Below are positions 1 to 64,000 of a stretch of 64,000 nt of DNA, piece after piece. The notes under the pieces were generated by a model. The model worked only from the letters and a program-made list of their open reading frames with translations. It was not told where the DNA came from and made no database searches. The position numbers were made by a program, and so were the translations under genes. The stretch is from Gemmatimonadaceae bacterium. Its GTDB lineage: Bacteria > Gemmatimonadota > Gemmatimonadetes > Gemmatimonadales > Gemmatimonadaceae. Numbering within the stretch: the stretch's first letter is position 1; each line of letters begins with the position of its first letter. The stretch is taken from positions 47,875 through 111,874 of the forward strand of contig DATFBY010000110.1 in the NCBI GenBank assembly GCA_035253585.1, read 5' to 3'.

Positions 1-139
1 GTGTGGACGTTGCGCGCTCGCATGCGCACCGCGATCCGGCGGCGGAGACACCGCTCCTTGTAGCTCGCGCATCCGAACCCGCGGTCGCGCGAGATTTTCG
101 CCGTCAGCGCGGCGAACGCCCGGTCGATCTGCGCGGCGG

Positions 140-1762
140 TCATGACGGCAGGTTGCGTACGAGCTCGAGGTTCGCACGGATGCGGTCGTTCCCGGGGTTG
201 AGCTCCAACGCACGCTCCCAGCAGGCGACCGCCTGATCCCGGTCCTGCCACTTGTAGCGGATGTTGCCGAGCTTGAAGTACACGTCGTCGCCGAGCGACG
301 GGTTCAGCTTCACTGCTCGCAGATAGGCTTCCATCGCCTCGTCGAGCTTCCCGCCGCGATAGTAGCAGTCGCCCATGTTCTTGTGCAGCTGCGGGAGCGA
401 GCGGTCCTCCTGAAGACCGCGCTCTCCCGCGTGCACTGCTGCCTGGAGATCGCCACGGCGCTCGTGAATGACTGCCAGTGTGTTGAACAGGGGCGCCGAG
501 TGCGAGTGCACGCCGATCCCCTCGTTGATCAGCGTGAGGGCGCGCTCGTGGTCCCCGCCTAACGCCGCGGCGAGTGACGCATAGTGGAACCAGGCGGCGG
601 AGGGCGGACGCTTGCCCCACAGTGCACGCGACGAGGACAGGATCGCGTTGGCGTGCTCGACGTCGCCGACCTTGAGCGACAGGATGCCTAACGAGAGCTG
701 GACCCGCGGATCGTCTCCACCGCCGCGCTGCACCGCCTCCTCGTACGCCGCGCGCGCCTCGCCGTACCGCTGCGTACGCTCCAATGCGAAGCCAAGATTA
801 TGAAAGACGGCGGCGCGCGCTCCCTGCTGCGCGGCGGCTTGCTGGAACAGCCGCACGGCCTCTTCCCAATGGGCCGAGCGCATGGCGACGAGACCGAGGT
901 AAAACCGCGCCTGGATGTCGTGCTCGCGCAGGTCGATCACGCGGCGGAACTCGCGCGTCGCTTCCTCGAACATCCCCGTCTTGTAGAACGCCATGCCGAG
1001 GTTGCGGTGCTCTTCGACCCGCGCCTCCTTCACGACGTCCTCTTGCGGGCGCGACTTGCCAACGCGATGGAGGAAGCCGGCGGTCACCAGACCGTAGATC
1101 GCCTTGCCCACCTCGAACTCGCCCAGGCCGGACGCATCGATGAGCTGGGTCACGTCACGGTCGCCGTCGATCAGTGGAACGAGCTGCTCCTGCTCCGGCG
1201 TGAGCTTGGCGTCGCTCGCCCCGAGGCGCGCGCGGTCGAGATCGAAGATGATGTCGAAGCTGGGCAGCTTCTTCTCGATGAGCCCCCACTCGTCCACCCG
1301 ACGCGCTCCCTCCAGGAGCAGCGTCTCGGGGTTGATCGACACCAACAGGTCGCGCTCGTCAGGCATCATGTCGGCCTCGAACGAGAACGTTCCCTGCGTC
1401 CAGGTGAAGAGGTAATAGACCGCTTCCTCGATCTGCATCCGGATGTAGCGGTGCAGCTCCTCACGGGTGAGGATCTTCTTTTCCATCAGGATCTCGCCAA
1501 TGCGCTTGTCGCGCTGGCGTGATTGCACCTCGATGGCGAGGTCGAGCTCGCGGCCGGTGATCACCCCGTGCTTCACCAGCATGTCGCCCAAGCGATCGCG
1601 CCGATTCACGATCGACGCGTACGAGATCCGGCCGCGGTCGAAGTACACATAGCCGAAGTTCGAGCGGTCGGTGACGCTCAGACATCCCGTCTTCTGCCCC
1701 ATGGCCAACAGCTGGAGCACGTCGGGCAGACTGGCTTCGCGGAGACTGCCTTTGATTGCCAT
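140..1762 (-). CDS. DUF4388-like N-terminal domain + TPR-repeat protein (last gene of the che/mglA array)
   Basis: The N-terminus MAIKGSLREASLPDVLQLL…GKTGCLSV… matches the DUF4388/PATAN-like pattern. The C-terminal half has multiple TPR-like repeats. The ATG at 1762 overlaps the TAA stop of the upstream gene (TAATG). Confidence 0.6.
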   Translation of the reverse strand: MAIKGSLREASLPDVLQLLAMGQKTGCLSVTDRSNFGYVYFDRGRISYASIVNRRDRLGDMLVKHGVITGRELDLAIEVQSRQRDKRIGEILMEKKILTREELHRYIRMQIEEAVYYLFTWTQGTFSFEADMMPDERDLLVSINPETLLLEGARRVDEWGLIEKKLPSFDIIFDLDRARLGASDAKLTPEQEQLVPLIDGDRDVTQLIDASGLGEFEVGKAIYGLVTAGFLHRVGKSRPQEDVVKEARVEEHRNLGMAFYKTGMFEEATREFRRVIDLREHDIQARFYLGLVAMRSAHWEEAVRLFQQAAAQQGARAAVFHNLGFALERTQRYGEARAAYEEAVQRGGGDDPRVQLSLGILSLKVGDVEHANAILSSSRALWGKRPPSAAWFHYASLAAALGGDHERALTLINEGIGVHSHSAPLFNTLAVIHERRGDLQAAVHAGERGLQEDRSLPQLHKNMGDCYYRGGKLDEAMEAYLRAVKLNPSLGDDVYFKLGNIRYKWQDRDQAVACWERALELNPGNDRIRANLELVRNLPS

Positions 1763-3906
1763 TAGCGGAGATCCTCGATCGCGCGGCCGGCCACGTCCTG
1801 CCACTCCCAGAGGATTTTCTCGTCGGAGATGAAGAGCGGATCACCCTTGCGTGCCGCCACCAGACCTTCGGCCGCCGTGCTCGGCGTCACGCCTTCGATC
1901 TCGCGGCGGGCGAGGCCGAGCGTCAAAGGCCGCGATTGCTGCACAGCCACCGTGACCAGGCGCTGAACCATCGCCCGGATCGACGGCGCATCGAACGTCG
2001 ACGTGTCCGCGAGATAGCTGACCAGTTGCGCGTCCGCGCGAACGCCGGCGGCGTCGAGATAACGTGCGTAAAGCTTCTCGCGCAGCATCCGATCCGCCGG
2101 TTGCAGCTCCACAACCAGTCCACCCTCGAAGCGCGACCGCAGCCGCTCGGCAAGATTGGTGAGCGCCTTGGGCTCGCGGTCGCTCGACAGAATGATCTGC
2201 TTTCCCTGATCGAAGACGGCGTTGAAGACGTGGAAGAGCTCTTCCTGCGTACGCTCCGTGCCGTCACACACCTGCACGTTGTCGAGCAGCAGCGCATCTA
2301 CGCCGCGATACCGCGCGCGGAATCGCTCGATGGATCCCTGCTGGATCGCGGTGATCAAATCATTGGCAAACTCGCGGACGTCGATCACGGCGACGCGCGC
2401 GGCGCCCCCGCTCAACGACGCCAGCTCGTTGCCGATGGCGTGCAGCAGATGCGTCTTGCCGGTCCCGGCCGGCCCGTGCAAGAAGAGCGGGTTGTATCGC
2501 TTCCCCGGCTCCTCGATGACCGCGTCCGAGGCGTGCACCGCGAACTGATTGGCGGCGCTCACTTCGTACGTCGCACGCGTGAACTGCGGATCCGGCGCCG
2601 GCGGCGGCTCCAGTCCATTGATGAGGTTCTCGACAACCTCTCTCGCTTCATCGATGCGCTCGGGATCGAAGAAGAGCTCGCTCGACGCCGTGACCGGATC
2701 GACCTTCCGCGCCTCAGCGCCGAGCTCCTGGAGCTGATCGATCTTGCGTTGGAACCCGGCGAGCAGCTGATCGACACCGGGGTCACTCGGAAGCTCCAGT
2801 GCCCGCTCGAGCTCGGTGGTCTTGAATCCAAGCTCCATCCAGAACGTGACCGCCTCGCCGATGCGCATCCGCCACGGCTCGATGTTTTGCGCGACGGCCG
2901 ATGCCAGGTCGGAGACGAAGCTGTCGAACTCCTCCGTGATCGGGATGATCTCGATCTCATCGGTCTCGATCGCAAACTCGTTATGCCGAGCCGTCGTGAC
3001 CGGCGGACTCGTCGGCGGCTTTGCCCCACCGTTGCCGTGTGCCGTGCCGGTCGGCGGCGGCGCACCGACGGTCGGCGGCGATGCCGGTACGCTCGGCGGC
3101 GTCCCGACAGGCATCGGTCCATGACCGACGATCGCGGCGGTAGCCGCGGACGCGGCACGCGCGATCGCGGGCAACGAGGCCGGCGTCGGCGTGTGACGGG
3201 CGCCGAGCACGGCGATCACCTGCTCGGCGCGAATCGGCTCGTCGGTGATTGCCTGATGCGCGATCATGCGATTCAGTGCGCCCTGCAATTCGCGCACGTT
3301 CGTGTATTCGAGCTTGGCCAGCGATTCGATCACGCCCTCGCCGAACGTCACGCCGCGCTCCTCGCACTTCTTCCGGAGAATGGCCACGCGCGTCTCGTAG
3401 TCAGGCAGCCCGATGTCGACGATGAGACCGCCTGACAAGCGCGTGATCAAACGTTCGTCCAGATCGGCGATCTCGGCCGGAGGCCGATCGCTCGTGAGCA
3501 CGATCTGCTTCCCGCTCCGCTGGAGCACATTGAACAGCCGCATGAGCTCGTTCTGCGTCTCGCGGCGACCGGCGATGAACTGCACGTCGTCGAGGAGCAG
3601 CATGTCGACCGTGTAGTACCGCTCCTTGAACGTGTCCATGCGCCCGGCGGACACCGCTTCATGCAGGCCGTCCACGAACTCGTCGAGCGAGGTGAACATC
3701 ACGTGCAGATCGTGCTGCTGCTGCTTGGCGAGGTTGCCGATCGCCAGCATGAGGTGCGTCTTCCCGAGCCCCGAGCTGCTGTACATGAAGAGCGGGTTGT
3801 ACGCCGAGCCCGGCGACTGCGCCACCGCGCGCGCGGCCGCGACCGCCAAGCGATTGGCGGCACCCACCACGTAGTTCTCGAAGCGGAAGCGTGGATCGAT
3901 GTTCAC
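1762..3906 (-). CDS. Tandem double DnaA-type AAA+ ATPase protein; no DnaA domain I/II or domain IV recognisable
   Basis: Two successive DnaA domain-III-like modules are present. The first reads FENYVVGAANRLAVAAA…YNPLFMYSSSGLGKTHLMLAIGN…LLLDDVQF. The second reads ANQFAVHASDA…YNPLFLHGPAGTGKTHLLHAIGN…LLLDNVQV. No HTTV-type DNA-binding motif is present at the C-terminus. Confidence 0.65.
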   Translation of the reverse strand: MNIDPRFRFENYVVGAANRLAVAAARAVAQSPGSAYNPLFMYSSSGLGKTHLMLAIGNLAKQQQHDLHVMFTSLDEFVDGLHEAVSAGRMDTFKERYYTVDMLLLDDVQFIAGRRETQNELMRLFNVLQRSGKQIVLTSDRPPAEIADLDERLITRLSGGLIVDIGLPDYETRVAILRKKCEERGVTFGEGVIESLAKLEYTNVRELQGALNRMIAHQAITDEPIRAEQVIAVLGARHTPTPASLPAIARAASAATAAIVGHGPMPVGTPPSVPASPPTVGAPPPTGTAHGNGGAKPPTSPPVTTARHNEFAIETDEIEIIPITEEFDSFVSDLASAVAQNIEPWRMRIGEAVTFWMELGFKTTELERALELPSDPGVDQLLAGFQRKIDQLQELGAEARKVDPVTASSELFFDPERIDEAREVVENLINGLEPPPAPDPQFTRATYEVSAANQFAVHASDAVIEEPGKRYNPLFLHGPAGTGKTHLLHAIGNELASLSGGAARVAVIDVREFANDLITAIQQGSIERFRARYRGVDALLLDNVQVCDGTERTQEELFHVFNAVFDQGKQIILSSDREPKALTNLAERLRSRFEGGLVVELQPADRMLREKLYARYLDAAGVRADAQLVSYLADTSTFDAPSIRAMVQRLVTVAVQQSRPLTLGLARREIEGVTPSTAAEGLVAARKGDPLFISDEKILWEWQDVAGRAIEDLR

Positions 3907-3907
3907 G

Positions 3908-4540
3908 TCAGCGCGCGCCTCCGACCGCCATGCTCCGTGCTCCTGGCGCGCTCTGCGCGCTCAGCTTTCGAAGTACCAGTTCCGAGATGCCGCGCAGCGT
4001 CTCGAACACGCCGCGCCCACGCAGCGCGTCGGCGGTGAACGAAGGCACCTCACGGAAATTCAATGCGTCCTCCAGCTCTCCGACGCTCAGCGTCAGCTCG
4101 CGCGGGAGATCCTGCTTGTTGTATTGGAGGACGATCGGCATCGTGCGCACGTCCACTCCCTGCTCCGCGAGATTCGCGTGGAGATCCTGCATGCTCTCGA
4201 TGTTCTCCTCGAGCTGGCGCGATTGGCTGTCGGCCACGAATACCACGCCGTCGGCGCCTTGCAGCACGAGTCGACGCGTCGCCTGGTAGTAGACCTGCCC
4301 CGGGACCGTATACAACTGGAAGCGTGTGCTGAATCCCGATATCGACCCGAGATCGAGCGGGAGAAAATCGAAGAAGAGCGTGCGGTCCGTCTGGGTTGCC
4401 AGCGAGACCATCTTCCCTTTCCGGTCCTGCGGCACCTGCTCGTAAATGTAATGTAGGTTCGTCGTCTTCCCCGACCTCCCAGGGCCGTAGTAGACGATCT
4501 TACAGGTGATCTCGCGGGTCGCGTAGTTGACGAGAGACAC
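3908..4540 (-). CDS. mglA: MglA-like Ras-superfamily small GTPase
   Basis: Diagnostic MglA motifs are present: [40 protein letters not shown] and [12 protein letters not shown] start at 4540 lies 5 nt after the upstream stop. The ORF-track N-terminal extension was rejected. Confidence 0.8.
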
Positions 4541-4545
4541 TGGGC

Positions 4546-5076
4546 TCAGGCGGTTGGAGGCAGTAGCTCTTCGCTGACGCGTGACGACGGAACGGGCTCC
4601 GGTCCAAAGAGCGCCGCCAGACTTTGCTGCAGATCGTGCTCGAACTCGTCGCTCGCACCGAGAGACAGCTCTTCCGGCATCGTTGCGGGCGGCGGAGCGG
4701 CAGCCGCCAGCTGCCGCGCCAGCTCCCGAAAGTAGAACAGCACCAGTCCCGCCGAGCTTTCCGCACCGAACACGGTGAGGAACACCAGCGCGCCGCGCGG
4801 AGTGATCGTCTCCCCCAGAAAAAGCCGGCGATCGTTGTCGGCGTGAAAGAGCCGCGTGAACGGGCGACCATCCAGCTGCCGCCCCAGATGCGCCGCCGAC
4901 GCGTGGATCGCCGACGCCAGCGCACACGCCGACATCACGTCCACAGGGCTGGTGAAGCCGTACTGCGCCAGCACCTGGCCCGTCGGATGCAACAGCAGCG
5001 CGAAGGTGACTCGCGCCTCGTCCACGAACTGTCGAACGGGCGCTTCCACCCACGCCTCCGCCGCCGTCGTCCTCAC
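4546..5076 (-). CDS. Roadblock/LC7 (MglB-like) domain protein with a C-terminal tail
   Basis: The Roadblock-like core reads [16 protein letters not shown]…[27 protein letters not shown]. The GTG start overlaps the upstream stop (GTGA at 5073-5076). Confidence 0.55.
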
Positions 5077-5420
5077 GAAAGCGTCTCCGCCGCACGCAGC
5101 ATCGCCGCGCGCAGCAGCCCAATGTTCACACGCGCCTCGGCCACGGCGATGATCACCAGATCGTGGCGACCCGCCGCGCACACGTGTCCATCCGCTGCCT
5201 CCAACCGCAGGAAGCCGACGGAGCCGAGCCCGGCCGCCTGCGCCGAAAGCCGTGCTTTTCGGAAGAGCGACGCGGCCAATGCCGCGACGGCCTCGCCATG
5301 TACGCCGACCTGTAGCGTCGAGTCGATGATCAGTCCGTCGCTCTCGCCGACGACCATGCATCCGAGCACGGCGCGCTGGCGGGTGAGCGGCGCGAGCAGA
5401 TCGCGAAATAGCGTGGTCAT
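5073..5420 (-). CDS. Roadblock/LC7 domain protein (MglB-like)
   Basis: A 115-aa Roadblock fold starts [12 protein letters not shown]…[17 protein letters not shown]…. Its ATG overlaps the upstream stop (ATGA at 5417-5420). Confidence 0.6.
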
Positions 5421-6229
5421 TGCGGCGCCTCCAGCCACTGACGCGCGCGCTCCACGCATCGATCGAGTGTCCGCCTGACGAGTCCGAGTGGAATCGTCTT
5501 GGCCGCGGCCACGAGCACGAGCGACTCGCCCGCGCCGGGAGCCATCGCGACAGTCGCAACCTCGGTCTCGAACACGACGCACGACCACGCCCCGAGCTCG
5601 AGGTGTTTCGTCGCGCGCTGCGCTTCTTCACGCACGCCGCAGAGCTCGGCGCCCACTTCCTGCGCCACATCGGCCTCGTCAGGCGACAGATATGCTCCCG
5701 CCGTGACCAGTCCACTGGCATCGATCAGCAGCGCGGTTTGCTCGCCATCGCCCAGAATGTCCGCGAAGAGATGCCGTGCTTCTTCGCCAGGCGACATCGC
5801 GCGCGCGCCGTCGGTAGCCGCCGAGCTGGTCAGCATCCGCCGCACCATGGCCAGCGCGGTGGCGATCGTCGGATCCTCGCCATCGTGCGACGCCGCGGCG
5901 GTCAAATAGCGCTCGGCGTCGGATAGCCGTCCCTGTTTGAAGCAAACGTAGCCGAGTCCCTTGTGCGCGCCGACGTGCGTGGGCGACAGCGTGATCACCA
6001 TGTCCCATTCATCGAAGGCCCGATCGAGCTCTTGCTCGTCGACCCAGATGCGCGCGAGAAGGTCATGCGCTTCCGGATTGTGCGGGTGCCGCTCGAGTCC
6101 GCGCGTGGCGACGCGCAGAGCGAGATCGAGCTCGCCGCGCTTTCGCAGCGCCTCGCCCAGGGCGAGGAAAGCCAGGCTGGCGGGATCGCGAGCCAGCTCG
6201 TCGCTCAGCCGGCTGATCTCGTCAGACAT
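5417..6229 (-). CDS. TPR N-terminal + Roadblock/LC7-like C-terminal protein
   Basis: TPR-like helices are at the N-terminus. A Roadblock-like domain (…TALLIDASGLVTAGA…SCVVFETEVATVAMAPG…) is at the C-terminus. It overlaps the upstream gene by 8 nt. Confidence 0.55.
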   Translation of the reverse strand: MSDEISRLSDELARDPASLAFLALGEALRKRGELDLALRVATRGLERHPHNPEAHDLLARIWVDEQELDRAFDEWDMVITLSPTHVGAHKGLGYVCFKQGRLSDAERYLTAAASHDGEDPTIATALAMVRRMLTSSAATDGARAMSPGEEARHLFADILGDGEQTALLIDASGLVTAGAYLSPDEADVAQEVGAELCGVREEAQRATKHLELGAWSCVVFETEVATVAMAPGAGESLVLVAAAKTIPLGLVRRTLDRCVERARQWLEAPQ

Positions 6230-7373
6230 GCAGATGCTCCGTCAAATAAGTACGAAGACGCGAAGCGGTTTCCATCGCCGCGCGCACTCGCTCGGCGTCG
6301 GCCGCGTCCGGTGACATGCGGAGATAGCGGTCCCAACACGCTTCGGCTTCGGCGAAATCGCCCCGTGCCGCGGCGCAGAATCCGAGCTCCAGATGCACCG
6401 CGGCATGCGCGGCATCGAGCTGGAGCGCCCGCTTGAGCTCCGCGACGGCCTCATCGCGGAGTCCTCGCTGAAGGAGCGCGCGCGCAAGAAGCAGGTGTGC
6501 GTCGGCCGAATGCGGATCTGCTTCCACCGCCGCGCGGGCCGATGCCGTCGCGGCGTCGAGCTCGCCTCGTCGAAGCGAGATGCCAGCCTGCTCGAGGAGA
6601 GTGGCGGCGGCTTCCGACGGCGCGACGACCGGCATCTTCTGACCATTGCCGCGATCGCGGAGCTCGATGACGCCGGTGGTCGCCAACCCATACACGACCT
6701 TGCCGACATCGAACTCGCTACGGGCGAGAGCGGTGGCGATACCACGCAGATCACGCGTGCCGTCGATCTCGGTCAGAACCTCCCACTCGCTAGGCAAGAG
6801 ATCGAGCAACGTCGGGTGATCATCCTCCACATCGGCCAGCACCGGCACCATTCCGACGTGGCGGACCTTGCCTTCGATTCGCGACCACTCGTCGATGCGC
6901 CGCGCGCCTTCCATCAGCAGCGACTCGGTCGAGATGCGGATCGGTGCCTCGGAGTGGGAGCCGAGCGCGCCACCTTCCTCGAAGGAGAAATGCCCCTCGT
7001 GCCAGCTCATGAGCTCGAAGATCACTTCTTCGACCTGGAAGCGAACCTGTCGCTCGACTTCCTTCGGCGTGACCGCGCCCATGGCCACGAGAATCTCCCC
7101 GAGCCGACGCGGATCGCGATCGCGCGACTGGAGCTCGCGGGCCCTCACCAGATCGTTCTCCGTGATCTTACCGGCGCGCAGGAGCAGCCCGCCTAACGGC
7201 TGCGGGTTGTTTTTCATCGCCGCATGCACGACCGACCCGCGCTCGAAGTACACGGTGCCCTGGTTGTCCCTCATCGTCGACGTGACGGTGAGCGTTCCGG
7301 TCTTCCGGCTCAGGTCGAGCAGTTGGAAGACATCGTGGATTCCGAGCTCGCGAAGCGGTCCTTCGATCGACAT
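6222..7373 (-). CDS. DUF4388-like N-terminal domain + TPR protein (paralog of 140..1762)
   Basis: The N-terminus MSIEGPLRELGIHDVFQLLDLSRKTGTLTV and the central HEGHFSFEE…EGARRIDEW both parallel the first gene. The C-terminus has TPR-like repeats. Confidence 0.6.
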   Translation of the reverse strand: MSIEGPLRELGIHDVFQLLDLSRKTGTLTVTSTMRDNQGTVYFERGSVVHAAMKNNPQPLGGLLLRAGKITENDLVRARELQSRDRDPRRLGEILVAMGAVTPKEVERQVRFQVEEVIFELMSWHEGHFSFEEGGALGSHSEAPIRISTESLLMEGARRIDEWSRIEGKVRHVGMVPVLADVEDDHPTLLDLLPSEWEVLTEIDGTRDLRGIATALARSEFDVGKVVYGLATTGVIELRDRGNGQKMPVVAPSEAAATLLEQAGISLRRGELDAATASARAAVEADPHSADAHLLLARALLQRGLRDEAVAELKRALQLDAAHAAVHLELGFCAAARGDFAEAEACWDRYLRMSPDAADAERVRAAMETASRLRTYLTEHLHV

Positions 7374-7376
7374 GCC

Positions 7377-10088
7377 TCAGACCTCCACGCGTGGGCGGAA
7401 GATCCGCAGAAGATCGGCGGCGGTCTTCGCGTCGCGCCGCGCGCGGTGAGCGAACTCGCCATCGGGCTCCAGCTCCACGACTTCCTGCCAACGCGCGATC
7501 GCGTCGCGGTAGCGATGCCGCTCGAAGAACAGCACGCCGGCCAGATACAGCGCGCCCGTGTGCTGCGGATCGAAGCGGAGGATGCGCTGCACCGAGGTGG
7601 CGGCATCGTCGTGCCGCTCGAGCTCGATCAGCGTCTCGGTGAGCGCCACCAGGGCCTTGAGGTGATACGGATCCTGCTTGAGCAGCGAGATGAGCGGATC
7701 GAGCGCGTCGCGCGTGCGGGTGAGCTTTCGGCGCACGCTGGCGAGCTCGAGAATCGCCTCGGCGTACGTCGGTACCGCCTCCAGTGCCGCCAGCAGCGCG
7801 GTCTCCGCCTCATTGTACTGCCCCACGGTGCCTAACAAGCGGGCGAGCTCGTAGTGGACCACGGCGAAATGACGGTCGAGGTCGAGCGCGTTACGATAGG
7901 CCGAAATCGCGCCGCGAATGTCGCCGGCCGCGCGCGCGACGTCGCCCATCTGCTTGAGGACGTCGGCGCGCGCCGGCTCGAGCCGCCTGGCCCGCTCGAG
8001 CAGCTCGAGGGCACCGCGAGGGTCGCCGGCCTCGGCCCTCGCCGATGCGACCAGCAGCAGCGTCTCGACGCCTGACGAGTCGGTTTCCAGAAGCTGCTCG
8101 GCGACCGGCCGCGCTTCCTCGGCACGGCCAAGGGCGAGTAGGGCCCGCGTCTCGCCGGCCAGCGCGCGGGGCGCGATGCCGTTCATCGTTCGCGCGGTGC
8201 GATAGCGCTCCAGCGCCTCGCCATAGAGTCCCTGCCGCGCGAACGCATCGCCGAGTAGGGTGAGTCCTTCCACACGGTCAGCGCCGCGCGAAAGTGCGCG
8301 GCTGACCTCGGTGGCTGCACGCTCGAACAGGCCCTTCGACAGATAGTCCCGAGCGAGCGAGTATGGGCCAGCATCCGATGGTGGCGCGGGCTGCTGTGCC
8401 GCTGCGCTCTGCTTGAGCTGATCGAACAGATTGTCCAGAGAGCGAGGATCGAACGAAAACGCATCGACCTGCGCTTCGACACGTCGCTCCCCGGTCATGT
8501 CTGGTACGATGGCGAGCTCGAGATCCTCGTACTCGACATCGAGCGCGAGCTGAAAGCGCTGCTGCACGTAGTACGGGTCGAGCTCCAGGGCGCGCTTGGT
8601 CGCGCGGAGTGCACCCTCGAAGTCGCCGAGGTTGGAAAGGGTGAAGCTCAGGTTGTAGTGCGCTTCGGCGTAGTCGGCCTTCGCTTGGATGGCGCGTCCG
8701 AAGGCGTTGCGCGCGTCCTCGTGCTTCTTGAGCTCCACCAGCACCAGACCGACACCGTTCCACGCCACGGGATGCTCGCCCTCGATCGCCAGCGCCTGAC
8801 GATACGCCTCGAGCGCCAAGTGCAGGCGCTTCCCCCGAAACAAGAGCAACGCCAGGTTGAGCCACGCCTTGATGAAAGTGCCGTGCGCTGCGATGGCGGC
8901 GCGGAACTCGTCGATCGCGTCCTCCGTCTCGCCTGCGTGGTAGAGCGCGACGCCGAGGTTGTTGCGCGCGATGGCGTAGTCGTCGTCGAGCGCCAGCGCC
9001 TTCTTGTAGCTGTCGACCGCGTCGGCGATACGGCCCGTCTGGTGCATCGCGACCCCGAGCTCGCACCAGAGCTTCGGGCTCCCGCTCTGCTTCTGCAGCA
9101 CGCGCTGGTAGAGGTCGATCGCCTGCCCCGCGTCGCGCGTGAGCAGGTGCACCTCTGCCATCGCCTGCATCACGAGCGCGTGATCTTCGCCACGCTCGAG
9201 CGCCAGCTTGTACTCGCGCAGCGCCTCGCTGTAGTAGCCCTTCTGCCGGAATGCGAGACCGAGGTTGTAGTGCGCCAGCTGCTTGTCGTCGGCGACCTCG
9301 AGGCGCGCCGAGCGGCGCTCCTGGCGCTCGGGCAGCATCTCCTGGAAGCGCGAGCTGTTGTAGCGGTCGAGCGAGAGATTCGTCTGAGCGCGAGACAGCG
9401 AGGGGTTGAGCTCGATGGCGCGTCGCGTCGCTACCCGCGCTTCTTCGTGCCGTCCAGCATCGCCTAACACGAAGCCCATCAGGTAGTGGGCATCGGCGTT
9501 GTCCGGATTCAGCTGGATCGACTTCTTCAGTGCCGCGAGCGCGTCATCGTTGAGCCCGCGATTGTACAGCACTTCGCCGATGTAGAAGTGTAAGAGTGAG
9601 CTCTCCGGCTCCAGCTTCTTGGCGCGCTCGAACCAGCGTTGCGCGCGATCGAGATCGCCGCTGGCCTTCTCGGCGAGTCCGAGCTGCACGATCGACGCGA
9701 CGTCCTTGGCGTGGTACTTCAGGAGCTCCGTGAATTCGGCGATCGCTTCCTTGCTGTCGCCCAGCGTCGCATATGCCCGCCCCAGCTCCCAACGCGCCGC
9801 GCGGTTCGAGGGATCGAGTCGAAGACGCTCCTTGAGCTCGGTAACCCGGCGCTCGTAGTAACCCGTGTTGAAGTACGCAATCTCCAGATTGCGCTGTGCC
9901 ACTTCCATCTTCGGGTCGATCTCGAGGGCGCGGGTGAACGCGCCCACCGCTTCCTCGTACAGCCCCTTGTTGTAATAGAGGACGCCGAGGTTGTTGTGCG
10001 CCCCCGCGTCCGACGAATCGATCCGCCGGGCGAACGAGCGCAAGATCGAGCGATCGCGCTCCGAAGTTGGGGACGCCTGCATGATCAC
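7377..10088 (-). CDS. Large TPR-repeat protein (903 aa)
   Basis: Dozens of canonical 34-aa TPR units (…AHYNLG…AL.LDP…) run along the entire length. A GTG start follows 1 nt after the cheC stop. Confidence 0.7.
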   Translation of the reverse strand: MIMQASPTSERDRSILRSFARRIDSSDAGAHNNLGVLYYNKGLYEEAVGAFTRALEIDPKMEVAQRNLEIAYFNTGYYERRVTELKERLRLDPSNRAARWELGRAYATLGDSKEAIAEFTELLKYHAKDVASIVQLGLAEKASGDLDRAQRWFERAKKLEPESSLLHFYIGEVLYNRGLNDDALAALKKSIQLNPDNADAHYLMGFVLGDAGRHEEARVATRRAIELNPSLSRAQTNLSLDRYNSSRFQEMLPERQERRSARLEVADDKQLAHYNLGLAFRQKGYYSEALREYKLALERGEDHALVMQAMAEVHLLTRDAGQAIDLYQRVLQKQSGSPKLWCELGVAMHQTGRIADAVDSYKKALALDDDYAIARNNLGVALYHAGETEDAIDEFRAAIAAHGTFIKAWLNLALLLFRGKRLHLALEAYRQALAIEGEHPVAWNGVGLVLVELKKHEDARNAFGRAIQAKADYAEAHYNLSFTLSNLGDFEGALRATKRALELDPYYVQQRFQLALDVEYEDLELAIVPDMTGERRVEAQVDAFSFDPRSLDNLFDQLKQSAAAQQPAPPSDAGPYSLARDYLSKGLFERAATEVSRALSRGADRVEGLTLLGDAFARQGLYGEALERYRTARTMNGIAPRALAGETRALLALGRAEEARPVAEQLLETDSSGVETLLLVASARAEAGDPRGALELLERARRLEPARADVLKQMGDVARAAGDIRGAISAYRNALDLDRHFAVVHYELARLLGTVGQYNEAETALLAALEAVPTYAEAILELASVRRKLTRTRDALDPLISLLKQDPYHLKALVALTETLIELERHDDAATSVQRILRFDPQHTGALYLAGVLFFERHRYRDAIARWQEVVELEPDGEFAHRARRDAKTAADLLRIFRPRVEV

Positions 10089-10089
10089 G

Positions 10090-10716
10090 TCAGCTCACCC
10101 GCACCGCCCGCAGGATGGCTTGCAGCGAGTCTAGGTCGGGCAGCAGCAGAAAGAATCCGCGCAGCGCCTCGCCCATGTCGCTGAGGAAGAACTCGGTCTC
10201 TACCGCGAACACGTAATCGCGATCGGTGCCGAACTGCAGGTAGGCGGTGGTGAGCACCGCCGACGACATGTCGATCGCCAGGCTGGGCGGCGACGGCAGC
10301 AGCATCAGCCCGAGGAATTCGCTCAGCGCGTTCATGTATGCGCCGCTGAGGATGTTTCCGGCCTCTTTGATCGCCGACTCCTCCAATGGGCCGAATTCGG
10401 CTGGCTCCCGTACTTCGCGTCGCAGCATCAGCGCCGCCATGCGTGCGGCCGTGGCCCGCGGAAAGACGAGCAGCGTACGCCCGGTGAGATCACCGCGCAT
10501 CTGCATCAGCACCGCGGCGATCGGCTCCTCGTTGTCTTGAATTTGTGACGGTACGTCTTCGAGCTGCGCGATGGTGATCGTCGGCACGCTGATCATGATC
10601 GTGCTCCCGGTCATTTGCGACATGGCGGTGGCCGCGTGACCGGCGCCGATGTTCGCCACCTCTTTCAACGCATCGAGCTGCAGCTCTTTCAGCTCCAGAA
10701 GCTCCTTCATTGCCAC
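10090..10716 (-). CDS. cheC: CheC/CheX-family chemotaxis phosphatase
   Basis: Two CheC-type repeats are present: EVANIGAGHAATAMSQMTG and EAGNILSGAYMNALSEF. Confidence 0.7.
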   Translation of the reverse strand: MAMKELLELKELQLDALKEVANIGAGHAATAMSQMTGSTIMISVPTITIAQLEDVPSQIQDNEEPIAAVLMQMRGDLTGRTLLVFPRATAARMAALMLRREVREPAEFGPLEESAIKEAGNILSGAYMNALSEFLGLMLLPSPPSLAIDMSSAVLTTAYLQFGTDRDYVFAVETEFFLSDMGEALRGFFLLLPDLDSLQAILRAVRVS

Positions 10717-10720
10717 TCCT

Positions 10721-12307
10721 TTAGAGGAGGCTACCGACGTCGACGATCAATGCGGGCGCGCCATCCGAGAGGATGGTGGCGCCGCTGAACACCCCAACTG
10801 CGTCCTGCACGGCGTCGAACGGCTTCACAACGATGTCCTGCTGTCCAGTGAGCTCATCGACGAGCAATCCCGCTCGCCGCTCGCCCATCTCGAGAACGAT
10901 GACTTGCGCTTTCGCACGCGGCTCCTCGGGGAGCCGTATGATGTTCCTGAAGCGGATCAGGGGAAGCACTTCGTCGCGCATCACCAGTACATCGTGTCCC
11001 TTCACGCGACGGAGCGCCTCGGGCTGGAGCTCGGCCGTCTCGCTCACGTGCGTGAGCGGCACCGCGTACATCTCCCGGTCCACGCGCGCCAAGAGCGCGC
11101 GCACGATCGCCAGCGTCACGGGCAGGCGCACGGTGACCGTCGTCCCCTGTCCCGGCGTACTCCGAATCTCGACGCCGCCGCCTAACGAGCGAACGCGCGT
11201 GTACACGGCGTCGACCCCCACGCCTCGACCCGAGAGATCGGTGACCATTTCGGCCGTGGAGAATCCCGGACGGGCGATGATTCGAATGAGCTCCTCCTCG
11301 CCGACCTCGCGCGTCGGATCGTCGATCAATCCGAGCTCGGCCGCTTTGCGGAGGACGCGGTGGCGGTCGATGCCGCGGCCGTCATCGGACACGCGGATCG
11401 TTACCGACGAGCGCTCGCGTGCCGCGCTCAGCACCAGCCGGCCGCTGCGCGGCTTTCCGGCGGCCTCACGCTCGTCAGGCAGCTCGATACCGTGATCGAT
11501 GGCGTTTCGAAGCAGGTGCACGATCGGATCGCCGATCTCATCGAGCATCGAGCGGTCGAGCTCGATCTCCTTTCCCTCGAGCGCCAGGTCGATCTCCTTT
11601 CCGAGGGCGCGAGCTCCATCACGCACCAGACGCGGGAATCGGTCGAAGATCTGCGCCACCGGTACCATGCGCGCCGTCATGATCTCGTCCTGGAGCTCGG
11701 CGATGAGCTTGCCCGCCTGCGCAACCGTTTCGTCGAGCGCCGGGTCGCTGGTGCCGCTCGTCAGGCTCTGCAATCGGCCGCGCGCGATCACGAGCTCACC
11801 CACGAGATTCATGAGCGAGTCGAGGCGTTTGAGCTCGATGCGCGCGTGCCGCGGCACCTGCGGCGCTTCCATCGGGCGCGGCACGACAGTCGTCGCGCGG
11901 CGCGCGGCGCGCGTTCCAGCCTTGCCCGATTTCGCGCCGGCCACCGACTTCAGGCGCTCGATGAGACGCGTGACGTCGCCCGCCTCCTCGCCTTTGACGA
12001 CGGCTTCGATCGCCAGTTCGAGCACGTCGGCGGCGCGGAAAAGAAGATCCATCACCTCCGGCGTCGCGGGCTGCTCGCCGCGGCGCATGCGCTCGAGCAG
12101 CGTCTCCAACTCGTGCGTCAGCTCGGTGACGTTGGTGTACCCCATCGTCGCGCTCATGCCCTTGATGGTGTGCACCGAACGGAAGATGGCCGCCACCGGC
12201 TCGCTCGCGTCCGGCGTGCGCTCCAGCTCGAGCAGCTGCGCGTTGATCGCCGAGAGATGCTCGCGGCTCTCGGTGAGGAAGAGGTCGGCGTATTTGCTCA
12301 GGTCCAT
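10721..12307 (-). CDS. cheA: Chemotaxis histidine kinase CheA
   Basis: The N-terminal Hpt domain (H in HTIKG), the HATPase_c domain (DDGRGID…GRGVGVD) and the C-terminal CheW-like domain are all recognisable. Confidence 0.85.
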   Translation of the reverse strand: MDLSKYADLFLTESREHLSAINAQLLELERTPDASEPVAAIFRSVHTIKGMSATMGYTNVTELTHELETLLERMRRGEQPATPEVMDLLFRAADVLELAIEAVVKGEEAGDVTRLIERLKSVAGAKSGKAGTRAARRATTVVPRPMEAPQVPRHARIELKRLDSLMNLVGELVIARGRLQSLTSGTSDPALDETVAQAGKLIAELQDEIMTARMVPVAQIFDRFPRLVRDGARALGKEIDLALEGKEIELDRSMLDEIGDPIVHLLRNAIDHGIELPDEREAAGKPRSGRLVLSAARERSSVTIRVSDDGRGIDRHRVLRKAAELGLIDDPTREVGEEELIRIIARPGFSTAEMVTDLSGRGVGVDAVYTRVRSLGGGVEIRSTPGQGTTVTVRLPVTLAIVRALLARVDREMYAVPLTHVSETAELQPEALRRVKGHDVLVMRDEVLPLIRFRNIIRLPEEPRAKAQVIVLEMGERRAGLLVDELTGQQDIVVKPFDAVQDAVGVFSGATILSDGAPALIVDVGSLL

Positions 12308-12317
12308 GGGATTCCTT

Positions 12318-12406
12318 CGAGATTCGAGATTCGAGATTCGTGACGGCGGATATGGAGCTCGTTAGGTGTGCCGTTACGAATCTCGAATCTCGAATCTCGA
12401 ATCTCG
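12318..12406. repeat. Inverted tandem-heptamer hairpin element, (CGAGATT)3…(CGAATCT)4, intergenic between cheA and cheY
   Basis: Read directly. The two arms are exact inverse complements. The spacer contains ctcgttaggtg, a variant of the octamer. Confidence 0.85.
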
Positions 12407-12769
12407 CTATCCGAGCACCCGCTGCACCGCTTCCAGCACGCGGCTCGGCTGGAAGGGCTTCACCACGAAATCCTTCGCGCCCGCCTGAATCGCTTCGACC
12501 ACCAGCGCCTGCTGGCCCATGGCCGAGCACATCAGGATCTTCGCGTTCGGATCGACCTTCGTGATCTCGCGGACCGCGTCGATCCCGCCCATGTCGGGCA
12601 TCACGATGTCCATCGTCACCAGATCGGGACGCAGTTGGTTGTACTTCTCGATCGCCTGAACGCCGGTCTCCGCTTCGCCGATCACCTCGAATCCCGACTG
12701 CGTCAGGATGTCGGCGATCATTGTGCGCATGAAGATGGCGTCGTCGCAGACCAGCACGGTGTGACTCAA
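12407..12769 (-). CDS. cheY: CheY-like single-domain response regulator
   Basis: The receiver fold carries VLVCDDAIFMR, the phospho-acceptor D in LVTMDIVMPDMGG, and KPF. Confidence 0.85.
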   Translation of the reverse strand: MSHTVLVCDDAIFMRTMIADILTQSGFEVIGEAETGVQAIEKYNQLRPDLVTMDIVMPDMGGIDAVREITKVDPNAKILMCSAMGQQALVVEAIQAGAKDFVVKPFQPSRVLEAVQRVLG

Positions 12770-12782
12770 CGGTTCCTCCCGA

Positions 12783-13250
12783 TCAAAGCAGGACGTGCGA
12801 AACGATTTCTTCGAGGTTCAATACCATCACCACCGCGCCGCCTACGCGCGCCGCGGCCTGTACACTCTCCGTCCCGGGCGCCGGTGGCTCGAGCTCCGAC
12901 TCCGCGACGCGCACCACATCGAGCACTTCATCGACCGCCATCCCCACCACCCGCGATCCACGCTCGATCAGCACGATCGAGCCCTCGGCGCGCGACGACG
13001 ACTCGCCGTGCAGGCGCATGCCGAGGTCGACCACCGTGATGATCGTTCCGCGCACGTTGATCAGTCCGGGCACGAACGACGGAGCGCCCGGCACGCGCGT
13101 GCCCGCGCGATGCGGAATGATCTCCCGCACCACACTGAGCTGGATCGCGTACGGCCGCTCGCCCAGCCGGAACATCACCAGCTGGCGCGTCGGAACGTCA
13201 GAGATCGTTTCGGTAGAAGCCAAGGAAGTCCAACGGATCGGGGTGCTCAA
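12783..13250 (-). CDS. cheW: CheW coupling protein
   Basis: CheW-like domain: QLVMFRLGERPYAIQLSVVREII…LINVRGTIITVVDL. The exact start is uncertain, and the ORF overlaps the rluD 3' end. Confidence 0.75.
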   Translation of the reverse strand: MSTPIRWTSLASTETISDVPTRQLVMFRLGERPYAIQLSVVREIIPHRAGTRVPGAPSFVPGLINVRGTIITVVDLGMRLHGESSSRAEGSIVLIERGSRVVGMAVDEVLDVVRVAESELEPPAPGTESVQAAARVGGAVVMVLNLEEIVSHVLL

Positions 13251-14226
13251 CGAGCTCCCGCATCCCCGACGCGGCGACGAGCGACCGCACTAGGTCCGCT
13301 GGCAACGGCGAGCGAAGGTCGACTGCTACCCCCGTCGCAGGATGCGGGAACACCATCCAGGCGGCGTGGAGGAAATGCCGACGGGGTGGAAGCTCGAGCA
13401 GGCGCCGCCCGCCTCCACCGCCGTACGTGTCGTCACCGACCACCGGATGCCCGATCGACGCGAGATGAACGCGAATCTGATGCGTGCGTCCGGTGTGCAG
13501 GTGCGCACGCAAAAGGTCAGTCGCATCGAAGCGAGCGAGCCGGATGAAATCCGTCTTCGCCGCCCTTCCGCTACTGACGATTGCCATGCGCTTTCGGTCT
13601 CGCGGATCGCGTCCAAGTGGGCGGTCTACCGTCACTTTGTCGGTGTTCAGATGTCCCCACGAAAGCGCCGCGTACCGACGTGTGACGCGCCGCGCCGCGA
13701 TGGCGGCTCCGAGGCTTCGGTGAGCCCGGTCGGTCTTCGCCACCAGAAGGAGCCCTGAGGTGTCCTTGTCGAGCCGGTGGACGATCCCCTCGCGGTCCTC
13801 CCCGCCGGATGCGGAAAGCTCCCCTCCGCGCCCTTTGAGAGCGTTTACAAGGGTTCCGGACCAATTTCCGGGGGCTGGATGGACGACCATGCCGGCGGGC
13901 TTGTCGACGACGAGCAGGTCGTCGTCCTCGAACATGATCGACAACGGAATCTGCTCGGCCTCGATCTCGCGCACCGTCGGCGGTGGGATTACGACGCGGA
14001 TCCGCTCGCCGGAGCGTGGCCTATAGCTCGAGCGCTCCCGCCTCCCGTTCACGGTGACGTTGCCATTGGCGATGAGTGTCGCCGCTTGCGTGCGCGACAG
14101 GTCCAGCTGGCGGGCGATAAACAAATCGAGGCGGACATCGCTATCCGCCTCGATCTCGAGCTCGTGTATCGTGGAGCGCGCGTCGCTGTCGCTCAGCCCG
14201 CCGTCGCGCATCGGCGGCTCACGCAC
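13198..14226 (-). CDS. rluD: RluA/RluD-family 23S rRNA pseudouridine synthase
   Basis: The catalytic motif HRLDKDTSGLLLVAKT is present, and an S4-like N-terminus is also present. Confidence 0.8.
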   Translation of the reverse strand: MREPPMRDGGLSDSDARSTIHELEIEADSDVRLDLFIARQLDLSRTQAATLIANGNVTVNGRRERSSYRPRSGERIRVVIPPPTVREIEAEQIPLSIMFEDDDLLVVDKPAGMVVHPAPGNWSGTLVNALKGRGGELSASGGEDREGIVHRLDKDTSGLLLVAKTDRAHRSLGAAIAARRVTRRYAALSWGHLNTDKVTVDRPLGRDPRDRKRMAIVSSGRAAKTDFIRLARFDATDLLRAHLHTGRTHQIRVHLASIGHPVVGDDTYGGGGGRRLLELPPRRHFLHAAWMVFPHPATGVAVDLRSPLPADLVRSLVAASGMRELVEHPDPLDFLGFYRNDL

Positions 14227-14752
14227 CCTCGCTCGCCTTCACCGCCGCGGGTGCCGCACGCGCCGCCTCCTCGCGCTCCTCGCCCCACAGCGACCAGGCC
14301 AGCAGAATGGCGCCGAAGCTCACCGCGATGTCGGCCACGTTGAACGTCGGCCACCGAAGGTCTCCGAACCCCATGTCGAGAAAATCCACGACGCCGAGCG
14401 GCGAGCGAATGCGGTCGATGAGATTTCCGACCGCGCCGGCGCACACGAGTCCGAGCGCCGTGATGCGGAGCGTGTCGTTTTCCCGAGCAGCGCGATAGAG
14501 TCGGCCGAGAATCACCAGCGCAACGATCGTCAGCAGCAGGAAGATCCACCGCGAATACGGTCCGAGGTGGAGACCAAAGGCCGCGCCGCGGTTGTACACC
14601 AGCGTTAGGCGGACCCACTCGCCGATGACCTCGCGAGGCACGCGCATGGGGCGCAGTGCATCGACGGCGATCAGCTTCGTGATCACATCGAGGGTGACGA
14701 TCCCCCCGATCAGCGACCAGAACAGCAGTGCCTTACGACTGCTTCTTTCCAT
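14219..14752 (-). CDS. lspA: Lipoprotein signal peptidase II
   Basis: Four-TM pattern. The conserved NRGAAFG and FNVADIAVSFG motifs are present. Confidence 0.8.
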   Translation of the reverse strand: MERSSRKALLFWSLIGGIVTLDVITKLIAVDALRPMRVPREVIGEWVRLTLVYNRGAAFGLHLGPYSRWIFLLLTIVALVILGRLYRAARENDTLRITALGLVCAGAVGNLIDRIRSPLGVVDFLDMGFGDLRWPTFNVADIAVSFGAILLAWSLWGEEREEAARAAPAAVKASEGA

Positions 14753-15155
14753 CTTCCTCGCGCTGTTTGCAGCTGATGCACAGGCGTGCGTGGGGAAGTG
14801 CGTCGAGCCGGTCGAAGTCGATGTCCTGACCGCAATTGTGGCACTTGCCGAACGTCTCTGGTGACCGGTAGAGGCGGCGCAATGCCTCGTCGATGTGCCA
14901 GAGGAAACGACCCTCTTGGCTGGCGAAAAGAAACGCCTTCTCGCGCTCCATCGCGTCGGTGCCCTGGTCAGCCATATGGAAGGAATACGAGCTGAGATCG
15001 CCGTCCGAGGCCTGCGGCGTCGCGTTGAACGTCTCGCTGTACTGTCCCAGCTCCTTGAGCACGCGCCGGCGCTCTTCGAGTAGTCGTTTCTCGAAGTGCG
15101 CGAGCATTTTCTTGTTCATGGGCTTGGGCTTCTTGGCGCTCGCTGAAGACGGCAT
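14733..15155 (-). CDS. DksA/TraR-family C4 zinc-finger protein
   Basis: CHNCGQDI…CISCKQ zinc-finger at the C-terminus. Confidence 0.7.
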   Translation of the reverse strand: MPSSASAKKPKPMNKKMLAHFEKRLLEERRRVLKELGQYSETFNATPQASDGDLSSYSFHMADQGTDAMEREKAFLFASQEGRFLWHIDEALRRLYRSPETFGKCHNCGQDIDFDRLDALPHARLCISCKQREEDGKKQS

Positions 15156-15160
15156 GCTGT

Positions 15161-18100
15161 TTACACTCTCGTTAGGGCGACATCGACGGCACGACCATCA
15201 AGGTCCATCGTCTGCGTCGCGTCTGGCGTTCCAACGATTGCGTCACCGACGATGAGCTCGACCGCGAGCACCTCGCCGGTGATGTAATCGCCGAACATTC
15301 GTACCACGTTTTCGACTTCGACGTTCCCTTTCACCTGCAATTTGATGCGATCGCTGACCGCGAAGCCCGCGTCCTTCCGTAGACGCTGGATCCGACTCAC
15401 CAGCTCTCGCGCGACACCTTCGGCGACGAGCTCCGGCGTGAGCGTCGGATCGACCGCCGCAAAGTATCCGCCTTCCTCCTTCACGACCAGATCGCCCGCC
15501 GCTCGGTGAACGACGGTCAGGTCGTCTGGTTGCAACACATGTGACGATCCGCCGACCGAGATGACGACCGGCTCTCCGCGTTGGAACGCGTGCAGCGCGG
15601 AATCGGACAACGCCTCGACTGCTTCGGCCGCGGCCTTCGTCGACTTCCCGAATCGTTTGCCGAGCGCGCGGAAATTCGGCTTCCCCTCGAGCCGCACCAG
15701 TGCATCGCCGCTCGACGCCATCTCCACTCGCTTCACGTTGAGCTCGGCGCGCAGTAGTGGCTCCAGCAGCGCCAGAATCTCCGGGTCGCCACCGGGCACA
15801 ACGCATACCACGCGGGCCAACGGCTGCCGCACTTTCAGATCGGCCTCCTCGCGCGCCGCTCGACCCAGCCGCGCGAGCGTCCGCACCTGCTCCATGCCCG
15901 CCTCCAGATCCGCCTCGGGACGCATTCGTGTCTCGGTGACATAAGGCGCCAGATGCACGGAGGTTCCCGTGAGCTGCCGGTGCATCCAATCGGTCACGAA
16001 CGGTGAGAACGGGGCCAACAGGCGCGTCACGCCGGTGAGTACCTCGTGCAGCGTGGCGAAAGCGGCACGATTGTCCGCGCTGGTGACGTCGTAGAAGCGC
16101 TCGCGGTTGAGACGAACGTACCAGTTGGAAACGTCGTCGGTGACGAAGCGCATGACGGACCGCGCGGCGAGGTATGCATCGTATGCCGCCATGGCACCAT
16201 CGACTTCCACCGCGACGCGCGCCAAGCGACCGAGTATCCAACGGTCGATCGGTGGCCTGGCGGCCGGCTCCGGATCTTCGTTGGACGGCGTCCAGCCGAA
16301 GTTGGCCAACTGCGCGAACATCCCCGAATAGATGTTTTTGAGCGTAACGAGGAACTGTCCTGCCGTGTCCCTGATGCCACGTTCGTCGAATCGGCGCGGC
16401 ACCCAGATCTGGCTGGACGTGATGAGAAAAAGCCGCACGGCATCGGCCCCGTATCGAGGGATCACGCTCCACGGATCGACGACGTTGCCGGCGCTCTTCG
16501 ACATCTTCTGTCCCGCCGCGTCGAGCACCAGATCGTTCACGACGACGGCCCGGTACGGCGCCGCGAACGCGTTGGTCGCGGCAAGCCCGCCATCACCGCT
16601 GTTGTTCGGCAGCGCATCACCCAATCCGGTGGCGATGGCCAGCAGCGAGTAAAACCATCCCCTCGTCTGGTCGACACCCTCGGCGATGAAATCCGCCGGA
16701 TACAGTCGCTCGACCTCGGCCTTACCCTCGAACGGATAGTGCCACTGCGCGAACGGCATCGAGCCCGAGTCGAACCAGGTGTCGATGACTTCGGGGACGC
16801 GGTGCATTCGCGCGCGAGATTCGAGATTCGAGATTCGAGATTCGCCGGTGGTGTCGGTCGATCTTTCGTTGGCCTCCGAATCTCGAATCTCGAATCTCGA
16901 ATCTCGACAGCTTTCACACTCCCACGTCAGCCTATCCACCCCCGGCTTGTGCGGATCGAACTCGTTAGGCAGCGATCCGCCGAGCTTGGCCGCGAGCTCG
17001 GCGTAGCTGCCGATTACATCGATGTGTGAGTCGTCGCGCTCGCATAACCATACTGGGAGTGGCGTGCCCCAGTAGCGGTCGCGCGACAGCGCCCAGTCGA
17101 CGTTGTTGACCAGCCACTCGCCGAAGCGGCCAGTGCCGACCTCCTCCGGATGCCAGTCGACTCGCGCGTTGCGCGACAGCATCTGGTCGCGATACGCGGT
17201 GGTGCGCACGAACCAGGAGCCGCGTGCGTAGTACAGGAGCGGTGTGCCGCACCGCCAACAGTGGGGATAGCTGTGCTCGATCGTACCCGCTTTCTGGAGT
17301 ACGCCGCGGCGCTTGAGCTCCTCGATGATGAGCGGGTCGGCGGCCTTCACGAATTTGCCACCCACGACCGGCATGTCCGCGGGAAATTCTCCGCGCGCGT
17401 TGACCGGCTGCAGAAACGCGAGCCCGTGTCGCTGGCCTGCCGCGTAGTCATCGGCGCCAAATGCCGGTGCCATGTGCACGACGCCGGTGCCATCCTCAGC
17501 CGACACGAACGACTCGGCGACGATCAGCTCGTGCTCCCCTTCTCCATCGGTAAACGGCACCCAGTCGAGCGGCCGCTCGTAGCGACGCCCCGCGAGCTCG
17601 CTCCCCTTGATCCGCCTAACGATCTCCCACCGATCGGTCCAGTCGTCGCCGAAAACGGATGCGACGCGAGAGGAGGCGAGGATCAAAGTGGGAAGCGGGA
17701 AGCGGGAAGCGGGAACCGCCTGCGGCGGTTGAGCGTGGCGCCGACGGATCTCCAAATACTCGAGATCTGGATTCACCGCGAGCGCTACGTTGGAAACGAG
17801 CGTCCAGGGCGTCGTCGTCCACACGAGGATACGCTGTTCGTGCGCTTCCCGCTTCCCGCTTCCCGCTTCCCGCATTGCGCTTCCCGCTTCCCGCAGCTTC
17901 ACCGCCACATACACACTCGGATCCTTCACGTCCTTATATCCCTGCGCCACTTCGTGGCTCGACAGCGCCGTGCCGCAGCGGGGGCAGTACGGAAGAATCT
18001 TGTGGCCGCGATAGAGCAGGCCGCGATCGTACAGCGTGCGCAGCGCCCACCACACGCTTTCGACGTAATCGTTCTCGTACGTGATGTATGGATCGCTGTA

Positions 18101-18556
18101 GTCGAGCTGATAGCCGATCCGATCGCTGAGCCTTTCCCAGTCCGACTTGTACTTCCACACACTCTCGCGCGAGAGCTTGTTGAAGCGCTCGACGCCGATC
18201 TCCTCGATCTGCTGCTTGCCGCTGATGTTGAGCTGCTTCTCGACTTCGATCTCAACCGGCAGACCGTGCGTGTCCCAACCCGCTTTTCGGGTGACGTGAT
18301 AGCCCTTCATCACGCGGTAGCGGCAGAAGAGATCCTTCACCGTCCGCGAAAACACGTGATGGATGCCCGGCTTCCCGTTCGCCGTCGGCGGACCCTCGTA
18401 GAACACGAACTCCCGAGCGCCGGCGCGAGCGCGCTCGATCGCGCCGAAGAGATCTTCATCCGCCCAGCGGCGAAGCATCTCCTGCTCGATGTCATCCGCC
18501 GGCCGGTCGGGTGGGAGGAGCGCGAAGCGGTCCACGCCGGGATCGATCGCGGTCAC
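15161..18556 (-). CDS. ileS: Isoleucyl-tRNA synthetase, carrying two in-frame repeat-element insertions
   Basis: The IleS motifs WTTTPWTL, a KMSKS-like motif (KMSKSAGN) and [21 protein letters not shown] are all present. The 1131-aa product is longer than typical IleS because of two heptamer-repeat insertions. Confidence 0.9.
16815..16906. repeat. Inverted tandem-heptamer hairpin element, (CGAGATT)4…(CGAATCT)4, inserted in-frame in ileS
   Basis: Read directly. It encodes …[32 protein letters not shown]…, which lies between the Zn-finger CESC and the conserved MHRVPEV of IleS. Confidence 0.85.
17690..17717. repeat. (GGGAAGC)4 tandem-heptamer arm inside ileS
   Basis: Read directly. The inverted partner arm lies at 17844-17892. 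Confidence 0.85.
17844..17892. repeat. (GCTTCCC)6 tandem-heptamer arm inside ileS, inverted partner of 17690-17717
   Basis: Read directly. The two arms flank the conserved WTTTPWTL core of IleS. The frame is maintained, encoding [17 protein letters not shown]…. Confidence 0.85.
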
Positions 18557-19428
18557 AACCGCTCCAACACGCCCCGCACGAGCGCCGTCAGCCGCGGCTC
18601 GGCTTCATTCGCCACGGCGATGATGTGCTCGACGGTCGCCGGCACCAGCGCGTCCGGCAGACACTGATCGGTGATGATGGAGATGCCTAGCACACGCATG
18701 CCGCCGTGCACCGCAACGATCACCTCGGGCACCGTCGACATCCCGACCACGTCGGCGCCTAACAGGCGCAGCATTCGATACTCGGCACGCGTCTCCAGAT
18801 TCGGGCCTGTCACCGCGACGTAGACGCCCTCGCGCAGGACGATCCGTTGCTCGGCTGCCACCTCTCGCGCCAGCGCGCGAAGCGCCGCGTCGAATGGCTC
18901 CGACATGTCCGGGAAGCGCGGTCCCAACGAATCGTCGTTCGGCCCGATCAGCGGGTTGTCGCCAAGCAGATTGATCTGATCGGCGATCACCATGAGATCG
19001 CCTGGACTCCACAGGGGGTGCATCCCGCCGCACGCGTTCGACACGATCAGCGTCTGGGCGCCCAACGCACGGAGGACTCGCACCGGAAACGTCACCTGCT
19101 GGAGCGAATAGCCCTCGTACCGATGGAAGCGCCCCTGCATCGCAATCACCGTCTTCCCGCCAAGCGTCCCGCACAGGAGCCGTCCGGCGTGCGATTCCAC
19201 CGTCGACAATGGAAAGCCAGGGATGTCTCCGTACTCGATTGTCGTACGGACGTCGATCTCCTTTGCTAGTGCACCCAGGCCGGTGCCCAGGATGATCGCG
19301 ACGTCGGGCCGCGTGCCGAAGCGCTGCCTGACGACAGCGGCCGCACGCTCGATGACAGGGCGCGAGTGCAGCGGCGCCGCCTCGTCCGCGGTGGGCGAGG
19401 CGGCATGTCCTCCGTGGACGGTGGTCAT
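18553..19428 (-). CDS. Purine nucleoside phosphorylase (PunA/MTAP family)
   Basis: The PNP_UDP_1 fold is indicated by [17 protein letters not shown] and VSNACGG. It overlaps the ileS start by 4 nt. Confidence 0.75.
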
Positions 19429-20033
19429 TCCTTCAGCGCCTCCAGCCAGGCGGGAGTCTTGAGCACGTTACGGGGCCCGGAGTCGTGCTCGTCGCGCGCC
19501 GCGTCGCGGGGCACCTGACGCGAATGATCGGGCGCCGCCGGCTGAGCCGGCACCCCACCCGGCGGCGTCGCGCCCGCCTCGGCTGCTTGAAGCTCCGCCA
19601 GCTGCCGCTCGATCATCGACCGCAGCTGAGTGAGGAACGCCCGGCGCGACTTGTCGAGCTGCGTGAGCTCGACCTCGATCTTGCGCGCTTCGCCGCGCGC
19701 GGCCTCGATGATGCGCTCGCCCTCGGCGCGGGCCTCGCGCAAAATGAGCTGCGCTTCGCGCTCGGCTTGCTCGCGCGTCTCGGCCCGCAGCTGCTGCGCC
19801 GAGATGAGCGCGTCGTTCAGCGCCTTGTCACGCTCGCGAAAGGCGCGGAGCTGTTCGTGAAAATTCTTTGCCTTTCCCTCGAGGTCCATGTGCGCTCGCG
19901 TCAGCCGCTCGAGCTCCTCGGCCACGCGCTCGCGGAATTCATCGACCATGGCGCGATCGTAACCGCGCAGCGCGCTGCCGAAATCCCATCGGCGCACGTC
20001 GATTGGTGTCAGCTTGAAGCCTTCGTCCGTCAT
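19425..20033 (-). CDS. divIVA: DivIVA-domain protein
   Basis: The N-terminus [26 protein letters not shown] is the DivIVA signature. The C-terminus is coiled-coil. Confidence 0.75.
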
Positions 20034-20710
20034 CCCGGCCTCCTTCCAAACAAGACGGTGCCCAGCCGCACCATCGTCGCGCCCTCTTCGACCGCGACCT
20101 CGTAGTCGTCGGACATCCCCATCGACAGCTCCGTTGCCGGATGTCCCGCGCTCGCCATCACCTCACGCGCACGTCGAGCGCCGATGAACACTTCCCGTAA
20201 TACACGCTCTTCGGCGCCAAAGGGCGCCATCGTCATGACGCCCAGCACACGGATCCCGGAATGTCCGGCCAGCCGCTCGGCTTCCGCCGGAATATCCTTC
20301 GGCGCGTAGCCGCCCTTCGTCTCCTCACTCGAGACATTGACCTGGATCAGCGCATCGACAGCGCGGCCGCGCGCCTCTCCATACTGGTCGACCGCATCCG
20401 CGAGCCGGACAGTGTCGATCGAATGCACCAGCGAGAAACGATCGAGCGACTTCACCTTGTTCCGCTGTAGGTGGCCGATAAGGTGCCACGCCACCGGGAC
20501 ATCGCTCGCATCGATCTTTTGCAGCGCTTCCTGCACGCGGTTCTCGCCAATGTCGCGAATCCCCGCCTCCCACGCCGCTCGAACCGCGTCGATTCCGTGA
20601 GTCTTGGTCACGGCGACGATCCGCACCTCTTGCCCCTGCCCGCGGGTCGCGGCCGCGGCGATCCTCTGCCGCACGTCAGCCAACCGCGCGGCGAGGTCGT
20701 GAAAAGGCAT
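20030..20710 (-). CDS. yggS: YggS-family pyridoxal-phosphate homeostasis protein
   Basis: Alanine-racemase-N-like fold with a conserved K in AVTKTH, plus HLIGHLQRNK. Confidence 0.8.
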   Translation of the reverse strand: MPFHDLAARLADVRQRIAAAATRGQGQEVRIVAVTKTHGIDAVRAAWEAGIRDIGENRVQEALQKIDASDVPVAWHLIGHLQRNKVKSLDRFSLVHSIDTVRLADAVDQYGEARGRAVDALIQVNVSSEETKGGYAPKDIPAEAERLAGHSGIRVLGVMTMAPFGAEERVLREVFIGARRAREVMASAGHPATELSMGMSDDYEVAVEEGATMVRLGTVLFGRRPG

Positions 20711-20721
20711 AAGCTGGTAAT

Positions 20722-22938
20722 TTACCGGGGGTTACAGCGCGAATCAAGAGAATTTGGCGCCGCTTCCAACCGGACCTCTTCGAGCGCCTGCCGGGGGCAC
20801 TCGAGTATCGCACGGAAGTGCTCCGCGGTGGGGTCGGTACTCGCCCGAATCGCCCGAGGTACACCCGCGATCCGGCCGGCGAGTCGGCCCGTCTCGACGG
20901 TGTCGACCGCGTACGAGAGCGCCGGCGACACGACTGTCTTGTCGACATCGGCTTCGACCAAAACGAGGCCGCGGAGCGCGGGCTCTTCGATCCCGGCTAG
21001 CCGTGCGCGGGTGAGTCCGGCGCTGAGCGCTACCGCGACCGGCCGCCCCCGCGCTCGCGCGTGTTCTCCGATCGCAGCCAGCATCGGCGACTCCTCGCCT
21101 AACGACTCGCGGGCGACGCTGCGCTCCAGAAGCGAGTCGCGCCGCGAAAGCTGCTCCAGGTACCACCTGGCTCCCAGCAGCGGCGCGACGACGACTGTCA
21201 CGTCGCGCCGTACGCCCTCCACCTCCTGGAGATACCAGAGCGGAAAGGAGTCGTTGTCGCCGGCGGTGACCAGCACCGCGTTCGCCGGGGCAGACTCGAG
21301 TAGCATGCGTCCCAGCAGATGCGGGAGATCCGCCTCGGGGATCGAGCGTCGCGTTACCGCGCTCCAGTTGAGCGCCACCGGAAGCGCGGCCACCGCCAGC
21401 CCGAGTGGAACCAGCCGCGGGTGCACACGACGGAACAACGTGACCGCGCCAACACCAGCCCAGGCTCCCCACACCCAGATCGCCAGCACGAAGAAGTAGT
21501 CTCGCTCTCGCGCTTCGTGCGGAGTGTCGTCAGGCAGCACGCCGACGCCGAACGACGCGCCCGCCTTGAAATTCAGATAGATGGCCAGCGCCACGCTCCC
21601 GGCCACGAAGGTCACCAGCAGCGCAAGCCAGCTCCTGCCGTCGGCCCGTTTGTGCACGATGGACCCGGTGATGCCTAACGCGACGAAGAGCAGCGTGATC
21701 GGCGTACGCACGAGCGATGGCTCGACGGTGGGCGTGAGCGACAGCGCGACCTGCCAGTCGCCATACTCGAGCAAATTGGCCAGCTGGATCCAGAGCGGTG
21801 CCTGACGAGGCAGGAAGTCATGTCCGCCGTACTGCGCGCGGCCGACGAGATCCCACAGCGCCGACCAGGTCACGGCATTCCCCGCGTTGAGCGCCGGATC
21901 GTGAACGGCGCGCACCGCCATCACCCCGACGATCGAAAAGCCGACGAGCATGACGACCATTCCGCCCACGGCATGCGACGGCGGGCGTCGCTCCTGCGAA
22001 ACGATGACCGCCGCCACGATGCCTAACGCGACGGCGATCATCAGGGGTGAGGCAAGGCCGACCGCGAACGCCAGCGCCAGAGCGGCGCAGAGAAGCCCGG
22101 CGTCACCCCATCGGATGCGGCTCTCGTCATCCATCGCCGCCAACGCGATAGCGCCGGGCGCGGCGACCAGCGCGCCGAGATGCAGCGGAACCGCCAGCGC
22201 GAAAGTGAACGCCGTGAGAATGAGCCACTTTCCGGAGCGCGTGAGGCCGGCGCGGTGACCGGCTGCCGTCATGCACATCGCCAGCAACAACGACGGCGCG
22301 TAAAGCTCGGTCTCGGTGGCATTGTGCCACACGGTCGACATGGATCCAGCCGTGAGCGCCGCGGCGATCCCGACGACGACCGGTGCGCCGCCGAGCCAGC
22401 GCGTGAAGAGCCAGGCGAGCACGCCCCCCGCGAGAGCCGTGCACACCGCGGACAGGAGATTCGTCGCGTACGCGGTCGGCAGGAACCCGAGCAGCTCGCT
22501 CCAGGCGCGCGCCAACAGCACGAAAAGGGGCGCACCCGGCGGATGCGGAATGCCCAGGACTTCGACCGCCGCGATGAGCTCTCCCGAGTCCCAGAATGTG
22601 AGACCGGGCGCGAGGGTGGCGACGTAGATGGCGAGAAGGAGCGCTCCCGCCAGCAGTGCGGCGAGCGCGGACGCCCGTGTCTCCGCGTCTAGGCGCGAAG
22701 CTGGAGAACCGGCATCTCCGTCGTGGTGCGCGGCGTCCTCCCGGCGATGATGTCGCGTACCTGCGGCGCGGACAGCCCGCGCATGAGCCGACCATTCTGC
22801 GCCACCGAGATGGTGGCTGTCTCCTCCGAGACGACGATCACCAGAGCGTCGGTCTCGTCCGACAAACCGAGCGCCGCCCGGTGGCGAGTGCCTAACGAGC
22901 GGTCCTCCAGCGGCTGCTGCGTCAACGGTAGAATGCAT
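20722..22938 (-). CDS. DUF2723-like polytopic membrane protein (glycosyltransferase-39-like)
   Basis: The motif TFWDSGELIAAVEVLGIPHPPGAPLF is followed by many TM helices. The true start is uncertain and is probably downstream of the cdaA stop at 22689. Confidence 0.5.
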   Translation of the reverse strand: MHSTVDAAAAGGPLVRHSPPGGARFVGRDRRSGDRRLGGDSHHLGGAEWSAHARAVRAAGTRHHRREDAAHHDGDAGSPASRLDAETRASALAALLAGALLLAIYVATLAPGLTFWDSGELIAAVEVLGIPHPPGAPLFVLLARAWSELLGFLPTAYATNLLSAVCTALAGGVLAWLFTRWLGGAPVVVGIAAALTAGSMSTVWHNATETELYAPSLLLAMCMTAAGHRAGLTRSGKWLILTAFTFALAVPLHLGALVAAPGAIALAAMDDESRIRWGDAGLLCAALALAFAVGLASPLMIAVALGIVAAVIVSQERRPPSHAVGGMVVMLVGFSIVGVMAVRAVHDPALNAGNAVTWSALWDLVGRAQYGGHDFLPRQAPLWIQLANLLEYGDWQVALSLTPTVEPSLVRTPITLLFVALGITGSIVHKRADGRSWLALLVTFVAGSVALAIYLNFKAGASFGVGVLPDDTPHEARERDYFFVLAIWVWGAWAGVGAVTLFRRVHPRLVPLGLAVAALPVALNWSAVTRRSIPEADLPHLLGRMLLESAPANAVLVTAGDNDSFPLWYLQEVEGVRRDVTVVVAPLLGARWYLEQLSRRDSLLERSVARESLGEESPMLAAIGEHARARGRPVAVALSAGLTRARLAGIEEPALRGLVLVEADVDKTVVSPALSYAVDTVETGRLAGRIAGVPRAIRASTDPTAEHFRAILECPRQALEEVRLEAAPNSLDSRCNPR

Positions 22939-23480
22939 CCGGCGCCGATGATCGTGTCGCCGCGCACGATGACCGCGCCGTCGTGCAGCGGCGAATACGG
23001 CGTGAAGATTGTCGCCAGCAGGTCCGAGGAGACTTTTGCCTGCATGGAGGTGCCGGACTGCACGTAATCGCCGAGATTCACTTCCCGCTCGAGCGCGATG
23101 ATCGAGCCGATCCCCGACCGGCTCAGCCGCTCCACCGCCTCGGCGATCTCCTCGGCCACTTCACCGACTTCCATGCGCTTGAAGAAGCGCGCCATCGGAG
23201 TTTGGCCCAGGTGAGCGAGCGCCGCGCGAAGCTCCGGCTGGAAGACCACCAGCGCGGCGAACGCGCCGTAAGTGAACACCAGGCCCAGGATGTAGGTGAT
23301 CATCGTGAGCTTGAATGTCCACGCTAGGGCATACGCGAGGACGAGGACCACGATGCCTATCAACATCTGCACCGCGCGCGTGCCGTGAATCAGTAGCAGC
23401 ACGCGGTAGATGACGTAGGCGACGACGATGATCTCCACCGCATCTCGCCATCCGAATTCGAGGATTCGAAACTGGTCCAC
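22689..23480 (-). CDS. cdaA: Diadenylate cyclase CdaA (DAC domain)
   Basis: Three N-terminal TM helices. The DAC motifs GSIIALE, LHDGAVIV, GAGCILP and RHRAALG are present. Confidence 0.8.
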   Translation of the reverse strand: MDQFRILEFGWRDAVEIIVVAYVIYRVLLLIHGTRAVQMLIGIVVLVLAYALAWTFKLTMITYILGLVFTYGAFAALVVFQPELRAALAHLGQTPMARFFKRMEVGEVAEEIAEAVERLSRSGIGSIIALEREVNLGDYVQSGTSMQAKVSSDLLATIFTPYSPLHDGAVIVRGDTIIGAGCILPLTQQPLEDRSLGTRHRAALGLSDETDALVIVVSEETATISVAQNGRLMRGLSAPQVRDIIAGRTPRTTTEMPVLQLRA

Positions 23481-24317
23481 CTACGCTCCCGCCCGGTTCT
23501 GCGCCTGCGTCGTCTGCTGGTCGAAGATCGCCCACGCCACATCGAGCGCGCGGCGATTCGCCTTCACATCGTGAACCCGAAAGATGCGTGCTCCGGCGAC
23601 GAGCGCCATGATGTTCGCCGCAACGGTTCCGTCCACGCGCTCGGCGGGCTCCGTCACACCGCTGAGCTCGCCGATGAAACGCTTCCGCGAGACACCGACG
23701 ACTACAGGAAGACCACGGAGGACGAGCCGATCGAGCTCCGATAGGATTTTGATCGAGTGCTCGCTCCGCTTGGCAAACCCGATCCCCGGGTCGATCGCAA
23801 TCCGGGACTCCTCGACACCCGCTTCGCGCGCGGCCGTGATCCGCTCCTCGAGCTCGGCGAGCACGTCCCCGACCGGGTCATCGCCATAGTGCGCGTGCGC
23901 GTAGGTCCCCATGTCGCTGACCACACCACGCGAGTGCATGAGAATGACACCTGCCCCCGCACTGGCGCAAACCCCGGCCATTCGCGCGTCCAGGCGGAAT
24001 GCCGACACGTCATTGATGACGTCGGCTCCTTCACGCAGCGCGGCTTCGGCGACATCTGACTTGACCGTGTCGACGGAAATGACCGTTCCCGGAAGGCGCT
24101 GTCTCAATTCTGCGACGACCGGCAAGACTCGCCGCCTCTCCTCGTCGACGTTCACCGGCGTCGCGCCCTGTGGCCGCGTGGATTCGCCGCCGATGTCGAG
24201 AATGTCCGCGCCTTCGTCTATCAGCTCGAGGCCGTGGTCGACGGCGGCAGTGCCCGAAAAAAACTTACCCCCGTCGCTGAAGCTGTCGGGGGTAATGTTT
24301 ACGACGCCCATGATCAT
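23481..24317 (-). CDS. folP: Dihydropteroate synthase
   Basis: Pterin-binding fold beginning MIMGVVNITPDSFSDGG…DIGGESTRP. Start chosen at 24317; the ORF-track N-extension runs through the repeat element and was rejected. Confidence 0.8.
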   Translation of the reverse strand: MIMGVVNITPDSFSDGGKFFSGTAAVDHGLELIDEGADILDIGGESTRPQGATPVNVDEERRRVLPVVAELRQRLPGTVISVDTVKSDVAEAALREGADVINDVSAFRLDARMAGVCASAGAGVILMHSRGVVSDMGTYAHAHYGDDPVGDVLAELEERITAAREAGVEESRIAIDPGIGFAKRSEHSIKILSELDRLVLRGLPVVVGVSRKRFIGELSGVTEPAERVDGTVAANIMALVAGARIFRVHDVKANRRALDVAWAIFDQQTTQAQNRAGA

Positions 24318-24365
24318 CGGGCGGGCGAGCGGGAGCGCCCGCTCCCGAATGCGCCAGACGATCAT

Positions 24366-24461
24366 CGAGATTCGAGATTCGAGATTCGAGATTCGGAAGG
24401 GCACACCGCACGAGGTCCGAATCCGCAGTCCCGAATCTCGAATCTCGAATCTCGAATCTCG
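24366..24461. repeat. Inverted tandem-heptamer hairpin element, (CGAGATT)4…(CGAATCT)4, intergenic between ftsH and folP
   Basis: Read directly. It begins about 3 nt after the ftsH stop codon and has a 36-nt spacer. Confidence 0.85.
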
Positions 24462-24465
24462 ATGC

Positions 24466-26448
<1,983 letters not shown>

Positions 26449-27002
26449 TTACTGCAAGCTCGCTATATAGGGCAGGTGTCTGAAGTTCTCGGCGTGGTCC
26501 AAACCGTACCCCACCAAAAACTCGTGCGGCGCATCAAAACCAACGAACCGCACTGGGTACCGCAAATGCTCGGCAAGGTGCTTGTGCAACAGCGCGCAGA
26601 CCGCCAGTGAGCGCGGATTGCGCGCGGAAAGGAGATCCATGAGCCGGCTCAAGGTTCTGCCCGAGTCGACGATGTCCTCCACTAACAGAATGTGCTTCCC
26701 CTCCAGCTCGGTTTCCGGATCGTAGACCAGCCGCACCGTACCGCTGGACTCCATCTCCGAGCCGTAGCTCGAGGCGACGAGAAAGTCGATCTGAATCGGA
26801 CGGACGATCTGACGCACCAGGTCGCTGAGGAAAATGAAGCTTCCTTTCAGCAGCCCGAGCACCAGCAGATCTCCATCCGGATAGCCGGAGGTGATCTCCG
26901 CACCGAGCTCCCGAACGCGGGACGCGATCGCCTCGGGGCCGAACACGACCCGGCGTACAGCGCGCCCATCAAGACGCGGATCAGCGATCGATGATGCGCT
27001 CA
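26449..27002 (-). CDS. hpt: Hypoxanthine-guanine phosphoribosyltransferase
   Basis: The PRPP-binding motif LLVEDIVDSGRT and FVGYGLD are present. The GTG start overlaps the tilS 3' end. Confidence 0.8.
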
Positions 27003-28354
27003 CAGAGCACTCGTACGACCGGCCGACCGGGCCGAACGGTTGCCGCGAGAGCGCGGCCCACTCCGGGAACCCATACGATTTCGTCGTCGGCCAACACGAC
27101 CGGCCACCCGCGCCGCGCCGCGGCATCGATGCCCGCTTCGCGCAGCAACCGCTTGATTCGACGCGGGGACTCTGCCCCAGCCGGTTTCATACGGTCACCG
27201 GCATGCCAGGGGCGTGCCGTAAGTCGGCGGTCGGCAGGGAGTTCTGCGACCCACGCGTCGGCGCTTCCGACCGCCGAGAGGATTCGAAACCTGAACGACC
27301 CGACGACGAGCCCTTCTTCGATCTCGCGCGCCGCACCAATAGCGGGCGTTGTCGCGCGACGTAGTCGGAGCTCACCTGCGTGCAGGACCACCTCGTGCCC
27401 GCCGGAGAGCTGGATTCGGCGTCCATTGCTCCCCTCCTTAGTAAACGCACTGAGACGGCGTGTTCCGCGACGGTCCAGCGCTACACCCGAGCGCGCCGCC
27501 AGCACCGGCCAAAGCACCGCAAGCTCTTGTGCATCATAGCGGACCAGAGAGTCACGGGCAACCACGAGCTCGCCATTCTCAAAACGAACATCCACCTGTT
27601 TAGCCACCAGATCGTCCAGCGCTTCGCGGAGCCTCGCCGACTCATCGGCCAGGGCCAACAGCTCGTCGGCAAGCGAAGGGCGGACGCGCAGTAGCGCCGG
27701 CAACAGGTCGTGTCTGACTCGGTTGCGCAGGTAGTCGGGCGAAAGGTTGGTCGGGTCGTCGACCCAACGAAGACCGCGGGCGATGGCGTACTCCGTCACC
27801 GCCTGGCGCGAAACGCCGAGCAGCGGACGGACGACGCCGCGTGTGGGCGCCGCGAGTGCCGCGAGGCCGCGTGCGCCCGCACCGCGAAGCACGCGCAACA
27901 GCACCGTTTCGACCTGATCGTCTCTCGTGTGGCCCGTGGCGACGACAGCCTTTTCTGCCTCGGCGAGACGCGTGAGAAATCGCCAGCGCGCATCGCGCCA
28001 CATCGCTTCGGTCGGCCGCGTCTCGAGCGGCGCGCCACGCGCCGCCTCGCCGCCGCGCAGGAGTCGGACACCCAGCTCCGAAGCCCGCGCTTCGACCAGA
28101 TCGGCAGCGTGTGTGGCCGCGTCACCAGTGCCGTGGTCGTAGGTCGCCACTGCGGCGATGCGATCGCGCGCCACTCGCACGCCTGCGTCGAGAAGAACCA
28201 TCGAGTCGCGCCCGCCGGACACCGCCAGCAGCACGCGCGGCTGATCCGCCAGTCCGAGAAGTGTGTCGCGAACCGCGCGCTCGACAGTCGCCTCGGCGCT
28301 CGACGACGCTCGTCTCACGACCGGAGACCTCTGGTCCGCGTGGCGCGTCGACAA
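26981..28354 (-). CDS. tilS: tRNA(Ile)-lysidine synthetase
   Basis: The PP-loop motif is in LLAVSGGRDSMVLL. The conserved tilS-hpt-ftsH order is observed. Confidence 0.75.
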   Translation of the reverse strand: MSTRHADQRSPVVRRASSSAEATVERAVRDTLLGLADQPRVLLAVSGGRDSMVLLDAGVRVARDRIAAVATYDHGTGDAATHAADLVEARASELGVRLLRGGEAARGAPLETRPTEAMWRDARWRFLTRLAEAEKAVVATGHTRDDQVETVLLRVLRGAGARGLAALAAPTRGVVRPLLGVSRQAVTEYAIARGLRWVDDPTNLSPDYLRNRVRHDLLPALLRVRPSLADELLALADESARLREALDDLVAKQVDVRFENGELVVARDSLVRYDAQELAVLWPVLAARSGVALDRRGTRRLSAFTKEGSNGRRIQLSGGHEVVLHAGELRLRRATTPAIGAAREIEEGLVVGSFRFRILSAVGSADAWVAELPADRRLTARPWHAGDRMKPAGAESPRRIKRLLREAGIDAAARRGWPVVLADDEIVWVPGVGRALAATVRPGRPVVRVLCERIIDR

Positions 28355-28407
28355 TACATTCCCGGCGCTCTCACGTCGCGTTTGACGGTTCTTCGCAGAG
28401 GATCACT

Positions 28408-28584
28408 TTGGAGACACACGGCCCGCTTGGCGTGATCTGGATCGGGTTGGGGTTGGGCGCGTTCTACATCGCGCTGATCTGGATCAACATGCTGCTCGGA
28501 CTCTTTCTGACCCCGTTGTTCTTCATTCCGCTCACGTTCCTCAAGGATCGTAAGCGGCGGCAGACGACGACCGAGCGCCGCTGA
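28408..28584 (+). CDS. Small (58 aa) hydrophobic two-helix membrane protein
   Basis: A TTG start sits 6 nt after a GAGGA Shine-Dalgarno. An intrinsic terminator hairpin follows at 28643-28684. The call rests on composition only. Confidence 0.35.
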   Translation: METHGPLGVIWIGLGLGAFYIALIWINMLLGLFLTPLFFIPLTFLKDRKRRQTTTERR

Positions 28585-28642
28585 GCACGCGCCGACTTCG
28601 GTTTGCGCTGTAACACGCGCGGCAATTCGTTCGTAGTATGAA

Positions 28643-28684
28643 GACGGGACGGGGCGCGTCGCCTCCGTCCCGTTTGTCCGTTTA
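28643..28684 (+). terminator. Rho-independent terminator: 9-bp stem ACGGGACGG/CCGTCCCGT followed by TTGTCCGTTTA
   Basis: Read directly. Confidence 0.5.
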
Positions 28685-28725
28685 CCTGGGGCCGCCGAAC
28701 GCGGCTTCACCTTACGGAGAGCGCC

Positions 28726-29304
28726 ATGGGTCTCATCGTCTTGCTGGTCGTCCTCGCCGTCGTGGCCCTGTGGGTCATCAGCGCGTACAACCGGCTGATC
28801 CAGCTCAAGAACCAGGTCTTCAACGCCTGGAAGCAGATCGATGTGCAGCTGAAGCGCCGTCACGATCTCATTCCCAATCTGGTGGAGACGGTCAAAGGCG
28901 CCATGCAGTTCGAGCGGCAGACGCTCGAGGCGGTAATCCAGGCGCGCAACCAGGCGGTGGCCGCGAGCAACAGTGGCAGCGTCGCGCAGACGGCCGCCGC
29001 GGAAGGCGCGCTCACGGGCGCGCTGCGACAGCTGTTCGCGTTGGTGGAGAACTATCCTGATCTCAAGGCGACGAGCAACGTCGCGCAGCTTCAAGAGGAG
29101 CTCACGTCCACCGAGAACAAGATCGCCTTCGCGCGGCAGATGTACAACGACACCGCCACGCAATACAACACCGCGCAGTTGCAGTTCCCCACCAACATGG
29201 TGGCGGGACTGGCCAAGGCGACGCCCGCCGAGCTGTGGGAGATCACCGACGCCGCCGAGCGCGCGGTACCGAAGGTGGATCTCTCGTTTGGACCGAAGGC
29301 GTAG
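28726..29304 (+). CDS. lemA: LemA-family protein
   Basis: N-terminal TM helix followed by the LemA signature: AYNRLIQLKNQVFNAWKQIDVQLKRRHDLIPNLVETVKG. GGAGAG RBS present. Confidence 0.8.
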   Translation: MGLIVLLVVLAVVALWVISAYNRLIQLKNQVFNAWKQIDVQLKRRHDLIPNLVETVKGAMQFERQTLEAVIQARNQAVAASNSGSVAQTAAAEGALTGALRQLFALVENYPDLKATSNVAQLQEELTSTENKIAFARQMYNDTATQYNTAQLQFPTNMVAGLAKATPAELWEITDAAERAVPKVDLSFGPKA

Positions 29305-29313
29305 TCGTTAGGC

Positions 29314-30366
29314 GTGAACGGAGAGAGCGTCAACCTCTTCGATCAGCAGGAAGCCAATCGCCGGCGCTCGCGCTGGCTGGTGATTGGCTTCGTGCTGTTC
29401 TTCGCCTGGCTCGGCTTCGGCGGCGATCTCATTTTGTATCTCGCCACCCAGAACCAAACAGCCGAGTCGTATCATCATCTTTTCCCGTGGTTCGGAATCT
29501 TCCTCACGTTCCTGGCCGCGATCTTGGCGGTCTTTGCCTGGCGAACCGGACCCGAACGAGTCCTGTGGGCCACCGGCGCGCGCGAAGTGATCGATCCCGA
29601 CACTCCGGAGGAACGACAGCTCGTGAACGTGGTCGAGGAGATGTCGATCGCATCGGCGCTTCCGAAGCCACGCATCTGGATCGTGCCTGACGACGATCCG
29701 AATGCCTTTGCGACCGGCCGCGAGCAGAGCGGCTCGCACGTGGCGGTGACGCAGGGACTGCTCGCCGTGTGCTCACGCGATGAGCTGCAGGCGGTCGTCG
29801 CCCACGAGATGGGGCACATCAAGAATCTCGACGTCAGGCTCATGACGCTGCTGGCCGCGCTGGTGGGCGCTGTCGCGCTCATCTCCGATGGCATGGGACG
29901 CATGATTCGCTCGGGCGCGCGCGTCGGCGGCGGCTCGCGCGGCGGCCGCGGGAAGAAGGGCGGCGGGCTTGGCCCCGTCATCATTGCGCTCTTGGTGCTC
30001 TGGATTTTGAGCTGGATCCTGGCGCCGCTCGTGACCAGGCTTCTGGCGCTTGGCGTGAGCCGAAAGCGTGAGTTCCTGGCCGACGCGATGAGCGCGCAGT
30101 TCACGCGCAACCCGATGGCGCTCGCCACCGCGCTCGACAAGATCGAGGGCGCGCATGGTGCGACGAAGGCCATCAAAGGCGGGAGTGCACACTTGTGCAT
30201 CGCCGATCCGCTCGAGCGAAAGATCTCGAACAAGGAAGGCCGGCTCGCCGATTGGTTCGGCACGCACCCGCCGATGCGCCTACGCATCTCCCGTCTCAAG
30301 GCAATGGCGTATCAGGAGCAGAAGAAGCTCGGAACGTTTCAAGCCGGCGTCGAGTCGCCAGTATAG
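29314..30366 (+). CDS. M48-family zinc metalloprotease (HtpX-like)
   Basis: The HEMGH motif is in HEMGHIKNLD. TM helices are present. Confidence 0.75.
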   Translation: MNGESVNLFDQQEANRRRSRWLVIGFVLFFAWLGFGGDLILYLATQNQTAESYHHLFPWFGIFLTFLAAILAVFAWRTGPERVLWATGAREVIDPDTPEERQLVNVVEEMSIASALPKPRIWIVPDDDPNAFATGREQSGSHVAVTQGLLAVCSRDELQAVVAHEMGHIKNLDVRLMTLLAALVGAVALISDGMGRMIRSGARVGGGSRGGRGKKGGGLGPVIIALLVLWILSWILAPLVTRLLALGVSRKREFLADAMSAQFTRNPMALATALDKIEGAHGATKAIKGGSAHLCIADPLERKISNKEGRLADWFGTHPPMRLRISRLKAMAYQEQKKLGTFQAGVESPV

Positions 30367-30422
30367 GACTGCACACAGACCGCCTGCGACCTGCGACATT
30401 TGCAGGTCGCATTCGACGGCGG

Positions 30423-31112
30423 TTAGCGCTGTAGCCTGAAGGCGAAGCTCTGCTGGACGACGAGGCGCACCTTTCGTCCGCCGCTCTCCGCCGGCGTGAA
30501 TCGCATCCGAGCGAGCGCGTCGCGCACCGATTTCTCGAAGAGCGCATGCGTGGCGGCGATCGCGCGAATGCTGGTCGTGTCGACGCGGCCGGTGGTGTCG
30601 ATCACGAATTGCGCGAGTACGGTGCCCTCGATGCCGCCGTCACGTAGGGTGCGAGGATAGTTAGGCGACGGATTGCCATCGCGCGCTCGCGCGGGCACCT
30701 CGACCATCCACTCGAAGTACGTGTTCGGCTGGTGGACGGTCCCCGAGCCAGAAGTACTCGGAGCACGATCACGCGACCCGGCGGCTAGTTCTCCCGGCTC
30801 GGTCGGCACTAGGTCGATCGTCGGCGCCGACACCGGCGGAAGGTTGATGTCGATGTCGAGTCTGCGTGGAAGCGGGAGCGATCGCGCGCTGCCCACTGCA
30901 CTGGCGCCGGGCAACTCACGAACGCCGCTCGGCGGCTCGACGATATGAAATACGAGGGGCGGGACAGATTTCTCTACCGGCGGAATGTCGTCCGCTTTCA
31001 CCGTCGCGGTCACCGCAGCGGCGATCAGCACGACGTGCGCTCCGACGCTGAACACCGTGCCACCCATCGATCGATCCCGCGCTTTCCGTGATTCCACCAA
31101 TACGCCGAGCAT
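30423..31112 (-). CDS. tonB: TonB-family energy transducer (C-terminal TonB domain)
   Basis: N-terminal TM anchor, proline-rich linker, and a TonB C-terminal domain (PNYPRTLRDGGIEGTV…). Confidence 0.7.
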   Translation of the reverse strand: MLGVLVESRKARDRSMGGTVFSVGAHVVLIAAAVTATVKADDIPPVEKSVPPLVFHIVEPPSGVRELPGASAVGSARSLPLPRRLDIDINLPPVSAPTIDLVPTEPGELAAGSRDRAPSTSGSGTVHQPNTYFEWMVEVPARARDGNPSPNYPRTLRDGGIEGTVLAQFVIDTTGRVDTTSIRAIAATHALFEKSVRDALARMRFTPAESGGRKVRLVVQQSFAFRLQR

Positions 31113-31249
31113 GGATCCTCCCTGTCGAGTGCCTGACGACTTGGCGGAGGATACGCGTCTCGGATTTCGCGCCGCTTACCGATTCATGAGCAGTCGCGCG
31201 TTGTGCGATTACGATTCGATGAAGAGTGCGTGACTGCCTCGTAATGCAA

Positions 31250-31280
31250 GAAGCCCTCGGTCATGCGCCGAGGGCTCTTG
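31250..31280 (-). terminator. Putative intrinsic terminator: 9-bp stem AGCCCTCGG/CCGAGGGCT with a 7-nt loop, immediately downstream of the flotillin gene
   Basis: Read directly. The U-tract is only moderate. Confidence 0.4.
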
Positions 31281-31291
31281 CGGAGCTCGAC

Positions 31292-32710
31292 CTACTTTCG
31301 TTCTTTCGTCTTGTCAGGCGGTGCGTATCCATCGCGGGGAGCCGCAACGCTCGCCACCTCGTTCGCGCTCACCCGCTTCGACGCGCCTTGCAGCACCGAT
31401 TGTATGTCGACGCCGAACGCGCTGCCCAATCCCTCGAGCGTGCGGAGCGCGGCGTTCACCTTCTGGTTGGCGGCGTTGGCGACGCCCTCGCCCGACCCGC
31501 TGTCCATCACGACGACGCGATCGATGTCGATTCCCTTCACTGCTTCGACCGTCGTGCCAAGCAGCGCCGGAAGCTTCTCCGCCATGAATACGGCGAAGCC
31601 CTGATCGCCGGCATTTGCGATCTGCGCGTAGAGCAGGCGCAGCACCTCCACCTGCGCCTTACCGTTCTCGAGGATCGGAGCGGCGTCGGCACGGGCGCGA
31701 GCCTCGGCTGCGAGGCGGTCGGCTTCCGCCGGTTCGACCACGTCGGCCTGCAACTTTTTCTTTTGCAGCTCGATGCGCTGCGCCTCGAGCCGCTGTTGTG
31801 CCTCGACCTCGGCACGTGCCGCTTCGACCTTCGCCGTGCGCTCGGCCGTCTCGCCCTGCTGCGCGAGCTGCGCCCGCTTCACGCGCAGCGTGTTCTGCGC
31901 GTCGACGATCGACAGCTCCGCCTGCGCCGCCGCTACCTCGGCCTGCTTTCGCGCCTCCGCCTGCTGCTGCTTCGTCTGGGCGTCGTTCATCGCTTGCGAG
32001 ATTTCCGCTTCCTTCTTGGCCTCGGCCTGGCGCTGCATCGTCTCCGCCTGGTTCCGCGCCTCGGCGATCTGCGCTTCCTTGAGCACCTGCGCCGTCTTCA
32101 CGCGGCCGACCGCCGCCAGGTACCCAACGTCATCCGAGACGTTCTGGATCTTCAACGTGTCGAGCTGGAGGCCGAGCTTTTGAAGATCGTGGTCGGCTTC
32201 CTGAATCAGCTCGGCCGCGAACTTCATCCGGTCTTCGTTCACCTCTTCGGGCGTCAGGGTAGCCAGCACGCCGCGCAGATTCGCGGACAGCGTCTCACGC
32301 GCCAGCAGCTCGATTTCATCCATTGGCTTGCCTAACAAGCGCTCGACACCGTTGTTGAACGTGGTCTCCGGCTCCGAGGCGACCTTCACGTTCGCCACCG
32401 CCTGTACCGACAACGGAATACCTCCCTTCGAGAAGGCGTTCTGCACCGACAGCTCGATGGGAATTGTCGACAAGGGCATCCACGATACCTTTTCGATGAT
32501 CGGGATGCGCAGCGTACGCCCGCCGATCACCGCCCTATAGCCGACGTGTTTGCCTTCGTCGAGTTGCCGGCTTCGGCCGGTGATGATCGCCGCCGAGTTG
32601 GGTGGAACGATGACGATGAGCGCTTTGATCGTGCTGATGAGCACGAAAATCGCCGCCAGGACGACGACGCCGACTACCGCCAGTGGAATCGAGTCCCCCA
32701 GAATGTCCAT
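31292..32710 (-). CDS. SPFH/band-7 flotillin-like protein
   Basis: N-terminal TM helix and SPFH domain, then a long Ala/Glu/Gln-rich coiled-coil (flotillin repeats). Confidence 0.8.
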   Translation of the reverse strand: MDILGDSIPLAVVGVVVLAAIFVLISTIKALIVIVPPNSAAIITGRSRQLDEGKHVGYRAVIGGRTLRIPIIEKVSWMPLSTIPIELSVQNAFSKGGIPLSVQAVANVKVASEPETTFNNGVERLLGKPMDEIELLARETLSANLRGVLATLTPEEVNEDRMKFAAELIQEADHDLQKLGLQLDTLKIQNVSDDVGYLAAVGRVKTAQVLKEAQIAEARNQAETMQRQAEAKKEAEISQAMNDAQTKQQQAEARKQAEVAAAQAELSIVDAQNTLRVKRAQLAQQGETAERTAKVEAARAEVEAQQRLEAQRIELQKKKLQADVVEPAEADRLAAEARARADAAPILENGKAQVEVLRLLYAQIANAGDQGFAVFMAEKLPALLGTTVEAVKGIDIDRVVVMDSGSGEGVANAANQKVNAALRTLEGLGSAFGVDIQSVLQGASKRVSANEVASVAAPRDGYAPPDKTKERK

Positions 32711-32744
32711 TGCTTCTCCTCAAAATGTCCGGGTGTGTCCGCGT

Positions 32745-33296
32745 TCAGCTGTCGGCATTCGCCGACTCTTCCAGCGGTGCCACCACCGCGGTCCCACCAT
32801 GCATCTCGACGACGACGACGCTCTTCCACCGATCGGGCGCTTCGGCGTCGGCGCCTAACGGGCGCGCCAGCAGCTCGAACGACCGGTCGCCCCGGCGCAC
32901 CAGGACCTTGCCCGGCGCCCCGCGCGACAACGGAATCGTCACGCGCCCCGCGAGCCCGACGAAGCTTTGATCGCCCTCACGCGCGCCGGAGTCCGCGCGT
33001 CGCAAGTATTGGAACACGGCCGCCGACGTTCCGCCGAGCGCCAGGCCTACGGTGACTGCCAGCGCGAACGAGAGCCAACCCGATCCACTCCAGATCCAGC
33101 TGAGTCCCGCGCCGGTCGCTCCGAAACCGAAGAGGAAGTAGGTCAGCGTCCGCAGCGAGAGGAGCTTGAACCCCTCGTGATCGTGCGACGCGTCCGCATG
33201 CGCGACATCTCCTCCGTGATGCCCGACATCTCCGAGCACCGAGAAGAGCAGCAATCCTCCGCCAACGATGAGGGAGAAGAGGTAGAGGCCGAGCAT
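32745..33296 (-). CDS. NfeD-like membrane protein (partner of the flotillin)
   Basis: TM helices plus a C-terminal OB-fold-like segment GRVTIPLSRGAPGKVLV. It sits upstream of the SPFH gene, as is typical. Confidence 0.6.
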   Translation of the reverse strand: MLGLYLFSLIVGGGLLLFSVLGDVGHHGGDVAHADASHDHEGFKLLSLRTLTYFLFGFGATGAGLSWIWSGSGWLSFALAVTVGLALGGTSAAVFQYLRRADSGAREGDQSFVGLAGRVTIPLSRGAPGKVLVRRGDRSFELLARPLGADAEAPDRWKSVVVVEMHGGTAVVAPLEESANADS

Positions 33297-33473
33297 GTGA
33301 TCTAACTACGAGAAGGAGGCTTGAACGGTGTCAGTGGCCGGCGGTGCCGTCAAGAATGACAACGGCGGCATCCGGCATGAGGCACGAGGCATCCGGGTCT
33401 TGGCGATCGACACTCTCCGCCCAAGACCCGGATGCCCCGATGCCGGATGCCGGATGCCGCCGTTCGCGCTGCT

Positions 33474-34766
33474 CTATCTGTGCTGAAACTGCTCCGCTTC
33501 CGTCGACCCGTGCAGTGCGGCGGTGGAGGAAGTACCGCCGGTGATCGTCATCAGCACCTGATCGAAGTAGCCGGTCCCCGCTTCGCGCTGGTGTTTGGCC
33601 GCGGTGTAGCCGTCCTTCTCGCGCGCGAACTCTTGCTCCTGCACTCGCACGTAGGCCGGCATTCCCTCGTCCCGATATGCCGCGGCCAGCTCGAACGCGT
33701 TCAAGTTGATCAGGTGCCACCCGGCCAGCGTGATGAACTGGAACTTGTAGTTCATCGCACCGAGCTCGCGCTGGAATCGCGCGATCGTTCCTTCGTCGAT
33801 GTTCTTCCGCCAGTTGAACGACGGCGAGCAGTTGTACGCCAGCATCTTTCCCGGGTACCGCGCGTGGATCGCATCGGCGAAGCGGCGCGCCTCTTCGAGG
33901 TCGGGCTTCCCCGTCTCGAACCACAGCAGATCGGCGATCGGCGCATACGCTAGCGAGCGCGTGATCGCCGCTTCGAGTCCGCCGCGCACCACGTAGTAGC
34001 CCTCGGCAGTGCGCTCACCTGTCGCGAATTCGCGGTCCACATCATCGATGTCGCTCGTCAGCAGCGTGGCCGAAAGCGCATCGGTGCGAGCCACCAGCAC
34101 CGTCGGCACATCGAGCACGTCCGACGCCAAGCGCGCGGCCGTCAGTGTCCGTACGAACTGCGACGTCGGTACCAGGACCTTGCCGCCGAGATGACCACAT
34201 TTCTTTTCCGCCGCGAGCTGGTCCTCGAAGTGCACCCCGCCGGCGCCCGCTTCGATCATGGCCTTGGTGAGCTCGAAGGCGTGCAGCGGCCCACCGAAGC
34301 CGGCTTCCGCATCGGCGACGATCGGCGCCATCCAGTACCGGCCGTTGCGCCCTTCGCTCCAGTCGATCTGGTCCGCGCGCATGAGCGCGTTATTGAGCCG
34401 CCTAACGAGCGCGGGCACACTGTTGCTCGGGTAGAGACTCTGGTCGGGATAAGTCTGCGCGGCCAGATTGCCGTCGGCAGCCACCTGCCATCCGGACAGG
34501 TAGATCGCCTGCAGTCCCGCCTTCACCATCTGCACCGCCTGCGCGCCTGTGAGCGCGCCGAACGTGTGCACGTAGTCTTCCTGCTCGAAGAGGTCCCACA
34601 AGCGCTCGGCCGCCTTGGTCGCCAACGTGTATTCCACGTTGAAGCTACCTCGCAAACGGATCACTTCTTCCGCCGTGTAGCTCCGCGCCACGCCCCGCCA
34701 ACGCGGGTCTCTTGCCCAGCGATCGGCGAGCGCCTTGGCCTCGGTGGTCACGTCGATCTCGCTCAT
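33474..34766 (-). CDS. aceA: Isocitrate lyase
   Basis: The ICL signature is in KKCGHLGGK. The [10 protein letters not shown] motif is present. Confidence 0.9.
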
Positions 34767-34768
34767 CG

Positions 34769-36385
34769 CTACTCTCCCGAAGAGGTGCGCTGCCCTTCCA
34801 GGTAAGGCGCGCCAGGTATGGTCAGAAAGTCGGCGAAGGTATCGCCGATCACCAAGTCGTCGAGCAACCGCGCGGCATCGTCGAGCCGCGATTCAATCCC
34901 AGCGTACGAACTCGTCAGGCGGTCGAGCTCTTCCGTCCGAATCTCGCGATACCGGTCAATCGTGAGTGGCGTACCGTCCGCGACCGGCACGCGATTCCTA
35001 ATCCATTGCCATAGCTGCGCACGAGAGATCTCGGCCGTGGCCGTGTCTTCCATCAGATTGTTGATGGCGACCGCGCCCGAGCCGCGCATCCACGCTTCGA
35101 GGTACTGGATCGCTACGCTCACATTCGTGCGGATCCCACCCTCGCTCACAGTGCCGCCCGGGACTTCAAAGTCGAGCAGCGCGGCCTCGTCGGCGCGGAC
35201 TTCATCCCTCAGGCGATGCTTCTGATTCGGACGCGCACCCAACACGCCATCGAACACCTCGCGCGCGACCGGAACGAGATCCGGGTGCGCCACCCACGTG
35301 CCGTCGAAGCCATCGTTCGCCTCGCGCACCTTGTCGGCGCGCACCTTGGCGAACGCCGCCGCGTTCACCTCCGCGTCACGTCGGCTCGGCACGAAGGCGG
35401 CCATCCCTCCCATCGCGTGCGCTCCTCGCTTGTGGCAGGTGGCGACGAGGAGCTCGGTGTACGCACGCATGAACGGCACGGTCATCACGACCTGCGCGCG
35501 ATCGGGGAGGGTCGCATCGGCGTTTGTTCTGAATTTCTTGATGATGCTGAAGATGTAATCCCAGCGTCCGGCGTTGAGACCCGCCGCGTGCTCGCGTAGC
35601 TCGTAAAGAATCTCGTCCATCTCGAACGCGGCCAGGATCGTCTCGATCAGCACTGTCGCCCGAATCGTCCCGCGTGGAATGCCGAGGGCGTCCTGAGCAA
35701 ACACGAAGACGTCGTTCCAAAGCCGAGCCTCGAGATGGCTCTCGAGCTTGGGGAGGTAAAAGTACGGGCCCGTGCCGCGCTCCAGCTGCTCGCGCGCGTT
35801 GTGGAAGAAGAAAAGACCAAAGTCCATGAGACTGCCTGACAGCGGCTCGCCGTCGACCGTCAGGTGATGCTCGGTCAGATGCCAGCCGCGCGGGCGCACG
35901 AGTAGCGTCGCCAATGTCGTCCCGAGGCGGTACTCCTTCCCCTCCGGGCTGGTGAACGACCGCGTGCGGCGCACCGCATCCATCAATGCCGCCTGTCCGT
36001 CGACCACGTTCTCCCACGTCGGCGACAGCGAATCCTCGAAGTCGGCCATGAAGCACGATGCGCCCGAGTTCAGGGCATTGATCACCATCTTTCGCTCGGC
36101 CGGCCCGGTGATCTCCACACGCCGATCATCGAGGTCTTTTGGCGCGGCGGCGACGCGCCAGGTTCCGCCGCGAACCCCTGCCGTCTCCGCGAGCAAGGCC
36201 GGACGCGCTCCGCTCTCCAGCTCCGCCTGACGAGCAACACGGCGGCGCAGCAGCTCCTCGCGGCGCGGCTGAAACTCGCGGTGCAGCCGCGCCAGGAAGG
36301 CGAGTGCTTCGGGGGTGAGCACCCGCGCGCTCTCCGGCAGCTCGGCTCCCTTGATCTCGATCCGCTCCGAAACGCTCAGCGGCAT
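34769..36385 (-). CDS. aceB: Malate synthase A
   Basis: 538 aa. Malate-synthase motifs are present (…GRWDYIFS…). It lies 3 nt upstream of aceA. Confidence 0.9.
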
Positions 36386-36784
36386 CCCGCGATTCCTCGT
36401 ACGATGACACAGTTGCGCGGTGCGCCAGTAGGCCCGCGCTCACACGAATGGCAATCTGACTGCTCTTGGTCCAAACCGGCAGCCGGCTGACGCGTGCGAC
36501 GAGCAGCGCCCAGCCATGCTCGCCGGCGCAAGAGCTGTGCTATTCACGACTTGGCGGTGAGCAATGTCGAGCTTCGTTATGGCCGGTCGAACAGTCGCGC
36601 CCTTGTTCAGAATTGATCAGATGCGCTCGGCTGTCGCGGTCGCGCCGCACCGCGCGTCACGGCGGCGCACAAGCGCCGGTGCGAAATTGGTGCGCGAGGG
36701 CTGGCTGGACGCCGCCCGTCGCCGCGGCGCGATCCGTGCCTGAGAAGTTTCCGGAGCCTCTCACAGGAAGCCCATATCGGAGGG

Positions 36785-37078
36785 ATGATGCGCGGCTACC
36801 GGTTCTTCGAAGAGTATGTCGACGAGACGAGAAGTCAGAGCCTGCAAAGCGTGATCGCGGTGCAGACGTTCGAAGGGCCGTGGGTGAAGGAGGGGGGCGT
36901 GTGCTTCCCCGCCGTCTGCTCGCCATCCGCGGGCGGGAAGACGTTCGAGAAGAACAGCGCTGTAATCCGTCTCATGTTCAACGCCGAGTACCTCGGAACG
37001 CACTGTCGGCGCATCACCGAGGCGCAGGCACGCACCATTCACCCCAAGCTCTTCGAATACCTCGACAGTCTGGCCTGA
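36785..37078 (+). CDS. Hypothetical 97-aa protein in a lower-GC stretch
   Basis: Composition only. A GGAGGG Shine-Dalgarno sits before the ATG. Confidence 0.3.
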   Translation: MMRGYRFFEEYVDETRSQSLQSVIAVQTFEGPWVKEGGVCFPAVCSPSAGGKTFEKNSAVIRLMFNAEYLGTHCRRITEAQARTIHPKLFEYLDSLA

Positions 37079-37141
37079 AGAGAGGGATTGAGGGATGCAC
37101 GACGGGGCGCTCAATGAGCGCCCCGTCGTGCATCCTCCGAC

Positions 37142-37387
37142 TCACTCACCTATTGGCGGCCCGCCGTCCCCTTTGTGACGGAAAGTGATTCGACCGCGGC
37201 TCAAGTCGTAGGGAGACACCTCGATCGTCACCCGGTCGCCCGCGAGGACGCGAATTCGAAACCGGCGGAGCTTCCCGCCGAGCGTCGCTAGAACCATGTG
37301 TCCGTTGTCGAGCTCGACGCGAAACGTCGCGTTGGGGAGAATCTCGCTGACGGTCCCCTCGAGCTCGATGGCTTCCTGCTTCGCCAT
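37142..37387 (-). CDS. infA: Translation initiation factor IF-1
   Basis: S1-like fold with a near-canonical IF-1 sequence ([13 protein letters not shown]…FRVELDNGH…YDLSRGRI). Confidence 0.9.
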
Positions 37388-37561
37388 ACCACTCCTGTCT
37401 TGCACGACCCGACGCGAGCGCGAATCGCTCGCGGAACCATGAAACGTACCGCGCACCGCACGGTGAAGCAACGTACATGGCGCCTTGCTCGCTTGCGTCG
37501 CTCCAGCGCTCGCTGTCAATTCGATGAGCGCACGTCATCCGTTACAACATCCGCGCCTTAC

Positions 37562-40075
37562 GTGAAAAAATTTCTCTCCGCGGCCGTCACCGCGCTCGCC
37601 GTCGTCGCACTGTCGCTCGGTCTGTTCGCCGGCGCCCGGCCGCTGGGATCCGCGCCGCCGCTCGGCCCGCTGCTCGATCCGGCGAATGGATTCTGGGCAG
37701 TGGCCCAGGCCGCGGAGCTTCCCGCTCGATCGCGGGGCGTCATCACCGGCCTCGGCGCACGGGTGCGCGTTGTCTACGATCGCCGCGGCGTTCCGCACAT
37801 CTTCGCTGCGTCCGAGGAAGATGCGTATCGCGCGCTCGGCTATGTCGTGGCGCGAGATCGGCTCTTTCAACTCGACATTCAGACGCTGGCCGCGTCCGGA
37901 CGCTTGACGGAGATTGCCGGCCGACTGGCGCTTCCAGTGGATCGGGAGACGCGCGGGCTCGGGCTTCCACGCTCCGCCGAGAAACGCCTCGCCGCGCTCG
38001 ATACGACGCGCTCCGCGGAACGCGCGGTGGTTGCGTATGCGGATGGGATCAACGCCTGGATCGATGCGATGCGTCCCGGCGACGTACCGGTGGAATACAG
38101 GCTGCTCGGACGCGCGCCGGAGCGGTGGCGTCCCGAAAATTCGATGCACCTGTTGAATCGAATGTCGTATACGCTGGCGCGGCAAACCACCGAGATCGAC
38201 CGGCTCGCCATAGCGCGGCGCGTTGGCCGTGAGGCGGCCGAAGCTCTTCTGCCAATCGACATGCCGATTCAGGAGCCGATCGAGCCGAACGGGAGCGATG
38301 CGCCGCGCTTCGACGTGAAGCCTCTTCCGCCACCGGGTGCGCCGGAGTCACGCGATGCGAGCGCGGTCTCGTCAGGCGACCCGCTCGCGCTTCTCCTCGC
38401 GGCTGCCGCTACACGCGATCGCGATGAAGCGCCGGGGAGCAACAACTGGGCGGTCGCTCCGTCGCGCACCAAGAACGGCTACGCGTTGCTGGCAGGCGAT
38501 CCGCACCTCGAGCTCACGCTGCCATCGATCTGGTACGAGGCCCACATCGTCGTTCCTGGAAAGCTCGATGTCTACGGAGTGACGCTTCCCGGGCTGCCCT
38601 TCGTGATCATCGGCTTCAATCGCGACATTGCCTGGACGTTCACCAACGTCGGCTCGGACGTTCTCGACTTCTTTTCGGAGACGGTAGACGACACGACACG
38701 TCCCACCCGGTATCGGGTCGATGGACAATGGCGTCCGCTCGAGCTGCGGATGGAGCGCTACCGTGACCGTGCCGGGAACGAGATCGCCCGCGACACGCTG
38801 TATTTCTCGCACCGCGGACCGCTCACTCGTCAGCTCGGGGGTTGGGCCTCCATGCGGTGGACGGCGCTCGATGTCACCACCGAGGCAAGCAACTTCGAGC
38901 GCATAGCGCACGCGACGACAGTCGATCAGTTCCTCGAGGCGATGGCGACGTACCGCGTGCCCGCGCAGAACATGCTGGTGGCCGACCGCCAGGGAAACAT
39001 TGCCATCCGCTCCACCGGAGTCTACCCGATTCGCGCCGGTGATGGTCGCGGTGACATCGTGCGCGACGGTTCGCGGAGTGCCAATGACTGGCAAGGGTCG
39101 CTGCCGGTGGCCGAGTACCCCTTCGCCAAGAATCCGCCGCGCGGCTTTCTCAGCTCGGCCAACCAGCAGCCGGTCGATCCGGCGGTTCGCTCCAGATACT
39201 TGGGATTCGAGTGGCCGTCGCCATGGCGTGCGATGCGGATCAACGAGCTTCTCCGCACCGATACCGCAGTCACGCCTGACGCGATGCGTCGGTACCAGCT
39301 CGATCCTCGATCGCCGCGCGCCGAGATCTTCGTCACCGCGTTCTTGGAGGCGGCACAGCGGCGTCGCGCGGCCGGCCGGTCCACCCCGGAGCTGGATCGC
39401 GCGCACGCGCTCCTCGCTGAATGGAAGCGCGAGTATACGCCGGGCGACGAGCGCGCAGTGTTGTTCGAGATGGCGATGCGCCAGCTCACCAACCGAACCT
39501 GGGATGAGCTCAATCGGCCGGCGGAGGACACGACCTCTGGGTCGATGCGCGTCGCCACTCCGAGCGCGGCACCGATGATCTCATTGCTGCGCACACCTGA
39601 CAGCCCCTGGTGGGACGTCCTCGCGACGCCTAACGAGAGAGAGACGCGAGATGACATCCTCACCGCCAGCCTCGAGGCCGCCCTCGACACGACGCTTCGA
39701 GCGTATGGGGAGCCGGACGGGGGCGGCTGGCGCTGGGACCGCGTGCTGCGCGCGCGGATCGATCACTTGTTAGGCATCGGGCAGTTCTCGCGACGCCGAC
39801 TGGGCTTTCAGGGGGGGCCAGGACTCCTCAACCCATCGTCTTTCAACAGCGAGCACGGGGCGAGCTGGCGCATGGTCGTGGAGCTCGGCCCGACGGTGCG
39901 AGCGTGGGCCACATATCCCGGTGGTCAGTCAGGCAATCCGGTGAGCAGCCGCTACGACGACCGCTTGGACGCCTGGCTCCAAGGACGTCTTGATTCACTC
40001 GTCGTACCGCGTACGCCGACAGAGCTCGACAGTGCACGCGTTCTCTCGACGCTTACTCTGGATCCTCCGACATGA
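37562..40075 (+). CDS. Penicillin-acylase-family (S45 Ntn-hydrolase) protein, AHL/penicillin acylase-like
   Basis: The motif SNNWAVAPSRTKNGYALLAGDPHL carries the N-terminal nucleophile Ser. A signal peptide is present. Start chosen at GTG 37562; an ATG at 37439 is an alternative. Confidence 0.7.
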   Translation: MKKFLSAAVTALAVVALSLGLFAGARPLGSAPPLGPLLDPANGFWAVAQAAELPARSRGVITGLGARVRVVYDRRGVPHIFAASEEDAYRALGYVVARDRLFQLDIQTLAASGRLTEIAGRLALPVDRETRGLGLPRSAEKRLAALDTTRSAERAVVAYADGINAWIDAMRPGDVPVEYRLLGRAPERWRPENSMHLLNRMSYTLARQTTEIDRLAIARRVGREAAEALLPIDMPIQEPIEPNGSDAPRFDVKPLPPPGAPESRDASAVSSGDPLALLLAAAATRDRDEAPGSNNWAVAPSRTKNGYALLAGDPHLELTLPSIWYEAHIVVPGKLDVYGVTLPGLPFVIIGFNRDIAWTFTNVGSDVLDFFSETVDDTTRPTRYRVDGQWRPLELRMERYRDRAGNEIARDTLYFSHRGPLTRQLGGWASMRWTALDVTTEASNFERIAHATTVDQFLEAMATYRVPAQNMLVADRQGNIAIRSTGVYPIRAGDGRGDIVRDGSRSANDWQGSLPVAEYPFAKNPPRGFLSSANQQPVDPAVRSRYLGFEWPSPWRAMRINELLRTDTAVTPDAMRRYQLDPRSPRAEIFVTAFLEAAQRRRAAGRSTPELDRAHALLAEWKREYTPGDERAVLFEMAMRQLTNRTWDELNRPAEDTTSGSMRVATPSAAPMISLLRTPDSPWWDVLATPNERETRDDILTASLEAALDTTLRAYGEPDGGGWRWDRVLRARIDHLLGIGQFSRRRLGFQGGPGLLNPSSFNSEHGASWRMVVELGPTVRAWATYPGGQSGNPVSSRYDDRLDAWLQGRLDSLVVPRTPTELDSARVLSTLTLDPPT

Positions 40076-40524
40076 TCATGCGCTGGTTGCTGCGGCTCGT
40101 CCTCCTCTCGGTCGCGTTCGCCGTTGGCACTGCGTTGCTCGGGTGGTGGACAGTCCCACTCCTGGCGGCAATTTGGGGCGTCATCGCTCACCGTGTCCCG
40201 CGCACCGGCGTGCTCGCGGGCATCGCCGCGGCGCTTGCGTGGGGCGCTCTTCTACTGAAGGCGGCGGGCGCTCCGTCGTTCGCAGCGCTGATCGATGCGA
40301 TCGCCGGTGTCATGCAGTCGCCTCCGGCGTCGCTCATCGCGGTAACGCTGGTCTTTCCCGCACTGCTGGCCTGGAGCGCGGCACGCGTGACCGCTGTGCT
40401 GACGACGCTCATCCGCCGTCGCGCGGCGGCGGATACCTACGTGACGGAAGCGGAGCGGCGCCCGGTCGACGCCGGCACGTCATCGGCCGGCGAGCGTCCG
40501 CGCGAGGTGTACGCGGCGAAGTAA
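40072..40524 (+). CDS. Hypothetical membrane protein (4 TM helices)
   Basis: ATGA overlap with the acylase stop. However, its 3' end overlaps the convergent GCS2 gene by 88 nt, so it is weakly supported. Confidence 0.3.
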   Translation: MIMRWLLRLVLLSVAFAVGTALLGWWTVPLLAAIWGVIAHRVPRTGVLAGIAAALAWGALLLKAAGAPSFAALIDAIAGVMQSPPASLIAVTLVFPALLAWSAARVTAVLTTLIRRRAAADTYVTEAERRPVDAGTSSAGERPREVYAAK

Positions 40525-41714
40525 TCGCGGGCTCGTTCCAGCTCAGGCCGCGCGAAAAAGCGCTCGCCTAACGATTCGCACCCTCGAAGCGCGATCTCGA
40601 AGAGTGAGATGGCGGCAGTTGCCAGCGCGGGGTCACGCAGACCCTCCCGTCCGGCGCGAATCAGCAGTGCGTCATCCGCCTCGCCAAGCAGGTCGATCGC
40701 GTCGAGCAAGGCATCATGGTCGTATGTGATGCCCGCCACGAGCGCCAGCGGTGCCGCGTACCACCCTTCGGGGATCGCGTCCATCGCGCGTACTTCCAGA
40801 TACCCGCGCGGGCGAACATCGGGGAAGAGCGTGGACAGATGGATCTCGAAATCCTCGCTGGTGAGTCGGCCGGAACGTAGCGCGTCACGGAAGGTCGGAT
40901 ATCCCTCGTCGGGCGATCCCAGCATCATCATCGGGGCCGCGAGCGCAAAGCCCAGGTAGGTACAGGCGGGGTCACCGCTGTCGAAGATCCCCGTGCGCGC
41001 CGGATCGAGCTTTCGCCAGCAATCCGCGCGGACGCTACGACAGGAGCTATCAGCGCCGGCATAACGCGCCGAGTTGGCGAAGATCGCCGTGAGGTGCGGT
41101 GCAGCGGCATTCAATACACGCCACCGCAGGTCGGCGTCGGCGTCCAAGTCTACGCTCACCTGGAACGACGCCGTCTGCCGCATCATTCGCGCACCGTGCG
41201 GGCCGATGGTCTCGAAGTATTCCGCCATCCGCTCGTAGCGGGGCGCGCGAAGCTGCATTGGAACGTCGTGCGCGCGCGTGTCGGGATGGATGCCTAACGC
41301 GGCCAGCTCGACGTCCAAGCGATCGCCGGCTTCAATGAGGGCCGCGTTGGTGGCTCTCAGATGGGACAACAGTACGGTCACGCTGTCGCACGGTGGCGAG
41401 CTGTACTCGATCTGCCCGCCGGGCTCGAAGGTGATCGTGCCGCCATCCGGCAGCGCGAAGCACGGGGTGCCCTTGGCGGAGCAATGTTCCTTCCAACCGG
41501 CCCGCGTGCCCGCTTCACGGACGACTCCGAGCGAGGAAGGCCGTTCGGCGGCTGTCAACGGCACCGGTTGCCCCGTCGCGCGATCGAGCGGCAGCACCTC
41601 GACCTCGGCGCCGATGAGGCGCCGATGGGGGGGCGATCGGAAGAGCTGCTGACGCAGCTCGGCCGCCAGAACGCTCGTGTCGCGTGGAAGCGGCACGCCT
41701 GACTCGTTAGGCAC
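40437..41714 (-). CDS. GCS2-family carboxylate-amine ligase (EgtA-like γ-glutamylcysteine ligase)
   Basis: GCS2/YbdK-like fold. It lies immediately downstream of the egtB-egtD pair. Confidence 0.6.
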   Translation of the reverse strand: MPNESGVPLPRDTSVLAAELRQQLFRSPPHRRLIGAEVEVLPLDRATGQPVPLTAAERPSSLGVVREAGTRAGWKEHCSAKGTPCFALPDGGTITFEPGGQIEYSSPPCDSVTVLLSHLRATNAALIEAGDRLDVELAALGIHPDTRAHDVPMQLRAPRYERMAEYFETIGPHGARMMRQTASFQVSVDLDADADLRWRVLNAAAPHLTAIFANSARYAGADSSCRSVRADCWRKLDPARTGIFDSGDPACTYLGFALAAPMMMLGSPDEGYPTFRDALRSGRLTSEDFEIHLSTLFPDVRPRGYLEVRAMDAIPEGWYAAPLALVAGITYDHDALLDAIDLLGEADDALLIRAGREGLRDPALATAAISLFEIALRGCESLGERFFARPELERARDYFAAYTSRGRSPADDVPASTGRRSASVT

Positions 41715-42678
41715 GAGCCGCTATGGCCATGGCGAAGCGCCCCTCAGCGTCCGTCCACCAGTCGATCAGTCGCATTCCCGCATCGTGCAGCATCGACTCC
41801 ACCGCCGCGCGATCGTACTTGCAGCTGATCTCCGTGCGAATCGTCTCGCCGGCCTTGAACGCGACCAGGCCTATTCCGGGAATGCTCACTCGCTGGTCGA
41901 TGCGCGACACCAAATGCATCTCGATCCGGCGCAGCTTCGGCTCGAAGAACGCTCTATGCTCGAACGTGTCGACGTCGAAATCGGCGCCCAGCTCGCTGTT
42001 CAGCACGCGCAGGACGTTGCGATTGAACTCCGCCGTGACACCGCGTGAATCGTTGTAGGCGGCTTCGAGCACGGCGATGTCCTTGACCAGATCCGCGCCG
42101 AGGAGGAAGCGATCTTCTGGTCGCATCGCGTGCCGAACGTGGCCGAGGAGCTGGTTCGCGGACGCAGGGTCGAAGTTACCGATCGTGCTTCCGAGCAGCG
42201 CGAAGAGTGCCGGCCGCGGAATGGCTCGTGGCAGCTCGAATCGCGTGCCGATGTCCGCGATCCACGGGAGCACGTGCAGGTGCGGGTACGACCGGCGTAG
42301 GCGCGCGGCGGTCTCCTCCAGAAACTCGCGGCTGACATCGACCGGTACATAGAGACGCACGCACTCGTCGCGTTGCATGGCGTCGAGGATGATGCGAGTC
42401 TTTTCGGCAGCGCCGGCGCCGAGCTCCACCAACGACCTCGGTGCGAGCTTACTGACGTACCCGGGAATTCGTGCCTCGAGGATCGATCGCTCGGCGCGCG
42501 TGAGATAGTACTCCGGCAGCCGCGTGATCTCCTCGAACAGCAGCGAGCCGCGATGGTCGTAGAAGTATTTCGGCGGAAGCTCCTTCTGGGCGCGCGCGAG
42601 GCCAGCACGCACGTCGGCCAGCATCGCGGCGTCGGGGTGTCGTTGCGGCTGTCGCGCCGCGTGAGCGAGTCCGGTCAT
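41707..42678 (-). CDS. egtD: L-histidine Nα-methyltransferase EgtD
   Basis: PPKYFYDHRGSLLFEEITRLPEYYLTRAERSIL is the EgtD signature. SAM-MTase fold. Confidence 0.8.
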   Translation of the reverse strand: MTGLAHAARQPQRHPDAAMLADVRAGLARAQKELPPKYFYDHRGSLLFEEITRLPEYYLTRAERSILEARIPGYVSKLAPRSLVELGAGAAEKTRIILDAMQRDECVRLYVPVDVSREFLEETAARLRRSYPHLHVLPWIADIGTRFELPRAIPRPALFALLGSTIGNFDPASANQLLGHVRHAMRPEDRFLLGADLVKDIAVLEAAYNDSRGVTAEFNRNVLRVLNSELGADFDVDTFEHRAFFEPKLRRIEMHLVSRIDQRVSIPGIGLVAFKAGETIRTEISCKYDRAAVESMLHDAGMRLIDWWTDAEGRFAMAIAARA

Positions 42679-42687
42679 GAAAGCTCG

Positions 42688-44004
42688 TCAGGCGTCGCGT
42701 GCGCAGCGGAAGCCGCTGAAGATCTGCCGCCGAATCGGATAATCCCAGTTGCGGAACGTGTTCCGAATGGCGCCCGGGCGGGTGGCCCACGATCCGCCGC
42801 GCAAGACCTTGTAGTCACTACCGAAGAAGACCTCCGAGTACTCGCGATACGGAAACACCTCGAATCCCGGATAGCCTTGGAAGTCGCTCGACGTCCACTC
42901 CCATACGTCGCCGATCATCCCGTAGCAGCCGATCGGCGACCGGTTGAGCGGATAGGCGCCGATCGGCGCCGTCCCGAACCCGAGTTGGTCGAGATTCGCG
43001 TGTTGCTCCGTCGGGCGCTCGTCGCCCCAGGGATACTCGCGCTTCTCGCCCGTCACGGGATCCCACGACGCTGCCGCTTCCCACTCGGCTTCTGACGGAA
43101 GCCGCTTTTTTCGGAAGCGGGCGTAAGCTTCGGCCTCGTAGTACGTCACGTGACAGACGGGGTGCGACTGGTCCACGACATCATCGCGGTCAATGACACG
43201 GTTCCGCCAAGCGCCGTACGAGCGATACCAATACTTCGGAGCGATGGCCCCACTCTCCTGCAGCCACGCCCATCCGGCATCCGACCAGAATTCGCGCCGG
43301 CGATAACCGTCTGCCTCCATGAACTCGAGATAAGCGCCGTTCGACACCGGCGCTACGTCGATCAGGAACGGTGCGAGCCTGACGAGATGCGTCGGCCGCT
43401 CGTTGTCGTACGCCACGCTCCGATCGTTGGTGCCGATCTCTACGTCACCGCCCGGAAAGAGGACCATCGCGCCTGACTCGATGGTTGTCGTGCGCTCGGG
43501 TAGCGCGCGGCGACGTGGCGGCTGATACGGCGCACCTTGCTTCAGCTGCAGTGTCTGGAGGATCGTCTCGCCGTGCTGGTACTCGTGCTGGAGCACCATG
43601 TGGTAGACGTAGCCGTCGTGCAGCAACGCGTGCTCGTCGTCTAGCTCCACTCGATCGAAGCGATCGATCACGCGCGAGCGAATCTCCGCCATTAGCGCGG
43701 CACTCTCGTCGAGCGTCGGAAGACGGAGGACGCCGCGGACACGACGTGGATGCTCGAAGGGATTGAAGAGGCCGGGCATCTCGCCGAACTCGATCGGCCC
43801 ATCGAGGTTCCGCGTCAGCCACAATTCTTCGAAGTGCGCGATGTGCCCGAGGTCCCAGACGATGGGACTCATCAACGGATCGTGCTGGCGACGGAGATCA
43901 TCGTCGGACAGAGGGCTCACGAGGAGCATCGTCCGCGACCGCGCTTCCGAGAGAGCCGCGAGGATATCGGCTCTGGCGCTGCTTCGAATAGCGGTTCCAG
44001 TCAT
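42688..44004 (-). CDS. egtB: Ergothioneine sulfoxide synthase EgtB (DinB_2 + FGE-sulfatase domains)
   Basis: The N-terminal DinB_2 His-triad is in HMVLQHEYQHGE. The C-terminus has an FGE-sulfatase domain (RGGSWATRPG…). Start chosen at ATG 44004; the ORF-track extension overlaps the peptidase gene. Confidence 0.8.
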   Translation of the reverse strand: MTGTAIRSSARADILAALSEARSRTMLLVSPLSDDDLRRQHDPLMSPIVWDLGHIAHFEELWLTRNLDGPIEFGEMPGLFNPFEHPRRVRGVLRLPTLDESAALMAEIRSRVIDRFDRVELDDEHALLHDGYVYHMVLQHEYQHGETILQTLQLKQGAPYQPPRRRALPERTTTIESGAMVLFPGGDVEIGTNDRSVAYDNERPTHLVRLAPFLIDVAPVSNGAYLEFMEADGYRRREFWSDAGWAWLQESGAIAPKYWYRSYGAWRNRVIDRDDVVDQSHPVCHVTYYEAEAYARFRKKRLPSEAEWEAAASWDPVTGEKREYPWGDERPTEQHANLDQLGFGTAPIGAYPLNRSPIGCYGMIGDVWEWTSSDFQGYPGFEVFPYREYSEVFFGSDYKVLRGGSWATRPGAIRNTFRNWDYPIRRQIFSGFRCARDA

Positions 44005-44200
44005 GCGCCGCCTCCAAACGCAAGAACGAATCCACGCGGCGGCGCTGCATCCGCCGCTCCTAGAAGTGGCCGCCGACGGTCGACGCGTCAAGCGACAACT
44101 CCACGCCATTGAATTAGAAGTCGTTTTCTCGGCAAAAGGTTCCGCAAAAGCAAGCGGGCCGGCGCTCGCGTCGGCGCCGGCCCGCTTGCCTATCGGTGTG

Positions 44201-46003
44201 CTACTGTCGGCACTGTCCCTGGGGATCGGGCTTCGGTTTGTCGATCGCCACACGGTGATCGAGATTCCCGAAGCGAACCGCCAGGTCTTTCAAGAACGTC
44301 GAGACGCGTGCCAGCTGCGCGTAGTTGATGTACTGCGGCTCGTCGGTCACCTGGTGGTAGTCGACGTGATCGCCCGTACTCAAGAACACGACCGGAATGC
44401 CGTAGCGCGCGTACATGTAATGATCGCTTCGGCAGTAGTACTGCTCGGGATGGTTCGGGGCGTCGAACTGATAGTCGAACGTGAACGGTACAGGACTCGC
44501 CGCGCCGACTTGTTCGACGATGTCGCCGTATTCCGTCGAGAGACGACGTGACCCGAGCAGCTGGATGTACCCTGGCTTCCCCTCGGGAAGATCGCTCGGC
44601 ATGCCGCGGCCGATCATGTCTACGTTGAGCTGACCGACGATCGAATCACGGGGTACGGTCGGATTGTCGGTGAACCAACGCGCGCCAACGAGCCCTATCT
44701 CCTCCGAATCGTGCCACACGAACAGTAGCGACCGCTTCGGTCTGTTCGCCGCATCGGCGAAAAACTCGGCTACCTCGAGCAATCCCATGGAGCCCGAGGC
44801 ATCATCGTCGGCGCCGTTGTTCACCGAGTCGATTCGCGCCGGCCGAATGCGCCGCAGACTATCGACATTCACCCTGATCTGCGCCTGAGCTGCTGCGGAT
44901 GGCTGCGTGCCGCCATTCGCGTGCTTCAAACGCTGCACCTCGGCGTTGAACGCGCGAAGCGAATCGTGATCGACCGGCGTGCCGGTGAACCCGACGTGAT
45001 CACTGTGCGCGCCGAGTGCGACGTACTGCGCGCGAAGCGCGGCATCCGTACCCGGGAAGATCGCAATGACGTTACGCGCCGGCGCCTGCGTCTGCTGAAG
45101 AACGACGGCGCCGCGCAGCGTCTTCCCTATCGCGCCTGCCTTGAGCGTCGACGGGTCAGCGCCAAGGACTTTCGTTGCGGCCGCGGTGGTAAGGAACAGC
45201 GTGATCGGACCGGTGCCTGGCGGCGAGTCGGCGCGAAGGGCGAAGCTCGGGTTGCGCAGAAAGTCGACCAGCGGGGTCGACGCATGCTCCCAGCCGACTA
45301 GCGCGACACCAGCCGCTTCGCTGAAGCGGGGCGCGGCTTGGAAAGAGACCAACGGCAGCTGTGCCGGAGTGCCGGCGGGCGGTGCGGGCAACGTGAACAC
45401 GACGAGCTTTCCTTTCATCTGCGCCACGCTTGGCAGCGCCGTCGTATCCTGTGAGAGAGTGCCGCCGTAGATCGCTTGAACCCCGTCGAGCGAGCGACGA
45501 AGGAATCGCTGAGGACGCACAGCTCCGAAGTCGGTCCACCAACGCAGCGTACTGCCGTCGACGGCGACCGATGACGTCGTGTCGAACAAGCGCCTAACGA
45601 TTGGCACCGCCTGGAAGAACGTGCCGTTCTCGCCCGCTGGTGTCGCACCGAGACGCCGCAGCTCGGCCGCGATGTAGGCGGTTCCCTTCTCGCCACCCGC
45701 GGTTCCCGTGCGCCGGCCCATCATCGAGTCATCAGCGAAGAGATACACGCGACTCATGAGGTCGCCGGGCGTGATCGCCGTCGACGTCGGCTTCGGCGTG
45801 TATTTCCGTGGCAGCGTGTCGCCGGGAAGGATCTCAGCAGATGCTGGCGTCGGCGTAGCAGCGGCGGCGCCTGTTGCCGGCGCTACTGGTGCGTCCGTGC
45901 TCGAGGGCGACTTCGCGCACGCGGCAAACAAGATGGCCGTCACGAGCATCTGCAATGCAAGCGAGTACCGCCCGCGAAGAGGCGGATGAGTCCGGCTGTC
46001 CAT
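44201..46003 (-). CDS. M28-family peptidase lipoprotein with PA domain
   Basis: Lipobox LFAAC. The M28 zinc ligands are in DNGADDDASG and HDSEEIGLVG. Confidence 0.7.
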   Translation of the reverse strand: MDSRTHPPLRGRYSLALQMLVTAILFAACAKSPSSTDAPVAPATGAAAATPTPASAEILPGDTLPRKYTPKPTSTAITPGDLMSRVYLFADDSMMGRRTGTAGGEKGTAYIAAELRRLGATPAGENGTFFQAVPIVRRLFDTTSSVAVDGSTLRWWTDFGAVRPQRFLRRSLDGVQAIYGGTLSQDTTALPSVAQMKGKLVVFTLPAPPAGTPAQLPLVSFQAAPRFSEAAGVALVGWEHASTPLVDFLRNPSFALRADSPPGTGPITLFLTTAAATKVLGADPSTLKAGAIGKTLRGAVVLQQTQAPARNVIAIFPGTDAALRAQYVALGAHSDHVGFTGTPVDHDSLRAFNAEVQRLKHANGGTQPSAAAQAQIRVNVDSLRRIRPARIDSVNNGADDDASGSMGLLEVAEFFADAANRPKRSLLFVWHDSEEIGLVGARWFTDNPTVPRDSIVGQLNVDMIGRGMPSDLPEGKPGYIQLLGSRRLSTEYGDIVEQVGAASPVPFTFDYQFDAPNHPEQYYCRSDHYMYARYGIPVVFLSTGDHVDYHQVTDEPQYINYAQLARVSTFLKDLAVRFGNLDHRVAIDKPKPDPQGQCRQ

Positions 46004-46034
46004 GTAGAGCCTTTGAAGAGGTACGAGAGCGCGA

Positions 46035-46829
46035 CTAACGAGTCTGTCCGAGCTGTTCCTCGAGACGCTCGCGATAGCCACGGCTCAACTTGAGCCGCGT
46101 GCCGTCACGCAAGATGACAATGTACTCACCCGAGAACCACGGCTGCATCTCCTTGACCCGATCGAGGTTCACGATCGTGGACCGGTGGATGCGCGCGAAA
46201 TGGGTGGGGTCGAGCCGCTCGGCGAGATTGCTGATCGTCTCACGGATGACGTGCGACTCGCGGCCGACGTGCAACCGCACGTAGTTGGCGGCCGCTTCTA
46301 CCCAGTCGATCTCCGCCGTCTTCACGAAGAAGATCTTGCCGCCCGAGCGGATCATGAGACGATCGAGATAACGGTCCCCGCCTGCTGCGCCGTCGCCGGC
46401 GCGCGCCTGAGCGGCGAGCTGCTCGAGCAGTGTGATCAGCCGCTGATTCTGATCGGAAGCTTGCGCGCGCTCGAGCTGATCGCGTGCGCGCTGAAAGGCG
46501 CTCCGGAAGCGCTCGGGATCGAAGGGCTTCACCAGGTAGTCCAGCGCGTGCACCTCGAACGCTCGCACCGCGTATTGGTCGTACGCCGTGGTGAAGATGA
46601 CGAGCGGAACCTGCTGCGGATCGAGCGCCTGGAGCACGCCGAAGCCGTCGATCTCCGGCATCTGCACGTCGAGGAACACGAGATCCGGCTGGTGCTGGCG
46701 GATGGTGGCGATCGCTTCCCGTCCATCGCTGCACTCGGCAACGACGTCGACATCGGGTTCCGCTTTCAAGAGCCGGAGAATTCGACGTCGTGCGAGCGGT
46801 TCGTCGTCCACCACCACCGTCTTGATCAT
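46035..46829 (-). CDS. LytTR-family response regulator
   Basis: Receiver domain (VVVDDE…FLDVQMP) plus a C-terminal LytTR DNA-binding domain. Confidence 0.8.
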   Translation of the reverse strand: MIKTVVVDDEPLARRRILRLLKAEPDVDVVAECSDGREAIATIRQHQPDLVFLDVQMPEIDGFGVLQALDPQQVPLVIFTTAYDQYAVRAFEVHALDYLVKPFDPERFRSAFQRARDQLERAQASDQNQRLITLLEQLAAQARAGDGAAGGDRYLDRLMIRSGGKIFFVKTAEIDWVEAAANYVRLHVGRESHVIRETISNLAERLDPTHFARIHRSTIVNLDRVKEMQPWFSGEYIVILRDGTRLKLSRGYRERLEEQLGQTR

Positions 46830-48094
46830 CGGATGCGATTCTCCGCCGAAGCACCGTTCTCGGCCGCCAGGGCCACCCGCAGAGGAATCTCGATCGACAC
46901 GACGGCGCCGCCGTCCTCATCCGCAGCCAGACTGAACCGATGCGCGTCGCCGTACAGCTGCCGCAGCCGCGCCCGCGTGTTCCCGATTCCGACGCCCTCG
47001 CGAATCTCGCCGCGCCGAAGGCCGACGCCGTTGTCGCGCACTTCGAGCTGGAGCCGGCCGTCGCGCGCCAGCGCAAAGATTCCGACACGCCCGGGAGCCG
47101 CGCGCGGTGACAGCCCGTGGCGGATGGAGTTCTCCACCAGCGGCTGGAGCACGAAGGTCGGCACGCAGGCGTCGAGCGTTTGCGGCTCGACCTGTACGTC
47201 GACCGAGAGACGGTCGCGGAAACGCGTCTGCTCGATCTCCACGTAGGCGCGAAGGAAATCGAGCTCCTGCTTCAGCGTGATTTCCTGCGATCCCGCCTGA
47301 TCGAGCGACATGCGCAGCAAACTTCCAAGACGCGTGATGGTCCTGTCGGCCGCCTCCGGGTTCTCGTGTATGAGCTCCGAGATCGCGTTCAGTGTGTTGA
47401 ATAGGAAGTGCGGCTGAAGCTGCATCTTGAGCAGCTGGAGCTCGGCGGTCGCCAGGTCGTGCGATAGCTCCGACGCGCGATATTGTCGCTCGCGGAACCA
47501 GCGGTAGTAGTTCACCGCGTGAGTGGCGGCGAGGATCACGAAGTAGCTGAAGACGTTGACGTCGAGCTGGAAGAGAAGCATCGCGTCGAACGGCAGCTGC
47601 CCGATTCCGACCAGTGGATACACCGCCCGGTCGATCGAGACATCGATCACGCACAGCGCCAGCGCAACGACCAGATGCACTGGGACACGCCACATCCAGT
47701 TGCTTCGGCCGATGCGCAAGCGGTGCGCAAGCCAGATCACCAGTGGCGTGAACGCGGCCCAGATCCAGGCGGTAGTGAGGCCGAGCGGCAGGATCTGACG
47801 CATCGGCGGCGCGGGAGCGTCGATCGCGTGCAGATAGAGAATCGTCTGCTGCGCCGAGAAGACGCCGTAGGCGTTCCACGTCAGGAAGATCGCCAGTGCC
47901 CACTTCCATCGGCCAAATGTCCGGCCCGTTTGGCGTCCGATGGGCCGCTCCGCTTCCACTTCGGCGATGGCCGCCGGATCGGGCGCGCGGCGTGACACGA
48001 TCCCGCCTGGCGGAGTCATGTTGTCGTCGTACACTTGCCCCGTATGCGTCGCGGTGGCGTCGCCGACGGGCGCTTCCTCCAATTGCTTCACCAT
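46826..48094 (-). CDS. LytS/YehU-type sensor histidine kinase
   Basis: Polytopic N-terminus. The His_kinase motif is in QLQPHFLFNTLN. HATPase_c at the C-terminus. ATGA overlap with the regulator gene. Confidence 0.75.
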   Translation of the reverse strand: MVKQLEEAPVGDATATHTGQVYDDNMTPPGGIVSRRAPDPAAIAEVEAERPIGRQTGRTFGRWKWALAIFLTWNAYGVFSAQQTILYLHAIDAPAPPMRQILPLGLTTAWIWAAFTPLVIWLAHRLRIGRSNWMWRVPVHLVVALALCVIDVSIDRAVYPLVGIGQLPFDAMLLFQLDVNVFSYFVILAATHAVNYYRWFRERQYRASELSHDLATAELQLLKMQLQPHFLFNTLNAISELIHENPEAADRTITRLGSLLRMSLDQAGSQEITLKQELDFLRAYVEIEQTRFRDRLSVDVQVEPQTLDACVPTFVLQPLVENSIRHGLSPRAAPGRVGIFALARDGRLQLEVRDNGVGLRRGEIREGVGIGNTRARLRQLYGDAHRFSLAADEDGGAVVSIEIPLRVALAAENGASAENRIR

Positions 48095-48322
48095 TCAACT
48101 CCTTGCAGTGCGCACACGTGCTTCGGCACGAGGGCGATCGGCTTGGCTACAGAGTGTTCCGGGTGTCCGATTCCGGGCAACTCAAATGGGACGAGCAGCA
48201 GAACCCGGGGGACGAAAGGAAATCGCCCCAGCGACCGCCCCGAGTCCTCTTGTCCGCGCTGGGCACCGTCCCTAATCTGCGCCGCGACGCGCTCGTCGTC
48301 TCCCCCTCTATCACTGTAATCG

Positions 48323-49141
48323 ATGCGGTATTCACGTTGGTGGACGCCTCTCGCGCCGAGGCTCGCGCGCCTCGTCGTGCTGTGCGTCGCGGTCGCGTCG
48401 TGCTCCGATAGCCGCTCCACGGGACCTCGTGGCGCGCCCGACCGCGATGGCACACCCGATCTCATCGTCGACGAGGGCGTTCTCGAGTCTTCGGTTCGCT
48501 TCGCTACCGAGACGATCTCGCAGGGGTCGTGCACGTCCGTCGAGGGAAACATCCCGCCGGGCACCTACCGTACGATGCGCTTCAGTGTGTCGACACCGAA
48601 CATCGGCGACGCTGACGTTTTCATCGGTGATCCCCGCGGCCACATCGATCCGAACGGTGACGGTGACTTCGCCGATAGCGACGGGCTCTTCGACTTCGCC
48701 GCCTGTCATAACCACTTTCACTACCGCCGGTACGCCACCTACGAGTTGTTCCAAGTAAATTCAGACAACAGCCTCGGACCCGCGATGCGTGCGAGCAAGA
48801 TCGGTTTCTGCATGCAGGACTCGGAGCCGTATCGTGACGGCATCGGCCGCTCGGAATGGGTATATCGCCAGTGCGGCTCGCCGACTCAGGCTGGCAATCA
48901 GGGCTTGGCAACCGGTTGGACCGACATCTACGATCGCACGCTCGACGGACAGTTCTTTCTGCTGAACGATCCCCGCGCGCCGGTGCCGCCCGGCAGATAC
49001 GCGTTGCGCGTGACAGTCAATCCTGGGTTTGTGCGCGACCCGGGCGATCCTTGTCCGGTGGTGGTGGACGGTTTGTGCCACGTGTTCGCCGAGAGCAATT
49101 ACTCGAATAACGTCGCCGAAATCCGCCTGACGATTCAGTGA
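48323..49141 (+). CDS. Lysyl-oxidase-like copper amine oxidase domain lipoprotein
   Basis: The motif FAACHNHFHYRRYATYELF matches the C-H-x-H-x-H copper site of the LOX catalytic domain. Lipobox VAVASC. Confidence 0.5.
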   Translation: MRYSRWWTPLAPRLARLVVLCVAVASCSDSRSTGPRGAPDRDGTPDLIVDEGVLESSVRFATETISQGSCTSVEGNIPPGTYRTMRFSVSTPNIGDADVFIGDPRGHIDPNGDGDFADSDGLFDFAACHNHFHYRRYATYELFQVNSDNSLGPAMRASKIGFCMQDSEPYRDGIGRSEWVYRQCGSPTQAGNQGLATGWTDIYDRTLDGQFFLLNDPRAPVPPGRYALRVTVNPGFVRDPGDPCPVVVDGLCHVFAESNYSNNVAEIRLTIQ

Positions 49142-49443
49142 GCAAGCGCATGTCGAAGTCGTATGTAGAGCGACGCACAGTCTCTAGGAAAACGCCATTG
49201 GACGGAAAGCTGGAGATCTCCGGCGGGGCAGCCAAGCGCCTCACCGAGTCGACGCCTTTGGCCGTGGATTTGAACGGGGTGCGCGGCCAGGGTACGCTCG
49301 TTTCAATGCCGTGTACCTGCCGCGACGTCGCGCACGTGCACTATTTCCTCGAATCTGAGTCGTTCCGGACGCTCTCGCCTGAGACCGAGGTCGAAGTTCG
49401 AATTTCGGGCGACGGCTCGAGCGCCGTGGTGACGACGGTCTAG
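49138..49443 (+). CDS. Hypothetical 101-aa protein, translationally coupled to the LOX-like gene
   Basis: GTGA overlap with the upstream stop. No recognisable domain. Confidence 0.3.
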   Translation: MSKRMSKSYVERRTVSRKTPLDGKLEISGGAAKRLTESTPLAVDLNGVRGQGTLVSMPCTCRDVAHVHYFLESESFRTLSPETEVEVRISGDGSSAVVTTV

Positions 49444-49447
49444 CCAC

Positions 49448-49735
49448 ATGGCTCAGCCCGACCGTCGCCGACGGAACGGCGTCATCGCCGCTGTAATCGT
49501 CGCGCTGTTCGTCGGCTATCTGCTGTGGTCGACGCTCGGTGCGCAGAAGGCATCGTGCGAAGTGTGCGTGTCGTTCGCTGGTGGAAATAACTGCGCCACC
49601 GCGTCGGCGTCCGATACGATCGAGGCATTGCAATCGGCGCAGTCCACGGCCTGTGGCCCATTGGCGCGGAGCATGGATGCCTCGATCGCGTGCGCCAATC
49701 GCCGCCCCACCCGCTCCCGGTGCTCGCTGCGCTGA
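49448..49735 (+). CDS. Hypothetical small membrane-anchored Cys-rich protein
   Basis: N-terminal TM helix. Composition only. Confidence 0.3.
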   Translation: MAQPDRRRRNGVIAAVIVALFVGYLLWSTLGAQKASCEVCVSFAGGNNCATASASDTIEALQSAQSTACGPLARSMDASIACANRRPTRSRCSLR

Positions 49736-49739
49736 CTCG

Positions 49740-51320
49740 TTAGGCAGCGCCCGCCTCGCGCCGCGGGCGCGCGACAGGTCTCACCCATCGCTCCACCAGC
49801 GCCAGACCTCCGTCGACCAGAAGTGCGAGCAGCGCTGCGGGGATCGCCCCCGACAGAATCATGCGCGTATCCGACAGCGCTAGGCCGGCGACGATCGGGT
49901 CGCCGAGACCGCCGGCGCCGATGAATGCCGCCAGCGTTGCCGTGCCGACCGTAATCACCGCCGCAGTGCGAATTCCGGCCATGATCACCGGCGCTGCAAG
50001 AGGGAGACGCACATGCCGGAGGACCTGCGCCGGCGTCATTCCGAGCGAAAGCGCCGCGTCGGCGGCGGCCGGATCGGCATCGCGAACGCCGGTATATGTA
50101 TTCCGGACGATCGGGTAGAGCGCGTAGAGAAAGAGCGCCACCAACGCCGGCACCACGCCGATGCCCAGCAGCGGGATCATGAACGCGAGAAGCGCGATCC
50201 CCGGCAGTGTCTGGAGCAGCCCGACGGTGCGGATTACCGACTCCGCTCCCTTCCCCAGGCGCTCGAGCATCACGCCGAGCGGGAGAGCGATGACGACCGC
50301 GGCCGCCAGCGAGATCACCACGAGAAGGAGATGCCGCCGGGTGAGCGACAGCAGGTCGCTGCGCCGGGCCACGAGGTAGGTGCCTAACGATTCGCGCTTC
50401 CGATCGATCGCGCGCGATACAGTCGAGGTGCCCATGAGCGAAAGATCGCGGAGCGCATCCGAAGCGACGCGCGCCACCGGCTCGTTGTCGACCTCCACAC
50501 GCCGGTTGAGCGCCCGCATGCGCTCCTCATCCAACCGGCCGCTCAGCTCGGACAGAATGGCGGCCACCTGCGGAACGTCGCGCTGCACCGCCGGCCCCAG
50601 AAGCGCAGCTGCCTGATACGGGGGAAAGAAGCGCTTGTCATCGTCTAGGACTACGAGGTCGTAACGCGCGATCAAACCATCAGTCGAGTAGCCATCGATG
50701 ACGTCCACCTCGCCTTCGGCGAGCGCCTGATACTTCACGGCCGGCACCAACGAGCGAACTTCACGTGGCGCGACGGTGTAGACGCGTCGCAATCCGGGCA
50801 GCCCGTCTGCACGTCCGATGAAGTCGGGCGTGAACCCGGCTCGCAGTCGGCGGGCCACGCGCCCCAAATCGCTCAGCGTGCGCAGGGAGAGCGAATCGGC
50901 GGTCGCGCGTCGTACCGCGATCGCATAGGTATTCTCGAATCCGAGTGGAGGCAGCCAGCGGACGCCGAATCTGGCGCTGAAGTCGCGGACGACACGGGCA
51001 TAAACGGCATCTGGATCAGGCTCCGGCTGTTCGCCCAGGATGGCGATGAGGCCGGTGCCCGTGTACTCCGGGTAGACGTCGATCGCATTCGTGCGAAGTG
51101 CGCGAAACGCGATCTCGGTGGCCCCGAGCCCGAGACGACGGTCGACCCTGAGCCCGCGGACCTCGAGCAGCTGGGCGAACATCTCCGCCAGCAGATACGA
51201 CTCGCCAAAGGGTTTGGATGCGACGACCACGGTGCGCTTCGACGGTTGGGCGCCTAACGAGTGCGCAACACCGAACAGCGTCGCTCCGACGAGAGCCACC
51301 CAACGCGCGAGCCGCGTCAT
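49740..51320 (-). CDS. ABC transporter, fused substrate-binding (OpuAC/OpuBC-like) and permease domains
   Basis: The N-terminal glycine-betaine-type SBP is followed by a BPD_transp_1 permease half. The gene ends with a TAA stop supplied by the GACTCGTTAGGCA motif. Confidence 0.75.
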   Translation of the reverse strand: MTRLARWVALVGATLFGVAHSLGAQPSKRTVVVASKPFGESYLLAEMFAQLLEVRGLRVDRRLGLGATEIAFRALRTNAIDVYPEYTGTGLIAILGEQPEPDPDAVYARVVRDFSARFGVRWLPPLGFENTYAIAVRRATADSLSLRTLSDLGRVARRLRAGFTPDFIGRADGLPGLRRVYTVAPREVRSLVPAVKYQALAEGEVDVIDGYSTDGLIARYDLVVLDDDKRFFPPYQAAALLGPAVQRDVPQVAAILSELSGRLDEERMRALNRRVEVDNEPVARVASDALRDLSLMGTSTVSRAIDRKRESLGTYLVARRSDLLSLTRRHLLLVVISLAAAVVIALPLGVMLERLGKGAESVIRTVGLLQTLPGIALLAFMIPLLGIGVVPALVALFLYALYPIVRNTYTGVRDADPAAADAALSLGMTPAQVLRHVRLPLAAPVIMAGIRTAAVITVGTATLAAFIGAGGLGDPIVAGLALSDTRMILSGAIPAALLALLVDGGLALVERWVRPVARPRREAGAA

Positions 51321-52063
51321 TGTATTCCGGCGCGCTCGAGGAGTGAGGCGACGTAATCCGTCGCCGGCCGGTCGATGCAGTCATCGGCCGTGCCGATCTG
51401 CTCGAGTCGTCCGCGACGCATGACCGCGATACGGTCGGCGAGCATGATCGCCTCGCGCAGGTCGTGCGTCACCAGTACCGAGCTCACGAAAACGTTGCGT
51501 CGAAGGTCCGCAAACGACTGCTGAAGCTCTCCGCGTGTGATGGCGTCGAGCGCGCCGAAGGGCTCGTCGAGGAGCAGGAGATCGGGTGACGCCGCGAGCG
51601 CTCTGGCGATCGCCACGCGCTGGCGCTGGCCGCCGGACAGCTCGTGGGGCGCACGCGCCGCCAGCTCCTCGATCCCAACGAGTGCCAGCGCCGAGCGACC
51701 GCGGGCGAGCGGGTCCGTCATGTCGCGGAGCCAGGGAACGAGCGCCGCGTTCCGCTCCACCGACCAATGCGGAAGTAGCCCGCCGTCCTGCGGCACGTAG
51801 CCGATGCGTCGCCGCAGGGAGACGGGGTCGAGAGCGCGCGTGTCGGCGCCGTCGACCAGGATCCGTCCGTCGTCAGGCGCAATCATCCGATTGAAGCAGC
51901 GGAGCAAGGTGGTCTTCCCCGATCCGCTCTCACCGACCAGCGCCATGCACTCGCCACGCTCGATGGCCAGGGAGACGCGATCGAGCGCGACCGCCTCGCC
52001 GAAGCGCTTGGTGACCTGGTCAGCCACCAGCGCGAAGGGTGCCTGCGCTTGCGACGTCGTCAA
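51317..52063 (-). CDS. ABC transporter ATP-binding protein (Opu-type)
   Basis: Walker A GESGSGKTT, signature LSGGQRQR, and Walker B LLLDEPFGALD are present. Confidence 0.8.
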   Translation of the reverse strand: MTTSQAQAPFALVADQVTKRFGEAVALDRVSLAIERGECMALVGESGSGKTTLLRCFNRMIAPDDGRILVDGADTRALDPVSLRRRIGYVPQDGGLLPHWSVERNAALVPWLRDMTDPLARGRSALALVGIEELAARAPHELSGGQRQRVAIARALAASPDLLLLDEPFGALDAITRGELQQSFADLRRNVFVSSVLVTHDLREAIMLADRIAVMRRGRLEQIGTADDCIDRPATDYVASLLERAGIQ

Positions 52064-53787
52064 TGGGGGAGCCGCCGCTCCGGACGATACGGAAAAACGT
52101 CCATGATCTCACCGGCGCGCTGCCGCTCCTGCATGTCTCGCCAGAAGCGGATCGTGAGGAGATCGGCGTGCTCGTCCAGAAACTCGTCGCGCAATCGCCC
52201 CGGCGGAATCAGAAAAGCCGCGAACTCCTCCGGGAATACGTCGTGCTCGCCGACGTAATACCACGGCTCGGCCGACATCTCTTCGTCCGGATGGACGGCC
52301 TGAGGCAGCTCTCGGAAGACGCAGTCGGTGAGCAGCGTCAGCTCGTCGTAATCGTAGAAGATCACACGCTCGTGACGCGAGACTCCGAAGTTCTTGAGGA
52401 GCATGTCGCCCGTGAAGATGTTCGAGCCGGCCAGCTCCTTGATCGCACGGCCATAGTCGCGGATCGCGTGACGCGCGGCATCGTCGTCGACATCGCGGAG
52501 ATACAGATTGAGCGGCGTGACCCGGCGCTCCGTGTACAGGTGCGTGATCACCACGTGATCGCCGTCCACCTTGACGCTGCCGCCGGCATCGCGTTGCAGG
52601 TGCTCGAGCAACGGCCGGCTGAACGAATCGCGGCGGAATTCGAGGTACTGAAATTCTTGCGCGTCGGCCAATCGCCCGACTCGGTCGCGAAGAAAGACGA
52701 AGTGATACTTCTCCATGACCGCGCGGCGTGTCGTCTTCTTCGGCTGGCCGAAGCTGTCCTTGATGATCTTGAACACGACGTTGAACGACGGGAAGGTGAA
52801 AACGCTCATCACCAAGCCCTGATCGCCTTCGGCGAAGTCGAATTGCGCGTCCGAGTCCGCGAGGTGCTGCACCAGCGCGCGGTACAGCTCGGCCTTTCCG
52901 TGTCGGTTGAAGCCGATGGCGGTGTAGAGTTCGTCCACCCGCTTGAGTGGCATGATCGACGCCAGGAAGTCCACCATCGCGCGCGGCTCTGAGACATCGA
53001 CGCGGAAGTAACGCCAGCTGAAGCCGAACACCACGCTCGCTTCGTCGGACGTCATCAACACGGCGTCGACGAAGATTCCGCGCTCATCGTGCAGCACCGC
53101 GAGAATCAGGGGGATGATCTCGCCATCGCGCACGATGCGTCCCACGAGGTATACGCCTTTGTTGCGGTAGAACGGTGCATCGATGATCTCGAGGCAAAAT
53201 CGGCCGCTTCCGCTAGGGTCCAGTCGCTTCTGTACGATCCGTGCGACCGACGCGGCGTCGCCGTCCAGATCGAGAAATGGCGCGTTCCATCCTGGATGCG
53301 TGACGATTTCGCGTACCAGCTGAGGCTCGAATGCATCACGCTCGTAGACGCGGTAGACTCGCGCGCCAGGCGCCGCCTGCGCCATCAGCTCCTTCGCCGT
53401 GAACTCGATCTCCGGCTCGACGCCGACCACGGTGAAGAACCGCCGCGTGACTGAATTGAAGAAGGTGCGCGCCAGCTCACCGTCCGGTCTGTCGGCCACG
53501 AGCGCCGCATAGCGCGCCTTCACGTCGCGCCAGAGTGCGGGCGATGGCGTGGCGCCGAAGGCATCGGCAAGCCGCAGTCGAATGTCGGTGAGATATTCCT
53601 TGTACAGAGCGAGTCGATCGGTGGCGTCCTGCTGCGCACCGTGCCAGTCGCGCGTCTCGAAGCGATGCTTCGCCAGGCAGGTGAGCTCGCGAAACCGTCG
53701 CTGATACGCCATGTACGTCTCGTAAATCAGCGAAACGGCGTCCTCGGCGGTCGTGCTCGACGTCGCGCGCGCTCGGTTGCCCTTCAT
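52060..53787 (-). CDS. aceK: Isocitrate dehydrogenase kinase/phosphatase AceK
   Basis: Full-length (575 aa) AceK-like sequence. TTGA overlap with the ABC ATPase gene. Confidence 0.85.
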
Positions 53788-53830
53788 AGCCCTCGGGCTA
53801 ATTTTGTACGCCTCATCTTCAGCTCATCCA

Positions 53831-55087
53831 ATGACGACTTCCACGATGCCCGAATACAAGGCGCTCACCCCGCCGGCCGAGGGCGAGCGCATCGAGATGC
53901 GCGACGGGCGGCTCATGGTGCCCGATCGTCCGATCGTTCCGTTCATCGAGGGCGACGGCACCGGTCCCGACATTTGGCGCGCCTCACAAGTGGTGTTCGA
54001 CGGCGCGGTGAAGAAGGCGTACGGCGCCAAGCGGCGCATCGTGTGGTTCGAGGTATTGGCCGGCGAGAAGGCGAAGAACCGCCTCGACAGCTGGCTCCCT
54101 GAGGACACGCTCCTCGCCATTGCGCACCACCTCGTGGCGATCAAGGGTCCGCTCACGACGCCGGTGGGCGGCGGCTTCCGATCCCTCAACGTAGCGCTTC
54201 GGCAGCAGCTCGACCTTTACGCTTGCGTACGCCCCGTGCGCTGGTTCGAGGGCGTACCCTCTCCCGTGAAGGCGCCGCAGGACGTCGACATGGTGATCTT
54301 CCGGGAAAACACCGAAGACATCTACGCCGGCATCGAGTATCGCGCCAGAAGCGAAGAGGCGGATCGGCTCATTCGGTTCCTGCAGACGGAGCTCGGGGCC
54401 AAGAGCATTCGTTTCCCCGCGACCAGCGGCGTCGGCATCAAGCCGATCTCAGAAGAGGGGACCAAGCGGCTCGTCCGCGCGGCACTCGAATACGCCGTGA
54501 GAAACAAGCGCTCGAACGTGACCTTGGTGCACAAGGGCAACATCATGAAGTTCACCGAAGGTGCGTTCCGCGATTGGGGCTACCAGCTGGCGCGCGACGA
54601 GTACGGCGCGACGGAGCTGGACGGCGGCCCGTGGCTCAAGCTTCCCAGCGGTGTCGTCATCAAGGACGTGATCGCCGACGCATTCCTTCAGCAGATTCTC
54701 CTTCGGCCGAAAGAGTACGACGTCATCGCCACTCCCAACCTCAACGGCGACTACATCTCCGATGCCCTGGCGGCGCAGGTGGGCGGGATCGGCATCGCGC
54801 CCGGAGCAAACATCAATTACGTGACCGGTCATGCCGTCTTCGAGGCGACACACGGCACCGCGCCGAAGTACGCCGGACAAGACAAGGTGAACCCGGGCTC
54901 GGTGATTCTCTCGGGCGAGATGATGCTTCGTTACATGGGATGGGACGATGCCGCCGATCTCATCATCCGATCGCTCGAGCGCACGATCGAGCAAAAGCGC
55001 GTGACGTACGACTTCGAGCGACTCATGCCGGGGTCGACGCTGCTCAAGACCAGCGAGTTCGCCGCGGCGATGGTCGAGAACATGTAG
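53831..55087 (+). CDS. icd: NADP-dependent isocitrate dehydrogenase (AceK-regulated type)
   Basis: Homodimeric ICDH sequence. Divergent from aceK. Start chosen at ATG 53831. Confidence 0.9.
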
Positions 55088-55110
55088 ACTCGTTAGGCAC
55101 CGGGCAAACG

Positions 55111-55140
55111 AAAAGGGCGCGCCCCCTCCGGCGCGCCCTT
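55111..55140 (-). terminator. Intrinsic terminator hairpin: 11-bp stem AAGGGCGCGCC/GGCGCGCCCTT with loop CCCTCC, between convergent icd and Plug-domain genes
   Basis: Read directly. The U-tract is on the minus-strand side. Confidence 0.55.
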
Positions 55141-55156
55141 GGCGTTCAGACGGTAT

Positions 55157-55957
55157 TCAGCCCGTCGCGTCTTTCGGCTTCTTGTCCTGCGGCTTCTGAG
55201 TCTCCTTCTCCGCCTCGAGTCGATCCGCCGCCGTGCTCCGTGTCCAGATCGCAATCACGCCGCACCCCGCGTTCATTCGATTCAGCTCCGGCGGAGTCTC
55301 CGCCGGTCCGCGGTAGACCTCGATCGCCTGGATCTCGCTGACCGCCAGGTGATCGAGCTCGAACATCGGAACCACACGACCGTCGAGCCAGTAAAGCGGA
55401 CGGCAACGGCTTCGGCCCATGACGACGATGTTGCTCCCGAAATTCGTGCTCATGATTCGAACGCCGGGCGCGGTGCGGAGCAGCTCGCTCGGACGCGATG
55501 GCGAGCGTCGCTCGATGTCCTTCCGCGTGTAGAACACACCGTAGTACCTGGCGCGCCTGGCTTCGAACTCGGCCATCGGCTCCACGGGTGGGACGCCGGT
55601 CTCGGTCGTCGTCACAGTGTCGAGCACGGCAGGAATCAGAAGCAGCTCGACGTTGATCTCGCGATGCTCCCCTGCGCGCACGACCATCTCCAGCTCGATC
55701 GGCTGGAAGCCGAAGCGGCGCACTTCCATCACGATCTCGCCGATCGGGACCGCCGACAGCCGATATTCCCCCCGCTCGTTCGACTGCGCACGGGAAGCCG
55801 ATCCTCGGATGCGGATCTCCGCGGACTGAAGTCCGAATCCACTCGAGTCGTGCACCACGCCAGAGATCGACGATGGCGTTGCCTGCGCGGTGAGGGCGCT
55901 GCCCGCCACCGCGTCCGAGAGCTGCGCCGCGAACAGCATGGCGCCGCCCACGAGCAT
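55157..55957 (-). CDS. Secreted CarboxypepD_reg-like + TonB-dependent-receptor Plug domain protein, with no β-barrel
   Basis: Signal peptide. A Plug-like C-terminus (ELLRTAPGV…YWLDGRVV…IEVYRGPAETP…GCGVIAIWTR) is present. Start at ATG 55957. Confidence 0.55.
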   Translation of the reverse strand: MLVGGAMLFAAQLSDAVAGSALTAQATPSSISGVVHDSSGFGLQSAEIRIRGSASRAQSNERGEYRLSAVPIGEIVMEVRRFGFQPIELEMVVRAGEHREINVELLLIPAVLDTVTTTETGVPPVEPMAEFEARRARYYGVFYTRKDIERRSPSRPSELLRTAPGVRIMSTNFGSNIVVMGRSRCRPLYWLDGRVVPMFELDHLAVSEIQAIEVYRGPAETPPELNRMNAGCGVIAIWTRSTAADRLEAEKETQKPQDKKPKDATG

Positions 55958-56009
55958 CCGACTCGTTAGGCAGCCGGGTTGGCGACGGCGTGCACGCGTG
56001 GTCATTGTG

Positions 56010-56780
56010 TCACCCCGCTTCGGGATCGCGTGTCCAAATGACGATCACCCCGCACACCGCGTTCATGTGATTGAACTGCGGTGGCGTTTCGGACGAGCCC
56101 TTGTACAGCTCGATCCCTTCAATGTCGTTCGGCGGTATCAAATCCAGCTCGAATCCCGGCTGATATTGACCGTCGACGATGTAATACGGCTGACACATGC
56201 CGCGCACGATCCGCAGCGAGTACCCGCCGAAGCCGCCGCCTTTCACGATCACGCCCGGCACGGTGCGGAACATGTCGCTCAAGTGCTGCGGCTGCTCCTC
56301 CTCGATCTGCTCGCGCGTGACGAAGACGCCCATCCCCGCGCGCCGCCGCCGCTCGAAGTCGAGCATCGACCGCGTCACTTCCCGGTCGCGCTCGCTCACC
56401 GTCACTCCGGCCAACCGGCGTGGTACCACGCGCAACGTCAGATCGACCTCGAGACGCTCCCCTTCGACGAGCGTGGTGTCGATCGCCATCGTGCGGTACC
56501 CGATGCGCCGAATCTCGACGTACACGTGCCCGGGCTGAAGATTGCGAAGCGTGTACGCGCCGGCGGTATCACTGCGCGTCCGTCGGCCACTCTCGCGCTC
56601 CCACAGCTCCACGGCCGCGACAGGCGCGCCCGTGCTGTCGCGAATGACGCCGTGAATGGTCGCTGGGAAGCTCTGCGCCGGTGCCGAGGACGGGTATGCG
56701 ACGGCGCTCGCGACGATCGCGAGTAGGGCGATGGTGCACGCGAGTGGGAAGAGCCGCGTACGCAACACTTTCGCCTCCAC
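56010..56780 (-). CDS. Paralog of 55157..55957: CarboxypepD_reg-like + Plug domain only
   Basis: Same architecture (…MFRTVPGV…YYIVDGQ…IELYKGSSETP…CGVIVIWTRD). A low-GC promoter-like region lies upstream. Confidence 0.55.
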   Translation of the reverse strand: MEAKVLRTRLFPLACTIALLAIVASAVAYPSSAPAQSFPATIHGVIRDSTGAPVAAVELWERESGRRTRSDTAGAYTLRNLQPGHVYVEIRRIGYRTMAIDTTLVEGERLEVDLTLRVVPRRLAGVTVSERDREVTRSMLDFERRRRAGMGVFVTREQIEEEQPQHLSDMFRTVPGVIVKGGGFGGYSLRIVRGMCQPYYIVDGQYQPGFELDLIPPNDIEGIELYKGSSETPPQFNHMNAVCGVIVIWTRDPEAG

Positions 56781-56958
56781 CGACTACTAGCAACACGGAG
56801 GGCAAATAGGCCAGTCGTCAGGCCCTTTACATATATGGCATCCGCATTTATCGGGCACAATGCGCCTGGGACCGGCGCCCGGTCGCGCGGGACATCCAGA
56901 CCGTGTAACACCGTCAGCGCCCATCCGCTGGGACGTCTCGTCCCAGCGCACGCTATCC

Positions 56959-59442
56959 CTATTTGTCGAAGCCCTTTGGGGCGAATGTCAGCGTGAAGAG
57001 ATAGCTCTCTTCGCCACGTTCCGACTTGGGGAAGATCCAATTTCGGACACGCTCGCGCACGCAGCTTTCGACCTTGGTTGCGGTCTTTCCAGCCATCTGG
57101 CGTTTGGTGATGGCAGCCGAGTGGACGCGGCCGGTGATGCCGACCTTCGTAGAAACCGTGAGCGATCCGGCGAGCTTCGGCTCGATTGCCAGTCCGTCGA
57201 GATAACACAGCTCGAACTGGAGGCGCTGCCCCTTCAGGAATTCGCGCACCTGATCAGGGTCCTTCGTCGCCACTCGAACGCGCTCGGCTTCCTCGCTGAG
57301 TGGAGCCGGCCGGTTCTCGAACCGAATCGAGTCGACCGGAATCGCGGAGCCCGGTGCCTCGCCGCGCTCTTTCCGTGATTTCTCGTAGGCGCGCATTGCG
57401 AGCGTGATGAAGTCTTCCGCTTCCCGAACCTTGTGCTCGTTGGCGCTGTCGCGCGCCGCTCGCTGCGCCGCCGCACGGTCGGCTGCCGCCTTCTCGGCCG
57501 CCGCTTTTTCCGCCGCTGCACGCTCCGCTGCGGCCTTCTCCGCCGCCGCCCTCTCTGCTGCCAATCTCTCGCGCTCGGCCTTCTCGGCCGCGGCCCTCTC
57601 TGCTGCCAATCTCTCGCGCTCCGCCTTCTCGGCCGCGGCGCGTTCCGCGGCAATTCGCTCCCGCTCGGCTCTCTCCGCAGCGGCTCGCTCGGCTGCCAGT
57701 CGCTCGCGCTCCGCTTTCTCGGCGGCGGCGCGTTCGGCCGCCAGCTTCTCCGCGGCTGCCTTCTCGGCTGCTAGACGTTCGCGCTCTGCCTTCTCGGCGG
57801 CTGCTCGCTCCGCGGCGAGGCGTTCTCGTTCGGCGCGCTCGGCGGCAGCCTTCTCCGCCGCGGCTTTCAATGCGGCAGCTCGCTCCGCGACACGTCGCTC
57901 GGCATCGGCCTTTTCCGCGGCGGCTTTCTCGGCCGCGGCACGTTCCGCTGCCGCTCTCTCTGCCGCGGCACGCTCGGCTCTTGCTTTCTCCGCGGCGGCT
58001 CGCTCCGCGGCGGCCTTTTCCGCGGCGGCCTTTTCCGCTGCCGCTCTCTCCGCCGCGGCTCTCTCCGCTGCGGCTTTTTCTGCGGCACGCTTCTCAGACG
58101 CAAGGCGCTCAGCTTCCGCTCTCTCGGCCGCGAGCCGCTCGCGTTCAGCCTTTTCAGTCGCGGCGCGCTCGGCGGCAGCTTTCTCGGCGGCCAACTTCTC
58201 GGCTGCTGCTCTCTCGGCGGCCGCTTTCACCGCCGCGGCCTTCTCCGCGGCGATCCGTTGCGATTCGGCTCTTTCCGCCGCAGCCCGTTCGGCGGCGGCT
58301 CGCTCCGATGCCGCTCTTTCGGACGCCGCGCGTTCAGCCGCCGCGCGTTCAGCCGCCGCGCGTTCAGCCGCCGCGCGTTCAGCCGCCGCGCGTTCAGTCG
58401 CCGCGCGTTCAGTCGCCGCGCGCTCCGATGCCGCCTTCTCCGCCAGAGCCTTCTCCGCCGCCGCTCTCTCCGCTGCGGCCCTCTCTGAGCGAGCGCGCTC
58501 TACCGCCGCACGCTCCGCCGCCGCGCGCTCCGCCGCGAGCTTCTGCCGCTCACGCTCGAGCGCCGCTCGTTCCGCTGCGATCTTTTCTTCGGCGGCCCTC
58601 GCCGCGGCCAGACGCTCTTCCGCCGCCCGCGCGGCAGCGGTCCGCTCCGCCGCCTCTTTTTCCCTCGCCGCGCGTTCCGTTGATTCGAGCGTCGTGCTCG
58701 CCGTCGAGCGCTCCCGCGGCGCCGCTTGCGCGGGCTGGGCCGCCTGACGAGCGCTCGGCCGCTCCGCGGTGCCAGTAGCAGCGGAAGGCGCCGGCGCGCG
58801 CTCTTCGGGCGTCAGCATCGCCACGCGTTGCTCGGCGGGACCATTAGCGCTCGGCGCGGTGCGCGCCGACGCCACTGTCCGCGAAGGCGACGTCATCTCC
58901 CGAGTTCGGTTCGCCGCCTGCGCCAGGGCCGGGAGCAGCTCGCCGATGGACATCTCCGGCACTCGAACGACGAGCCCCTCGTTTCCCGCACCGATCCTGA
59001 TGATCAATCCAGGATAGTCACCCTCCGTGTACAGCTCGAAGATCACGGCATCGCTCGAGAGCCCCGCGGTACGCAGCGTCGGCTCGGCGCGCCCCATGAC
59101 CCGACGCCGTGGCCGACCGAGGATCGTGTTGGCGGAGTCGATCCACGCCAGCAGCGAGAACGCGTCGAGAGTTTTCGGTTTGGTGAAGGCGTCACGGTAG
59201 CCGGGCGACGCGAACAACTGTACCATCCCGTTGTTGGTCGCTCGCACCCAAACCGTCGCCGCTCCAAACTGAAAGGAGCCGGTCTCCTCGAACCGCGTCT
59301 GCGCCGTCAGGGGCGCCGCGTGAACGGCCAGAGCACCGATCGCGGCGAGTAGGGGTAGTGAGAGTACCGGCGTAAATGCCGTTCTGACCTGGGCGAGACG
59401 CACGACGACAAGACTCCAAAAGTGGGGGTCTCTCTCCTCCAT
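56959..59442 (-). CDS. Secreted ~830-aa protein with a ~400-aa (A-A-E-R/K-A)n low-complexity tract and a conserved C-terminal domain
   Basis: Signal peptide present. The tract is encoded partly by perfect 15-bp tandem repeats. Confidence 0.5.
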   Translation of the reverse strand: MEERDPHFWSLVVVRLAQVRTAFTPVLSLPLLAAIGALAVHAAPLTAQTRFEETGSFQFGAATVWVRATNNGMVQLFASPGYRDAFTKPKTLDAFSLLAWIDSANTILGRPRRRVMGRAEPTLRTAGLSSDAVIFELYTEGDYPGLIIRIGAGNEGLVVRVPEMSIGELLPALAQAANRTREMTSPSRTVASARTAPSANGPAEQRVAMLTPEERAPAPSAATGTAERPSARQAAQPAQAAPRERSTASTTLESTERAAREKEAAERTAAARAAEERLAAARAAEEKIAAERAALERERQKLAAERAAAERAAVERARSERAAAERAAAEKALAEKAASERAATERAATERAAAERAAAERAAAERAAAERAASERAASERAAAERAAAERAESQRIAAEKAAAVKAAAERAAAEKLAAEKAAAERAATEKAERERLAAERAEAERLASEKRAAEKAAAERAAAERAAAEKAAAEKAAAERAAAEKARAERAAAERAAAERAAAEKAAAEKADAERRVAERAAALKAAAEKAAAERAERERLAAERAAAEKAERERLAAEKAAAEKLAAERAAAEKAERERLAAERAAAERAERERIAAERAAAEKAERERLAAERAAAEKAERERLAAERAAAEKAAAERAAAEKAAAEKAAADRAAAQRAARDSANEHKVREAEDFITLAMRAYEKSRKERGEAPGSAIPVDSIRFENRPAPLSEEAERVRVATKDPDQVREFLKGQRLQFELCYLDGLAIEPKLAGSLTVSTKVGITGRVHSAAITKRQMAGKTATKVESCVRERVRNWIFPKSERGEESYLFTLTFAPKGFDK
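58322..58426. repeat. About 7 tandem copies of the 15-bp unit GCCGCCGCGCGTTCA (encodes ERAAA on the minus strand)
   Basis: Read directly. Confidence 0.85.
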
Positions 59443-59541
59443 TCGACGAGGCCACGCGATACTGGCAACAGATCGGAATCGCGTGCCCGGCCGGGGTCGA
59501 ACCGGGACCGCAACGCACCTTGAAGTGTCACCTGACGTGGA

Positions 59542-59910
59542 GTGTGTATGAGATTGTATGTAAACGTATTATGCGTCGCGATCTCAATGAGTTTCTTAAG
59601 TGCGTGCGGTGGGTCCCGTGCTGGGACCGGCACCAATCGCCCGGAAGAGCCGAAGACGTATCTCGTCGTGGAGAATCGCGGGCCCGTCGACATGACCGTC
59701 TACGTGCTTCGCGGGGCGCAGCGTTACCGGCTGGGAATCTGCCCCGGCACGTCCACGCGGCGCTTCGTAATCCCCGGGTCGTTGGTCTTCGGCGCCACGC
59801 CGCTCCGCTTCCTCGCCGATCCGATCGGCAGCAATCGCACGCCGGTCAGCAACGAGATTCCGGTGAGACCGGGAGATGAGGTGCAGTTGCTGATCCCTTG
59901 GTCGAGCTGA
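59542..59910 (+). CDS. Hypothetical lipoprotein (lipobox LSAC)
   Basis: Signal/lipobox. Composition only. Confidence 0.45.
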   Translation: MCMRLYVNVLCVAISMSFLSACGGSRAGTGTNRPEEPKTYLVVENRGPVDMTVYVLRGAQRYRLGICPGTSTRRFVIPGSLVFGATPLRFLADPIGSNRTPVSNEIPVRPGDEVQLLIPWSS

Positions 59911-59922
59911 GCGGCGGGCGTC

Positions 59923-61302
59923 TCAGGCGCGCGGGATTGCGGATGCCATGGGTCGCACCGCGCTCACTGGCGGCAGGGATGCGATCACGCGATCCAGGTG
60001 GTGCATGTAGGCCTCGTACTGCACCGATATCGCGTGACGGGGTGACCTCAGGTACCGGACGCCGCCCGACAGATTAGGCGACTGTCGTATTAAACTCTCC
60101 AGCTTCCGCGCACCGACTCCGTTCGCTTCTCGCGCACGGATCGCCCGCGCGACGAGCTCCGCCTGGCGGCTGATCACCGGGTACGCTCCACCGTCGGTCT
60201 CGAAGAGACCAAGAACGTAAAGATTCGAGTGCCGCCGATGCAGAACGCCGCTGGCCAGATCCGCCATGGGAGACGTCGCCGAGATGATGCCGTCGTCCAG
60301 GAATGGGAAGGCGAGCTGGTAGCCGATCGCCCAGATGATGACGTCCACCTCGACCTCGCTGCCATCGACGAACCGCACTCGCTTCCCCTGGAGCTCCGCG
60401 ACGTCGGGCTTGGCGGTGATGTCGCCGTGCGCGAGATAGTGGAGCAGCTGCGAGTTCACGATCGGATGGCTTTCCAGCACCTTGTGATCGGGTCGCTGCA
60501 GTCCCAGGCGCGAGAGATCTCCCACGAACACCCGAAGCAGGACGGTGAGCAGCGGCTGCGCCAGCCACGTCGGCAGCTCAGGTCCGCTTCGAAAAAAGAG
60601 GTCCGTCGGCTTGCCGAAGATGTGTTTCGGAAGGAAGTAGTAGCCGCGCCGAAGGCTGATCCATGCCTGACGAGCGTTGGCCGCCGCATCACACGCGATG
60701 TCGCACCCGGAGTTCCCTCCCCCGACGATGAGCACGCGCTTTTCACGCAGCTGATTGGCGCTACGGTAGTGAAACGAGTGGTACGCTTCGCCGTCGAAAG
60801 TACCCCGATATCCGGGCGTGCGCGGCATCCACTGATGACCCGCGGCGATTATCAATCCGCGGTATCGTCTGGTTTCGCCTGACGAGAGTCGCACGTCCCA
60901 GCCTGCGTCGCTTGGCGTCGCGCGCTCGACCTCGATGCCGAGCTCGATGTGTCGGCGCAGGTCGTGCTCCACGGCGAAGGATCGCAGGTAGTGGAGTATC
61001 TGTCGCCACCCGGGATAATCCGGATACGACTCGGGCATCGGGAAGTTGGAGAATGCCGACTGCGTCTTGGACGAGATGAAGTGCGCGGACTCGTACATCG
61101 GCGTGCGACCGCTGTCGCCGTTCCAGATCCCGCCAACGTCGTGCTGCCGCTCGATGACGTCGAATGGGATTCCCGCTTGCTTGAGTGCGCGAGCGGCTCC
61201 CAGCCCCGAGGGACCCGCGCCGATGATGCAAAACCTCTCGCATCGGTCGCCGTGCTCGACTTCCGGCTGCTGCTGCGGTGTGCGTAGCTCTGGCGTCGTC
61301 AT
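59923..61302 (-). CDS. Flavin-containing monooxygenase-like FAD/NAD(P)-binding oxidoreductase
   Basis: GAGPSGL dinucleotide fold. A second GGGNSG motif is present. Confidence 0.75.
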   Translation of the reverse strand: MTTPELRTPQQQPEVEHGDRCERFCIIGAGPSGLGAARALKQAGIPFDVIERQHDVGGIWNGDSGRTPMYESAHFISSKTQSAFSNFPMPESYPDYPGWRQILHYLRSFAVEHDLRRHIELGIEVERATPSDAGWDVRLSSGETRRYRGLIIAAGHQWMPRTPGYRGTFDGEAYHSFHYRSANQLREKRVLIVGGGNSGCDIACDAAANARQAWISLRRGYYFLPKHIFGKPTDLFFRSGPELPTWLAQPLLTVLLRVFVGDLSRLGLQRPDHKVLESHPIVNSQLLHYLAHGDITAKPDVAELQGKRVRFVDGSEVEVDVIIWAIGYQLAFPFLDDGIISATSPMADLASGVLHRRHSNLYVLGLFETDGGAYPVISRQAELVARAIRAREANGVGARKLESLIRQSPNLSGGVRYLRSPRHAISVQYEAYMHHLDRVIASLPPVSAVRPMASAIPRA

Positions 61303-61394
61303 GGGCTCAAGATGACTGCCCGGTCCGGCACCAGCAAACCAATCGCCGAGATCCGTTGTCCAACCGCCGAACCCGTTTCAATCTCGGAGGCTCC

Positions 61395-62210
61395 ATGCGC
61401 TCGACTGTCGTCCTCGCGACGCTGCTGATAGGGGTGTCGCTCCCGATCTTGCCCGTGACGGCGCAGGAGAGCGATGAGGAGTGGTTGGAGAGGTGCGATC
61501 GCAACGGGTGGGACAACGACCGGAGAGAGCGTTTCTGTGAGATTCGCGAATACGGATTCCGGCCGAGCGGTTCGCCGATCCAGATCGACGCCGGACACAA
61601 TGGCGGCATCATGGTGCGGGGATGGAACCGCGACAGCGTGGCTGTGAGCGCGCGGATCCAAGTAGAGGCGCGCACGATGGACCGTGCGCGCGAAGCGGCC
61701 AGGGCGATTACAATCGAAGCCGGCCAGAACGGAATCCGGGCGAACCGATCCGATGCTAGCTCGTCGACGGGCTGGTCGGTGACGTTCGTCGTCTATGTGC
61801 CGCACCGCACGTCGCTGCGCGCCGAGACGTACAACGGACCGATCGGTGTCGACGAGGTGACGGGCGACATGACACTCCGTGCGCACAACGGCCCGCTTTC
61901 ACTTCGGAACATCGGGGGCGACGTTCGAGCGCGCACGACCAATGGACCGCTGACGGTTGACCTCGAGGGGAAGAGCTGGCAGGGCGCGGGTCTCGATGCA
62001 GAAACTCAAAACGGGCCGGTGGACCTCACCATTCCTGAGGGCTACTCCGCACGGCTCACGACGGGAACTACGAACGGTCCGATGCGCATCGGCTTCCCGG
62101 TCACTATTCAGGGAAGATTCGACCGGCGCATCAACACGACACTGGGCGAAGGCGGCCCGCCGATCCGCGTCATCACGACCAACGGTCCACTGGTGGTCCG
62201 CCGAGGCTGA
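61395..62210 (+). CDS. DUF4097-family β-repeat (putative adhesin-like) secreted protein
   Basis: Signal peptide. Repeated NGPI/NGPL…G(D)… motifs. GGAGG RBS present. Confidence 0.6.
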   Translation: MRSTVVLATLLIGVSLPILPVTAQESDEEWLERCDRNGWDNDRRERFCEIREYGFRPSGSPIQIDAGHNGGIMVRGWNRDSVAVSARIQVEARTMDRAREAARAITIEAGQNGIRANRSDASSSTGWSVTFVVYVPHRTSLRAETYNGPIGVDEVTGDMTLRAHNGPLSLRNIGGDVRARTTNGPLTVDLEGKSWQGAGLDAETQNGPVDLTIPEGYSARLTTGTTNGPMRIGFPVTIQGRFDRRINTTLGEGGPPIRVITTNGPLVVRRG

Positions 62211-62213
62211 CCC

Positions 62214-62969
62214 TCAGCGCCTGCCAACCCTGAAGTGCAGCGGCCACCGCACCAGCCGCTCCGAATCGCGAGCGCCCCACGTGCTCGCGATTCGTGCGAT
62301 GAAGGGCGCGATCGGATCGGCGTCGTTCTTCTTGAGATACCGCCGCGTCGCCGACCAGGTGTAGAGATATCCCTCGAAGTCGCCTAACGACATCGTCCGC
62401 TCGATCGACAGCTCGGGGGCGGGCAGCTCACGGAACGGAAACTCGAGATTCCGGTACCCTTCGTCCACCATCCGGCGCTCCGCCGGCCAGTACTCGCCGA
62501 GGACGCCGCGGTAGAGCTCGTGAAGGGCGTCGTCGAGATCGGCGCCGATCGAGCAGAGACCGTATCCCCACACCGCTACCGCGCCTCCCGGTGCCATGAC
62601 GCGCGCCGCCTCGGTGAAGAATGCGGTTGGGTCGAGCCAATGCATCGACTGCGCGACAGTCACCAGGTCGGCAGCACCGTCGGGTAACCCACTCACCTCC
62701 CCGGGAGCCACCCGATACTCGATGCGCGGGTGGGGCATCGCATTCGCGATCTGGGCGGCGCTGGCATCGGTGGCCAGCACACGGTCATAGCGCTCCGCCA
62801 AGCCGATCGCCGCCTGCCCATTCCCCGTGGCGCTGTCCCACGCCAGCGCGTGCCCCGCGCTCAGCCCCGTCACGAAGTCGAAGAGCGCCGGCGGGTACGT
62901 CGGCCGAAACTCGGCGTACTCCCGAGCATGACCCGAAAAGTGATCCTTGAAGTCGGTCATGCCTAACAA
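62214..62969 (-). CDS. Class I SAM-dependent methyltransferase
   Basis: Methyltransf_11/25-like motifs (…LAWDSATGNGQAA…VLATDAS…). Confidence 0.7.
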   Translation of the reverse strand: MLGMTDFKDHFSGHAREYAEFRPTYPPALFDFVTGLSAGHALAWDSATGNGQAAIGLAERYDRVLATDASAAQIANAMPHPRIEYRVAPGEVSGLPDGAADLVTVAQSMHWLDPTAFFTEAARVMAPGGAVAVWGYGLCSIGADLDDALHELYRGVLGEYWPAERRMVDEGYRNLEFPFRELPAPELSIERTMSLGDFEGYLYTWSATRRYLKKNDADPIAPFIARIASTWGARDSERLVRWPLHFRVGRR

Positions 62970-63002
62970 TGCCTGACGAGTGCCTGACTTGGGAGACTTC
63001 TC

Positions 63003-63599
63003 CTAACGGGCTCCGCTCGACTGGCGGCGCGCGAAGAAGCCGGGATAGCCGCGCGACTCGAGCGTGCCCGTGATCCCCCAATGTGGTACGTAGCGCGCTC
63101 GAACCTCGGCGACGGGGCGCAGCATGGCCTCTCGTGATCCGGCAGTCGACTCCAACAGATACTGCACATCCTGCTGACTGAAGAGCACCCAGACGTGCGA
63201 GATCGTCTTGCCGTCGTCTCTTAGCACCTCCCCGGTGACGAGCTCCGCGTCGAAGCCCATCTCGACCAGCTTCCGCCACGCCCAGATCGCATGATCTTCA
63301 CAGTCTCCCTTCCGCACCTGCTCGAAGGTACGCGGATGCTGCCAGAAGTCGCTCTCGTGAAAGAGGTCGCGGTCGCGGATGTATTCGCACGCGAGAAGCC
63401 AGTCACACATCTCGTCAACCGAGCTCACGCTCACCGCGCTCTCACCCTCGAAATACCAGCGAAAATCGCGAACGGCTCCGGCGCCGAATCGCTGTAGCGG
63501 AACTCGCTGCGGCACGGGCGCCCAGAGGTCCGCGGGCGGCTTGTCCTTCCGGCGGATGATTCGAGCGAAAAGCCTGCGAAGCCCTTGGATCAGTCTCAC
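63003..63599 (-). CDS. Transglutaminase-like cysteine-protease-fold protein
   Basis: The catalytic Cys context GDCEDHAIWAWRKL is present. A GTG start gives a GTGA overlap with the DinB-family gene. Confidence 0.5.
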   Translation of the reverse strand: MRLIQGLRRLFARIIRRKDKPPADLWAPVPQRVPLQRFGAGAVRDFRWYFEGESAVSVSSVDEMCDWLLACEYIRDRDLFHESDFWQHPRTFEQVRKGDCEDHAIWAWRKLVEMGFDAELVTGEVLRDDGKTISHVWVLFSQQDVQYLLESTAGSREAMLRPVAEVRARYVPHWGITGTLESRGYPGFFARRQSSGAR

Positions 63600-63928
63600 C
63601 GCTGGCTGCGAGCGTGCACTTCTTCCTCGGTAAGCCCGTAGAGCGGCGGAGTCTTCACCCCGAGCATGGATAGCATGAGGTAGAGCTGCCCGCGGTGGTG
63701 CACCTCGTGCTCGATCATCGACCGGAGCCACTTCCATGTCGTGATCGGCGTGCCAGCCGGCGTGCTGCACTTTCTCTCGAGATCGTCGCGCGTCAACGCG
63801 CGAAGCATGGGCAGGGACTCTTCGTGCATGCGGTCGAGATATTCGAGCACCGCATCGCGTCCTTCGGCCAGCTCACGCCCATGTCCCGGATATCGGCTGG
63901 GGCGGCCGCTGACATTCTCGGCGAACAT
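63596..63928 (-). CDS. DinB/YfiT-family metal-dependent protein
   Basis: DinB_2-like His motifs are in EHEVHHRGQL. Confidence 0.55.
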   Translation of the reverse strand: MFAENVSGRPSRYPGHGRELAEGRDAVLEYLDRMHEESLPMLRALTRDDLERKCSTPAGTPITTWKWLRSMIEHEVHHRGQLYLMLSMLGVKTPPLYGLTEEEVHARSQR

Positions 63929-64000
63929 CCACCGCTCGATTGCGCCCAGGTGCCTAACGATGTCGCCGAGGGTGAAGGCGCCGGGACGGTGCGTCCATTC

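Follow-up and report, generated by a model that had tools for sequence, protein, structure and literature searches.

The 64,000-nt Gemmatimonadaceae stretch analyzed here (the window) raises a question: why does one short asymmetric word, GCCTAACG, recur in it so often? Exact matching gave 26 copies, 19 on the plus and 7 on the minus strand, the same count as in an earlier note on this DNA; three of its coordinates were off by one (22891, 40565 and 62383 should read 22890, 40566 and 62382). That note had estimated 2-3 copies by chance and proposed a Markov-3 comparison. The Markov-3 expectation for the 64-kb window is 0.91, and dinucleotide-preserving shuffles give 1.05 (sd 1.0, max 5), so the estimate was slightly high and the enrichment is stronger than first stated: 25-30x for GCCTAACG and 75-230x for 9-10-mers. 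Neighboring words have low expected counts within 64 kb. One-mismatch variants do exist, as had been noticed, but the G variant GCCTGACG, which differs at one position, had been overlooked; it has another 26 copies and is equally enriched. Together, GCCTRACG occurs 52 times versus 6.4 expected. The true motif is therefore broader, the 10-11-base word YGCCTRACGAG. Its 9-mer core is position-specific and tolerates change only at position 5 (A/G) and at two 3' positions. The pyrimidine reported 5' of every copy of GCCTAACG is present in 26/26, and the 3' A reported for about two-thirds is present in 19/26. Beyond the motif the flanks are random and unrelated, so YGCCTRACGAG is not a repeat element, and copies are randomly spaced at 0.4-0.8 per kb. 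A literature search found no paper on YGCCTRACGAG.

We mapped each copy relative to the open reading frames (brackets give the 5'/3' neighboring letters). Many A-form copies lie on the plus strand, antisense to a gene that reads the word as Leu-Gly. Two are in ORF 140-1804(-), at 557-564 (c/cc; GCG-TTA-GGC, ALG) and 686-693 (t/ag; TCG-TTA-GGC, SLG). GCG-TTA-GGC recurs at 21673-21680 (t/cg), 22021-22028 (t/cg; G variant in the relative L081) and 41292-41299 (t/cg), and CCG-TTA-GGC is found at 7191-7198 (c/gc; PLG; the sole site also present in the relative L002) and 32853-32860 (c/gg). TCG-TTA-GGC is used in the CheA ORF at 11180-11187 (c/ag; common to L081, CTG-GGC in L002) and at 21097-21104 (c/ac), 22890-22897 (t/ag; common to L081), 40566-40573 (c/at), 50382-50389 (t/at), 51252-51259 (c/ag) and 62382-62389 (c/ac). 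Antisense GTT-AGG occurs, also on the plus strand, in IleRS at 17614-17621 (c/at; VR; G variant in L081), in the isocitrate lyase ORF at 34400-34407 (c/ag), and at 45592-45599 (c/at) and 63952-63959 (t/at). Sense copies on the minus strand are in the LspA ORF at 14603-14610 (c/ct; CGC-CTA-ACG, RLT), in IleRS at 16963-16970 (t/ag; CCT-AAC-GAG, PNE) and at 55964-55971 (t/ag; TGC-CTA-ACG); a plus-strand gene carries one at 39628-39635 (+, c/ag; CCT-AAC-GAG). Three further minus-strand copies sit within a 9-bp spacer separating two plus-strand genes (29306-29313, c/ac), between convergent genes, where the word's own TAA ends ORF 49740-51320(-) as its stop codon (49738-49745, t/ag), and in an intergenic region flanked by convergent genes (55091-55098, t/ag).

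Copies of the G variant were mapped likewise. Antisense copies on the plus strand read GTC-AGG at 5473-5480 (c/ag; VR), 19326-19333 (t/ac; common to L081) and 43377-43384 (a/ag); TCG-TCA-GGC at 8070-8077 (c/ag; SSG) and 60877-60884 (c/ag); CGT-CAG-GCG at 8794-8801 (c/at; RQA; common to L081), 36225-36232 (c/ag) and 58742-58749 (c/ag); and CGT-CAG-GCA at 21800-21807 (t/ag; common to L081) and 60665-60672 (t/ag). On the minus strand, plus-strand genes have antisense copies at 29832-29839 (a/tc) and 38370-38377 (c/ag; TCG-TCA-GGC). Sense copies on the minus strand read CCT-GAC-GAG at 1357-1364 (t/ag; PDE, in ORF 140-1804(-)), 5677-5684 (c/ag; PDE) and 11473-11480 (t/ag), CCT-GAC-GAC at 21528-21535 (t/ac) and 51871-51878 (c/ac), AGC-CTG-ACG at 11759-11766 (a/ag; SLT) and CGC-CTG-ACG at 34913-34920 (c/ag). 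Those on the plus strand read CCT-GAC-GAC at 29685-29692 (t/ac; in a plus-strand gene), CCT-GAC-GCG at 39274-39281 (c/cg) and CGC-CTG-ACG at 49125-49132 (c/at). Copies at 31131-31138 (+, t/ac) and 56816-56823 (-, g/ac) are intergenic, and one at 42686-42693 (-, c/ag) lies at a gene boundary. Where two genes overlap, GCCTGAC on the plus strand and GCCTAACG on the minus strand form an overlapping inverted pair, GCCTGACTCGTTAGGC (41697-41712), and an intergenic cluster of three adjoining copies or variants, TGCCTAACAA-TGCCTGACGAG-TGCCTGACTT, spans 62961-62990 (+). One-off variants are GCCTAACA at 7830-7837, 9462-9469, 18757-18764 and 32330-32337 (all +) and 39768-39775 (-); ACCTAACGAG within the loop formed by a long hairpin element (12360-12367, -); CCCTAACGAG at the IleRS 3' end (15170-15177, -); and TCCTAACGG at 63001-63008 (+). 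The earlier positions for GCCTAACA were right at 9462, 32330 and 62961 but wrong at 7831 (7830) and 18767 (18757).

Copies of GCCTAACG thus fall into four orientation/frame classes, in keeping with the claim of at least three reading frames. Between 10 and 60% of the peptides that could encode the word synonymously do so, whichever permitted frame or orientation is considered, and independent loci from Gemmatimonadaceae, Verrucomicrobiota and metagenomes behave alike. The word is filled in with the rare codons TTA, AGG, CCT and CTA, although the claim that it holds nearly all TTA codons was overstated: the count is 14/28, or half. It also provides stop codons and occupies short spacers between genes. 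Between orthologues it is gained or lost via synonymous, multi-step changes. The earlier proposal that selection or drive acts on the DNA word, not on the encoded protein, is strongly supported by this synonymous occupancy and turnover. Explanations by codon or amino-acid usage, by a family of dispersed repeats or by faulty assembly would fit only the first impression of many Leu-Gly-encoding copies, and they are refuted. The word takes the rarest codons, in four frame classes and in intergenic DNA; the flanks are unrelated; relatives of equal GC content and with the same proteins do not have the word; and it recurs across MEGAHIT, SPAdes and long-read assemblies of independent origin (NCBI, ENA, JGI and Logan).

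We compared the window with related and unrelated loci. Among relatives the word is patchy: L083 has it and its sister L082 does not, at an IleRS identity of 76%, and no substitute word was found in the motif-free relatives examined. Site positions turn over fast. Only 1 of ~20 sites is common to the window and L002, where Leu-Gly is spelled CTG-GGC versus TTA-GGC in the window, and 9/18 are common to L081 at 82% nucleotide identity, versus ~20% expected. In motif-free L082, the orthologous 7-mers differ at 2.9 positions versus 1.7 expected. Lineages also have their own dialects: YGCCTRACGAG in the window, CGCCTAAC in L083, YGCCTAACG[GC] in L002, chiefly the G variant in L081, and GCCTAACGAG/GAA in Chthoniobacterales (Verrucomicrobiota), where GCCTAACGAG ranks first among words at four loci. 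An identical 10-mer is therefore found in two phyla, in the Gemmatimonadaceae bacterium and in Verrucomicrobiota, a second, unrelated soil phylum. The word is as dense as in host DNA on contigs that encode phage proteins (terminase, tape-measure and DNA polymerase), and one motif-rich contig encodes a PilQ secretin.

The 19:7 strand bias had been taken as important and as a pointer to an uptake signal or a Chi-like site. It arises because the peptides offer 92 antisense versus 20 sense opportunities for the word and 84% of genes lie on one strand; per opportunity, occupancy is 20.0% on the majority-gene strand versus 20.7% on the other. The lack of bias after this correction argues against Chi- or KOPS-like polarity, as do the 14:10 split of intergenic copies, the three intergenic exact copies in the window (all opposite to the coding-majority strand) and the balanced counts in Verrucomicrobiota loci (14:14, 9:9 and 11:6). 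A Chi-like or "self" marker, read by RecBCD/AddAB or a defence nuclease that degrades motif-poor DNA while own DNA is protected or repaired, with a horizontally exchanged recognition subunit, would account for the asymmetric 8-mer core pointed out in the earlier note, and for the phage contigs if phages gain by self mimicry. RecBCD/AddAB are documented to shuffle horizontally. Known Chi sites, however, are enriched an order of magnitude less than this word, and close relatives that presumably all repair double-strand breaks have it only patchily, so we consider such a marker improbable. We give even less weight to dense sites for an abundant nucleoid-associated or chromosome-organizing protein, selected site by site, as with KOPS, AIMS or Noc. 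Such sites would fit a word that is orientation-independent as double-stranded DNA and spread evenly and randomly through core genes, but FtsK-/SpoIIIE-type guide sequences need a strong skew that this word lacks, its positions turn over fast, and sister lineages manage without it or a substitute.

Sequence-specific conversion within the cell, analogous to the drive proposed for the cyanobacterial HIP1 palindrome, we regard as unlikely rather than remote. A horizontally mobile enzyme pair, for instance a DNA methyltransferase with a mismatch-specific nicking/repair nuclease, or else a nickase provoking short-patch gene conversion, would repeatedly convert near-cognate sequences to the word in whatever DNA the cell replicates. 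The patchy sister lineages, the accelerated, multi-step change at motif positions, the motif-free relatives with no replacement word and the phage contigs are consistent with this, and one 10-mer in two phyla fits a compact transferable determinant. The asymmetric word with its R wobble also resembles a Type IIG/III-style recognition site. Against this, very-short-patch repair enriches CCWGG in E. coli by less than ~2-fold, modest next to 30-200-fold for an asymmetric 10-mer, and no motif-linked methyltransferase or nuclease gene was found within the window.

We tentatively favor, at somewhat less than even confidence, a genome-wide word like a DNA uptake signal, kept by molecular drive through a specificity factor that is gained, lost or transferred. 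We infer an uptake receptor as the recognizing factor and transformation as the source of the drive. A candidate sequence-specific receptor belonging to the natural-transformation apparatus (a type IV pilus component is the most plausible) would bind double-stranded fragments with the word; these would be preferentially taken up and recombined into the chromosome, and mutations that make or improve the word would spread by molecular drive where the protein tolerates them. Variation of the factor between lineages would produce dialects, and its gain, loss or horizontal transfer the patchy distribution and the shared word in two phyla. In density, length, placement in several coding frames and dialects, the word is indeed like the DUS/USS of Neisseriaceae and Pasteurellaceae, as proposed earlier, and YGCCTRACGAG matches the published density, length and coding behavior of these signals (PMC2817400). 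The PilQ secretin on a motif-rich contig adds plausibility, and ComEC-locus-linked recombination has been described in abundant soil bacteria, these phyla included (PMC7305173). The likeness fails at terminators, which harbor roughly half of all known DUS/USS copies and >90% of their inverted pairs (bioRxiv 10.1101/2025.10.24.684340): ~88% of copies of our word are coding and the paired inverted copies that the earlier note had in mind are almost absent, which counts against an uptake signal, as does the cost of forcing rare codons. Host-like density on phage contigs is not directly predicted by uptake drive. Known DUS/USS are confined to one family each and inherited vertically, whereas here one identical 10-mer is found in both phyla and close relatives have it only in part. 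To our knowledge, DNA-uptake signals have so far been described from two bacterial families only; here, a word that resembles them occurs at ~30x over chance in the genes of a soil bacterium and is again strongly over-represented in a second, unrelated phylum.

We counted GCCTAACG 26 times in the 64-kb window, 19 times on the plus and 7 times on the minus strand, against 1.05 on average and never more than 5 in 100 dinucleotide-preserving shuffles of the window and 0.91 expected under a Markov-3 model fitted to it. An excess far above chance, as claimed in the earlier note, is thus borne out for the window; of the coordinates listed there, three are off by one base. In a de novo k-mer scan of the window, the word and its extensions head all lists from k = 6 to k = 10, with, for example, 9 copies of TGCCTAACGA (0.04 expected). 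Only one of the 27 single-base neighbours of GCCTAACGA (19 copies) matches its abundance, namely GCCTGACGA, with 24 copies versus 1.0 expected. Both forms together, written GCCTRACG, occur 52 times in the 64 kb versus 6.4 expected, and because the density of GCCTGACG in motif-free relatives is only about one-eighth of that in the window, we treat the G variant as part of the same phenomenon. Mild enrichment is seen for a few variants at the 3' end, whereas the remaining positions hardly vary; the position matrix reads YGCCTRACGAG. The core is not palindromic, and its flanks give it a direction, with Y preceding and AG following it; the flanking bases reported previously recur in our counts, with a pyrimidine 5' of 26/26 GCCTAACG copies and an A 3' of 19/26. 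No stretch from which we derived a density was longer than 64 kb.

Past about 11 bases, the sequences around the copies are unrelated. We ruled out a long repeat, REP, or MITE, as the flanks are random, the copies are mostly intragenic, and there is no extra folding energy; the single dispersed repeat family that had been named as a possible refuter is dismissed by the same unrelated flanks. A hairpin or other structured element around the word was also rejected: stems flanking it barely exceed background (p = 0.02), and the folding energy is no different. About 88% of the copies are coding, and inverted pairs are nearly absent (the window has a single overlapping one, and the Verrucomicrobiota locus L326 has three that are convergent or divergent), so that paired inverted copies at terminators, which had been put forward for checking, are at most rare for this word. 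The pair in the window, GCCTGACTCGTTAGGC at 41697-41712, sits exactly where two genes overlap. Spacing is random-like (coefficient of variation 0.83-1.09), unlike the even spacing that has been reported for USS, the uptake sequences of Pasteurellaceae. The longest GCCTRACG-free stretch (22898-29305, 6.4 kb) is the only sizeable gap and is compatible with chance (P ~0.3); it spans the diadenylate cyclase, FtsH, HPRT, and TilS region. An intergenic spacer at 62961-62990 holds three adjacent copies or variants (TGCCTAACAA, TGCCTGACGAG, and TGCCTGACTT).

We also observed three long near-perfect hairpins in the window (12316-12404, 16815-16906, and 24363-24463), with stems of ~30 bp in which (GAGATTC)x4 pairs with (GAATCTC)x4, loops of 20-35 nt that are all different, and ssDNA folds of -37 to -42 kcal/mol (z ~-9). 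Of the three, two fall between genes, and one is inserted in frame within the IleRS ORF and is missing from the orthologues in the relatives L002 and L081. The L081 protein (P0002) is 1109 aa long versus 1131 aa in the window, and the 100%-identical ENA protein (P0001) also has 1131 aa. The loop of the first hairpin holds a motif variant, ACCTAACGAG. No copy of the heptamer hairpin was found in 327 comparison loci.

The genes that hold the coding copies are ordinary core genes, among them those for IleRS, CheA, isocitrate lyase, malate synthase, transporters, and ergothioneine synthesis. In each orientation, a stop codon (TAA of the word or TAG of its complement) closes one frame, and copies occur in all four remaining orientation/frame classes. 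We defined occupancy as the share of positions carrying the exact A-form word among all positions where synonymous codon choice alone permits it. In the window, occupancy was 27% for [SPTA]-Leu-Gly (xCG-TTA-GGC), 50% for x-Pro-Asn-[VADEG] (CCT-AAC-G), 12% for x-Val-Arg-[LPHQR] (GTT-AGG-C), and 14% for [RC]-Leu-Thr (CTA-ACG), and the G variant occupied 10-63% of its own peptide classes. This pattern was repeated in three syntenic relatives, 19 unrelated metagenome contigs, and two Verrucomicrobiota loci. The window genes use few codons as seldom as TTA, AGG, CCT, and CTA; 14 of the 28 TTA codons lie inside the motif, which is half of them and not nearly all, as had been stated. Some copies supply a stop codon (e.g., 49738-49745), and others fill intergene spacers of 5-10 bp. 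Because the word occupies synonymous opportunities across peptide classes and independent loci, as well as stop codons and spacers, we conclude that the force on it is selection or drive at the DNA level. The earlier note had proposed the same, and the four occupied frame classes and their recurrence in independent loci uphold it.

The 19:7 strand bias, previously taken as a signal, is explained by where the word can be encoded: the window offers 92 antisense versus 20 sense opportunities, and 84% of its coding DNA is on the minus strand. Peptide availability and gene orientation together predict ~80% of coding copies on the plus strand, and 19/24 were observed there. The three intergenic exact copies in the window are all on the minus strand, against the coding majority. 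In seven pooled loci that were not picked for the motif, occupancy was 25/125 (20.0%) on the majority-gene strand versus 56/270 (20.7%) on the other, and intergenic copies were divided 14:10 between strands. In the Verrucomicrobiota loci, among them L326 and L328, the strands are balanced (14:14, 9:9, and 11:6). The GC skew keeps its sign throughout the window. With the leading strand taken from gene majority and the sign of the skew, and within that limit, the word has no replication-linked polarity. Such polarity is a defining property of Chi and KOPS, and the near-equal occupancy of the two strands counts against the Chi-like reading offered in the earlier note.

IleRS places the window in Gemmatimonadaceae, with the best species representative in the genome collection 64% identical. 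A search with this protein returned a 100% match on an 18-kb ENA contig, one 82% relative, and no other match above 70%. The 82% relative, L081, carries 3 A-form and 9 G-form copies; L083 (68% IleRS identity to the window) carries 17 GCCTAACG and 23 CGCCTAAC in 23 kb; and L002, from a deep branch of the family, carries 6 copies in 13.7 kb. L082, the sister of L083 (76% IleRS identity), has 2 copies and is treated as motif-free, L009, from a deep-branching Gemmatimonadetes MAG (GC 0.57), has 1 copy in 19 kb, and ten other Gemmatimonadota loci (L001, L003-L008, L010, L011, and L013) have none. The word is hence patchy on the IleRS tree, being present in the window, L081, L083, and L002 and absent from L082, L010, and L001. 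Unbiased relatives include loci with 17-28 copies per 21-23 kb, and 22 kb of 'Gemmatimonadetes bacterium T265' (GCA_019973575.1) contain the word 7 times versus 0.55 expected. We found no substitute hyper-abundant word in the motif-free Gemmatimonadaceae loci. The candidate ACCCCGAC in L007, a locus without GCCTAACG, was rejected as a local cluster only; its 11 copies, in both orientations, lie within 300 bp (292-592) and form a separate small repeat region.

A metagenome scan, for which the query was two copies 50-80 bp apart, returned ~25 contigs with many more dispersed copies at GC 0.56-0.75. The GC 0.75 group, considered as a third phylum, is Gemmatimonadaceae by taxonomy, and the GC 0.56 group is Chthoniobacterales (Verrucomicrobiota). 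Four Chthoniobacterales loci obtained via a menaquinone-biosynthesis gene, and hence unselected for the motif, carry 17, 28, 18, and 7 copies, each in 21 kb, and the word is among the top enriched 8-mers in 4/4, although in L329 it is represented by the overlapping CCTAACGA. The consensus of these loci extends to GCCTAACGAG(T/A) or GCCTAACGAA, with a 10-mer identical to that of the window. Assemblies that bear the motif include Chthoniobacterales GCA_036494545.1 and the ENA contigs of 1.9 and 3.5 Mb from ERZ25039488 and ERZ25039523. The flanks and position 5 vary as dialects among the window, L081, L083, L002, and the Chthoniobacterales loci. Dispersed copies are also held by three IMG/VR contigs (GC 0.66-0.69) with phage proteins, namely L110 (terminase and DNA polymerase), L085 (terminase), and L117 (tail and tape-measure proteins). 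Since the metagenome and viral contigs were picked for a motif pair, their densities are inflated, and our conclusions on distribution rest on the protein-fetched loci.

We note three unusual contigs from these comparisons. By far the densest is a 3-kb metagenome contig with GC 0.65 (L233 1-2960, JGI10216J12902_106184151), in which 16 GCCTAACG copies, 8 per strand, are set in peculiar sequence of low complexity, in which TAG, CGT, and GCG words abound. L307 has an intergenic array at 2021-2260, a local tandem motif cluster of ~21-bp units, each with GGCCTAACGGC or its complement in alternating orientation. L206, a Gemmatimonadaceae-like motif-rich contig (GC 0.75), encodes type I restriction-modification (HsdR and an HsdM-like methylase) at 3150-9972, with motif copies within hsdR.

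Individual sites turn over. Between the window and L002 (~72% nucleotide identity), 1 site of ~20 is shared, and at several sites one genome encodes Leu-Gly by TTA-GGC where the other has CTG-GGC or CTT-GGC for the same residues. L081 (82% identity) retains 9 of 18 window sites versus ~20% expected for a neutral 8-mer, and 3 of these 9 differ solely by A/G at position 5. Sites in L083 differ from the orthologous 7-mers of its motif-free sister L082 by a mean of 2.9 positions versus 1.7 expected from overall divergence. By these three comparisons, sites outlast neutral sequence while the determinant is present, without their positions being fixed, and they are made or erased through several coordinated substitutions.

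The DUS of Neisseriaceae (AT-GCCGTCTGAA and dialects), for which ComP is a dedicated uptake receptor in Neisseria, and the USS of Pasteurellaceae (AAGTGCGGT / ACAAGCGGT) are the known systems that the word most invites comparison with. Like them, it is a non-palindromic word of 9-12 bp at ~1 copy per 1-2.5 kb, and its density in 64 kb, far over the composition expectation, is in keeping with the hundreds to thousands of copies per genome (about 1 per kb) that mark DUS and USS. It likewise shows coding placement in several frames, set by which peptides can encode it (cf. PMC2817400), use of both orientations without replication-linked polarity, lineage-specific dialects of one core, density that is kept while positions turn over, and one-off variants enriched at tolerant positions, with tolerance limited to a few positions (properties from PMC2817400 and bioRxiv 10.1101/2025.10.24.684340). 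Because length, asymmetry, density, frame use, orientation indifference, dialects, turnover, and limited tolerance all match DUS/USS, we tentatively read the word as an uptake-signal-like DNA sequence, giving a role in uptake, by likeness, slightly less than an even chance. Fragments bearing the word would be preferentially taken up by the transformation machinery, and recombination after uptake would let it accumulate by molecular drive. One motif-rich contig encodes a PilQ secretin, and population genomics has linked ComEC loci with recombination in abundant soil bacteria, these phyla included (PMC7305173); both are thin context for the uptake reading. Among the readable window genes we found no competence, pilus, restriction-modification, or RecBCD gene, and we rejected a local determinant in the window, as these genes are all housekeeping or metabolic (chemotaxis, IleRS, FtsH, glyoxylate shunt, ergothioneine synthesis, transporters). 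An ORF at 1762-3906 on the minus strand encodes a protein of 714 aa that matches the Bac_DnaA-type ATPase domain twice (Pfam E = 1e-109, two stretches) but gave no hit to a C-terminal DNA-binding domain of DnaA, an architecture that is unusual for a DnaA relative.

The likeness to DUS/USS drawn in the earlier note stands for length, density, frames, dialects, and turnover, but not for terminators and inverted pairs or for family-wide distribution. DUS and USS are family-wide and vertically inherited, whereas the word has an identical 10-mer in two phyla and is patchy within a family; they are often found in intergenic terminators and inverted pairs, whereas the word is rarely in either; and its dependence on rare codons and its presence on phage contigs are likewise out of keeping with those two families. 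The cross-phylum, patchy spread and the phage copies are explained equally well or better by a transferable factor that would act on whatever DNA is inside the cell, and because such a factor fits these observations, two rivals arise. We regard in-cell conversion drive by a methylase/repair system or a nickase, as discussed for cyanobacterial HIP1, as unlikely but deserving of attention, with the shared 10-mer, the patchy relatives, and the phage contigs in its favor. HIP1 (GCGATCGC) is also an octamer core at ~1 per kb, intragenic in all frames and strongly enriched over every composition model, but it is a palindrome of one phylum, whereas the word is asymmetric, with an A/G wobble and directional flanks, and spans Gemmatimonadota and Verrucomicrobiota. 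No DNA-acting methyltransferase, the HIP1-type association, was found in the 64-kb window.

A Chi-like signal or a self marker read by a nuclease seems to us improbable. The distribution and the phage copies favor a self marker, and Chi (e.g., GCTGGTGG, E. coli RecBCD) resembles the word as an asymmetric, over-represented, mostly intragenic 5-8-mer; however, Chi is co-oriented with replication and few-fold enriched, whereas the word is enriched 25-200-fold and has no orientation bias left after coding correction. KOPS/AIMS, the polar sequences that orient FtsK, are similarly over-represented octamers spread across genes, but their extreme skew (over 80%) switches at the terminus, whereas the word has no skew beyond coding constraints. 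Nucleoid-protein binding sites are a more remote prospect again, and we practically discount that the word is artefactual or arises secondarily from repeats or codon usage. A modest remainder of probability goes to none of these readings.

It is conceivable, though we would not count on it, that unrelated soil bacteria (some Gemmatimonadaceae and Chthoniobacterales), together with their phages, owe their common 10-11 bp word to a compact specificity determinant that moves horizontally, either as an uptake receptor or as an undescribed self-marking/self-recognition system. Members of such a cross-phylum 'DNA dialect community' would preferentially exchange or spare one another's DNA, and phages would copy the mark; this would be a new kind of genome-wide signal, beyond a third family with uptake sequences.

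What we describe is a genomic word of very high abundance that is kept up at the level of DNA. In full-text searches we found nothing relevant on the word or on longer forms of it, nor on uptake sequences from Gemmatimonadetes or Verrucomicrobia, in line with the claim that it had not been described, and cross-phylum sharing could set it apart from known hyper-abundant words. As of late 2025, the only families with described uptake sequences were Neisseriaceae and Pasteurellaceae (bioRxiv 10.1101/2025.10.24.684340), both host-associated Proteobacteria; here, the same genomic signature occurs in two soil phyla that rank among the most abundant and the least cultivated. The word can serve as a practical marker for binning and phage-host linking. 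If it is an uptake mark, natural transformation in soil would become directly testable, Gemmatimonadota and Verrucomicrobiota would gain a handle for genetic manipulation, and a preferred channel of gene flow between phyla would be indicated. If it is not, an undescribed mechanism would be rewriting up to half of the compatible codon positions in core genes, with rare codons as the price, an outcome equally interesting for genome evolution.

Follow-up and report, generated by a model that had tools for sequence, protein, structure and literature searches.

A conserved operon-like array in Gemmatimonadota brings together chemotaxis, MglA/MglB-type and double DnaA-domain proteins

What joins a chemotaxis pathway, an MglA-family GTPase with Roadblock proteins and an AAA+ protein carrying two DnaA-type domains, when all are encoded side by side? 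For the window (the whole 64-kb stretch of DNA analyzed here), an original prediction described a 13-gene minus-strand array, in which a stripped-down, self-contained Che core was hard-wired to MglA with the AAA+ protein as output. The GC3 frame plot and the ORF lists agree on an unbroken minus-strand coding array at 140-13250. It contains 12 genes rather than 13, in the order given from the cheW end in Table 1, and domain searches recovered every domain that had been claimed (CheW, Response_reg, CheA, CheC, TPR, DUF4388 twice, Bac_DnaA twice, Roadblock, and MglA). Junctions within the window run from -8 to +13 nt, instead of the proposed 0-8 nt gaps or overlaps, and the large TPR protein is indeed a TPR protein, of 901 rather than 903 aa. 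An alternative TTG start for cheW at 13250 would give 155 aa.

Table 1. Features of the array, listed from the cheW end (positions in the window)
Feature	Position	Strand	Support
CheW, 146 aa	12783..13223	-	Pfam CheW 3.8e-33; gene call in L001
CheY, 120 aa	12407..12769	-	Response_reg 8.9e-31
Inverted repeat, (GAGATTC)4 arms, ~33-nt loop	12308..12406	.	99 nt, dG -59.7 kcal/mol, z -7.5
CheA histidine kinase, 528 aa, P1 P3 P4 P5	10721..12307	-	Hpt, H-kinase_dim, HATPase_c, CheW domains
CheC phosphatase, 206 aa	10090..10710	-	Pfam CheC 2.7e-24
Large TPR protein, 901 aa, ~20 repeats	7377..10082	-	TPR_2 2.8e-82 and related families
PATAN(DUF4388)-TPR a, 383 aa	6222..7373	-	DUF4388 2e-35
TPR-Roadblock fusion, 270 aa	5417..6229	-	TPR matches; Robl_LC7 3e-4
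Canonical Roadblock/LC7, 115 aa	5073..5420	-	Pfam Robl_LC7 4.5e-7
MglB-type Roadblock, 176 aa, directly upstream of mglA	4546..5076	-	Profile search of PDB
MglA-family Ras-like GTPase, 210 aa	3908..4540	-	E 3.5e-68 to M. xanthus MglA 5ymx; 7.8e-62 to T. thermophilus MglA
Double DnaA-domain-III AAA+ protein, 714 aa	1762..3906	-	Two Bac_DnaA matches in one chain (Pfam)
PATAN(DUF4388)-TPR b, 540 aa	140..1762	-	Pfam DUF4388 1e-37 and TPR
cheR 5' end, first 47 codons, rest beyond window edge	1..143	-	Translation MTAAQIDRAFAALTAKISRDRGF... = start of 272-aa CheR_N/CheR gene in L001

The hairpin predicted between cheA and cheY is real and measures 99 nt instead of 98. It is a strain-specific repeat-element insertion that does not belong to the conserved system; we rejected it as a regulatory feature because none of the other loci compared has it and because further copies lie in the window at 16815-16907 (inside ileS) and 24366-24461 (after ftsH). 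No T-run follows it.

The array extends past the window. Contig L001, which is 99.8% identical to window positions 1-13906, continues beyond the edge with cheR-cheD-cheB-cheW-cheW and a 296-aa TPR gene, neighboring genes overlapping by 4-14 nt. The Che core is therefore not a stripped-down one, and the reported lack of CheR and CheB was an artifact of the window edge. The cheR ATG at 143 overlaps the stop codon of the PATAN-TPR b gene as ATGA. What lies in the window is the upstream two-thirds of an operon-like array of 18 genes that runs from cheW to the 296-aa TPR gene, includes three cheW genes, and is conserved in Gemmatimonadales. Across all 18 genes the junctions span -14 to +13 nt (the repeat insertion excepted), and sites resembling promoters or terminators do not exceed the frequency seen in shuffled sequence. 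Together with the conserved gene order, these sequence features favor a single, operon-like expression unit.

The 18-gene order recurs in 12 Gemmatimonadales loci (L003-L012 and L016 among those named) at 32-86% protein identity, and the combination of Che with MglA/MglB, Roadblock, PATAN, and TPR genes in one operon-like array, the central observation of the original prediction, is thereby borne out. The array always lies just downstream of divIVA-ileS-lspA-rluD, with rsmH-ftsI of the division cluster on its other side in several loci. In our sequence, rluD, lspA, dksA/traR, ileS, PNP, divIVA, and yggS are encoded upstream of cheW on the same strand, and rluD overlaps the cheW start. Between mglA and the double-DnaA gene there is a 1-nt gap, which across loci ranges to a 4-nt overlap; cheR is joined by a 4-nt overlap in some loci and by short gaps in others, and both junctions stay tight down to ~32% ATPase identity. 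In line with the original remark that the array lacks an MCP, neither the 64-kb window nor any of 18 related loci yielded an MCP signaling domain (for the last three of these, according to their gene tables). Pilus, gliding, and flagellar genes were likewise absent from the window and from every locus examined.

By sequence, the Che core is closer to the Thermotoga/Bacillus flagellar type than to Frz, based on the likeness of CheY and the presence of CheC and CheD. CheY matches T. maritima CheY (1tmy) at E 6e-52 with ~68% identity (a hand count from the alignment), is near-identical to it in the C-terminal third, which contains the motor-binding surface, and is 86-88% identical across loci. 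CheC matches the NCBIfam model CheC_Thtogales at 4.4e-51, under that model's cut-off. The CheA of the window lacks the P2 domain present in its 619-649-aa orthologs. Four loci have an extra ExeA-like AAA_22 gene between cheB and cheW.

The MglA protein conserves R53, T78, and Q82 and is 71-85% identical across loci. Of the three Roadblock proteins that had been called MglB-like, the 176-aa protein is the MglB-type one: its profile, built from seven orthologs, matched MglB chains alone in the PDB (M. xanthus 6izw, 8.1e-13; T. thermophilus 1j3w, 7.1e-10). The mglB-mglA gene order is also that of M. xanthus. The profile of the 115-aa protein matched 7f8f (3.8e-9) and also dynein light chain roadblock, and this protein gave no alignment to the MglB-type profile. 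The C-terminal domain of the TPR-Roadblock fusion, searched alone, is a borderline Robl_LC7 match (7.1e-5; 22.9 bits against a cut-off of 23), and its ortholog in L011 matches clearly. G. aurantiaca apparently has a second, canonical mglB-mglA pair, and thus the MglA of the cluster may be a specialized paralog. We found no RomR-, RomX-, FrzX-, or FrzZ-like proteins among the domain annotations.

The two PATAN-TPR proteins differ in their c-di-GMP motifs. At residues 57-80 and 87-110, PATAN-TPR b has an MshEN-type c-di-GMP-binding motif in tandem (45.0 bits to NCBIfam NF053729, cut-off 38), each half spanning the 24 residues of an MshEN half-motif (PMC5013675). Both half-motifs are retained in all orthologs, including those from loci without che and mgl, and the protein is the best conserved of the array outside the Che proteins and MglA (94% identity in L003, 44-65% elsewhere). 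In PATAN-TPR a (40.1 bits, cut-off 38) the motif is degenerate, as it is in the orthologs, and the second half-motif alone fits. The 901-aa TPR protein occurs in every che-mgl locus at 43-60% identity. PATAN genes frequently adjoin MglA/MglB genes (bioRxiv 10.1101/2021.06.11.447907; PMC4316618), and in Synechocystis PATAN is an output domain that binds PilB1 and PilC (bioRxiv 10.1101/2021.06.11.447907). Cyanobacterial PatA-type regulators, encoded in chemotaxis operons, fuse PATAN to a CheY-like receiver (bioRxiv 10.1101/2021.06.11.447907), which provides a Rosetta-stone argument for CheY-PATAN coupling here.

The AAA+ protein consists of module 1 (1-235), a disordered Pro-rich linker (237-323), a helical middle domain (324-430), module 2 (~440-670), and a conserved C-terminal tail. 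Like DnaA/Hda, module 1 has all nucleotide-binding and arginine-finger motifs and is ~40-50% identical to bacterial DnaA domain III; Walker A, Walker B, sensor I, the box VII arginines, and sensor II are invariant in 120 homologs, whereas the motifs of module 2 are partly degenerate. Unlike in DnaA/Hda, one chain has two domain III modules with a family-specific helical domain between them. It has neither DnaA domains I, II, and IV nor the clamp-binding motif of Hda, and the gene always sits beside a PATAN-TPR gene, at a distance from any replication context. Public annotations read "DnaA/Hda family protein" or "chromosomal replication initiator"; the latter is almost certainly wrong.

The double-DnaA and PATAN-TPR b genes are adjacent in every locus, with or without che and mgl. 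Five other Gemmatimonadota loci carry rluD, double-DnaA, PATAN-TPR, and a Peptidase_MA_2 metallopeptidase at the same chromosomal spot, and che, mglA, and mglB are absent from them. These loci form a separate subgroup; where its members are named, they are given as Gemmatimonadales, Gemmatimonadota, or Longimicrobiales (one record labeled Longimicrobiales). Thus, the ATPase is not a dedicated Che/MglA output, as had been proposed, and is tied first to PATAN-TPR. The pair is an older two-gene module around which the che and mgl genes are wrapped, and its core function need not concern motility, given its persistence in the five loci. The ATPase does co-vary with the presence of che/mgl: of the 240 members of the groups from che-mgl loci, 228 retain the module 2 P-loop, whereas all 119 in the group from che-less loci have lost it.

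We tentatively favor a reading, which we place somewhat short of probable, in which an F1-like chemosensory pathway and c-di-GMP drive the MglA/MglB polarity switch, with type IV pili as the probable target. Gene content, order, conservation, and sequence motifs are directly established; from these we infer all interactions, the pilus as target, and what the ATPase does. Receptors encoded elsewhere would control CheA/CheW, with adaptation via CheR, CheB, CheD, and CheC. CheA would phosphorylate the highly conserved single-domain CheY, and CheY~P would act on the switch formed by the MglA GTPase and its GAP MglB, which the two further Roadblock proteins, the two PATAN-TPR scaffolds, and the 901-aa TPR protein would help to build. 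The switch would pick the cell pole with the active motility machine, most likely a type IV pilus; experiments on group 1 MglA concern T4P, or T4P and gliding (for Bdellovibrio, PMC3983030). In M. xanthus, SgmX, a protein with 14 TPRs, is recruited by MglA and leads to polar localization of PilB (PMC11580455); by analogy, the 901-aa TPR protein could play the role of SgmX. For c-di-GMP, the entry point could be the MshEN-type motif in PATAN-TPR b. The double-DnaA protein might be an ATP-dependent oligomerizing switch or scaffold, with module 1 probably catalytically competent and module 2 regulatory or degenerate; it would control which state or position the PATAN-TPR platform adopts rather than act as a Che-specific output.

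Given the CheY match and the presence of CheC and CheD alongside CheR and CheB, the primary output could instead be a flagellar motor. The array would then be a flagellar (F1-type) chemotaxis operon in which the MglA, MglB, Roadblock, PATAN, TPR, and DnaA-like genes serve as a spatial organizer that puts the chemoreceptor array or the flagellum at the pole. The three cheW genes and the ExeA-like gene fit this arrangement, operons of this type commonly lack an MCP gene, and G. aurantiaca is reported as flagellated; however, flagellar genes are missing from all loci, no ParA/MinD-type ATPase is present, and the literature consulted on MglA, PATAN, and MshEN gave no tie of these families to flagella, and we consider this explanation unlikely. 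Known che and flagellar operons also encode positioning NTPases. These proteins, such as ParC/ParP (Vibrio), PpfA (Rhodobacter sphaeroides), and FlhF/FlhG, are of ParA/MinD or SRP type and organize the sensory or motility apparatus in space. To our knowledge they include neither Ras-like GTPases nor DnaA-type AAA+ proteins, and any likeness to the array would be one of logic, as nucleotide-dependent switches among che genes.

We likewise consider it unlikely that double-DnaA and PATAN-TPR b act with the MA-clan peptidase as a phylum-wide cell-cycle, division, or pole-organization module independent of chemotaxis. Such a module could take its cue from the nucleoid, or could sense or titrate DnaA or the state of replication. 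Its place in the che-mgl array would then reflect history at a fixed chromosomal site and not a shared pathway, as the five che-less loci and the location between divIVA-ileS-lspA-rluD and, in several loci, rsmH-ftsI would suggest. Arguing the other way are the persistently tight mglA and cheR junctions, the P-loop pattern (228/240 against 0/119), and the lack of DNA-binding domain IV and of a clamp-binding motif. Very improbable, finally, is the arrangement first proposed, a self-contained core of CheW, CheY, CheA, and CheC only with the double-DnaA protein as dedicated output: these genes are adjacent within the window, but cheR, cheD, cheB, and two cheW genes follow directly, no receptor gene lies nearby, and the ATPase is present without Che or MglA in other lineages.

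With the M. xanthus Frz and MglA/MglB(/MglC/RomR/RomX/RomY) systems the array shares a pathway of CheA/CheW/CheY type that includes CheR and CheB, a group 1 MglA whose catalytic residues match, an MglB-type Roadblock GAP gene just upstream of mglA and, as with MglC, further Roadblock paralogs. In Myxococcus, however, frz, mglBA, romR, and sgmX lie at separate loci, and mglA is encoded apart from its signaling partners there, as originally noted, and in Bdellovibrio (PMC4316618). The array lacks the FrzE-type CheA-CheY fusion, FrzZ, FrzX, FrzCD, RomR, and RomX, has a Che core that appears to be of Thermotoga/Bacillus type with CheC and CheD, and adds two PATAN-TPR proteins and the double DnaA-type ATPase. 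As in cyanobacterial Tax/Pix systems with PatA-type (PATAN-REC) regulators, a PATAN protein is encoded in a chemotaxis operon; there, PATAN contacts the pilus motor PilB1/PilC, and its alpha-helical insertion is related to the N-terminus of pilus/secretion ATPases (bioRxiv 10.1101/2021.06.11.447907). Unlike PatA, the PATAN domains of the array are fused to TPR and not to a receiver, with CheY a separate protein, and the Tax/Pix operons as published are not described as encoding MglA, MglB, or a DnaA-like ATPase. Actinobacterial conservons also combine a histidine kinase, a Roadblock protein (CvnB), and an MglA-family GTPase (CvnD) in one conserved operon (PMC4316618; PMC13343842). As described there, in contrast to the array, the kinase CvnA is a membrane sensor kinase and not CheA, CvnD belongs to MglA group 2, and Che adaptation enzymes, PATAN, and an AAA+ protein are lacking; CvnC (DUF742), in turn, is missing from the array.

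Overall, this soil bacterium of the Gemmatimonadota encodes a chemotaxis pathway, an MglA/MglB polarity switch, and a two-DnaA-domain protein in one tight array. The link between sensing and polarity, indirect in Myxococcus, would here be directly encoded in the layout of the genome.

Third-codon-position G+C across the window (G+C ~65%) traces an unambiguous minus-strand frame from 140 to past 18,500, in line with the continuous minus-strand array of the original prediction, and all the domains named there were confirmed by Pfam, NCBIfam and PDB sequence searches. Pfam matches comprise CheW, CheY, CheA (Hpt, dimerisation, HATPase and CheW domains), CheC, a ~900-aa TPR protein, two DUF4388 (PATAN)-TPR proteins, here termed a and b, a TPR-Roadblock fusion, a Roadblock protein and a 714-aa protein with two Bac_DnaA domains. 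The array holds 12 genes rather than the 13 first counted, and its neighbouring genes overlap by up to 8 nt or lie up to 13 nt apart, with one larger gap of 99 nt, where 0-8 nt had been given. Upstream on the same strand lie rluD (overlapping the cheW start), lspA, a DksA/TraR zinc-finger gene, ileS, a nucleoside phosphorylase gene, divIVA and yggS.

The impression of a stripped-down Che core lacking CheR and CheB proved to be an effect of the window edge, which hides one third of the array. The start of cheR overlaps the stop of PATAN-TPR b as ATGA, and a metagenome contig located by exact-protein look-up (L001, 99.8% identical to the window over 1-13906) continues with cheR, cheD, cheB, cheW, cheW and a 296-aa TPR gene, every junction overlapping by 4-14 nt; an MA-clan peptidase gene follows after a 293-nt gap. 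Thus, the Che core has its full set of adaptation enzymes, with the MglA block placed mid-way within the che operon. Co-transcription of the array is plausible; a promoter and terminator scan of 1-16000 gave site counts equal to the shuffled expectation, which says nothing on internal promoters.

Positions of the array genes, repeat copies and other features in the window and related contigs
Feature	Contig	Position	Strand	Length or remark
Array	Window	140-13250	-	
cheR, first 47 codons	Window	143->1	-	
PATAN-TPR b	Window	140-1762	-	540 aa
Double-DnaA ATPase	Window	1762-3906	-	714 aa
MglA	Window	3908-4540	-	210 aa
MglB-type protein	Window	4546-5076	-	176 aa
Roadblock protein	Window	5073-5420	-	115 aa
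TPR-Roadblock fusion	Window	5417-6229	-	270 aa
PATAN-TPR a	Window	6222-7373	-	383 aa
CheA	Window	10721-12307	-	528 aa
Palindromic repeat, cheY-cheA spacer	Window	12308-12406		99 nt
ileS	Window	15161-18556	-	1131 aa
Palindromic repeat inside ileS	Window	16815-16907		93 nt, in frame
Block preceding the cluster	Window	18553-22938		
Palindromic repeat just past the ftsH stop codon	Window	24366-24461		
Glyoxylate-shunt genes	Window	33474-36385; 52060-55087		
Probable ergothioneine set	Window	40437-44253		
AAA_22 ATPase gene	L004	15919-16719		266 aa
Roadblock/LC7 gene	L017	9588-10004		138 aa
Gas-vesicle genes	L013	16727-21974		4.46-Mb contig

The repeat hairpin reported between cheA and cheY is real, its length being 99 rather than 98 nt. 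It forms a ~25-bp stem with (GAGATTC)4 arms (dG -59.7 kcal/mol, z -7.5), and the window contains at least three copies of this heptad-repeat palindrome with a variable loop of ~30 nt. The copy in ileS is translated within IleS, which is 1131 aa long in the window; of five other Gemmatimonadota loci, four encode an IleS of 1049-1067 aa and one an IleS of 1166 aa. A role as attenuator or terminator was rejected because no T-run follows the hairpin, it is absent from all the other loci compared, and the palindrome recurs elsewhere in the window. The hairpin is therefore a strain-specific palindromic repeat element outside the system. Further along, the window carries a probable ergothioneine set of GCS2 (EgtA-like), a Methyltransf_33 histidine methyltransferase (EgtD-like) and DinB_2 plus FGE-sulfatase (EgtB-like), as well as the glyoxylate-shunt genes for isocitrate lyase and malate synthase, with AceK (isocitrate dehydrogenase kinase/phosphatase) adjoining isocitrate dehydrogenase.

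All components listed for the Thermotoga, Bacillus and archaeal F1-type pathway (CheA, CheW, CheY, CheR, CheB, CheC and CheD) are present. CheY matches T. maritima CheY (1tmy) at E 6e-52 with an identity of about 68% by our own count from the printed alignment, and CheC scores under the cut-off of the CheC_Thtogales model. By CheY similarity and the possession of CheC and CheD, the core looks to be of the Thermotoga/Bacillus type. It differs from the Frz system of M. xanthus, in which FrzE is a CheA-CheY fusion, whereas the window CheA has no receiver domain; Frz also has the dual receiver FrzZ and FrzX, while CheY and CheB are the sole receivers here. Frz further includes the cytoplasmic receptor FrzCD, but a tblastn query with the conserved MCP signalling domain of Tsr matched nothing in the 64-kb window or 15 loci, and no MCP families occur in the gene tables of three further loci. 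The absence of an MCP from the array extends to these sequences, and receptor genes may lie at other genomic sites. CheA of the window lacks the CheY-binding P2 domain; the orthologues in L011, L012 and L016, for which gene tables were consulted, are 619-649 aa long and include P2.

The gene order is conserved: 13 loci including L001 (L001, L003-L012, L016), representing three ATPase sequence subgroups, share the arrangement rluD / cheW-cheY-cheA-cheC-TPR~900-PATANa-TPR/Roadblock-Roadblock-MglB-MglA-doubleDnaA-PATANb-cheR-cheD-cheB-(cheW-cheW)-TPR~296-peptidase, of which the short contigs L003 and L008 cover part. Identity across loci is 86-88% for CheY, 71-85% for MglA, 32-74% for the ATPase and ~41% for the first CheW. 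L012 has neither of the two cheW genes downstream. Four loci (L004, L006, L007, L010) have an extra gene for an ExeA/MshM-like AAA_22 ATPase between cheB and cheW, and the cheW downstream of it has an N-terminal extension of ~120 aa.

MglA belongs to group 1, aligning with M. xanthus MglA (5ymx) over 180 residues at E 3.5e-68; it has T78 (Thr for the Asp of DxxG), the intrinsic arginine finger R53 and the conserved catalytic Q82, with TDRTLFFDF and LYTVPGQ kept. The gene for the 176-aa protein is adjacent, 5 nt upstream of mglA, and encodes a predicted cognate GAP. Since single-sequence assignments of the 176-aa and 115-aa proteins to Roadblock were weak, both were retested with profiles built from orthologues. 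The 176-aa profile matches only MglB structures in the PDB (8.1e-13, 7e-10), which identifies the protein, at the level of sequence, as an MglB orthologue; the protein of 115 aa falls in the canonical Roadblock/LC7 group (Pfam Robl_LC7). The domain of the TPR-Roadblock fusion is borderline in the window (22.9 bits vs. a cut-off of 23) and a clear Robl_LC7 match in its L011 orthologue. The array also differs from the actinobacterial conservon, in which the membrane kinase CvnA, CvnB, CvnC (DUF742) and CvnD form one operon: neither DUF742 nor a membrane sensor kinase is among its Pfam results. Gemmatimonas aurantiaca T-27 is listed with two group 1 MglA genes, GAU_1115 in the context "MglB>MglA>" and GAU_1409 in the context "PATAN>MglA>-PATAN>" (PMC4316618, Table S2). 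At GAU_1409, the gene left unnamed after MglA and before the second PATAN is plausibly that of the ATPase and, given the second pair at GAU_1115, the MglA of the cluster may be a second, specialised paralogue.

The double-DnaA ATPase is neither a DnaA nor an Hda. DnaA combines DnaA_N (domain I), the AAA+ domain III and Bac_DnaA_C (domain IV), whereas this protein contains Bac_DnaA (domain III) only, twice; PDB alignments end where domain III ends, and neither DnaA_N nor Bac_DnaA_C was matched in Pfam at E<=0.01. Hda has a single domain III behind an N-terminal clamp-binding motif, but here there are two modules, the TIGR03420 (Hda) score of 181 bits lies below the cut-off of 194.8, and the N-terminus opens directly with domain III (DPRFRFENYVVG); by our reading, therefore, no clamp-binding motif precedes it. 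Among 120 homologues, module 1 has invariant Walker A GxxGxGK[ST], Walker B hhhhD[DE], sensor I, both box VII arginines and sensor II. Module 2 keeps the box VII arginines, and its P-loop Lys is retained in 108 homologues and lost in 12; sensor II is unconserved, and the window protein has DN instead of DD. Module 1 thus has the sequence features of a catalytically competent AAA+ ATPase and module 2 has them in part. In an AlphaFold model (pLDDT 82.7) both modules are confident, a Pro-rich linker (237-323) is disordered, the middle domain (324-430) is all-helical and confident, and the C-terminal tail is of low confidence; the inter-module geometry is unreliable (pTM 0.52). The tail carries the conserved motif FFxDxEKxxWxWPDxxGRxIE, and neither it nor the middle domain matches a Pfam family even at E<=1.

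A genome-contig scan with the ATPase returned only eight loci, its patterns being specific to the window sequence, and sampling was widened by a representative search, two more homologue searches and contig look-ups. The family comprises dozens of 50%-identity clusters with full-length coverage, and every organism-named member (~25) comes from Gemmatimonadota. NCBI names the exact protein "DnaA/Hda family protein", and a large family now annotated "chromosomal replication initiator protein DnaA" is really a tandem domain-III ATPase. The representative library also contains giant proteins with many DnaA-domain-III-like stretches, namely P0178 (1876 aa) and P0184 (1990 aa), as well as P0245, P0251 and P0264 (1248-1420 aa, 8-9 matched stretches).

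PATAN-TPR b is predicted to bind c-di-GMP. The MshEN motif consists of tandem 24-residue repeats of RLGxx(L/V/I)(L/V/I)xxG(L/V/I)(L/V/I)xxxxLxxxLxxQ with a spacer of ~5 residues (PMC5013675). PATAN-TPR b has RLGDMLVKHGVITGRELDLAIEVQ (residues 57-80) and RIGEILMEKKILTREELHRYIRMQ (87-110), separated by six residues within an alpha-helical insertion, and scores over the cut-off of NF053729 (NCBIfam). The second half-motif has K for G in the window and G in other lineages, and both half-motifs are kept at every locus checked, che-less loci included. In PATAN-TPR a the motif is degenerate, a partial fit only. Unlike PatA-type regulators, which have an N-terminal PATAN and a C-terminal receiver, both proteins join PATAN to TPR and have no Response_reg match. 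Judging by the sequences, the ATPase family is always paired with a PATAN-TPR protein bearing the c-di-GMP motif.

A separate ATPase subgroup departs from the common order. At all five of its loci examined (L013-L015, L017, L018) the arrangement is rluD / doubleDnaA - PATAN-TPR - Peptidase_MA_2, with no che genes, mglA or mglB; its named members are Gemmatimonadales, Gemmatimonadota and Longimicrobiales. The trio occupies the same position as the array, after yggS-divIVA-ileS-rluD, and in the window and L013-L018 the cluster always follows yggS-divIVA-(PNP)-ileS-(dksA/traR)-(lspA)-rluD. In L011, L012 and L016 rsmH lies within ~4 kb after the cluster (with ftsI in L012), at the start of the division/cell-wall cluster. 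The module-2 P-loop is lost in 119/119 sequences of the che-less subgroup and kept in 228/240 of the che-mgl subgroups. Since the ATPase and PATAN-TPR b persist without che and mgl, the ATPase would primarily be the partner of PATAN-TPR b. These five loci count against the AAA+ protein being a Che/MglA-specific output and, with the cheR-cheD-cheB continuation, contradict the original picture of a stripped-down core with such an output. In L017 a Roadblock/LC7 gene overlaps the double-DnaA start, with no MglA nearby; it could be assigned to neither Roadblock type of the window and may be a remnant of a larger cluster or a sign of Roadblock regulation of the ATPase. In an unbootstrapped neighbor-joining tree of module 1 rooted on B. 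subtilis DnaA, the che-less group is nested among the che-mgl groups. Together with the orphan L017 gene, this points mildly to che/mgl having been lost rather than gained; long-branch effects are possible. Gas-vesicle genes (GvpA-family, GvpF/L, GvpG, GvpK) adjoin the che-less locus of L013, which fits a lineage relying on buoyancy.

In M. xanthus, the leading pole is marked by MglA-GTP; SgmX, a protein with 14 TPRs, is recruited by it and brings PilB, the pilus ATPase, to the pole (PMC11580455). In Synechocystis, PATAN is an output domain that binds PilB1/PilC and is fused to a CheY-like receiver in chemotaxis operons (bioRxiv 10.1101/2021.06.11.447907), and MglA/MglB genes frequently neighbour PATAN genes (PMC4316618; bioRxiv 10.1101/2021.06.11.447907). 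On this basis, we propose that CheA would phosphorylate CheY, and that CheY~P together with c-di-GMP would control the MglA/MglB switch, for which the PATAN-TPR and Roadblock proteins would be scaffolds. The 901-aa TPR protein would be an SgmX-like effector directing a polar machine, probably a type IV pilus, and the DnaA-derived ATPase would act as a switch that depends on ATP and governs assembly of the PATAN-TPR platform. Such a circuit would work most nearly like that of Frz-MglA. The observed part of this model comprises the genes present, their order and conservation, and the sequence motifs; all interactions and the target machine are inferred. As a whole, it is a tentative reading that falls somewhat short of probable.

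The array could instead be a flagellar chemotaxis operon whose embedded genes act as a spatial organiser. The Thermotoga/Bacillus-like core, with CheC, CheD and a CheY so close to that of T. maritima, speaks for this reading, which we consider unlikely. A search for motility genes in the rest of the 64-kb window revealed neither flagellar nor pilus genes. We give similarly low credence to the ATPase/PATAN/peptidase trio being an independent cell-cycle or pole-organisation module, a reading favoured by its site, which has divIVA on one side and in several loci rsmH-ftsI on the other.

The association of MglA/MglB with PATAN is already known (PMC4316618). The searchable literature yielded nothing on mglA inside a che operon, on a tandem DnaA-type ATPase or on the pairing of such an ATPase with a c-di-GMP-motif PATAN-TPR protein. 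Nor did that literature yield either of the two leads that this pairing suggests, namely reuse of an initiator fold and c-di-GMP as an input to a polarity module. In Myxococcus, with its components at separate loci, there is continuing debate on the route from a chemosensory pathway to the MglA switch; a conserved array with CheA/CheY, MglA, MglB, extra Roadblocks and PATAN/TPR scaffolds offers a small group of candidates for direct partners, and the phylum includes cultured members, e.g., G. aurantiaca T-27. More speculatively still, and in our view improbably, the DnaA-derived tandem AAA+ protein and the c-di-GMP PATAN-TPR scaffold beside divIVA and the division cluster might form a phylum-wide cell-organisation module that reads replication, cell-cycle or nucleoid status and that, in motile lineages, is wired between the chemosensory pathway and MglA, so that direction switching would be gated by cell-cycle state. 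If true, this would be the first recruitment of a replication-initiator ATPase fold for polarity signalling.

Follow-up and report, generated by a model that had tools for sequence, protein, structure and literature searches.

The 64-kb stretch of DNA analysed here (the window) carries a family of heptanucleotide-repeat hairpins of one design: two convergent runs of about four tandem 7-mers, with the G-richer arm on the 5′ side and a short spacer between. In the Gemmatimonadaceae the window elements correspond to the inverted GGGAATC repeats of Xanthomonas, a known kind of element in a new lineage. The family probably perpetuates itself, or is at least tolerated, with the arms kept perfect by slippage together with arm-to-arm template switching or recombination.

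The GAGATTC hairpins of the window

Three perfect (GAGATTC)n…(GAATCTC)n hairpins are located between cheA and cheY, inside ileS and between ftsH and folP, with the architecture that the first-pass annotation had described for these loci.

12316-12406, element 1: 5′ arm 12316-12340, (GAGATTC)3.6; 36-nt core 12341-12376; 3′ arm 12377-12406, (GAATCTC)4.3
16815-16907, element 2: 5′ arm 16815-16844, (CGAGATT)4.3; 32-nt spacer 16845-16876; 3′ arm 16877-16907, (CGAATCT)4.4
24365-24462, element 3: 5′ arm 24365-24395, (GAGATTC)4.4; 36-nt core 24396-24431; 3′ arm 24432-24462, (GAATCTC)4.4
10721-12307, minus strand, cheA (Pfam), downstream neighbour of element 1; Shine-Dalgarno AAGGA, ATG at 12307
12407-12769, minus strand, cheY-like response regulator (Pfam), upstream neighbour of element 1; stop 12409-12407
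23481-24365, minus strand, folP, dihydropteroate synthase (Pfam), downstream of element 3; ATG 24365-24363
24466-26448, minus strand, ftsH (Pfam), upstream neighbour of element 3; stop 24468-24466

The six GAGATTC arms comprise 3.6-4.4 exact units, every array being a 100% match, and elements 1-3 run CG(AGATTCG)n...(CGAATCT)nCG, with inverted-repeat arms of 30-37 nt and 97-100% complementarity. At no more than one mismatch, GAGATTCGAGATTC occurs 17 times against 0.05 expected, a count reached in none of 100 shuffles. On either strand the stems are predicted to reach -53 to -75 kcal/mol (z = -6.7 to -9.8).

The hairpin repeat family earlier proposed as REP- or MITE-like, at operon-internal junctions and inside ileS, is real; the gene context was confirmed by Pfam, with all genes on the minus strand. 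Element 1 fills the gap between the cheY stop codon and the Shine-Dalgarno sequence and ATG of cheA. In element 3 the stem opens 2 nt past the ftsH stop. The folP ATG lies at the edge of the 3′ arm and pairs within the base of the stem; this folP start is supported by an N-terminal extension of the protein that is conserved in the 82% relative L106.

The spacers had been thought to differ, leaving the arms as the only conserved part, which does not hold for elements 1 and 3: their cores are identical at 27 of 36 positions (~75%), ungapped, once one of them is reverse-complemented. Judged by the shared arms and core, elements 1 and 3 appear to be copies of one element in opposite orientations, and copying between loci, by ectopic conversion or transposition, has to be reckoned with on the strength of that core. 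The spacer of element 2 is unrelated to it, while the arms are identical across the three copies. A near-copy of an octamer motif reported from one spacer was not found there; the spacers hold trivial one-mismatch matches to common GC-rich octamers alone.

Translated copies in ileS and a degenerate hairpin

Further elements of the same design occur within ileS and behind the isocitrate lyase gene, and all five window elements are convergent.

15161-18556, minus strand, ileS (IleRS type 2, 1131 aa; Pfam/ORF), host of element 2 and the GGGAAGC pair
17843-17894, minus strand, G-rich arm (mRNA sense) of the GGGAAGC pair: (GGGAAGC)~7 with one variant unit; ileS loop 1; translated as 17 residues
17686-17715, minus strand, C-rich arm (mRNA sense) of the GGGAAGC pair: (GCTTCCC)~3.7; ileS loop 2; translated as 10 residues
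33361-33464, fifth, degenerate hairpin: unit GGCATCC/GGATGCC; begins ~10 nt past the isocitrate lyase stop codon
33474-34766, minus strand, isocitrate lyase gene, upstream neighbour of the fifth hairpin

Element 2 is in frame and stop-free in ileS, where its minus-strand translation gives 31 residues between a CxxC motif and a 15-residue stretch, a net gain of 30 codons over the ancestral C-GGT-M. The GGGAAGC arrays form a fourth inverted pair of the same design as the GAGATTC hairpins: the 36-nt inverted arms are 92% complementary and are paired in a long-range fold across 122 nt of conserved native coding sequence, and the G-rich arm constitutes an in-frame insertion of 42 nt (6 units, 14 codons). 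In an alignment to the solved IleRS 8c8w the gaps fall exactly at the inserts, with breaks at residues 551/583 for element 2, and in the structure model the pLDDT is below 50 at all three of them (565-578 in element 2, 226-235 in loop 1 and 277-285 in loop 2). Translation of the ileS copies gives low-confidence loops of ~30 residues where solved IleRS structures have gaps. The in-frame translation of element 2, as well as the kinship of the GGGAAGC arrays flanking native coding sequence, had been missed by the first-pass annotation.

The same ileS loop has gained hairpins in at least 4-5 clades, and a second in-frame case, of 90 nt, is found within a CoA-transferase of an unrelated organism. 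Elements 1, 3 and 5 instead begin 2-10 nt past a stop codon, and many hairpins elsewhere begin 0-17 nt past the stop of a long ORF.

Conservation of sites and turnover of arms

The relative L106 has counterparts at all four elements of the syntenic region, built from different heptamers: GGGACTC/GGCACTC hairpins at the cheY-cheA and ftsH-folP junctions, in the same phase after the stop codon, and degenerate counterparts at the three ileS positions. Neutral sites are nearly saturated (4-fold sites 56% identical, against 38% at saturation), yet the arms are perfect and must therefore be renewed in situ. Between close strains the arms gain or lose whole heptamer units, including a 14-aa (6-unit) difference between IleRS proteins at least 90% identical. 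Across seven IleRS clusters all internal indels fall at the hairpin loops, except for one c6 site near column 890, an Ala/Gly-rich stretch with an indel seen at the protein level.

Between L108 and L120 both arms have changed unit in concert with the spacer retained, and intermediates are found in L109; the L120 unit is GGGAATC, the Xanthomonas heptamer. Between L106 and L121 the spacer is inverted in situ (22 of 24 positions identical once inverted; local score 20 vs 6), the outcome reported for arm-to-arm template switching (PMC8604942, PMC8794818). Strains also differ in the presence of hairpins, lost elements leaving a one-unit scar, L109 and L120 show an ancestral stop/start state of overlapping TAATG, and the junction hairpins are absent from more distant relatives with the same operons. 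These comparisons show that the elements hold the same sites for long times, that the spacer can flip between the arms and that an element can collapse to a one-unit scar.

The elements are not unique to the window, in line with the family proposed at the outset: besides the relatives with hairpins at the same sites, (GAGATTC)3 is present in more than 104 genome stretches and the complete GAGATTC hairpin at ten metagenome loci, including unrelated lower-GC organisms, with unrelated spacers of 5 to 39 nt. In an unbiased set the G-richer arm lies 5′ in 21 of 22 strong partners (21 convergent, 1 divergent).

Comparison with known repeat systems

The closest match is the family of GGGAATC heptamers in Xanthomonas campestris and X. 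axonopodis (Rehm et al. 2015, PMC4692102), whose arrays have a mode of 4 units, are 89-93% intergenic and 7-11% intragenic and lie on average 28 nt from the preceding ORF, with 70-75 convergent pairs in each genome. The first-pass annotation was unaware that this architecture had been published. Both families consist of tandem 7-nt units, typically about four, in convergent pairs with the G-rich arm 5′ (always in Xanthomonas, 21 vs 1 here); both are mostly intergenic, close behind the upstream ORF or over its stop, although two elements here are intragenic; and both vary in length and sequence at the same intergenic sites between close species. The host here, a soil bacterium of the Gemmatimonadaceae, belongs to a different phylum, the Gemmatimonadota. 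In contrast to the Xanthomonas consensus GGGANTN with its G3 tract, GAGATTC lacks a G-tract, its second position being A, whereas the GGGAAGC unit does carry the tract; the latter, however, defines the published G4 subset and not the heptamer-hairpin architecture. New relative to PMC4692102 are the in-frame translated copies in an essential gene, the arms bracketing native coding sequence, the concerted unit turnover with the spacer kept, the in-situ spacer inversion and the core common to two copies.

REP/REPIN elements, which are mobilised by RAYT transposases (Bertels and Rainey 2011, PMC3116915), are likewise short palindromic extragenic repeats in fixed inverted doublets that form hairpins just downstream of genes, with genome-specific sequence and long persistence. 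They are, however, defined by a 20-40-nt imperfect palindrome with a GTAG-like 5′ tetranucleotide, while the arms here are tandem heptamer arrays, unlike the 20-25-nt imperfect palindromes of REPs with their conserved head. A GTAG head is absent, the doublets are analogous only, several copies are intragenic and the spacers are mostly unrelated. Of the traits of MITEs, terminal inverted repeats around a conserved internal sequence, the three copies have identical arms, and a core is common to copies 1 and 3 (27/36) though not to copy 2 or the ten metagenome hairpins. The Rickettsia palindromic elements (Ogata et al. 2000), as summarised in PMC10969869, are selfish-looking palindromes in frame in unrelated housekeeping genes, where their translation adds surface segments that the fold can accommodate, in 100-150-bp families of conserved sequence and peptide. 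Going by that summary, the resemblance to the translated palindromic insert in ileS is functional only, and tandem heptamers, a different size, composition and host lineage set the present elements apart from the Rickettsia ones as there described.

Cyanobacteria are reportedly home to short tandemly repeated repetitive (STRR) heptamers, ascribed to Mazel et al. 1990. Along with the TAACTGA repeats of Beggiatoaceae and cyanobacteria, these resemble the present family as dispersed tandem heptanucleotide arrays of 2-7 units, mostly intergenic near gene ends and scattered across phyla. The TAACTGA arrays, on the other hand, hold stop codons, lie mainly just upstream of start codons and occur as 169 direct sets and 1 indirect (PMC4679880), hairpin pairing not being their hallmark.

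In many large GC-rich bacterial genomes, no class of long simple repeats is more over-represented than heptamers; a heptamer SSR excess in such genomes is attributed to Mrazek et al. 2007 in PMC4692102. The locus and its relatives provide a tractable comparative series of the same sites with other units, flipped spacers, whole-unit indels and one-unit scars, which shows that the arms exchange information with each other, and whose strict polarity any mechanism must explain. An essential aminoacyl-tRNA synthetase can harbour such hairpins as translated sequence, and this makes them relevant to gene annotation, to metagenome assembly, where contigs break at hairpins, and to the origin of new disordered loops in proteins.

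Origin and maintenance of the hairpins

In the favoured mechanism, unit number would be set by replication slippage, while arm-to-arm template switching or recombination would homogenise the arms and invert the spacer, and occasional inter-locus copying, with the identical arms as homology, would spread one unit and one core through a genome. Elements would survive only at harmless sites, namely the exact stop-to-next-start gap in an operon or an in-frame protein surface loop, where a tolerated insertion would be in frame, stop-free and of ~30 residues. They would be transcribed within mRNAs as stem-loops of the above predicted energies, which may plausibly affect the processing or stability of the mRNA or the coupling of translation. 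Also in favour of this mechanism, units within 1-2 mismatches of GAGATTC are enriched among neighbouring arrays (55% vs 17%). An origin by slippage or recombination acting on the arms rather than by transposition had been suggested earlier; the former part is backed by the whole-unit indels, concerted unit change and spacer inversion, whereas inter-locus copying, by transposition or ectopic conversion, has to stay in consideration in view of the core shared by elements 1 and 3. Slippage and template switching alone account neither for the strong polarity (21/22), nor for GRGANTC-like units recurring in distant phyla, nor for a complementary array 122 nt away across conserved coding sequence in the GGGAAGC pair. 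Selection for function could be the reason, instead, why the hairpins of both operon junctions have been kept in two species.

A REPIN- or MITE-like non-autonomous mobile element seems unlikely. In that reading arms and core would move together, copied to new sites by an enzyme encoded elsewhere (e.g. a RAYT-type HUH tyrosine transposase) that recognises the folded single strand, and solitary arrays would be what is left of decayed doublets. Such mobility would suit the full-length, oppositely oriented elements 1 and 3 with their shared core, the single unit common to three window loci and another common to two L106 loci, the strict polarity reminiscent of the fixed REP doublet arrangement, the independent gains in the same ileS loop in several clades and the complete GAGATTC hairpins in unrelated lower-GC organisms. 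However, no direct repeat that would indicate a target-site duplication flanks any of the three GAGATTC copies, no transposase, RAYT or reverse transcriptase is encoded within the 64-kb window, element 2 and the ten metagenome hairpins have unrelated spacers, the unit change with the spacer kept and the in-situ inversion indicate local processes, and the GGGAAGC arms bracket native coding sequence, which is impossible for an inserted cassette. It is rather improbable that the hairpins are selected cis-acting RNA stem-loops, serving as an RNase III site or 3′-exonuclease barrier that uncouples cistron stability, or apposing stop and start to preserve termination-reinitiation coupling. The exact filling of the stop-to-start gap, with the ftsH stop 2 nt from the stem and the folP AUG in its base, the overlapping TAATG of L109 and L120, the compensatory unit changes in both junction hairpins kept in two species and the many hairpins close behind long-ORF stops, as in Xanthomonas, would agree with such a role, yet arm-to-arm template switching would equally give rise to compensatory change, and the elements in the coding sequences of ileS and the CoA-transferase would make no sense for this function. 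Moreover, the junctions of the same operons have no hairpin in more distant relatives, strains differ in hairpin presence, Rehm et al. (PMC4692102) found no regulatory role, and Rfam gave no family match, only sub-threshold ones to miRNA-precursor models (39 bits vs 137 required, others weaker).

G-quadruplex or i-motif formation, suggested for Xanthomonas GGGAATC and Nostoc GGGGA(C/T)T, is a very improbable basis for the family: while G3 tracts occur in the GGGAAGC, GGGAAAC, GGGATTG and GGGACTC units and four is the commonest unit number (PMC4692102 among the sources), the rationale fails for GAGATTC, the main unit here and at the ten metagenome loci, which has no G-tract and nevertheless the same architecture, copy number and polarity, and the duplex of the paired arms competes with any quadruplex. 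Hardly credible are intrinsic terminators or an assembly artefact. Stable hairpins do lie directly past stop codons, but a GC-rich stem-loop followed by a T/U run is not seen, as no T-run stands behind any element and none of the 4 terminator-like matches in 11500-25500 coincides with one; two elements, furthermore, lie in an intact ORF. One public contig (L001) ends inside the ileS hairpin, whereas independent ENA, JGI and NCBI assemblies carry the hairpins in frame and with lineage-specific units.

Slippage with arm-to-arm exchange stays the preferred reading. A more speculative one, to which only a slim chance is given, is a dedicated polarity-imposing activity that would write the hairpins by adding G-rich GRGANTC-type heptamers to the 3′ ends on either side of a break or nick, in a telomerase-like or HUH-like manner. 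If true, it would explain the near-absolute convergent polarity and genome-specific units at many loci, the resemblance between the units of Xanthomonadales, cyanobacteria, Acidobacteriota and Gemmatimonadota, and complementary arms bracketing pre-existing sequence.

Structure and placement of the hairpin elements

The first-pass annotation had described inverted GAGATTC heptamer arrays at three loci, and the finding is genuine and correctly placed. Each element consists of two mirrored arrays, or arms, around a spacer.

Heptamer hairpins in the window
Element 1, cheY-cheA junction: 5′ arm 12316-12340, GAGATTC x3.6; spacer 36 nt; 3′ arm 12377-12406, GAATCTC x4.3
Element 2, inside ileS: 5′ arm 16815-16844, 4.3 units; spacer 32 nt; 3′ arm 16877-16907, 4.4 units
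GGGAAGC pair, in ileS: (GGGAAGC)n at 17843-17894, complementary array at 17686-17715; arms 36 nt, 92% complementary
Element 3, ftsH-folP junction: 5′ arm 24365-24395, 4.4 units; spacer 36 nt; 3′ arm 24432-24462, 4.4 units
Fifth hairpin, degenerate, unit GGCATCC: 33361-33464, about 10 nt past the isocitrate lyase stop codon

All six GAGATTC arrays show 100% matches in Tandem Repeats Finder, the arms of elements 1-3 are 97-100% complementary over 30-37 nt, and a two-unit probe with at most one mismatch has 17 matches in the window versus 0.05 expected by shuffling. Within the 64 kb, exact heptamer arrays of 3.5 units or more occur only as members of inverted pairs, and no comparable arrays were found there at other periods from 4 to 12. 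The predicted RNA folds of the elements range from -53 to -75 kcal/mol on either strand (z = -6.7 to -9.8). A GANTC site, the HinfI or CcrM-type methylation motif, lies within the GAGATTC unit and within GGGACTC and GGGAATC of the loci L106 and L120, so that arms of such units carry the site every 7 bp; it is missing from GGGAAGC, GGGAAAC, GGGATTG and GGCATCC and is therefore not general.

The genes around the elements, identified by Pfam and all on the minus strand, are cheA, cheY, cheW, an rluD-like gene, ileS, a PNP-family phosphorylase gene, ftsH, folP and hpt. Element 1 occupies the gap from the cheY stop codon (12409-12407) to the Shine-Dalgarno sequence and ATG (12307) of cheA, while element 3 starts 2 nt past the ftsH stop codon, with the folP ATG (24365-24363) predicted to be base-paired at the foot of its stem. 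The same folP start is given in an independent public annotation, and the N-terminal extension downstream of it is conserved in L106, the 82% relative. In the more distant relatives L109 and L120, folP overlaps ftsH in the sequence TAATG, and cheY and cheA are spaced by about 15 nt, which argues that the hairpins are insertions into once-tight junctions, probably translationally coupled before the insertion. A scan for sigma-70 promoters and intrinsic terminators found nothing at the elements, and a role as terminators was thereby ruled out.

Turnover among relatives

The syntenic L106 has hairpins at the cheY-cheA and ftsH-folP junctions as in the window, in the same phase past the stop codon, but these are built of alternating GGGACTC and GGCACTC units with the alternation mirrored in the 3′ arm; in its ileS, degenerate counterparts are found at all three positions. 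Four-fold degenerate sites of the window and L106 are 56% identical, with saturation at 38%, so passively inherited arms would have decayed, and yet the arms are perfect in both genomes. A second clade (L107, L108 and L109) has hairpins in both ileS loops, with GGGAAAC or GGGATTG units in varying combinations and a GGAGCCG spacer core common to those at site 2, the position of element 2. In a tree of 120 IleRS proteins, site-2 inserts are found in at least 4-5 distinct clades that have sisters without them, and loop 1 ranges from 14 to 69 residues, varying even among close relatives. At 6627-8126 of L107, the cheA call is split into two ORFs of 221 and 243 aa, about 100 nt apart and with no obvious heptamer array between them; the cause may be a frameshift or assembly error, or the gene may be disrupted.

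That slippage or recombination acts on the arms, as had been proposed from the window alone, is borne out by whole-unit expansion, concerted unit change and in-situ spacer inversion among relatives. Where IleRS proteins cluster at 90% identity or more, all internal length differences fall in the hairpin loops except at one site, where cluster c6 has, at the protein level, small indels in an Ala/Gly-rich stretch near alignment column 890. Between close strains one arm is expanded by 14 residues (6 heptamers), and whole elements are present in some and absent in others; in the homologue P0126 the site-2 element is reduced to C-RESRAV-M, encoded by CGCGAATCCCGCG, which looks like a one-unit scar. 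L108 and L120, with ileS 92.9% identical in DNA, have an almost unchanged loop-1 element, and at site 2 every unit of the two arms differs, in a concerted way (GGGGATT to GGGAATC, AATCCCC to GATTCCC), with the GGAGCCG core kept between them; L109 has intermediate units. In L106 and L121, with cheY 97.5% identical, the spacer of the cheY-cheA hairpin is reverse-complemented in situ, being identical at 22 of 24 positions once inverted (local score 20 versus 6), and the 3′ arm differs by one unit. Polymerase template switching between the arms of inverted repeats leads to arm homogenisation and spacer inversion (PMC8604942; PMC8794818), and these outcomes match exactly; recombination between the arms would have the same ones.

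Probable copying between loci

The spacers had been reported to differ, which holds for spacer 2, unrelated to the others, but not for spacers 1 and 3. The latter are of equal length and, with one reverse-complemented, identical at 27 of 36 positions in an ungapped alignment, whose score of 20 compares with a null mean of 6.5 and was reached in 0 of 300 shuffles; elements 1 and 3 are thus copies of one element, arms and core alike. That they face opposite ways with respect to the genes fits the flipping seen between L106 and L121. Since the two cores are 75% similar versus 56% at neutral sites of the window compared with L106, the copying appears to postdate the split of these lineages and to have taken place into already occupied sites, for which ectopic conversion, with the identical arms as homology, would be the simplest account. 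No further copies of this core were found in all fetched loci and the viral contigs. At 16845-16860, spacer 2 has GCCGGTGGTGTCG[G/A]TC in common with 30587-30602 of the window, with 14 of 16 nt matching and a 12-mer in exact agreement, and the likeness could be chance or captured filler DNA. A near-copy of an octamer motif, noted earlier in one spacer, could not be traced; the commonest octamers are generic GC-rich ones that match the spacers only with one mismatch.

Translated copies in ileS and a CoA-transferase gene

The ileS ORF (15161-18556, 1131 aa) runs uninterrupted across element 2. The usual state at this site in most of 120 Gemmatimonadaceae IleRS homologues is C-GGT-M, which makes element 2 a net insertion of 30 codons, and the alignment with the solved IleRS 8c8w breaks exactly there (query 551 to chain 504, query 583 to chain 506). 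The GGGAAGC arms each lie within a variable IleRS loop, with 122 nt of native, conserved coding sequence between them that includes a WTTTPWTL motif, and the loop-1 arm is a 42-nt insertion, that is, 6 heptamers or 14 codons, the multiple required for frame retention. In the AlphaFold model of IleRS, with a mean pLDDT of 79, values below 50 are found at 226-235, 277-285 and 565-578, the three translated repeat segments, around which the core is mostly better modelled, and also in six other short stretches that have nothing to do with the elements (1-6, 495-498, 601-604, 654-663, 688-690 and 717-721).

At L114, a locus of an unrelated organism (53% GC), a 90-nt GAGATTC hairpin is translated within a family III CoA-transferase domain. 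It is the only hairpin of the foreign loci confirmed as truly intragenic, stop-to-stop ORF context being noisy there because the arrays, stop-free in six frames, lengthen spurious frames. Direct reading shows that every unit seen lacks stops in all six frames, so one third of insertions would be tolerated at any point where a loop can be accommodated in the protein. In-frame insertion of Rickettsia palindromic elements works alike, with no sequence relationship (PMC10969869).

A public metagenome contig 99.7% identical to the window (L001, ENA contig k141_1287188) ends inside the ileS hairpin spacer, at window position 16859. Short-read assemblies evidently break at these elements, and such breaks may lead to truncated gene calls; many IleRS entries in the clusters are partial. 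Three IleRS homologues (P0024, P0153 and P0144) have a further insert within the loop-1 hairpin, translated as VIPAEAGIH...MDTRFRGDD. This pattern presumably resembles what another widespread palindromic repeat yields on translation; if the resemblance holds, the insert would be a second repeat family nested in the hairpin loop.

Relation to known repeats and possible origin

The family is not unique to the window. When one genome per species was scanned, (GAGATTC)3 turned up in >104 stretches spread over many phyla, mostly as plain unpaired arrays, whose carriers include Vibrio, Xanthomonadales, Acidobacteriota and Planctomycetota. The complete hairpin was found at ten metagenome loci of unrelated organisms (53-60% GC), with mutually unrelated spacers of 5-39 nt and several hairpins beginning right behind a stop codon, and was absent from the viral contigs searched. 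Xanthomonas genomes have 183-186 GGGAATC heptamer arrays each, with a mode of four units, 89-93% of them intergenic and the upstream ORF on average 28 nt away, and 70-75 convergent array pairs form inverted repeats; their function was reported as unknown, with quadruplex formation considered as a role (Rehm et al. 2015, PMC4692102). The convergent pairs have the same architecture as the elements described here, which are best filed as a new member of this known class of heptanucleotide-repeat inverted repeats, from Gemmatimonadaceae and with a unit that, unlike GGGAATC, has no G-tract. The quadruplex rationale thus cannot be general, and for GAGATTC it was rejected on these sequence grounds.

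The polarity of the pairs also agrees with Xanthomonas, where heptamer pairs are 'always convergent'. In an unbiased set of 90 arrays from a single-arm scan on either strand, partners (at least 17/21 complementary, within 160 nt) were found on the convergent side in 21 cases and on the divergent side in one, and the better-scoring side was convergent for 57 arrays and divergent for 25 (p = 5e-4); exact-array pairs of several other units are convergent as well. The 5′-arm units, in one phase, are variations on one theme (GAGATTC, GGGAAGC, GGGAAAC, GGGATTG, GGGACTC, GGGAATC and GGCATCC), and in GAGATTC-bearing loci 55% of neighbouring arrays are within 1-2 mismatches of GAGATTC versus 17% of random heptamers from these loci.

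The most likely reading, which we favour with some reserve, is a self-perpetuating or at least tolerated repeat shaped by slippage, arm exchange and inter-locus transfer and confined to harmless sites. Slippage together with arm-to-arm template switching or recombination would both keep the hairpin perfect and reshape it, copies would occasionally pass between loci, and selection would leave elements at harmless positions only. Polarity is the main feature left unexplained, as it does not follow in any obvious way from slippage and template switching. A REPIN-like element mobilised in trans seems unlikely: among about 30 window ORFs, Pfam recognised only housekeeping genes and no transposase, RAYT or RT that could serve as a trans-acting enzyme, and elements 1-3 have no target-site duplications. 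That the elements were selected at operon junctions as functional RNA stem-loops is slightly more doubtful still, and an Rfam search of 11500-25500 with E values up to 1 returned sub-threshold miRNA-hairpin noise only and no matching family. Neither reading is mutually exclusive with that of a tolerated repeat, and both can coexist with it.

Other features of the window

1762-3906, minus strand: 714-aa ORF with the DnaA ATPase domain (PF00308) matched in two separate stretches, plus AAA/IstB-like matches; a duplicated DnaA-like ATPase, distinct from canonical DnaA
33474-36385, 52060-55087 and 40437-44253: genes of the glyoxylate shunt, for malate synthase and isocitrate lyase, close to those for AceK kinase/phosphatase and isocitrate dehydrogenase; also a cluster of the ergothioneine type (GCS2, histidine methyltransferase, FGE-sulfatase/DinB)
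37093-37135: perfect palindrome of 21 + 1 + 21 nt without heptamer units (GGATGCACGACGGGGCGCTCA T TGAGCGCCCCGTCGTGCATCC), lying some 160 nt upstream of a penicillin amidase-like gene (37298-40075)
55157-56005 and 56010-56780, minus strand: adjacent paralogous short ORFs, each with CarboxypepD_reg and TonB-receptor Plug domains and no barrel, possibly a TonB-dependent receptor pair that is split or truncated
56959-59442, minus strand: 827-aa Ala/Arg/Glu-rich ORF with nested 15-, 30-, 45-, 60- and 90-nt tandem repeats at 57479-58536 and weak matches to histone H1-like HC2 and extensin low-complexity models; a long repetitive protein, probably coiled or disordered

Follow-up and report, generated by a model that had tools for sequence, protein, structure and literature searches.

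Convergent pairs of (GGGAATC)n tandem repeats were described in Xanthomonas by Rehm et al. (2015), together with GGGGA(C/T)T tandem repeats in Nostoc (PMC4692102). The Xanthomonas arrays usually comprise around four units each, and 70 to 75 convergent stem-loop pairs are present per genome. They are dispersed and mostly intergenic, lying near the ends of ORFs, with 7 to 11% residing within genes. Their positions are 83% conserved between related species and show no link to insertion sequences, and formation of G-quadruplexes (G4) by the GGGAATC repeats has been reported in vitro (PMC4692102).

Rickettsia RPEs, by comparison, form families of approximately 150 bp with a conserved consensus, each encoding a conserved peptide; they occur in frame in unrelated housekeeping genes, whose products tolerate them as additional peptide stretches, and bacterial MITEs have occasionally been found inserted in frame within genes (PMC10969869). 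REPs are imperfect palindromes of 20 to 40 nt with a GTAG or CGTC head (PMC3733652). The heptanucleotide is the most abundant unit category among longer simple sequence repeats (SSRs) in most surveyed genomes, a prevalence ascribed to polymerase slippage (Mrazek et al. 2007, as summarised in PMC4679880). Among the TAACTGA repeats of Beggiatoaceae and cyanobacteria, one set in 170 is inverted (PMC4679880). Here we analyse heptamer arrays of the type already described in Xanthomonas (PMC4692102) in a 64-kb stretch of DNA from a soil bacterium of the Gemmatimonadaceae, referred to throughout as the window.

Results

Two repeat structures lie within ileS

The ileS gene (15161 to 18556, minus strand) encodes an isoleucyl-tRNA synthetase of 1131 amino acids, which full-length similarity to a solved IleRS2 and possession of both KMSKS and WTTTPWTL identify as a type-2 (eukaryote-like) enzyme. 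The best solved relative is IleRS2 8c8w from Priestia megaterium (E 5.8e-243, in two stretches). Both motifs are invariant across the homologue alignment, in which the 120 closest homologues are between 1067 and 1193 aa long and include NCBI-named Gemmatimonadaceae isoleucine--tRNA ligase entries. A first-pass annotation of the window had claimed two in-frame insertions of heptamer palindromes in this gene. Both repeat structures, here termed E1 and E2, are present, and the ORF listing bears out the claimed open frame of 1131 codons running through them.

The mRNA-5' arm of E1 (16877 to 16906, minus strand) reads (GAGATTC)4 in the sense direction from codon 551. It is followed by a 32-nt loop (16845 to 16876, minus strand) and by a 3' arm of (GAATCTC)4 (16815 to 16844, minus strand) that is 100% complementary to the first. 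Each arm is 30 nt long and contains 4.3 to 4.4 perfect heptamer units. The E1 15-mer GAGATTCGAGATTCG was matched 18 times in the window, against 0.36 matches expected from shuffled sequences. As had been proposed, this segment of ileS is additional relative to orthologues, the family consensus possessing 3 residues where E1 adds approximately 30. A native orthologous loop was considered for E1 and ruled out, 96 of the 120 homologues having just 4 to 6 residues at this position.

E2, initially read as a single insertion, consists of two arrays, located in separate protein loops and divided by 122 nt of conserved coding sequence that is native to the gene. On the forward strand these arrays appear as (GGGAAGC)~4 at 17684 to 17719 and (GCTTCCC)7.4 at ~17842 to 17894, the latter including one aberrant unit. 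Read in sense (minus strand), the G-rich array (~17843 to 17894) is (GGGAAGC)2-GCAATGC-(GGGAAGC)4; it encodes residues 222 to 238 and lies in a hypervariable loop ahead of WTTTPWTL. The C-rich array (17684 to 17719, minus strand) is GGTTCCC-(GCTTCCC)3 and encodes VPASRFPLP (residues 281 to 289) in a second editing-domain loop. Host sequence devoid of repeats occupies the interval (17720 to 17842, minus strand) and includes the invariant WTTTPWTL (W246 to L253). The arms, each of 36 nt and 122 nt apart, are 92% complementary, and an E2-matching 15-mer was found seven times in the window against 0.42 expected. Peptides rich in Gly, Ala, Arg and Glu had been claimed on both sides of WTTTPWTL. This description fits the upstream array but not the downstream VPASRFPLP, which is rich in Pro, Ser, Phe and Leu; thus, the two peptides are unlike each other. 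Degenerate counterparts of the C-rich array were detected in sister genome L001 and in L118. As for a native loop at the site preceding WTTTPWTL, the corresponding loop of the homologues is hypervariable in its own right and stems for the most part from heptamer repeats.

Folding of the mRNA predicted very stable stems in both structures, consistent with the strong hairpins suggested by the first-pass annotation: −59 kcal/mol for E1 (z −7.2 relative to shuffled controls) and a z of −6.2 for E2. Alignment with 8c8w revealed a single-residue counterpart for residues 552 to 582, none for residues 225 to 238, and approximately 14 extra residues around 272 to 290. Within the predicted IleRS structure, pLDDT fell below 50 only at residues 1 to 7, 226 to 236, 279 to 286, 555 to 578 and 654 to 663. 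Besides the seven N-terminal residues and the last of these segments, the inserts are the only low-confidence loops, in agreement with the surface loops originally envisaged. The ileS repeats are predicted by the model to be translated into disordered surface loops of ~31, 17 and 9 to 16 residues. All ileS copies are free of stop codons, have an in-frame length and are sited in loops whose length varies freely across the family; their effect on the IleRS protein is probably neutral.

Three further hairpins occupy intergenic spacers

Three additional hairpins absent from the first-pass annotation were found at 12316 to 12406, 24363 to 24464 and 33361 to 33464 (none assigned to a strand), giving five heptamer hairpins in 64 kb. 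The first of these, a GAGATTC hairpin of 4+3 units with an unrelated loop, takes up the spacer from the stop of a cheY-like gene (12407) to the start of cheA (12307). The second, a GAGATTC hairpin of 4+4 units with perfect 34-nt arms, lies in the ftsH-folP spacer and, in one arm, retains two degenerate units of the GGATTCG/GGACTGC type facing the loop. The third is decayed, possesses heptamer arms of the GGCATCC type, and lies between isocitrate lyase (33474 to 34766) and an ORF at 32745 to 33296. Three of the five window hairpins reside in spacers abutting stop codons, and three share the GAGATTC unit, two of the latter being in operon spacers. These three GAGATTC copies have identical arms, while their loops are unrelated and unalignable, that of E1 displaying no similarity to the others.

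Arrays in the window hold 3.6 to 7.4 head-to-tail heptamer units. Solo arrays never exceed three units and all longer ones are paired, which suggests that pairs may arise as pairs. A convergent orientation with the G-rich array first fits all four intact window hairpins. More broadly, G exceeds C in the 5' arm of 31 of 32 DNA hairpins (a search pattern specific for this polarity had pre-selected approximately 10 of them), and all 23 heptamer hairpins recognised at the protein level have their G-rich arm 5'. Slippage and template switching offer no obvious reason for so strict a polarity, which would be expected of terminal inverted repeats bound by a protein.

No match to Rfam was obtained anywhere in the window, and intrinsic terminators were ruled out by the lack of a U-run after any 3' arm. 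Each copy is predicted to form an RNA stem of 25 to 34 bp that could affect mRNA processing or the speed of translation. Transposase, reverse transcriptase and RAYT domains were not found among ~40 window proteins scanned; for the interval from cheA to ftsH this result draws on Pfam assignments of the syntenic region in L001. Target-site duplications were similarly absent from the window copies, from 10 metagenome copies and from a comparison of L119 with L120. GANTC (CcrM/HinfI-type) sites were considered as a key to the repeats and discarded: they occur in GAGATTC, GGGACTC and GGGAATC and are absent from GGGAAGC, GGGAAAC and GGGGATT. Outside the hairpins GANTC is mildly under-represented, with 267 sites observed against 322 ± 17 expected.

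Hairpins differ between strains and sister genomes

A second strain (L002), represented by an independent ENA assembly and 99.6% identical to the window over 16.8 kb, carries identical E1 and E2 arms. Across these 16.8 kb the two strains are separated by a single indel of one 7-nt unit, located in an arm of the cheY-cheA hairpin, which has 4+3 units in the window strain and 4+4 in L002. Within ileS the strains differ by 14 SNPs, of which 11 are synonymous and 3 non-synonymous, a ratio indicating that purifying selection still acts on the gene; two SNPs fall in the E1 loop.

Sister genome L001 possesses an alternating GGGACTC/GGCACTC pattern that is mirrored in both arms. In L118, at 96% gene identity, the loop is the reverse complement of that in L001, and at the same identity the two differ by the presence or absence of 84 nt. 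The E1 site of L118 has collapsed to 6 codons, and the surrounding sequence appears locally mosaic and window-like. Counted from the preceding stop codon, the start of the cheY-cheA hairpin and that of the ftsH-folP hairpin fall on exactly the same nucleotide in L001 (GGGACTC) as in the window (GAGATTC), and all four hairpin positions in the 23 kb common to the two are occupied in both. The same unit recurs across the loci of one genome and another across those of its sister, a pattern that would call for inter-locus exchange or a factor acting in trans, neither of which was observed.

Within the sequence compared, comprising 64 kb plus a few loci of 10 to 20 kb, hairpin arms change by whole 7-nt units between strains. 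Hairpin positions persist between species, the unit being replaced by a genome-specific one. We conclude that the heptamer hairpins are real and fast-evolving.

Heptamer hairpins recur in the IleS family and beyond

Inspection of the 120 Gemmatimonadaceae IleS proteins identified 23 in-frame heptamer hairpins in at least 17 of them, located at two sites corresponding to the same two loops. Those of L106 and L107 were confirmed at the DNA level, and related hairpins were found in the same ileS loops of five other assemblies. In one clade of IleS proteins (83 to 88% identical), all six members possess an E1-site hairpin, the units of which (GGGAAAC or GGGGATY) do not track relatedness. Inserts at the E1 site are found in at least four separate lineages, as clear heptamer hairpins in two and as more complex inserts in the other two, and are missing from the nearest relatives. 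G-rich heptamer-like tracts are present in the pre-WTTTPWTL loop of most homologues. Across three loci, which constitute a biased sample, all heptamer hairpins in coding sequence were within ileS.

A GAGATTC hairpin was also found in frame within a CoA-transferase III gene of another organism (L112). Further GAGATTC hairpins occur on Acidobacteriota-like contigs of 53 to 60% GC, a distribution compatible with horizontal spread. A metagenome scan with the full hairpin returned matches just in lower-GC organisms and none from the species of the window. When a genome collection was scanned for (GAGATTC)3, most of the listed matches in other phyla were plain direct arrays, and the scan provides no evidence of enrichment. 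Comparison of the translated E1 arms with 5.8 billion proteins yielded 45 short ORFs of 46 to 104 aa, apparently translated copies from spacers, with IleS itself unmatched.

Discussion

The explanation we consider reasonably probable when taken as a whole, mechanism included, is that E1 and E2 are dispersed short palindromic repeats with tandem 7-nt arms, a G/purine-rich array standing 5' and its complement 3' whichever strand is read. Slippage together with recombination between arms is favoured over transposition as the origin of the hairpins. Replication slippage would expand and homogenise each array, and recombination or template switching between the arms would keep the two identical. 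Units would be homogenised among loci by arm-limited exchange or by a common preference acting in trans, the loops being left to drift, and purifying selection on IleRS would permit copies to survive only in permissive loops. The single-unit indel separating the two strains points to slippage. Coupling between arms is suggested by the mirrored pattern of L001 and the inverted loop of L118, and the older-type inner units of the ftsH-folP copy argue for change in place. Against this explanation stand the strict polarity, the absence of long solo arrays in the window, the sharing of one unit across the loci of a genome, and the GAGATTC hairpins of the Acidobacteriota-like contigs.

Transposition would have the hairpins be non-autonomous, MITE- or RPE-like mobile elements whose heptamer arrays act as terminal inverted repeats for a transposase or nuclease encoded elsewhere; insertion would be repeated, and the survivors would be in-frame copies in permissive IleRS loops. 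Such elements would account for multi-copy hairpins with identical arms and strict polarity, for E1-site inserts in at least four lineages whose nearest relatives are without them, and for the 84-nt presence/absence difference between L001 and L118. They would also accommodate a GAGATTC hairpin in the unrelated CoA-transferase gene of another organism and the occurrence of this unit in another phylum. However, the three GAGATTC copies of the window combine perfect arms with unrelated loops, target-site duplications were not found, and 122 nt of conserved host sequence separate the E2 arms. Moreover, orthologous copies share exact boundaries despite possessing different units, older-type units lie inside the newer arms of the ftsH-folP copy, and the scanned window proteins contain no transposase-like domain. 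We therefore regard mobile elements as a possible but unlikely origin. The original description of E1 and E2 as RPE-type mobile palindromes survives insofar as they belong to a dispersed palindromic family; the sharing of arms alone and the lack of target duplications speak against the RPE type, and mobility is unsupported.

The ileS copies might themselves be selected, either as native functional protein loops or as RNA structures through which ribosome pausing or the processing of mRNA is governed at the edges of the editing domain and zinc knuckle; occupation of the same two loops in many lineages would fit such a view. The G-rich tracts preceding WTTTPWTL in most homologues, stems far more stable than shuffled controls and the confinement of coding hairpins to ileS in the biased three-locus sample are likewise in keeping with selection. 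Yet sequence, unit and length are unconstrained, most homologues have no E1-site insert, L118 has reduced this site to 6 codons, the inserts are predicted to be disordered, and identical hairpins lie in unrelated spacers; selection of this kind is improbable. G-quadruplex formation, as interpreted for the heptamers of Xanthomonas and Nostoc, could apply to (GGGAAGC)n, (GGGACTC)n, (GGGAAAC)n and (GGGGATT)n, each of which provides at least four GGG tracts. The dominant unit GAGATTC contains no G-tract and nonetheless matches these units in architecture, polarity and location in the genome; four or more G3 tracts are present in the E2 G-array only and are absent from E1 and both spacer copies. 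G4 formation cannot therefore be a common property of the class, and as an explanation of it is very improbable. Short-read metagenome assemblies can mis-join repeats, and collapsed or chimeric repeats would in principle produce structures such as E1 and E2. Misassembly is effectively excluded by the identical arms of the independently assembled L002, retained despite 14 SNPs in ileS, and is further opposed by the open frame and the related hairpins in the same loops of five other assemblies.

A more novel reading, which we consider distinctly doubtful, is that the unit is a property of the genome and not of the locus, heptamer arrays being kept up or rewritten in place by orientation-specific machinery. 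All hairpins of a genome, those translated in ileS included, would then switch 7-mer together and retain their positions over long periods. Candidates would include a nuclease or transposase, a protein that binds heptads, or highly efficient arm-limited conversion. If true, this would represent a repeat-maintenance system without a described counterpart, of which the strict G-arm-first polarity would be the footprint. The interest of these repeats would be much higher were unit turnover driven by a dedicated factor.

The convergent heptamer arrays are a poorly studied class of bacterial repeat, and our findings reveal that they are not confined to spacers. Heptamer hairpins can persist for long periods as translated, disordered loops of an aminoacyl-tRNA synthetase, recurring at two or three permissive loops. 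The comparisons reported here provide direct sequence evidence of how hairpins evolve, through 7-nt steps, mirroring of arms, inversion of loops and replacement of units. In practical terms, the inserts inflate and confuse IleRS alignments and the spacer copies give rise to spurious 'hypothetical proteins', while the heptamer inserts offer natural markers of strain-level variation.

Comparison with known repeat systems

The window hairpins resemble REP, BIME and REPIN sequences in being short, multi-copy palindromes between co-directional genes that persist at orthologous sites, and in being homogeneous within a genome but different between genomes. Unlike REPs, their arms are tandem heptamers of 25 to 34 nt that begin CGAGATT and have no GTAG or CGTC head, E1 and E2 are intragenic, and no RAYT gene was found in the 64-kb window. 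Small size and terminal inverted repeats are shared with MITEs (such as Correia, ERIC and BOX); target-site duplications and conserved internal sequence are lacking here, however, and no related autonomous IS was identified in the window. Long heptanucleotide SSRs possess a 7-nt unit and variable copy number, but are direct arrays, whereas those of the window are complementary convergent pairs. PARCELs are likewise coding repeats with DNA dyad symmetry that are translatable in either orientation, yet they are 25-residue domains arranged in tandem in surface proteins of unknown function and not heptamer-armed inserts in housekeeping enzymes.

With RPEs, the hairpins share the property of being palindromes located in frame within unrelated genes (here ileS and the CoA-transferase III gene of L112) in a manner compatible with the protein fold. 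They differ in that the arms alone are shared, the loops are unrelated, the elements span only 60 to 100 nt, the encoded peptide is set by unit and loop, and the host belongs to a different phylum.

The Xanthomonas repeats share with those of the window tandem 7-nt units, convergent arrays on opposite strands and conserved positions, and the five hairpins of the 64 kb are likewise dispersed. The units are also related, as illustrated by GGGACTC in sister genome L001 and GGGGATT in L107. Relative to the Xanthomonas consensus GGGANTN, the window units GAGATTC and GGGAAGC deviate at positions 2 and 6, respectively, while GGGACTC of L001 fits; the degenerate inner units of the ftsH-folP copy resemble this GGGACTC. 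Several features nevertheless set the window apart. Its main unit has no G-tract, rendering the quadruplex reading inapplicable; an aminoacyl-tRNA synthetase carries copies that are translated in frame and that reappear in these loops in other members of the family; sister genomes have different units at matching loci; and the E2 pair brackets native coding sequence. Translation within ileS, switching of the unit, bracketing of the E2 type and a unit free of G-tracts are not reported in PMC4692102. Among known systems, the hairpins described here come closest to the convergent heptamer pairs of Xanthomonas, and not to the RPEs of Rickettsia.

Heptamer arrays lie within the ileS reading frame

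The ileS gene (window positions 15161-18556, minus strand) encodes a protein of 1131 aa whose closest relatives carry the NCBI name Gemmatimonadaceae. E1, a GAGATTC hairpin within this gene, possesses arms at 16815-16844 and 16877-16906, each of 4.3-4.4 heptamer units; the arms are 100% complementary and enclose a 32-nt loop, forming a perfect hairpin. E2 pairs (GGGAAGC)~4 at 17684-17719 with its complement at 17842-17894, (GCTTCCC)7.4, in which one unit is aberrant; the 36-nt arms are 92% complementary. Both motifs far exceed chance in the window (65% G+C), with 18 matches to the E1 motif against 0.36 expected and 7 to the E2 motif against 0.42 expected. Read in the mRNA sense, the upstream E2 array encodes a 17-residue peptide (aa 222-238) and the downstream array encodes VPASRFPLP (aa 281-289), with the invariant WTTTPWTL (aa 246-253) located between them.

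These repeats are real and not an assembly artefact, since a second strain, assembled independently (ENA; L002; 99.625% identity over 16.8 kb), has identical E1 and E2 arms. Between the two strains ileS shows 11 synonymous and 3 non-synonymous changes, one of the latter in the E1 loop, and on these counts the gene is functional.

Alignment with the Priestia megaterium IleRS2 structure 8c8w (E 5.8e-243) revealed that the E1 and E2 segments are extra. Residues 552-582, between the CxxC knuckle and MHRVPEV, correspond to a single residue in that structure, residues 225-238 have no counterpart, and approximately 14 further residues are additional around 272-290. In an AlphaFold2 model of IleS built on 61 sequences (mean pLDDT 83), pLDDT falls below 50 only at the N-terminus (residues 1-7), in the repeat-encoded stretches 226-236, 279-286 and 555-578, and in one more, lineage-specific loop (654-663). 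The region containing this last loop (aa 646-663, window 16591-16644; ~17 residues without a P. megaterium counterpart) is encoded by no repeat and is also present in L001, the syntenic sister species.

Related hairpins occupy operon spacers and fold stably

The GAGATTC hairpin is not peculiar to ileS. Copies of the form (GAGATTC)n...(GAATCTC)n fill the spacer between a cheY-like gene and cheA (12316-12406) and that between ftsH and folP (24363-24464), and the loops of these two hairpins and of E1 share no mutual similarity. A decayed hairpin with GGCATCC-type arms (33361-33464) adjoins isocitrate lyase. Long stems were predicted for all five folded elements: E1 (-59 kcal/mol, z -7.2 against shuffles), the cheY-cheA spacer (-58.9 kcal/mol, z -8.1), the ftsH-folP spacer (-78 kcal/mol, z -9.1), 33350-33475 (-86 kcal/mol, z -9.8) and the 231 nt of E2 (-123.8 kcal/mol, z -6.2). 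No window hairpin matched an Rfam family or was followed by a U-run, and the window contains no solo heptamer array of more than three units. The first-pass annotation had proposed two in-frame palindromic insertions forming surface loops and mRNA hairpins. The in-frame repeats, surface loops and strong stems are borne out; a single insertion per site is not, as E2 consists of two arrays in two loops, 122 nt apart.

GAGATTC, the GGGACTC of L001 and the GGGAATC of Xanthomonas each contain GANTC, a CcrM/HinfI-type site, such that the hairpins at 12316-12406, 16815-16907 and 24365-24462 carry this site every 7 bp. Elsewhere in the window GANTC is mildly under-represented (267 observed, 322 ± 17 expected).

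The window holds further features of note. A perfect, non-heptameric inverted repeat of 21 nt, its halves 1 nt apart (37093-37135; GGATGCACGACGGGGCGCTCA / TGAGCGCCCCGTCGTGCATCC), closely precedes a penicillin-amidase-family gene (37298-40075) and may serve as a terminator or an operator. An 827-aa protein (56959-59442, minus strand) has a hydrophobic N-terminal segment that may be a signal peptide and ~430 central residues of (A-A-E-R/K-A)n pentapeptide repeats, with tandem periods of 15, 30, 45, 75 and 90 nt in the DNA at 57479-58536; its Pfam matches are weak and confined to low-complexity families (HC2, Extensin). Downstream of the chemotaxis cluster and adjoining TPR/PatA_N (DUF4388) genes, a 714-aa protein (1762-3906, minus strand) carries a pair of DnaA-type ATPase domains (matching Pfam Bac_DnaA in two stretches), an unusual architecture.

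In-frame hairpins recur at two sites in IleS homologues

Lengths among the 120 closest IleS homologues span 1067-1193 aa, with the variation concentrated at a few sites. At the E1 site, 96 of them possess only 4-6 residues (consensus C-xGT-M), while about 10 carry inserts of 24-56 residues. A search for translated heptamer arrays with their reverse complement translated no more than 70 residues downstream identified 23 hairpins in 17 proteins, all in two hot spots (~aa 220-265 and ~aa 540-570) and all with the G-rich arm first. DNA from two relatives (L106 and L107) confirmed in-frame hairpins in the same two loops, with units GGGAAAC, GGGGATY and GGGGATT. In many homologues, for example that of L105, the loop preceding WTTTPWTL shows no more than a G-rich heptamer-like tract. 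Six proteins of 83-88% mutual identity all bear an E1-site hairpin built from GGGAAAC or GGGGATY, and the choice of unit does not track relatedness. In another relative (protein P0003, locus L119), the E1 site holds a solo in-frame (AGTCGCC)4 array with variants and no complementary arm (4650-4750), and the loop preceding WTTTPWTL holds a complete (GGGGCCA)n/(TGGCCCC)n hairpin; its nearest relative, L120 (85% nt identity), has neither.

A GAGATTC hairpin also lies in frame in a CoA-transferase III domain of another organism (L112; 53% G+C), so that in-frame translation is peculiar neither to ileS nor to Gemmatimonadaceae. This copy (2876-2963 of the locus, metagenome contig Ga0187865_1000139) encodes a 30-residue peptide in the second such domain of a 788-aa protein. 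In certain soil contigs of lower GC the GAGATTC hairpin recurs every 2-3 kb, much more densely than in the window (L108: 5973-6047, 8576-8641; L109: 1670-1713, 3260-3328, 5250-5313), and the hairpin at L109:3260-3328 immediately precedes the start of a gene for a translation-factor-like GTPase. The ftsH-folP spacer of L105, another Gemmatimonadaceae genome, contains a different kind of structure from that of the window, a 166-nt composite palindrome (5986-6151) with 36-nt, 92% complementary arms in which GGGAAGC motifs are interleaved with a second small hairpin.

Hairpin positions persist while their units change

The 16.8 kb shared with the second strain contain a single indel, of one 7-nt unit: the cheY-cheA hairpin has 4+3 units in the window and 4+4 in L002 (9576-9673). 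In the sister species (IleS 82% identical), the cheY-cheA and ftsH-folP hairpins start at exactly the same distance from the preceding stop codon as in the window; the spacer-hairpin unit, however, is GGGACTC rather than GAGATTC. Comparison of these genomes indicates that hairpin positions persist and that units are replaced. In one arm of the ftsH-folP hairpin of the window, two degenerate units of GGATTCG/GGACTGC type persist towards the loop, within perfect GAGATTC units, and point to change in place rather than new insertion.

In L001, GGGACTC units alternate with GGCACTC units in the cheY-cheA hairpin, and the complementary arm mirrors this pattern. Relative to L118, a close relative of L001 (ileS 96% identical), arm length differs by one 7-nt unit and the loop is reverse-complemented with the arms unmoved (L001:16072-16167, L118:11447-11549), just two mismatches remaining when the loop is aligned inverted. 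Such a flip is the hallmark of inter-arm recombination or template switching. The E1 site is a degenerate purine-rich hairpin in L001 and a 6-codon remnant, C-RESRAV-M, with one GAATCCC unit left in L118, while only degenerate relics of the E2 arrays are found in either. Around the E1 site (L118:7020-7085), L118 resembles the window (WECGSC against WECESC; WPCRIC in L001), and it has in common with the window the 9 extra codons at the downstream E2 site. Given its 96% overall identity with L001, this local resemblance suggests recombination between lineages within ileS.

Slippage and arm exchange as a proposed model for the hairpins

Polymerase slippage was proposed for heptanucleotide repeats by Mrazek et al., as summarised in PMC4679880. 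We propose, as the likeliest mechanism, that slippage in 7-nt steps would expand and homogenise each array, that exchange between arms would keep them mirror images and now and then flip the loop, and that the loops would be free to drift. Selection on IleRS would purge copies that are out of frame, contain a stop or lie outside a permissive loop. E2 is better explained by this model than by insertion, because an old G-rich array in one loop has its complement 122 nt downstream in another permissive loop, and relics of both arrays are present in the sister species.

The model does not account for strict polarity. In ~0.97 Mb of fetched DNA the G-richer array is 5' in 31 of 32 tandem-arm hairpins, although the pattern used to retrieve the primary matches of the ten metagenome loci (L108-L117) itself fixed the polarity; the G-rich arm is nonetheless first in all 16 hairpins free of such selection (3 GAGATTC hairpins of the window, 9 from a genome-collection scan and 4 secondary ones in the metagenome loci). 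By period, this DNA, most of which was fetched by heptamer pattern and is biased accordingly, yielded 32 hairpins of period 7, three of period 5 and none of period 6 or 8-11. Slippage and exchange likewise leave unexplained the absence of solo arrays and the sharing of one unit across dispersed loci while the same loci of the sister genome share another. In view of these three features, a protein-mediated process is conceivable. Protein-mediated transposition, as implied by the mobile palindromes of the first-pass annotation, nevertheless seems unlikely to us, and a novel protein-mediated system that maintains the hairpins more doubtful still.

Relation to known repeat classes

Membership of the Rickettsia palindromic elements (RPE), MITE or REP was rejected as their defining features are absent: the hairpins examined have no whole-element consensus, conserved peptide, target duplication or GTAG/CGTC head, and no transposase-like domain was found among the window proteins scanned. 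The RPE-like structure suggested earlier is thus abandoned. The architecture is instead that of the heptameric repeats of Xanthomonas, where Rehm et al. (2015; PMC4692102) counted 183-186 arrays of (GGGAATC)n in each genome, with 70-75 cases of two convergent arrays, and reported a mostly intergenic location near ORF ends (7-11% intragenic), 83% positional conservation between two species and no association with mobile elements. Those authors interpreted the repeats as G-quadruplex formers. The dominant unit of the window, GAGATTC, differs in having no G-tract, and the property shared must consequently be the hairpin or recognition of the heptad. The hairpins of ileS and the window are a variant of this already known kind of repeat, and it is their evolutionary behaviour that is informative.
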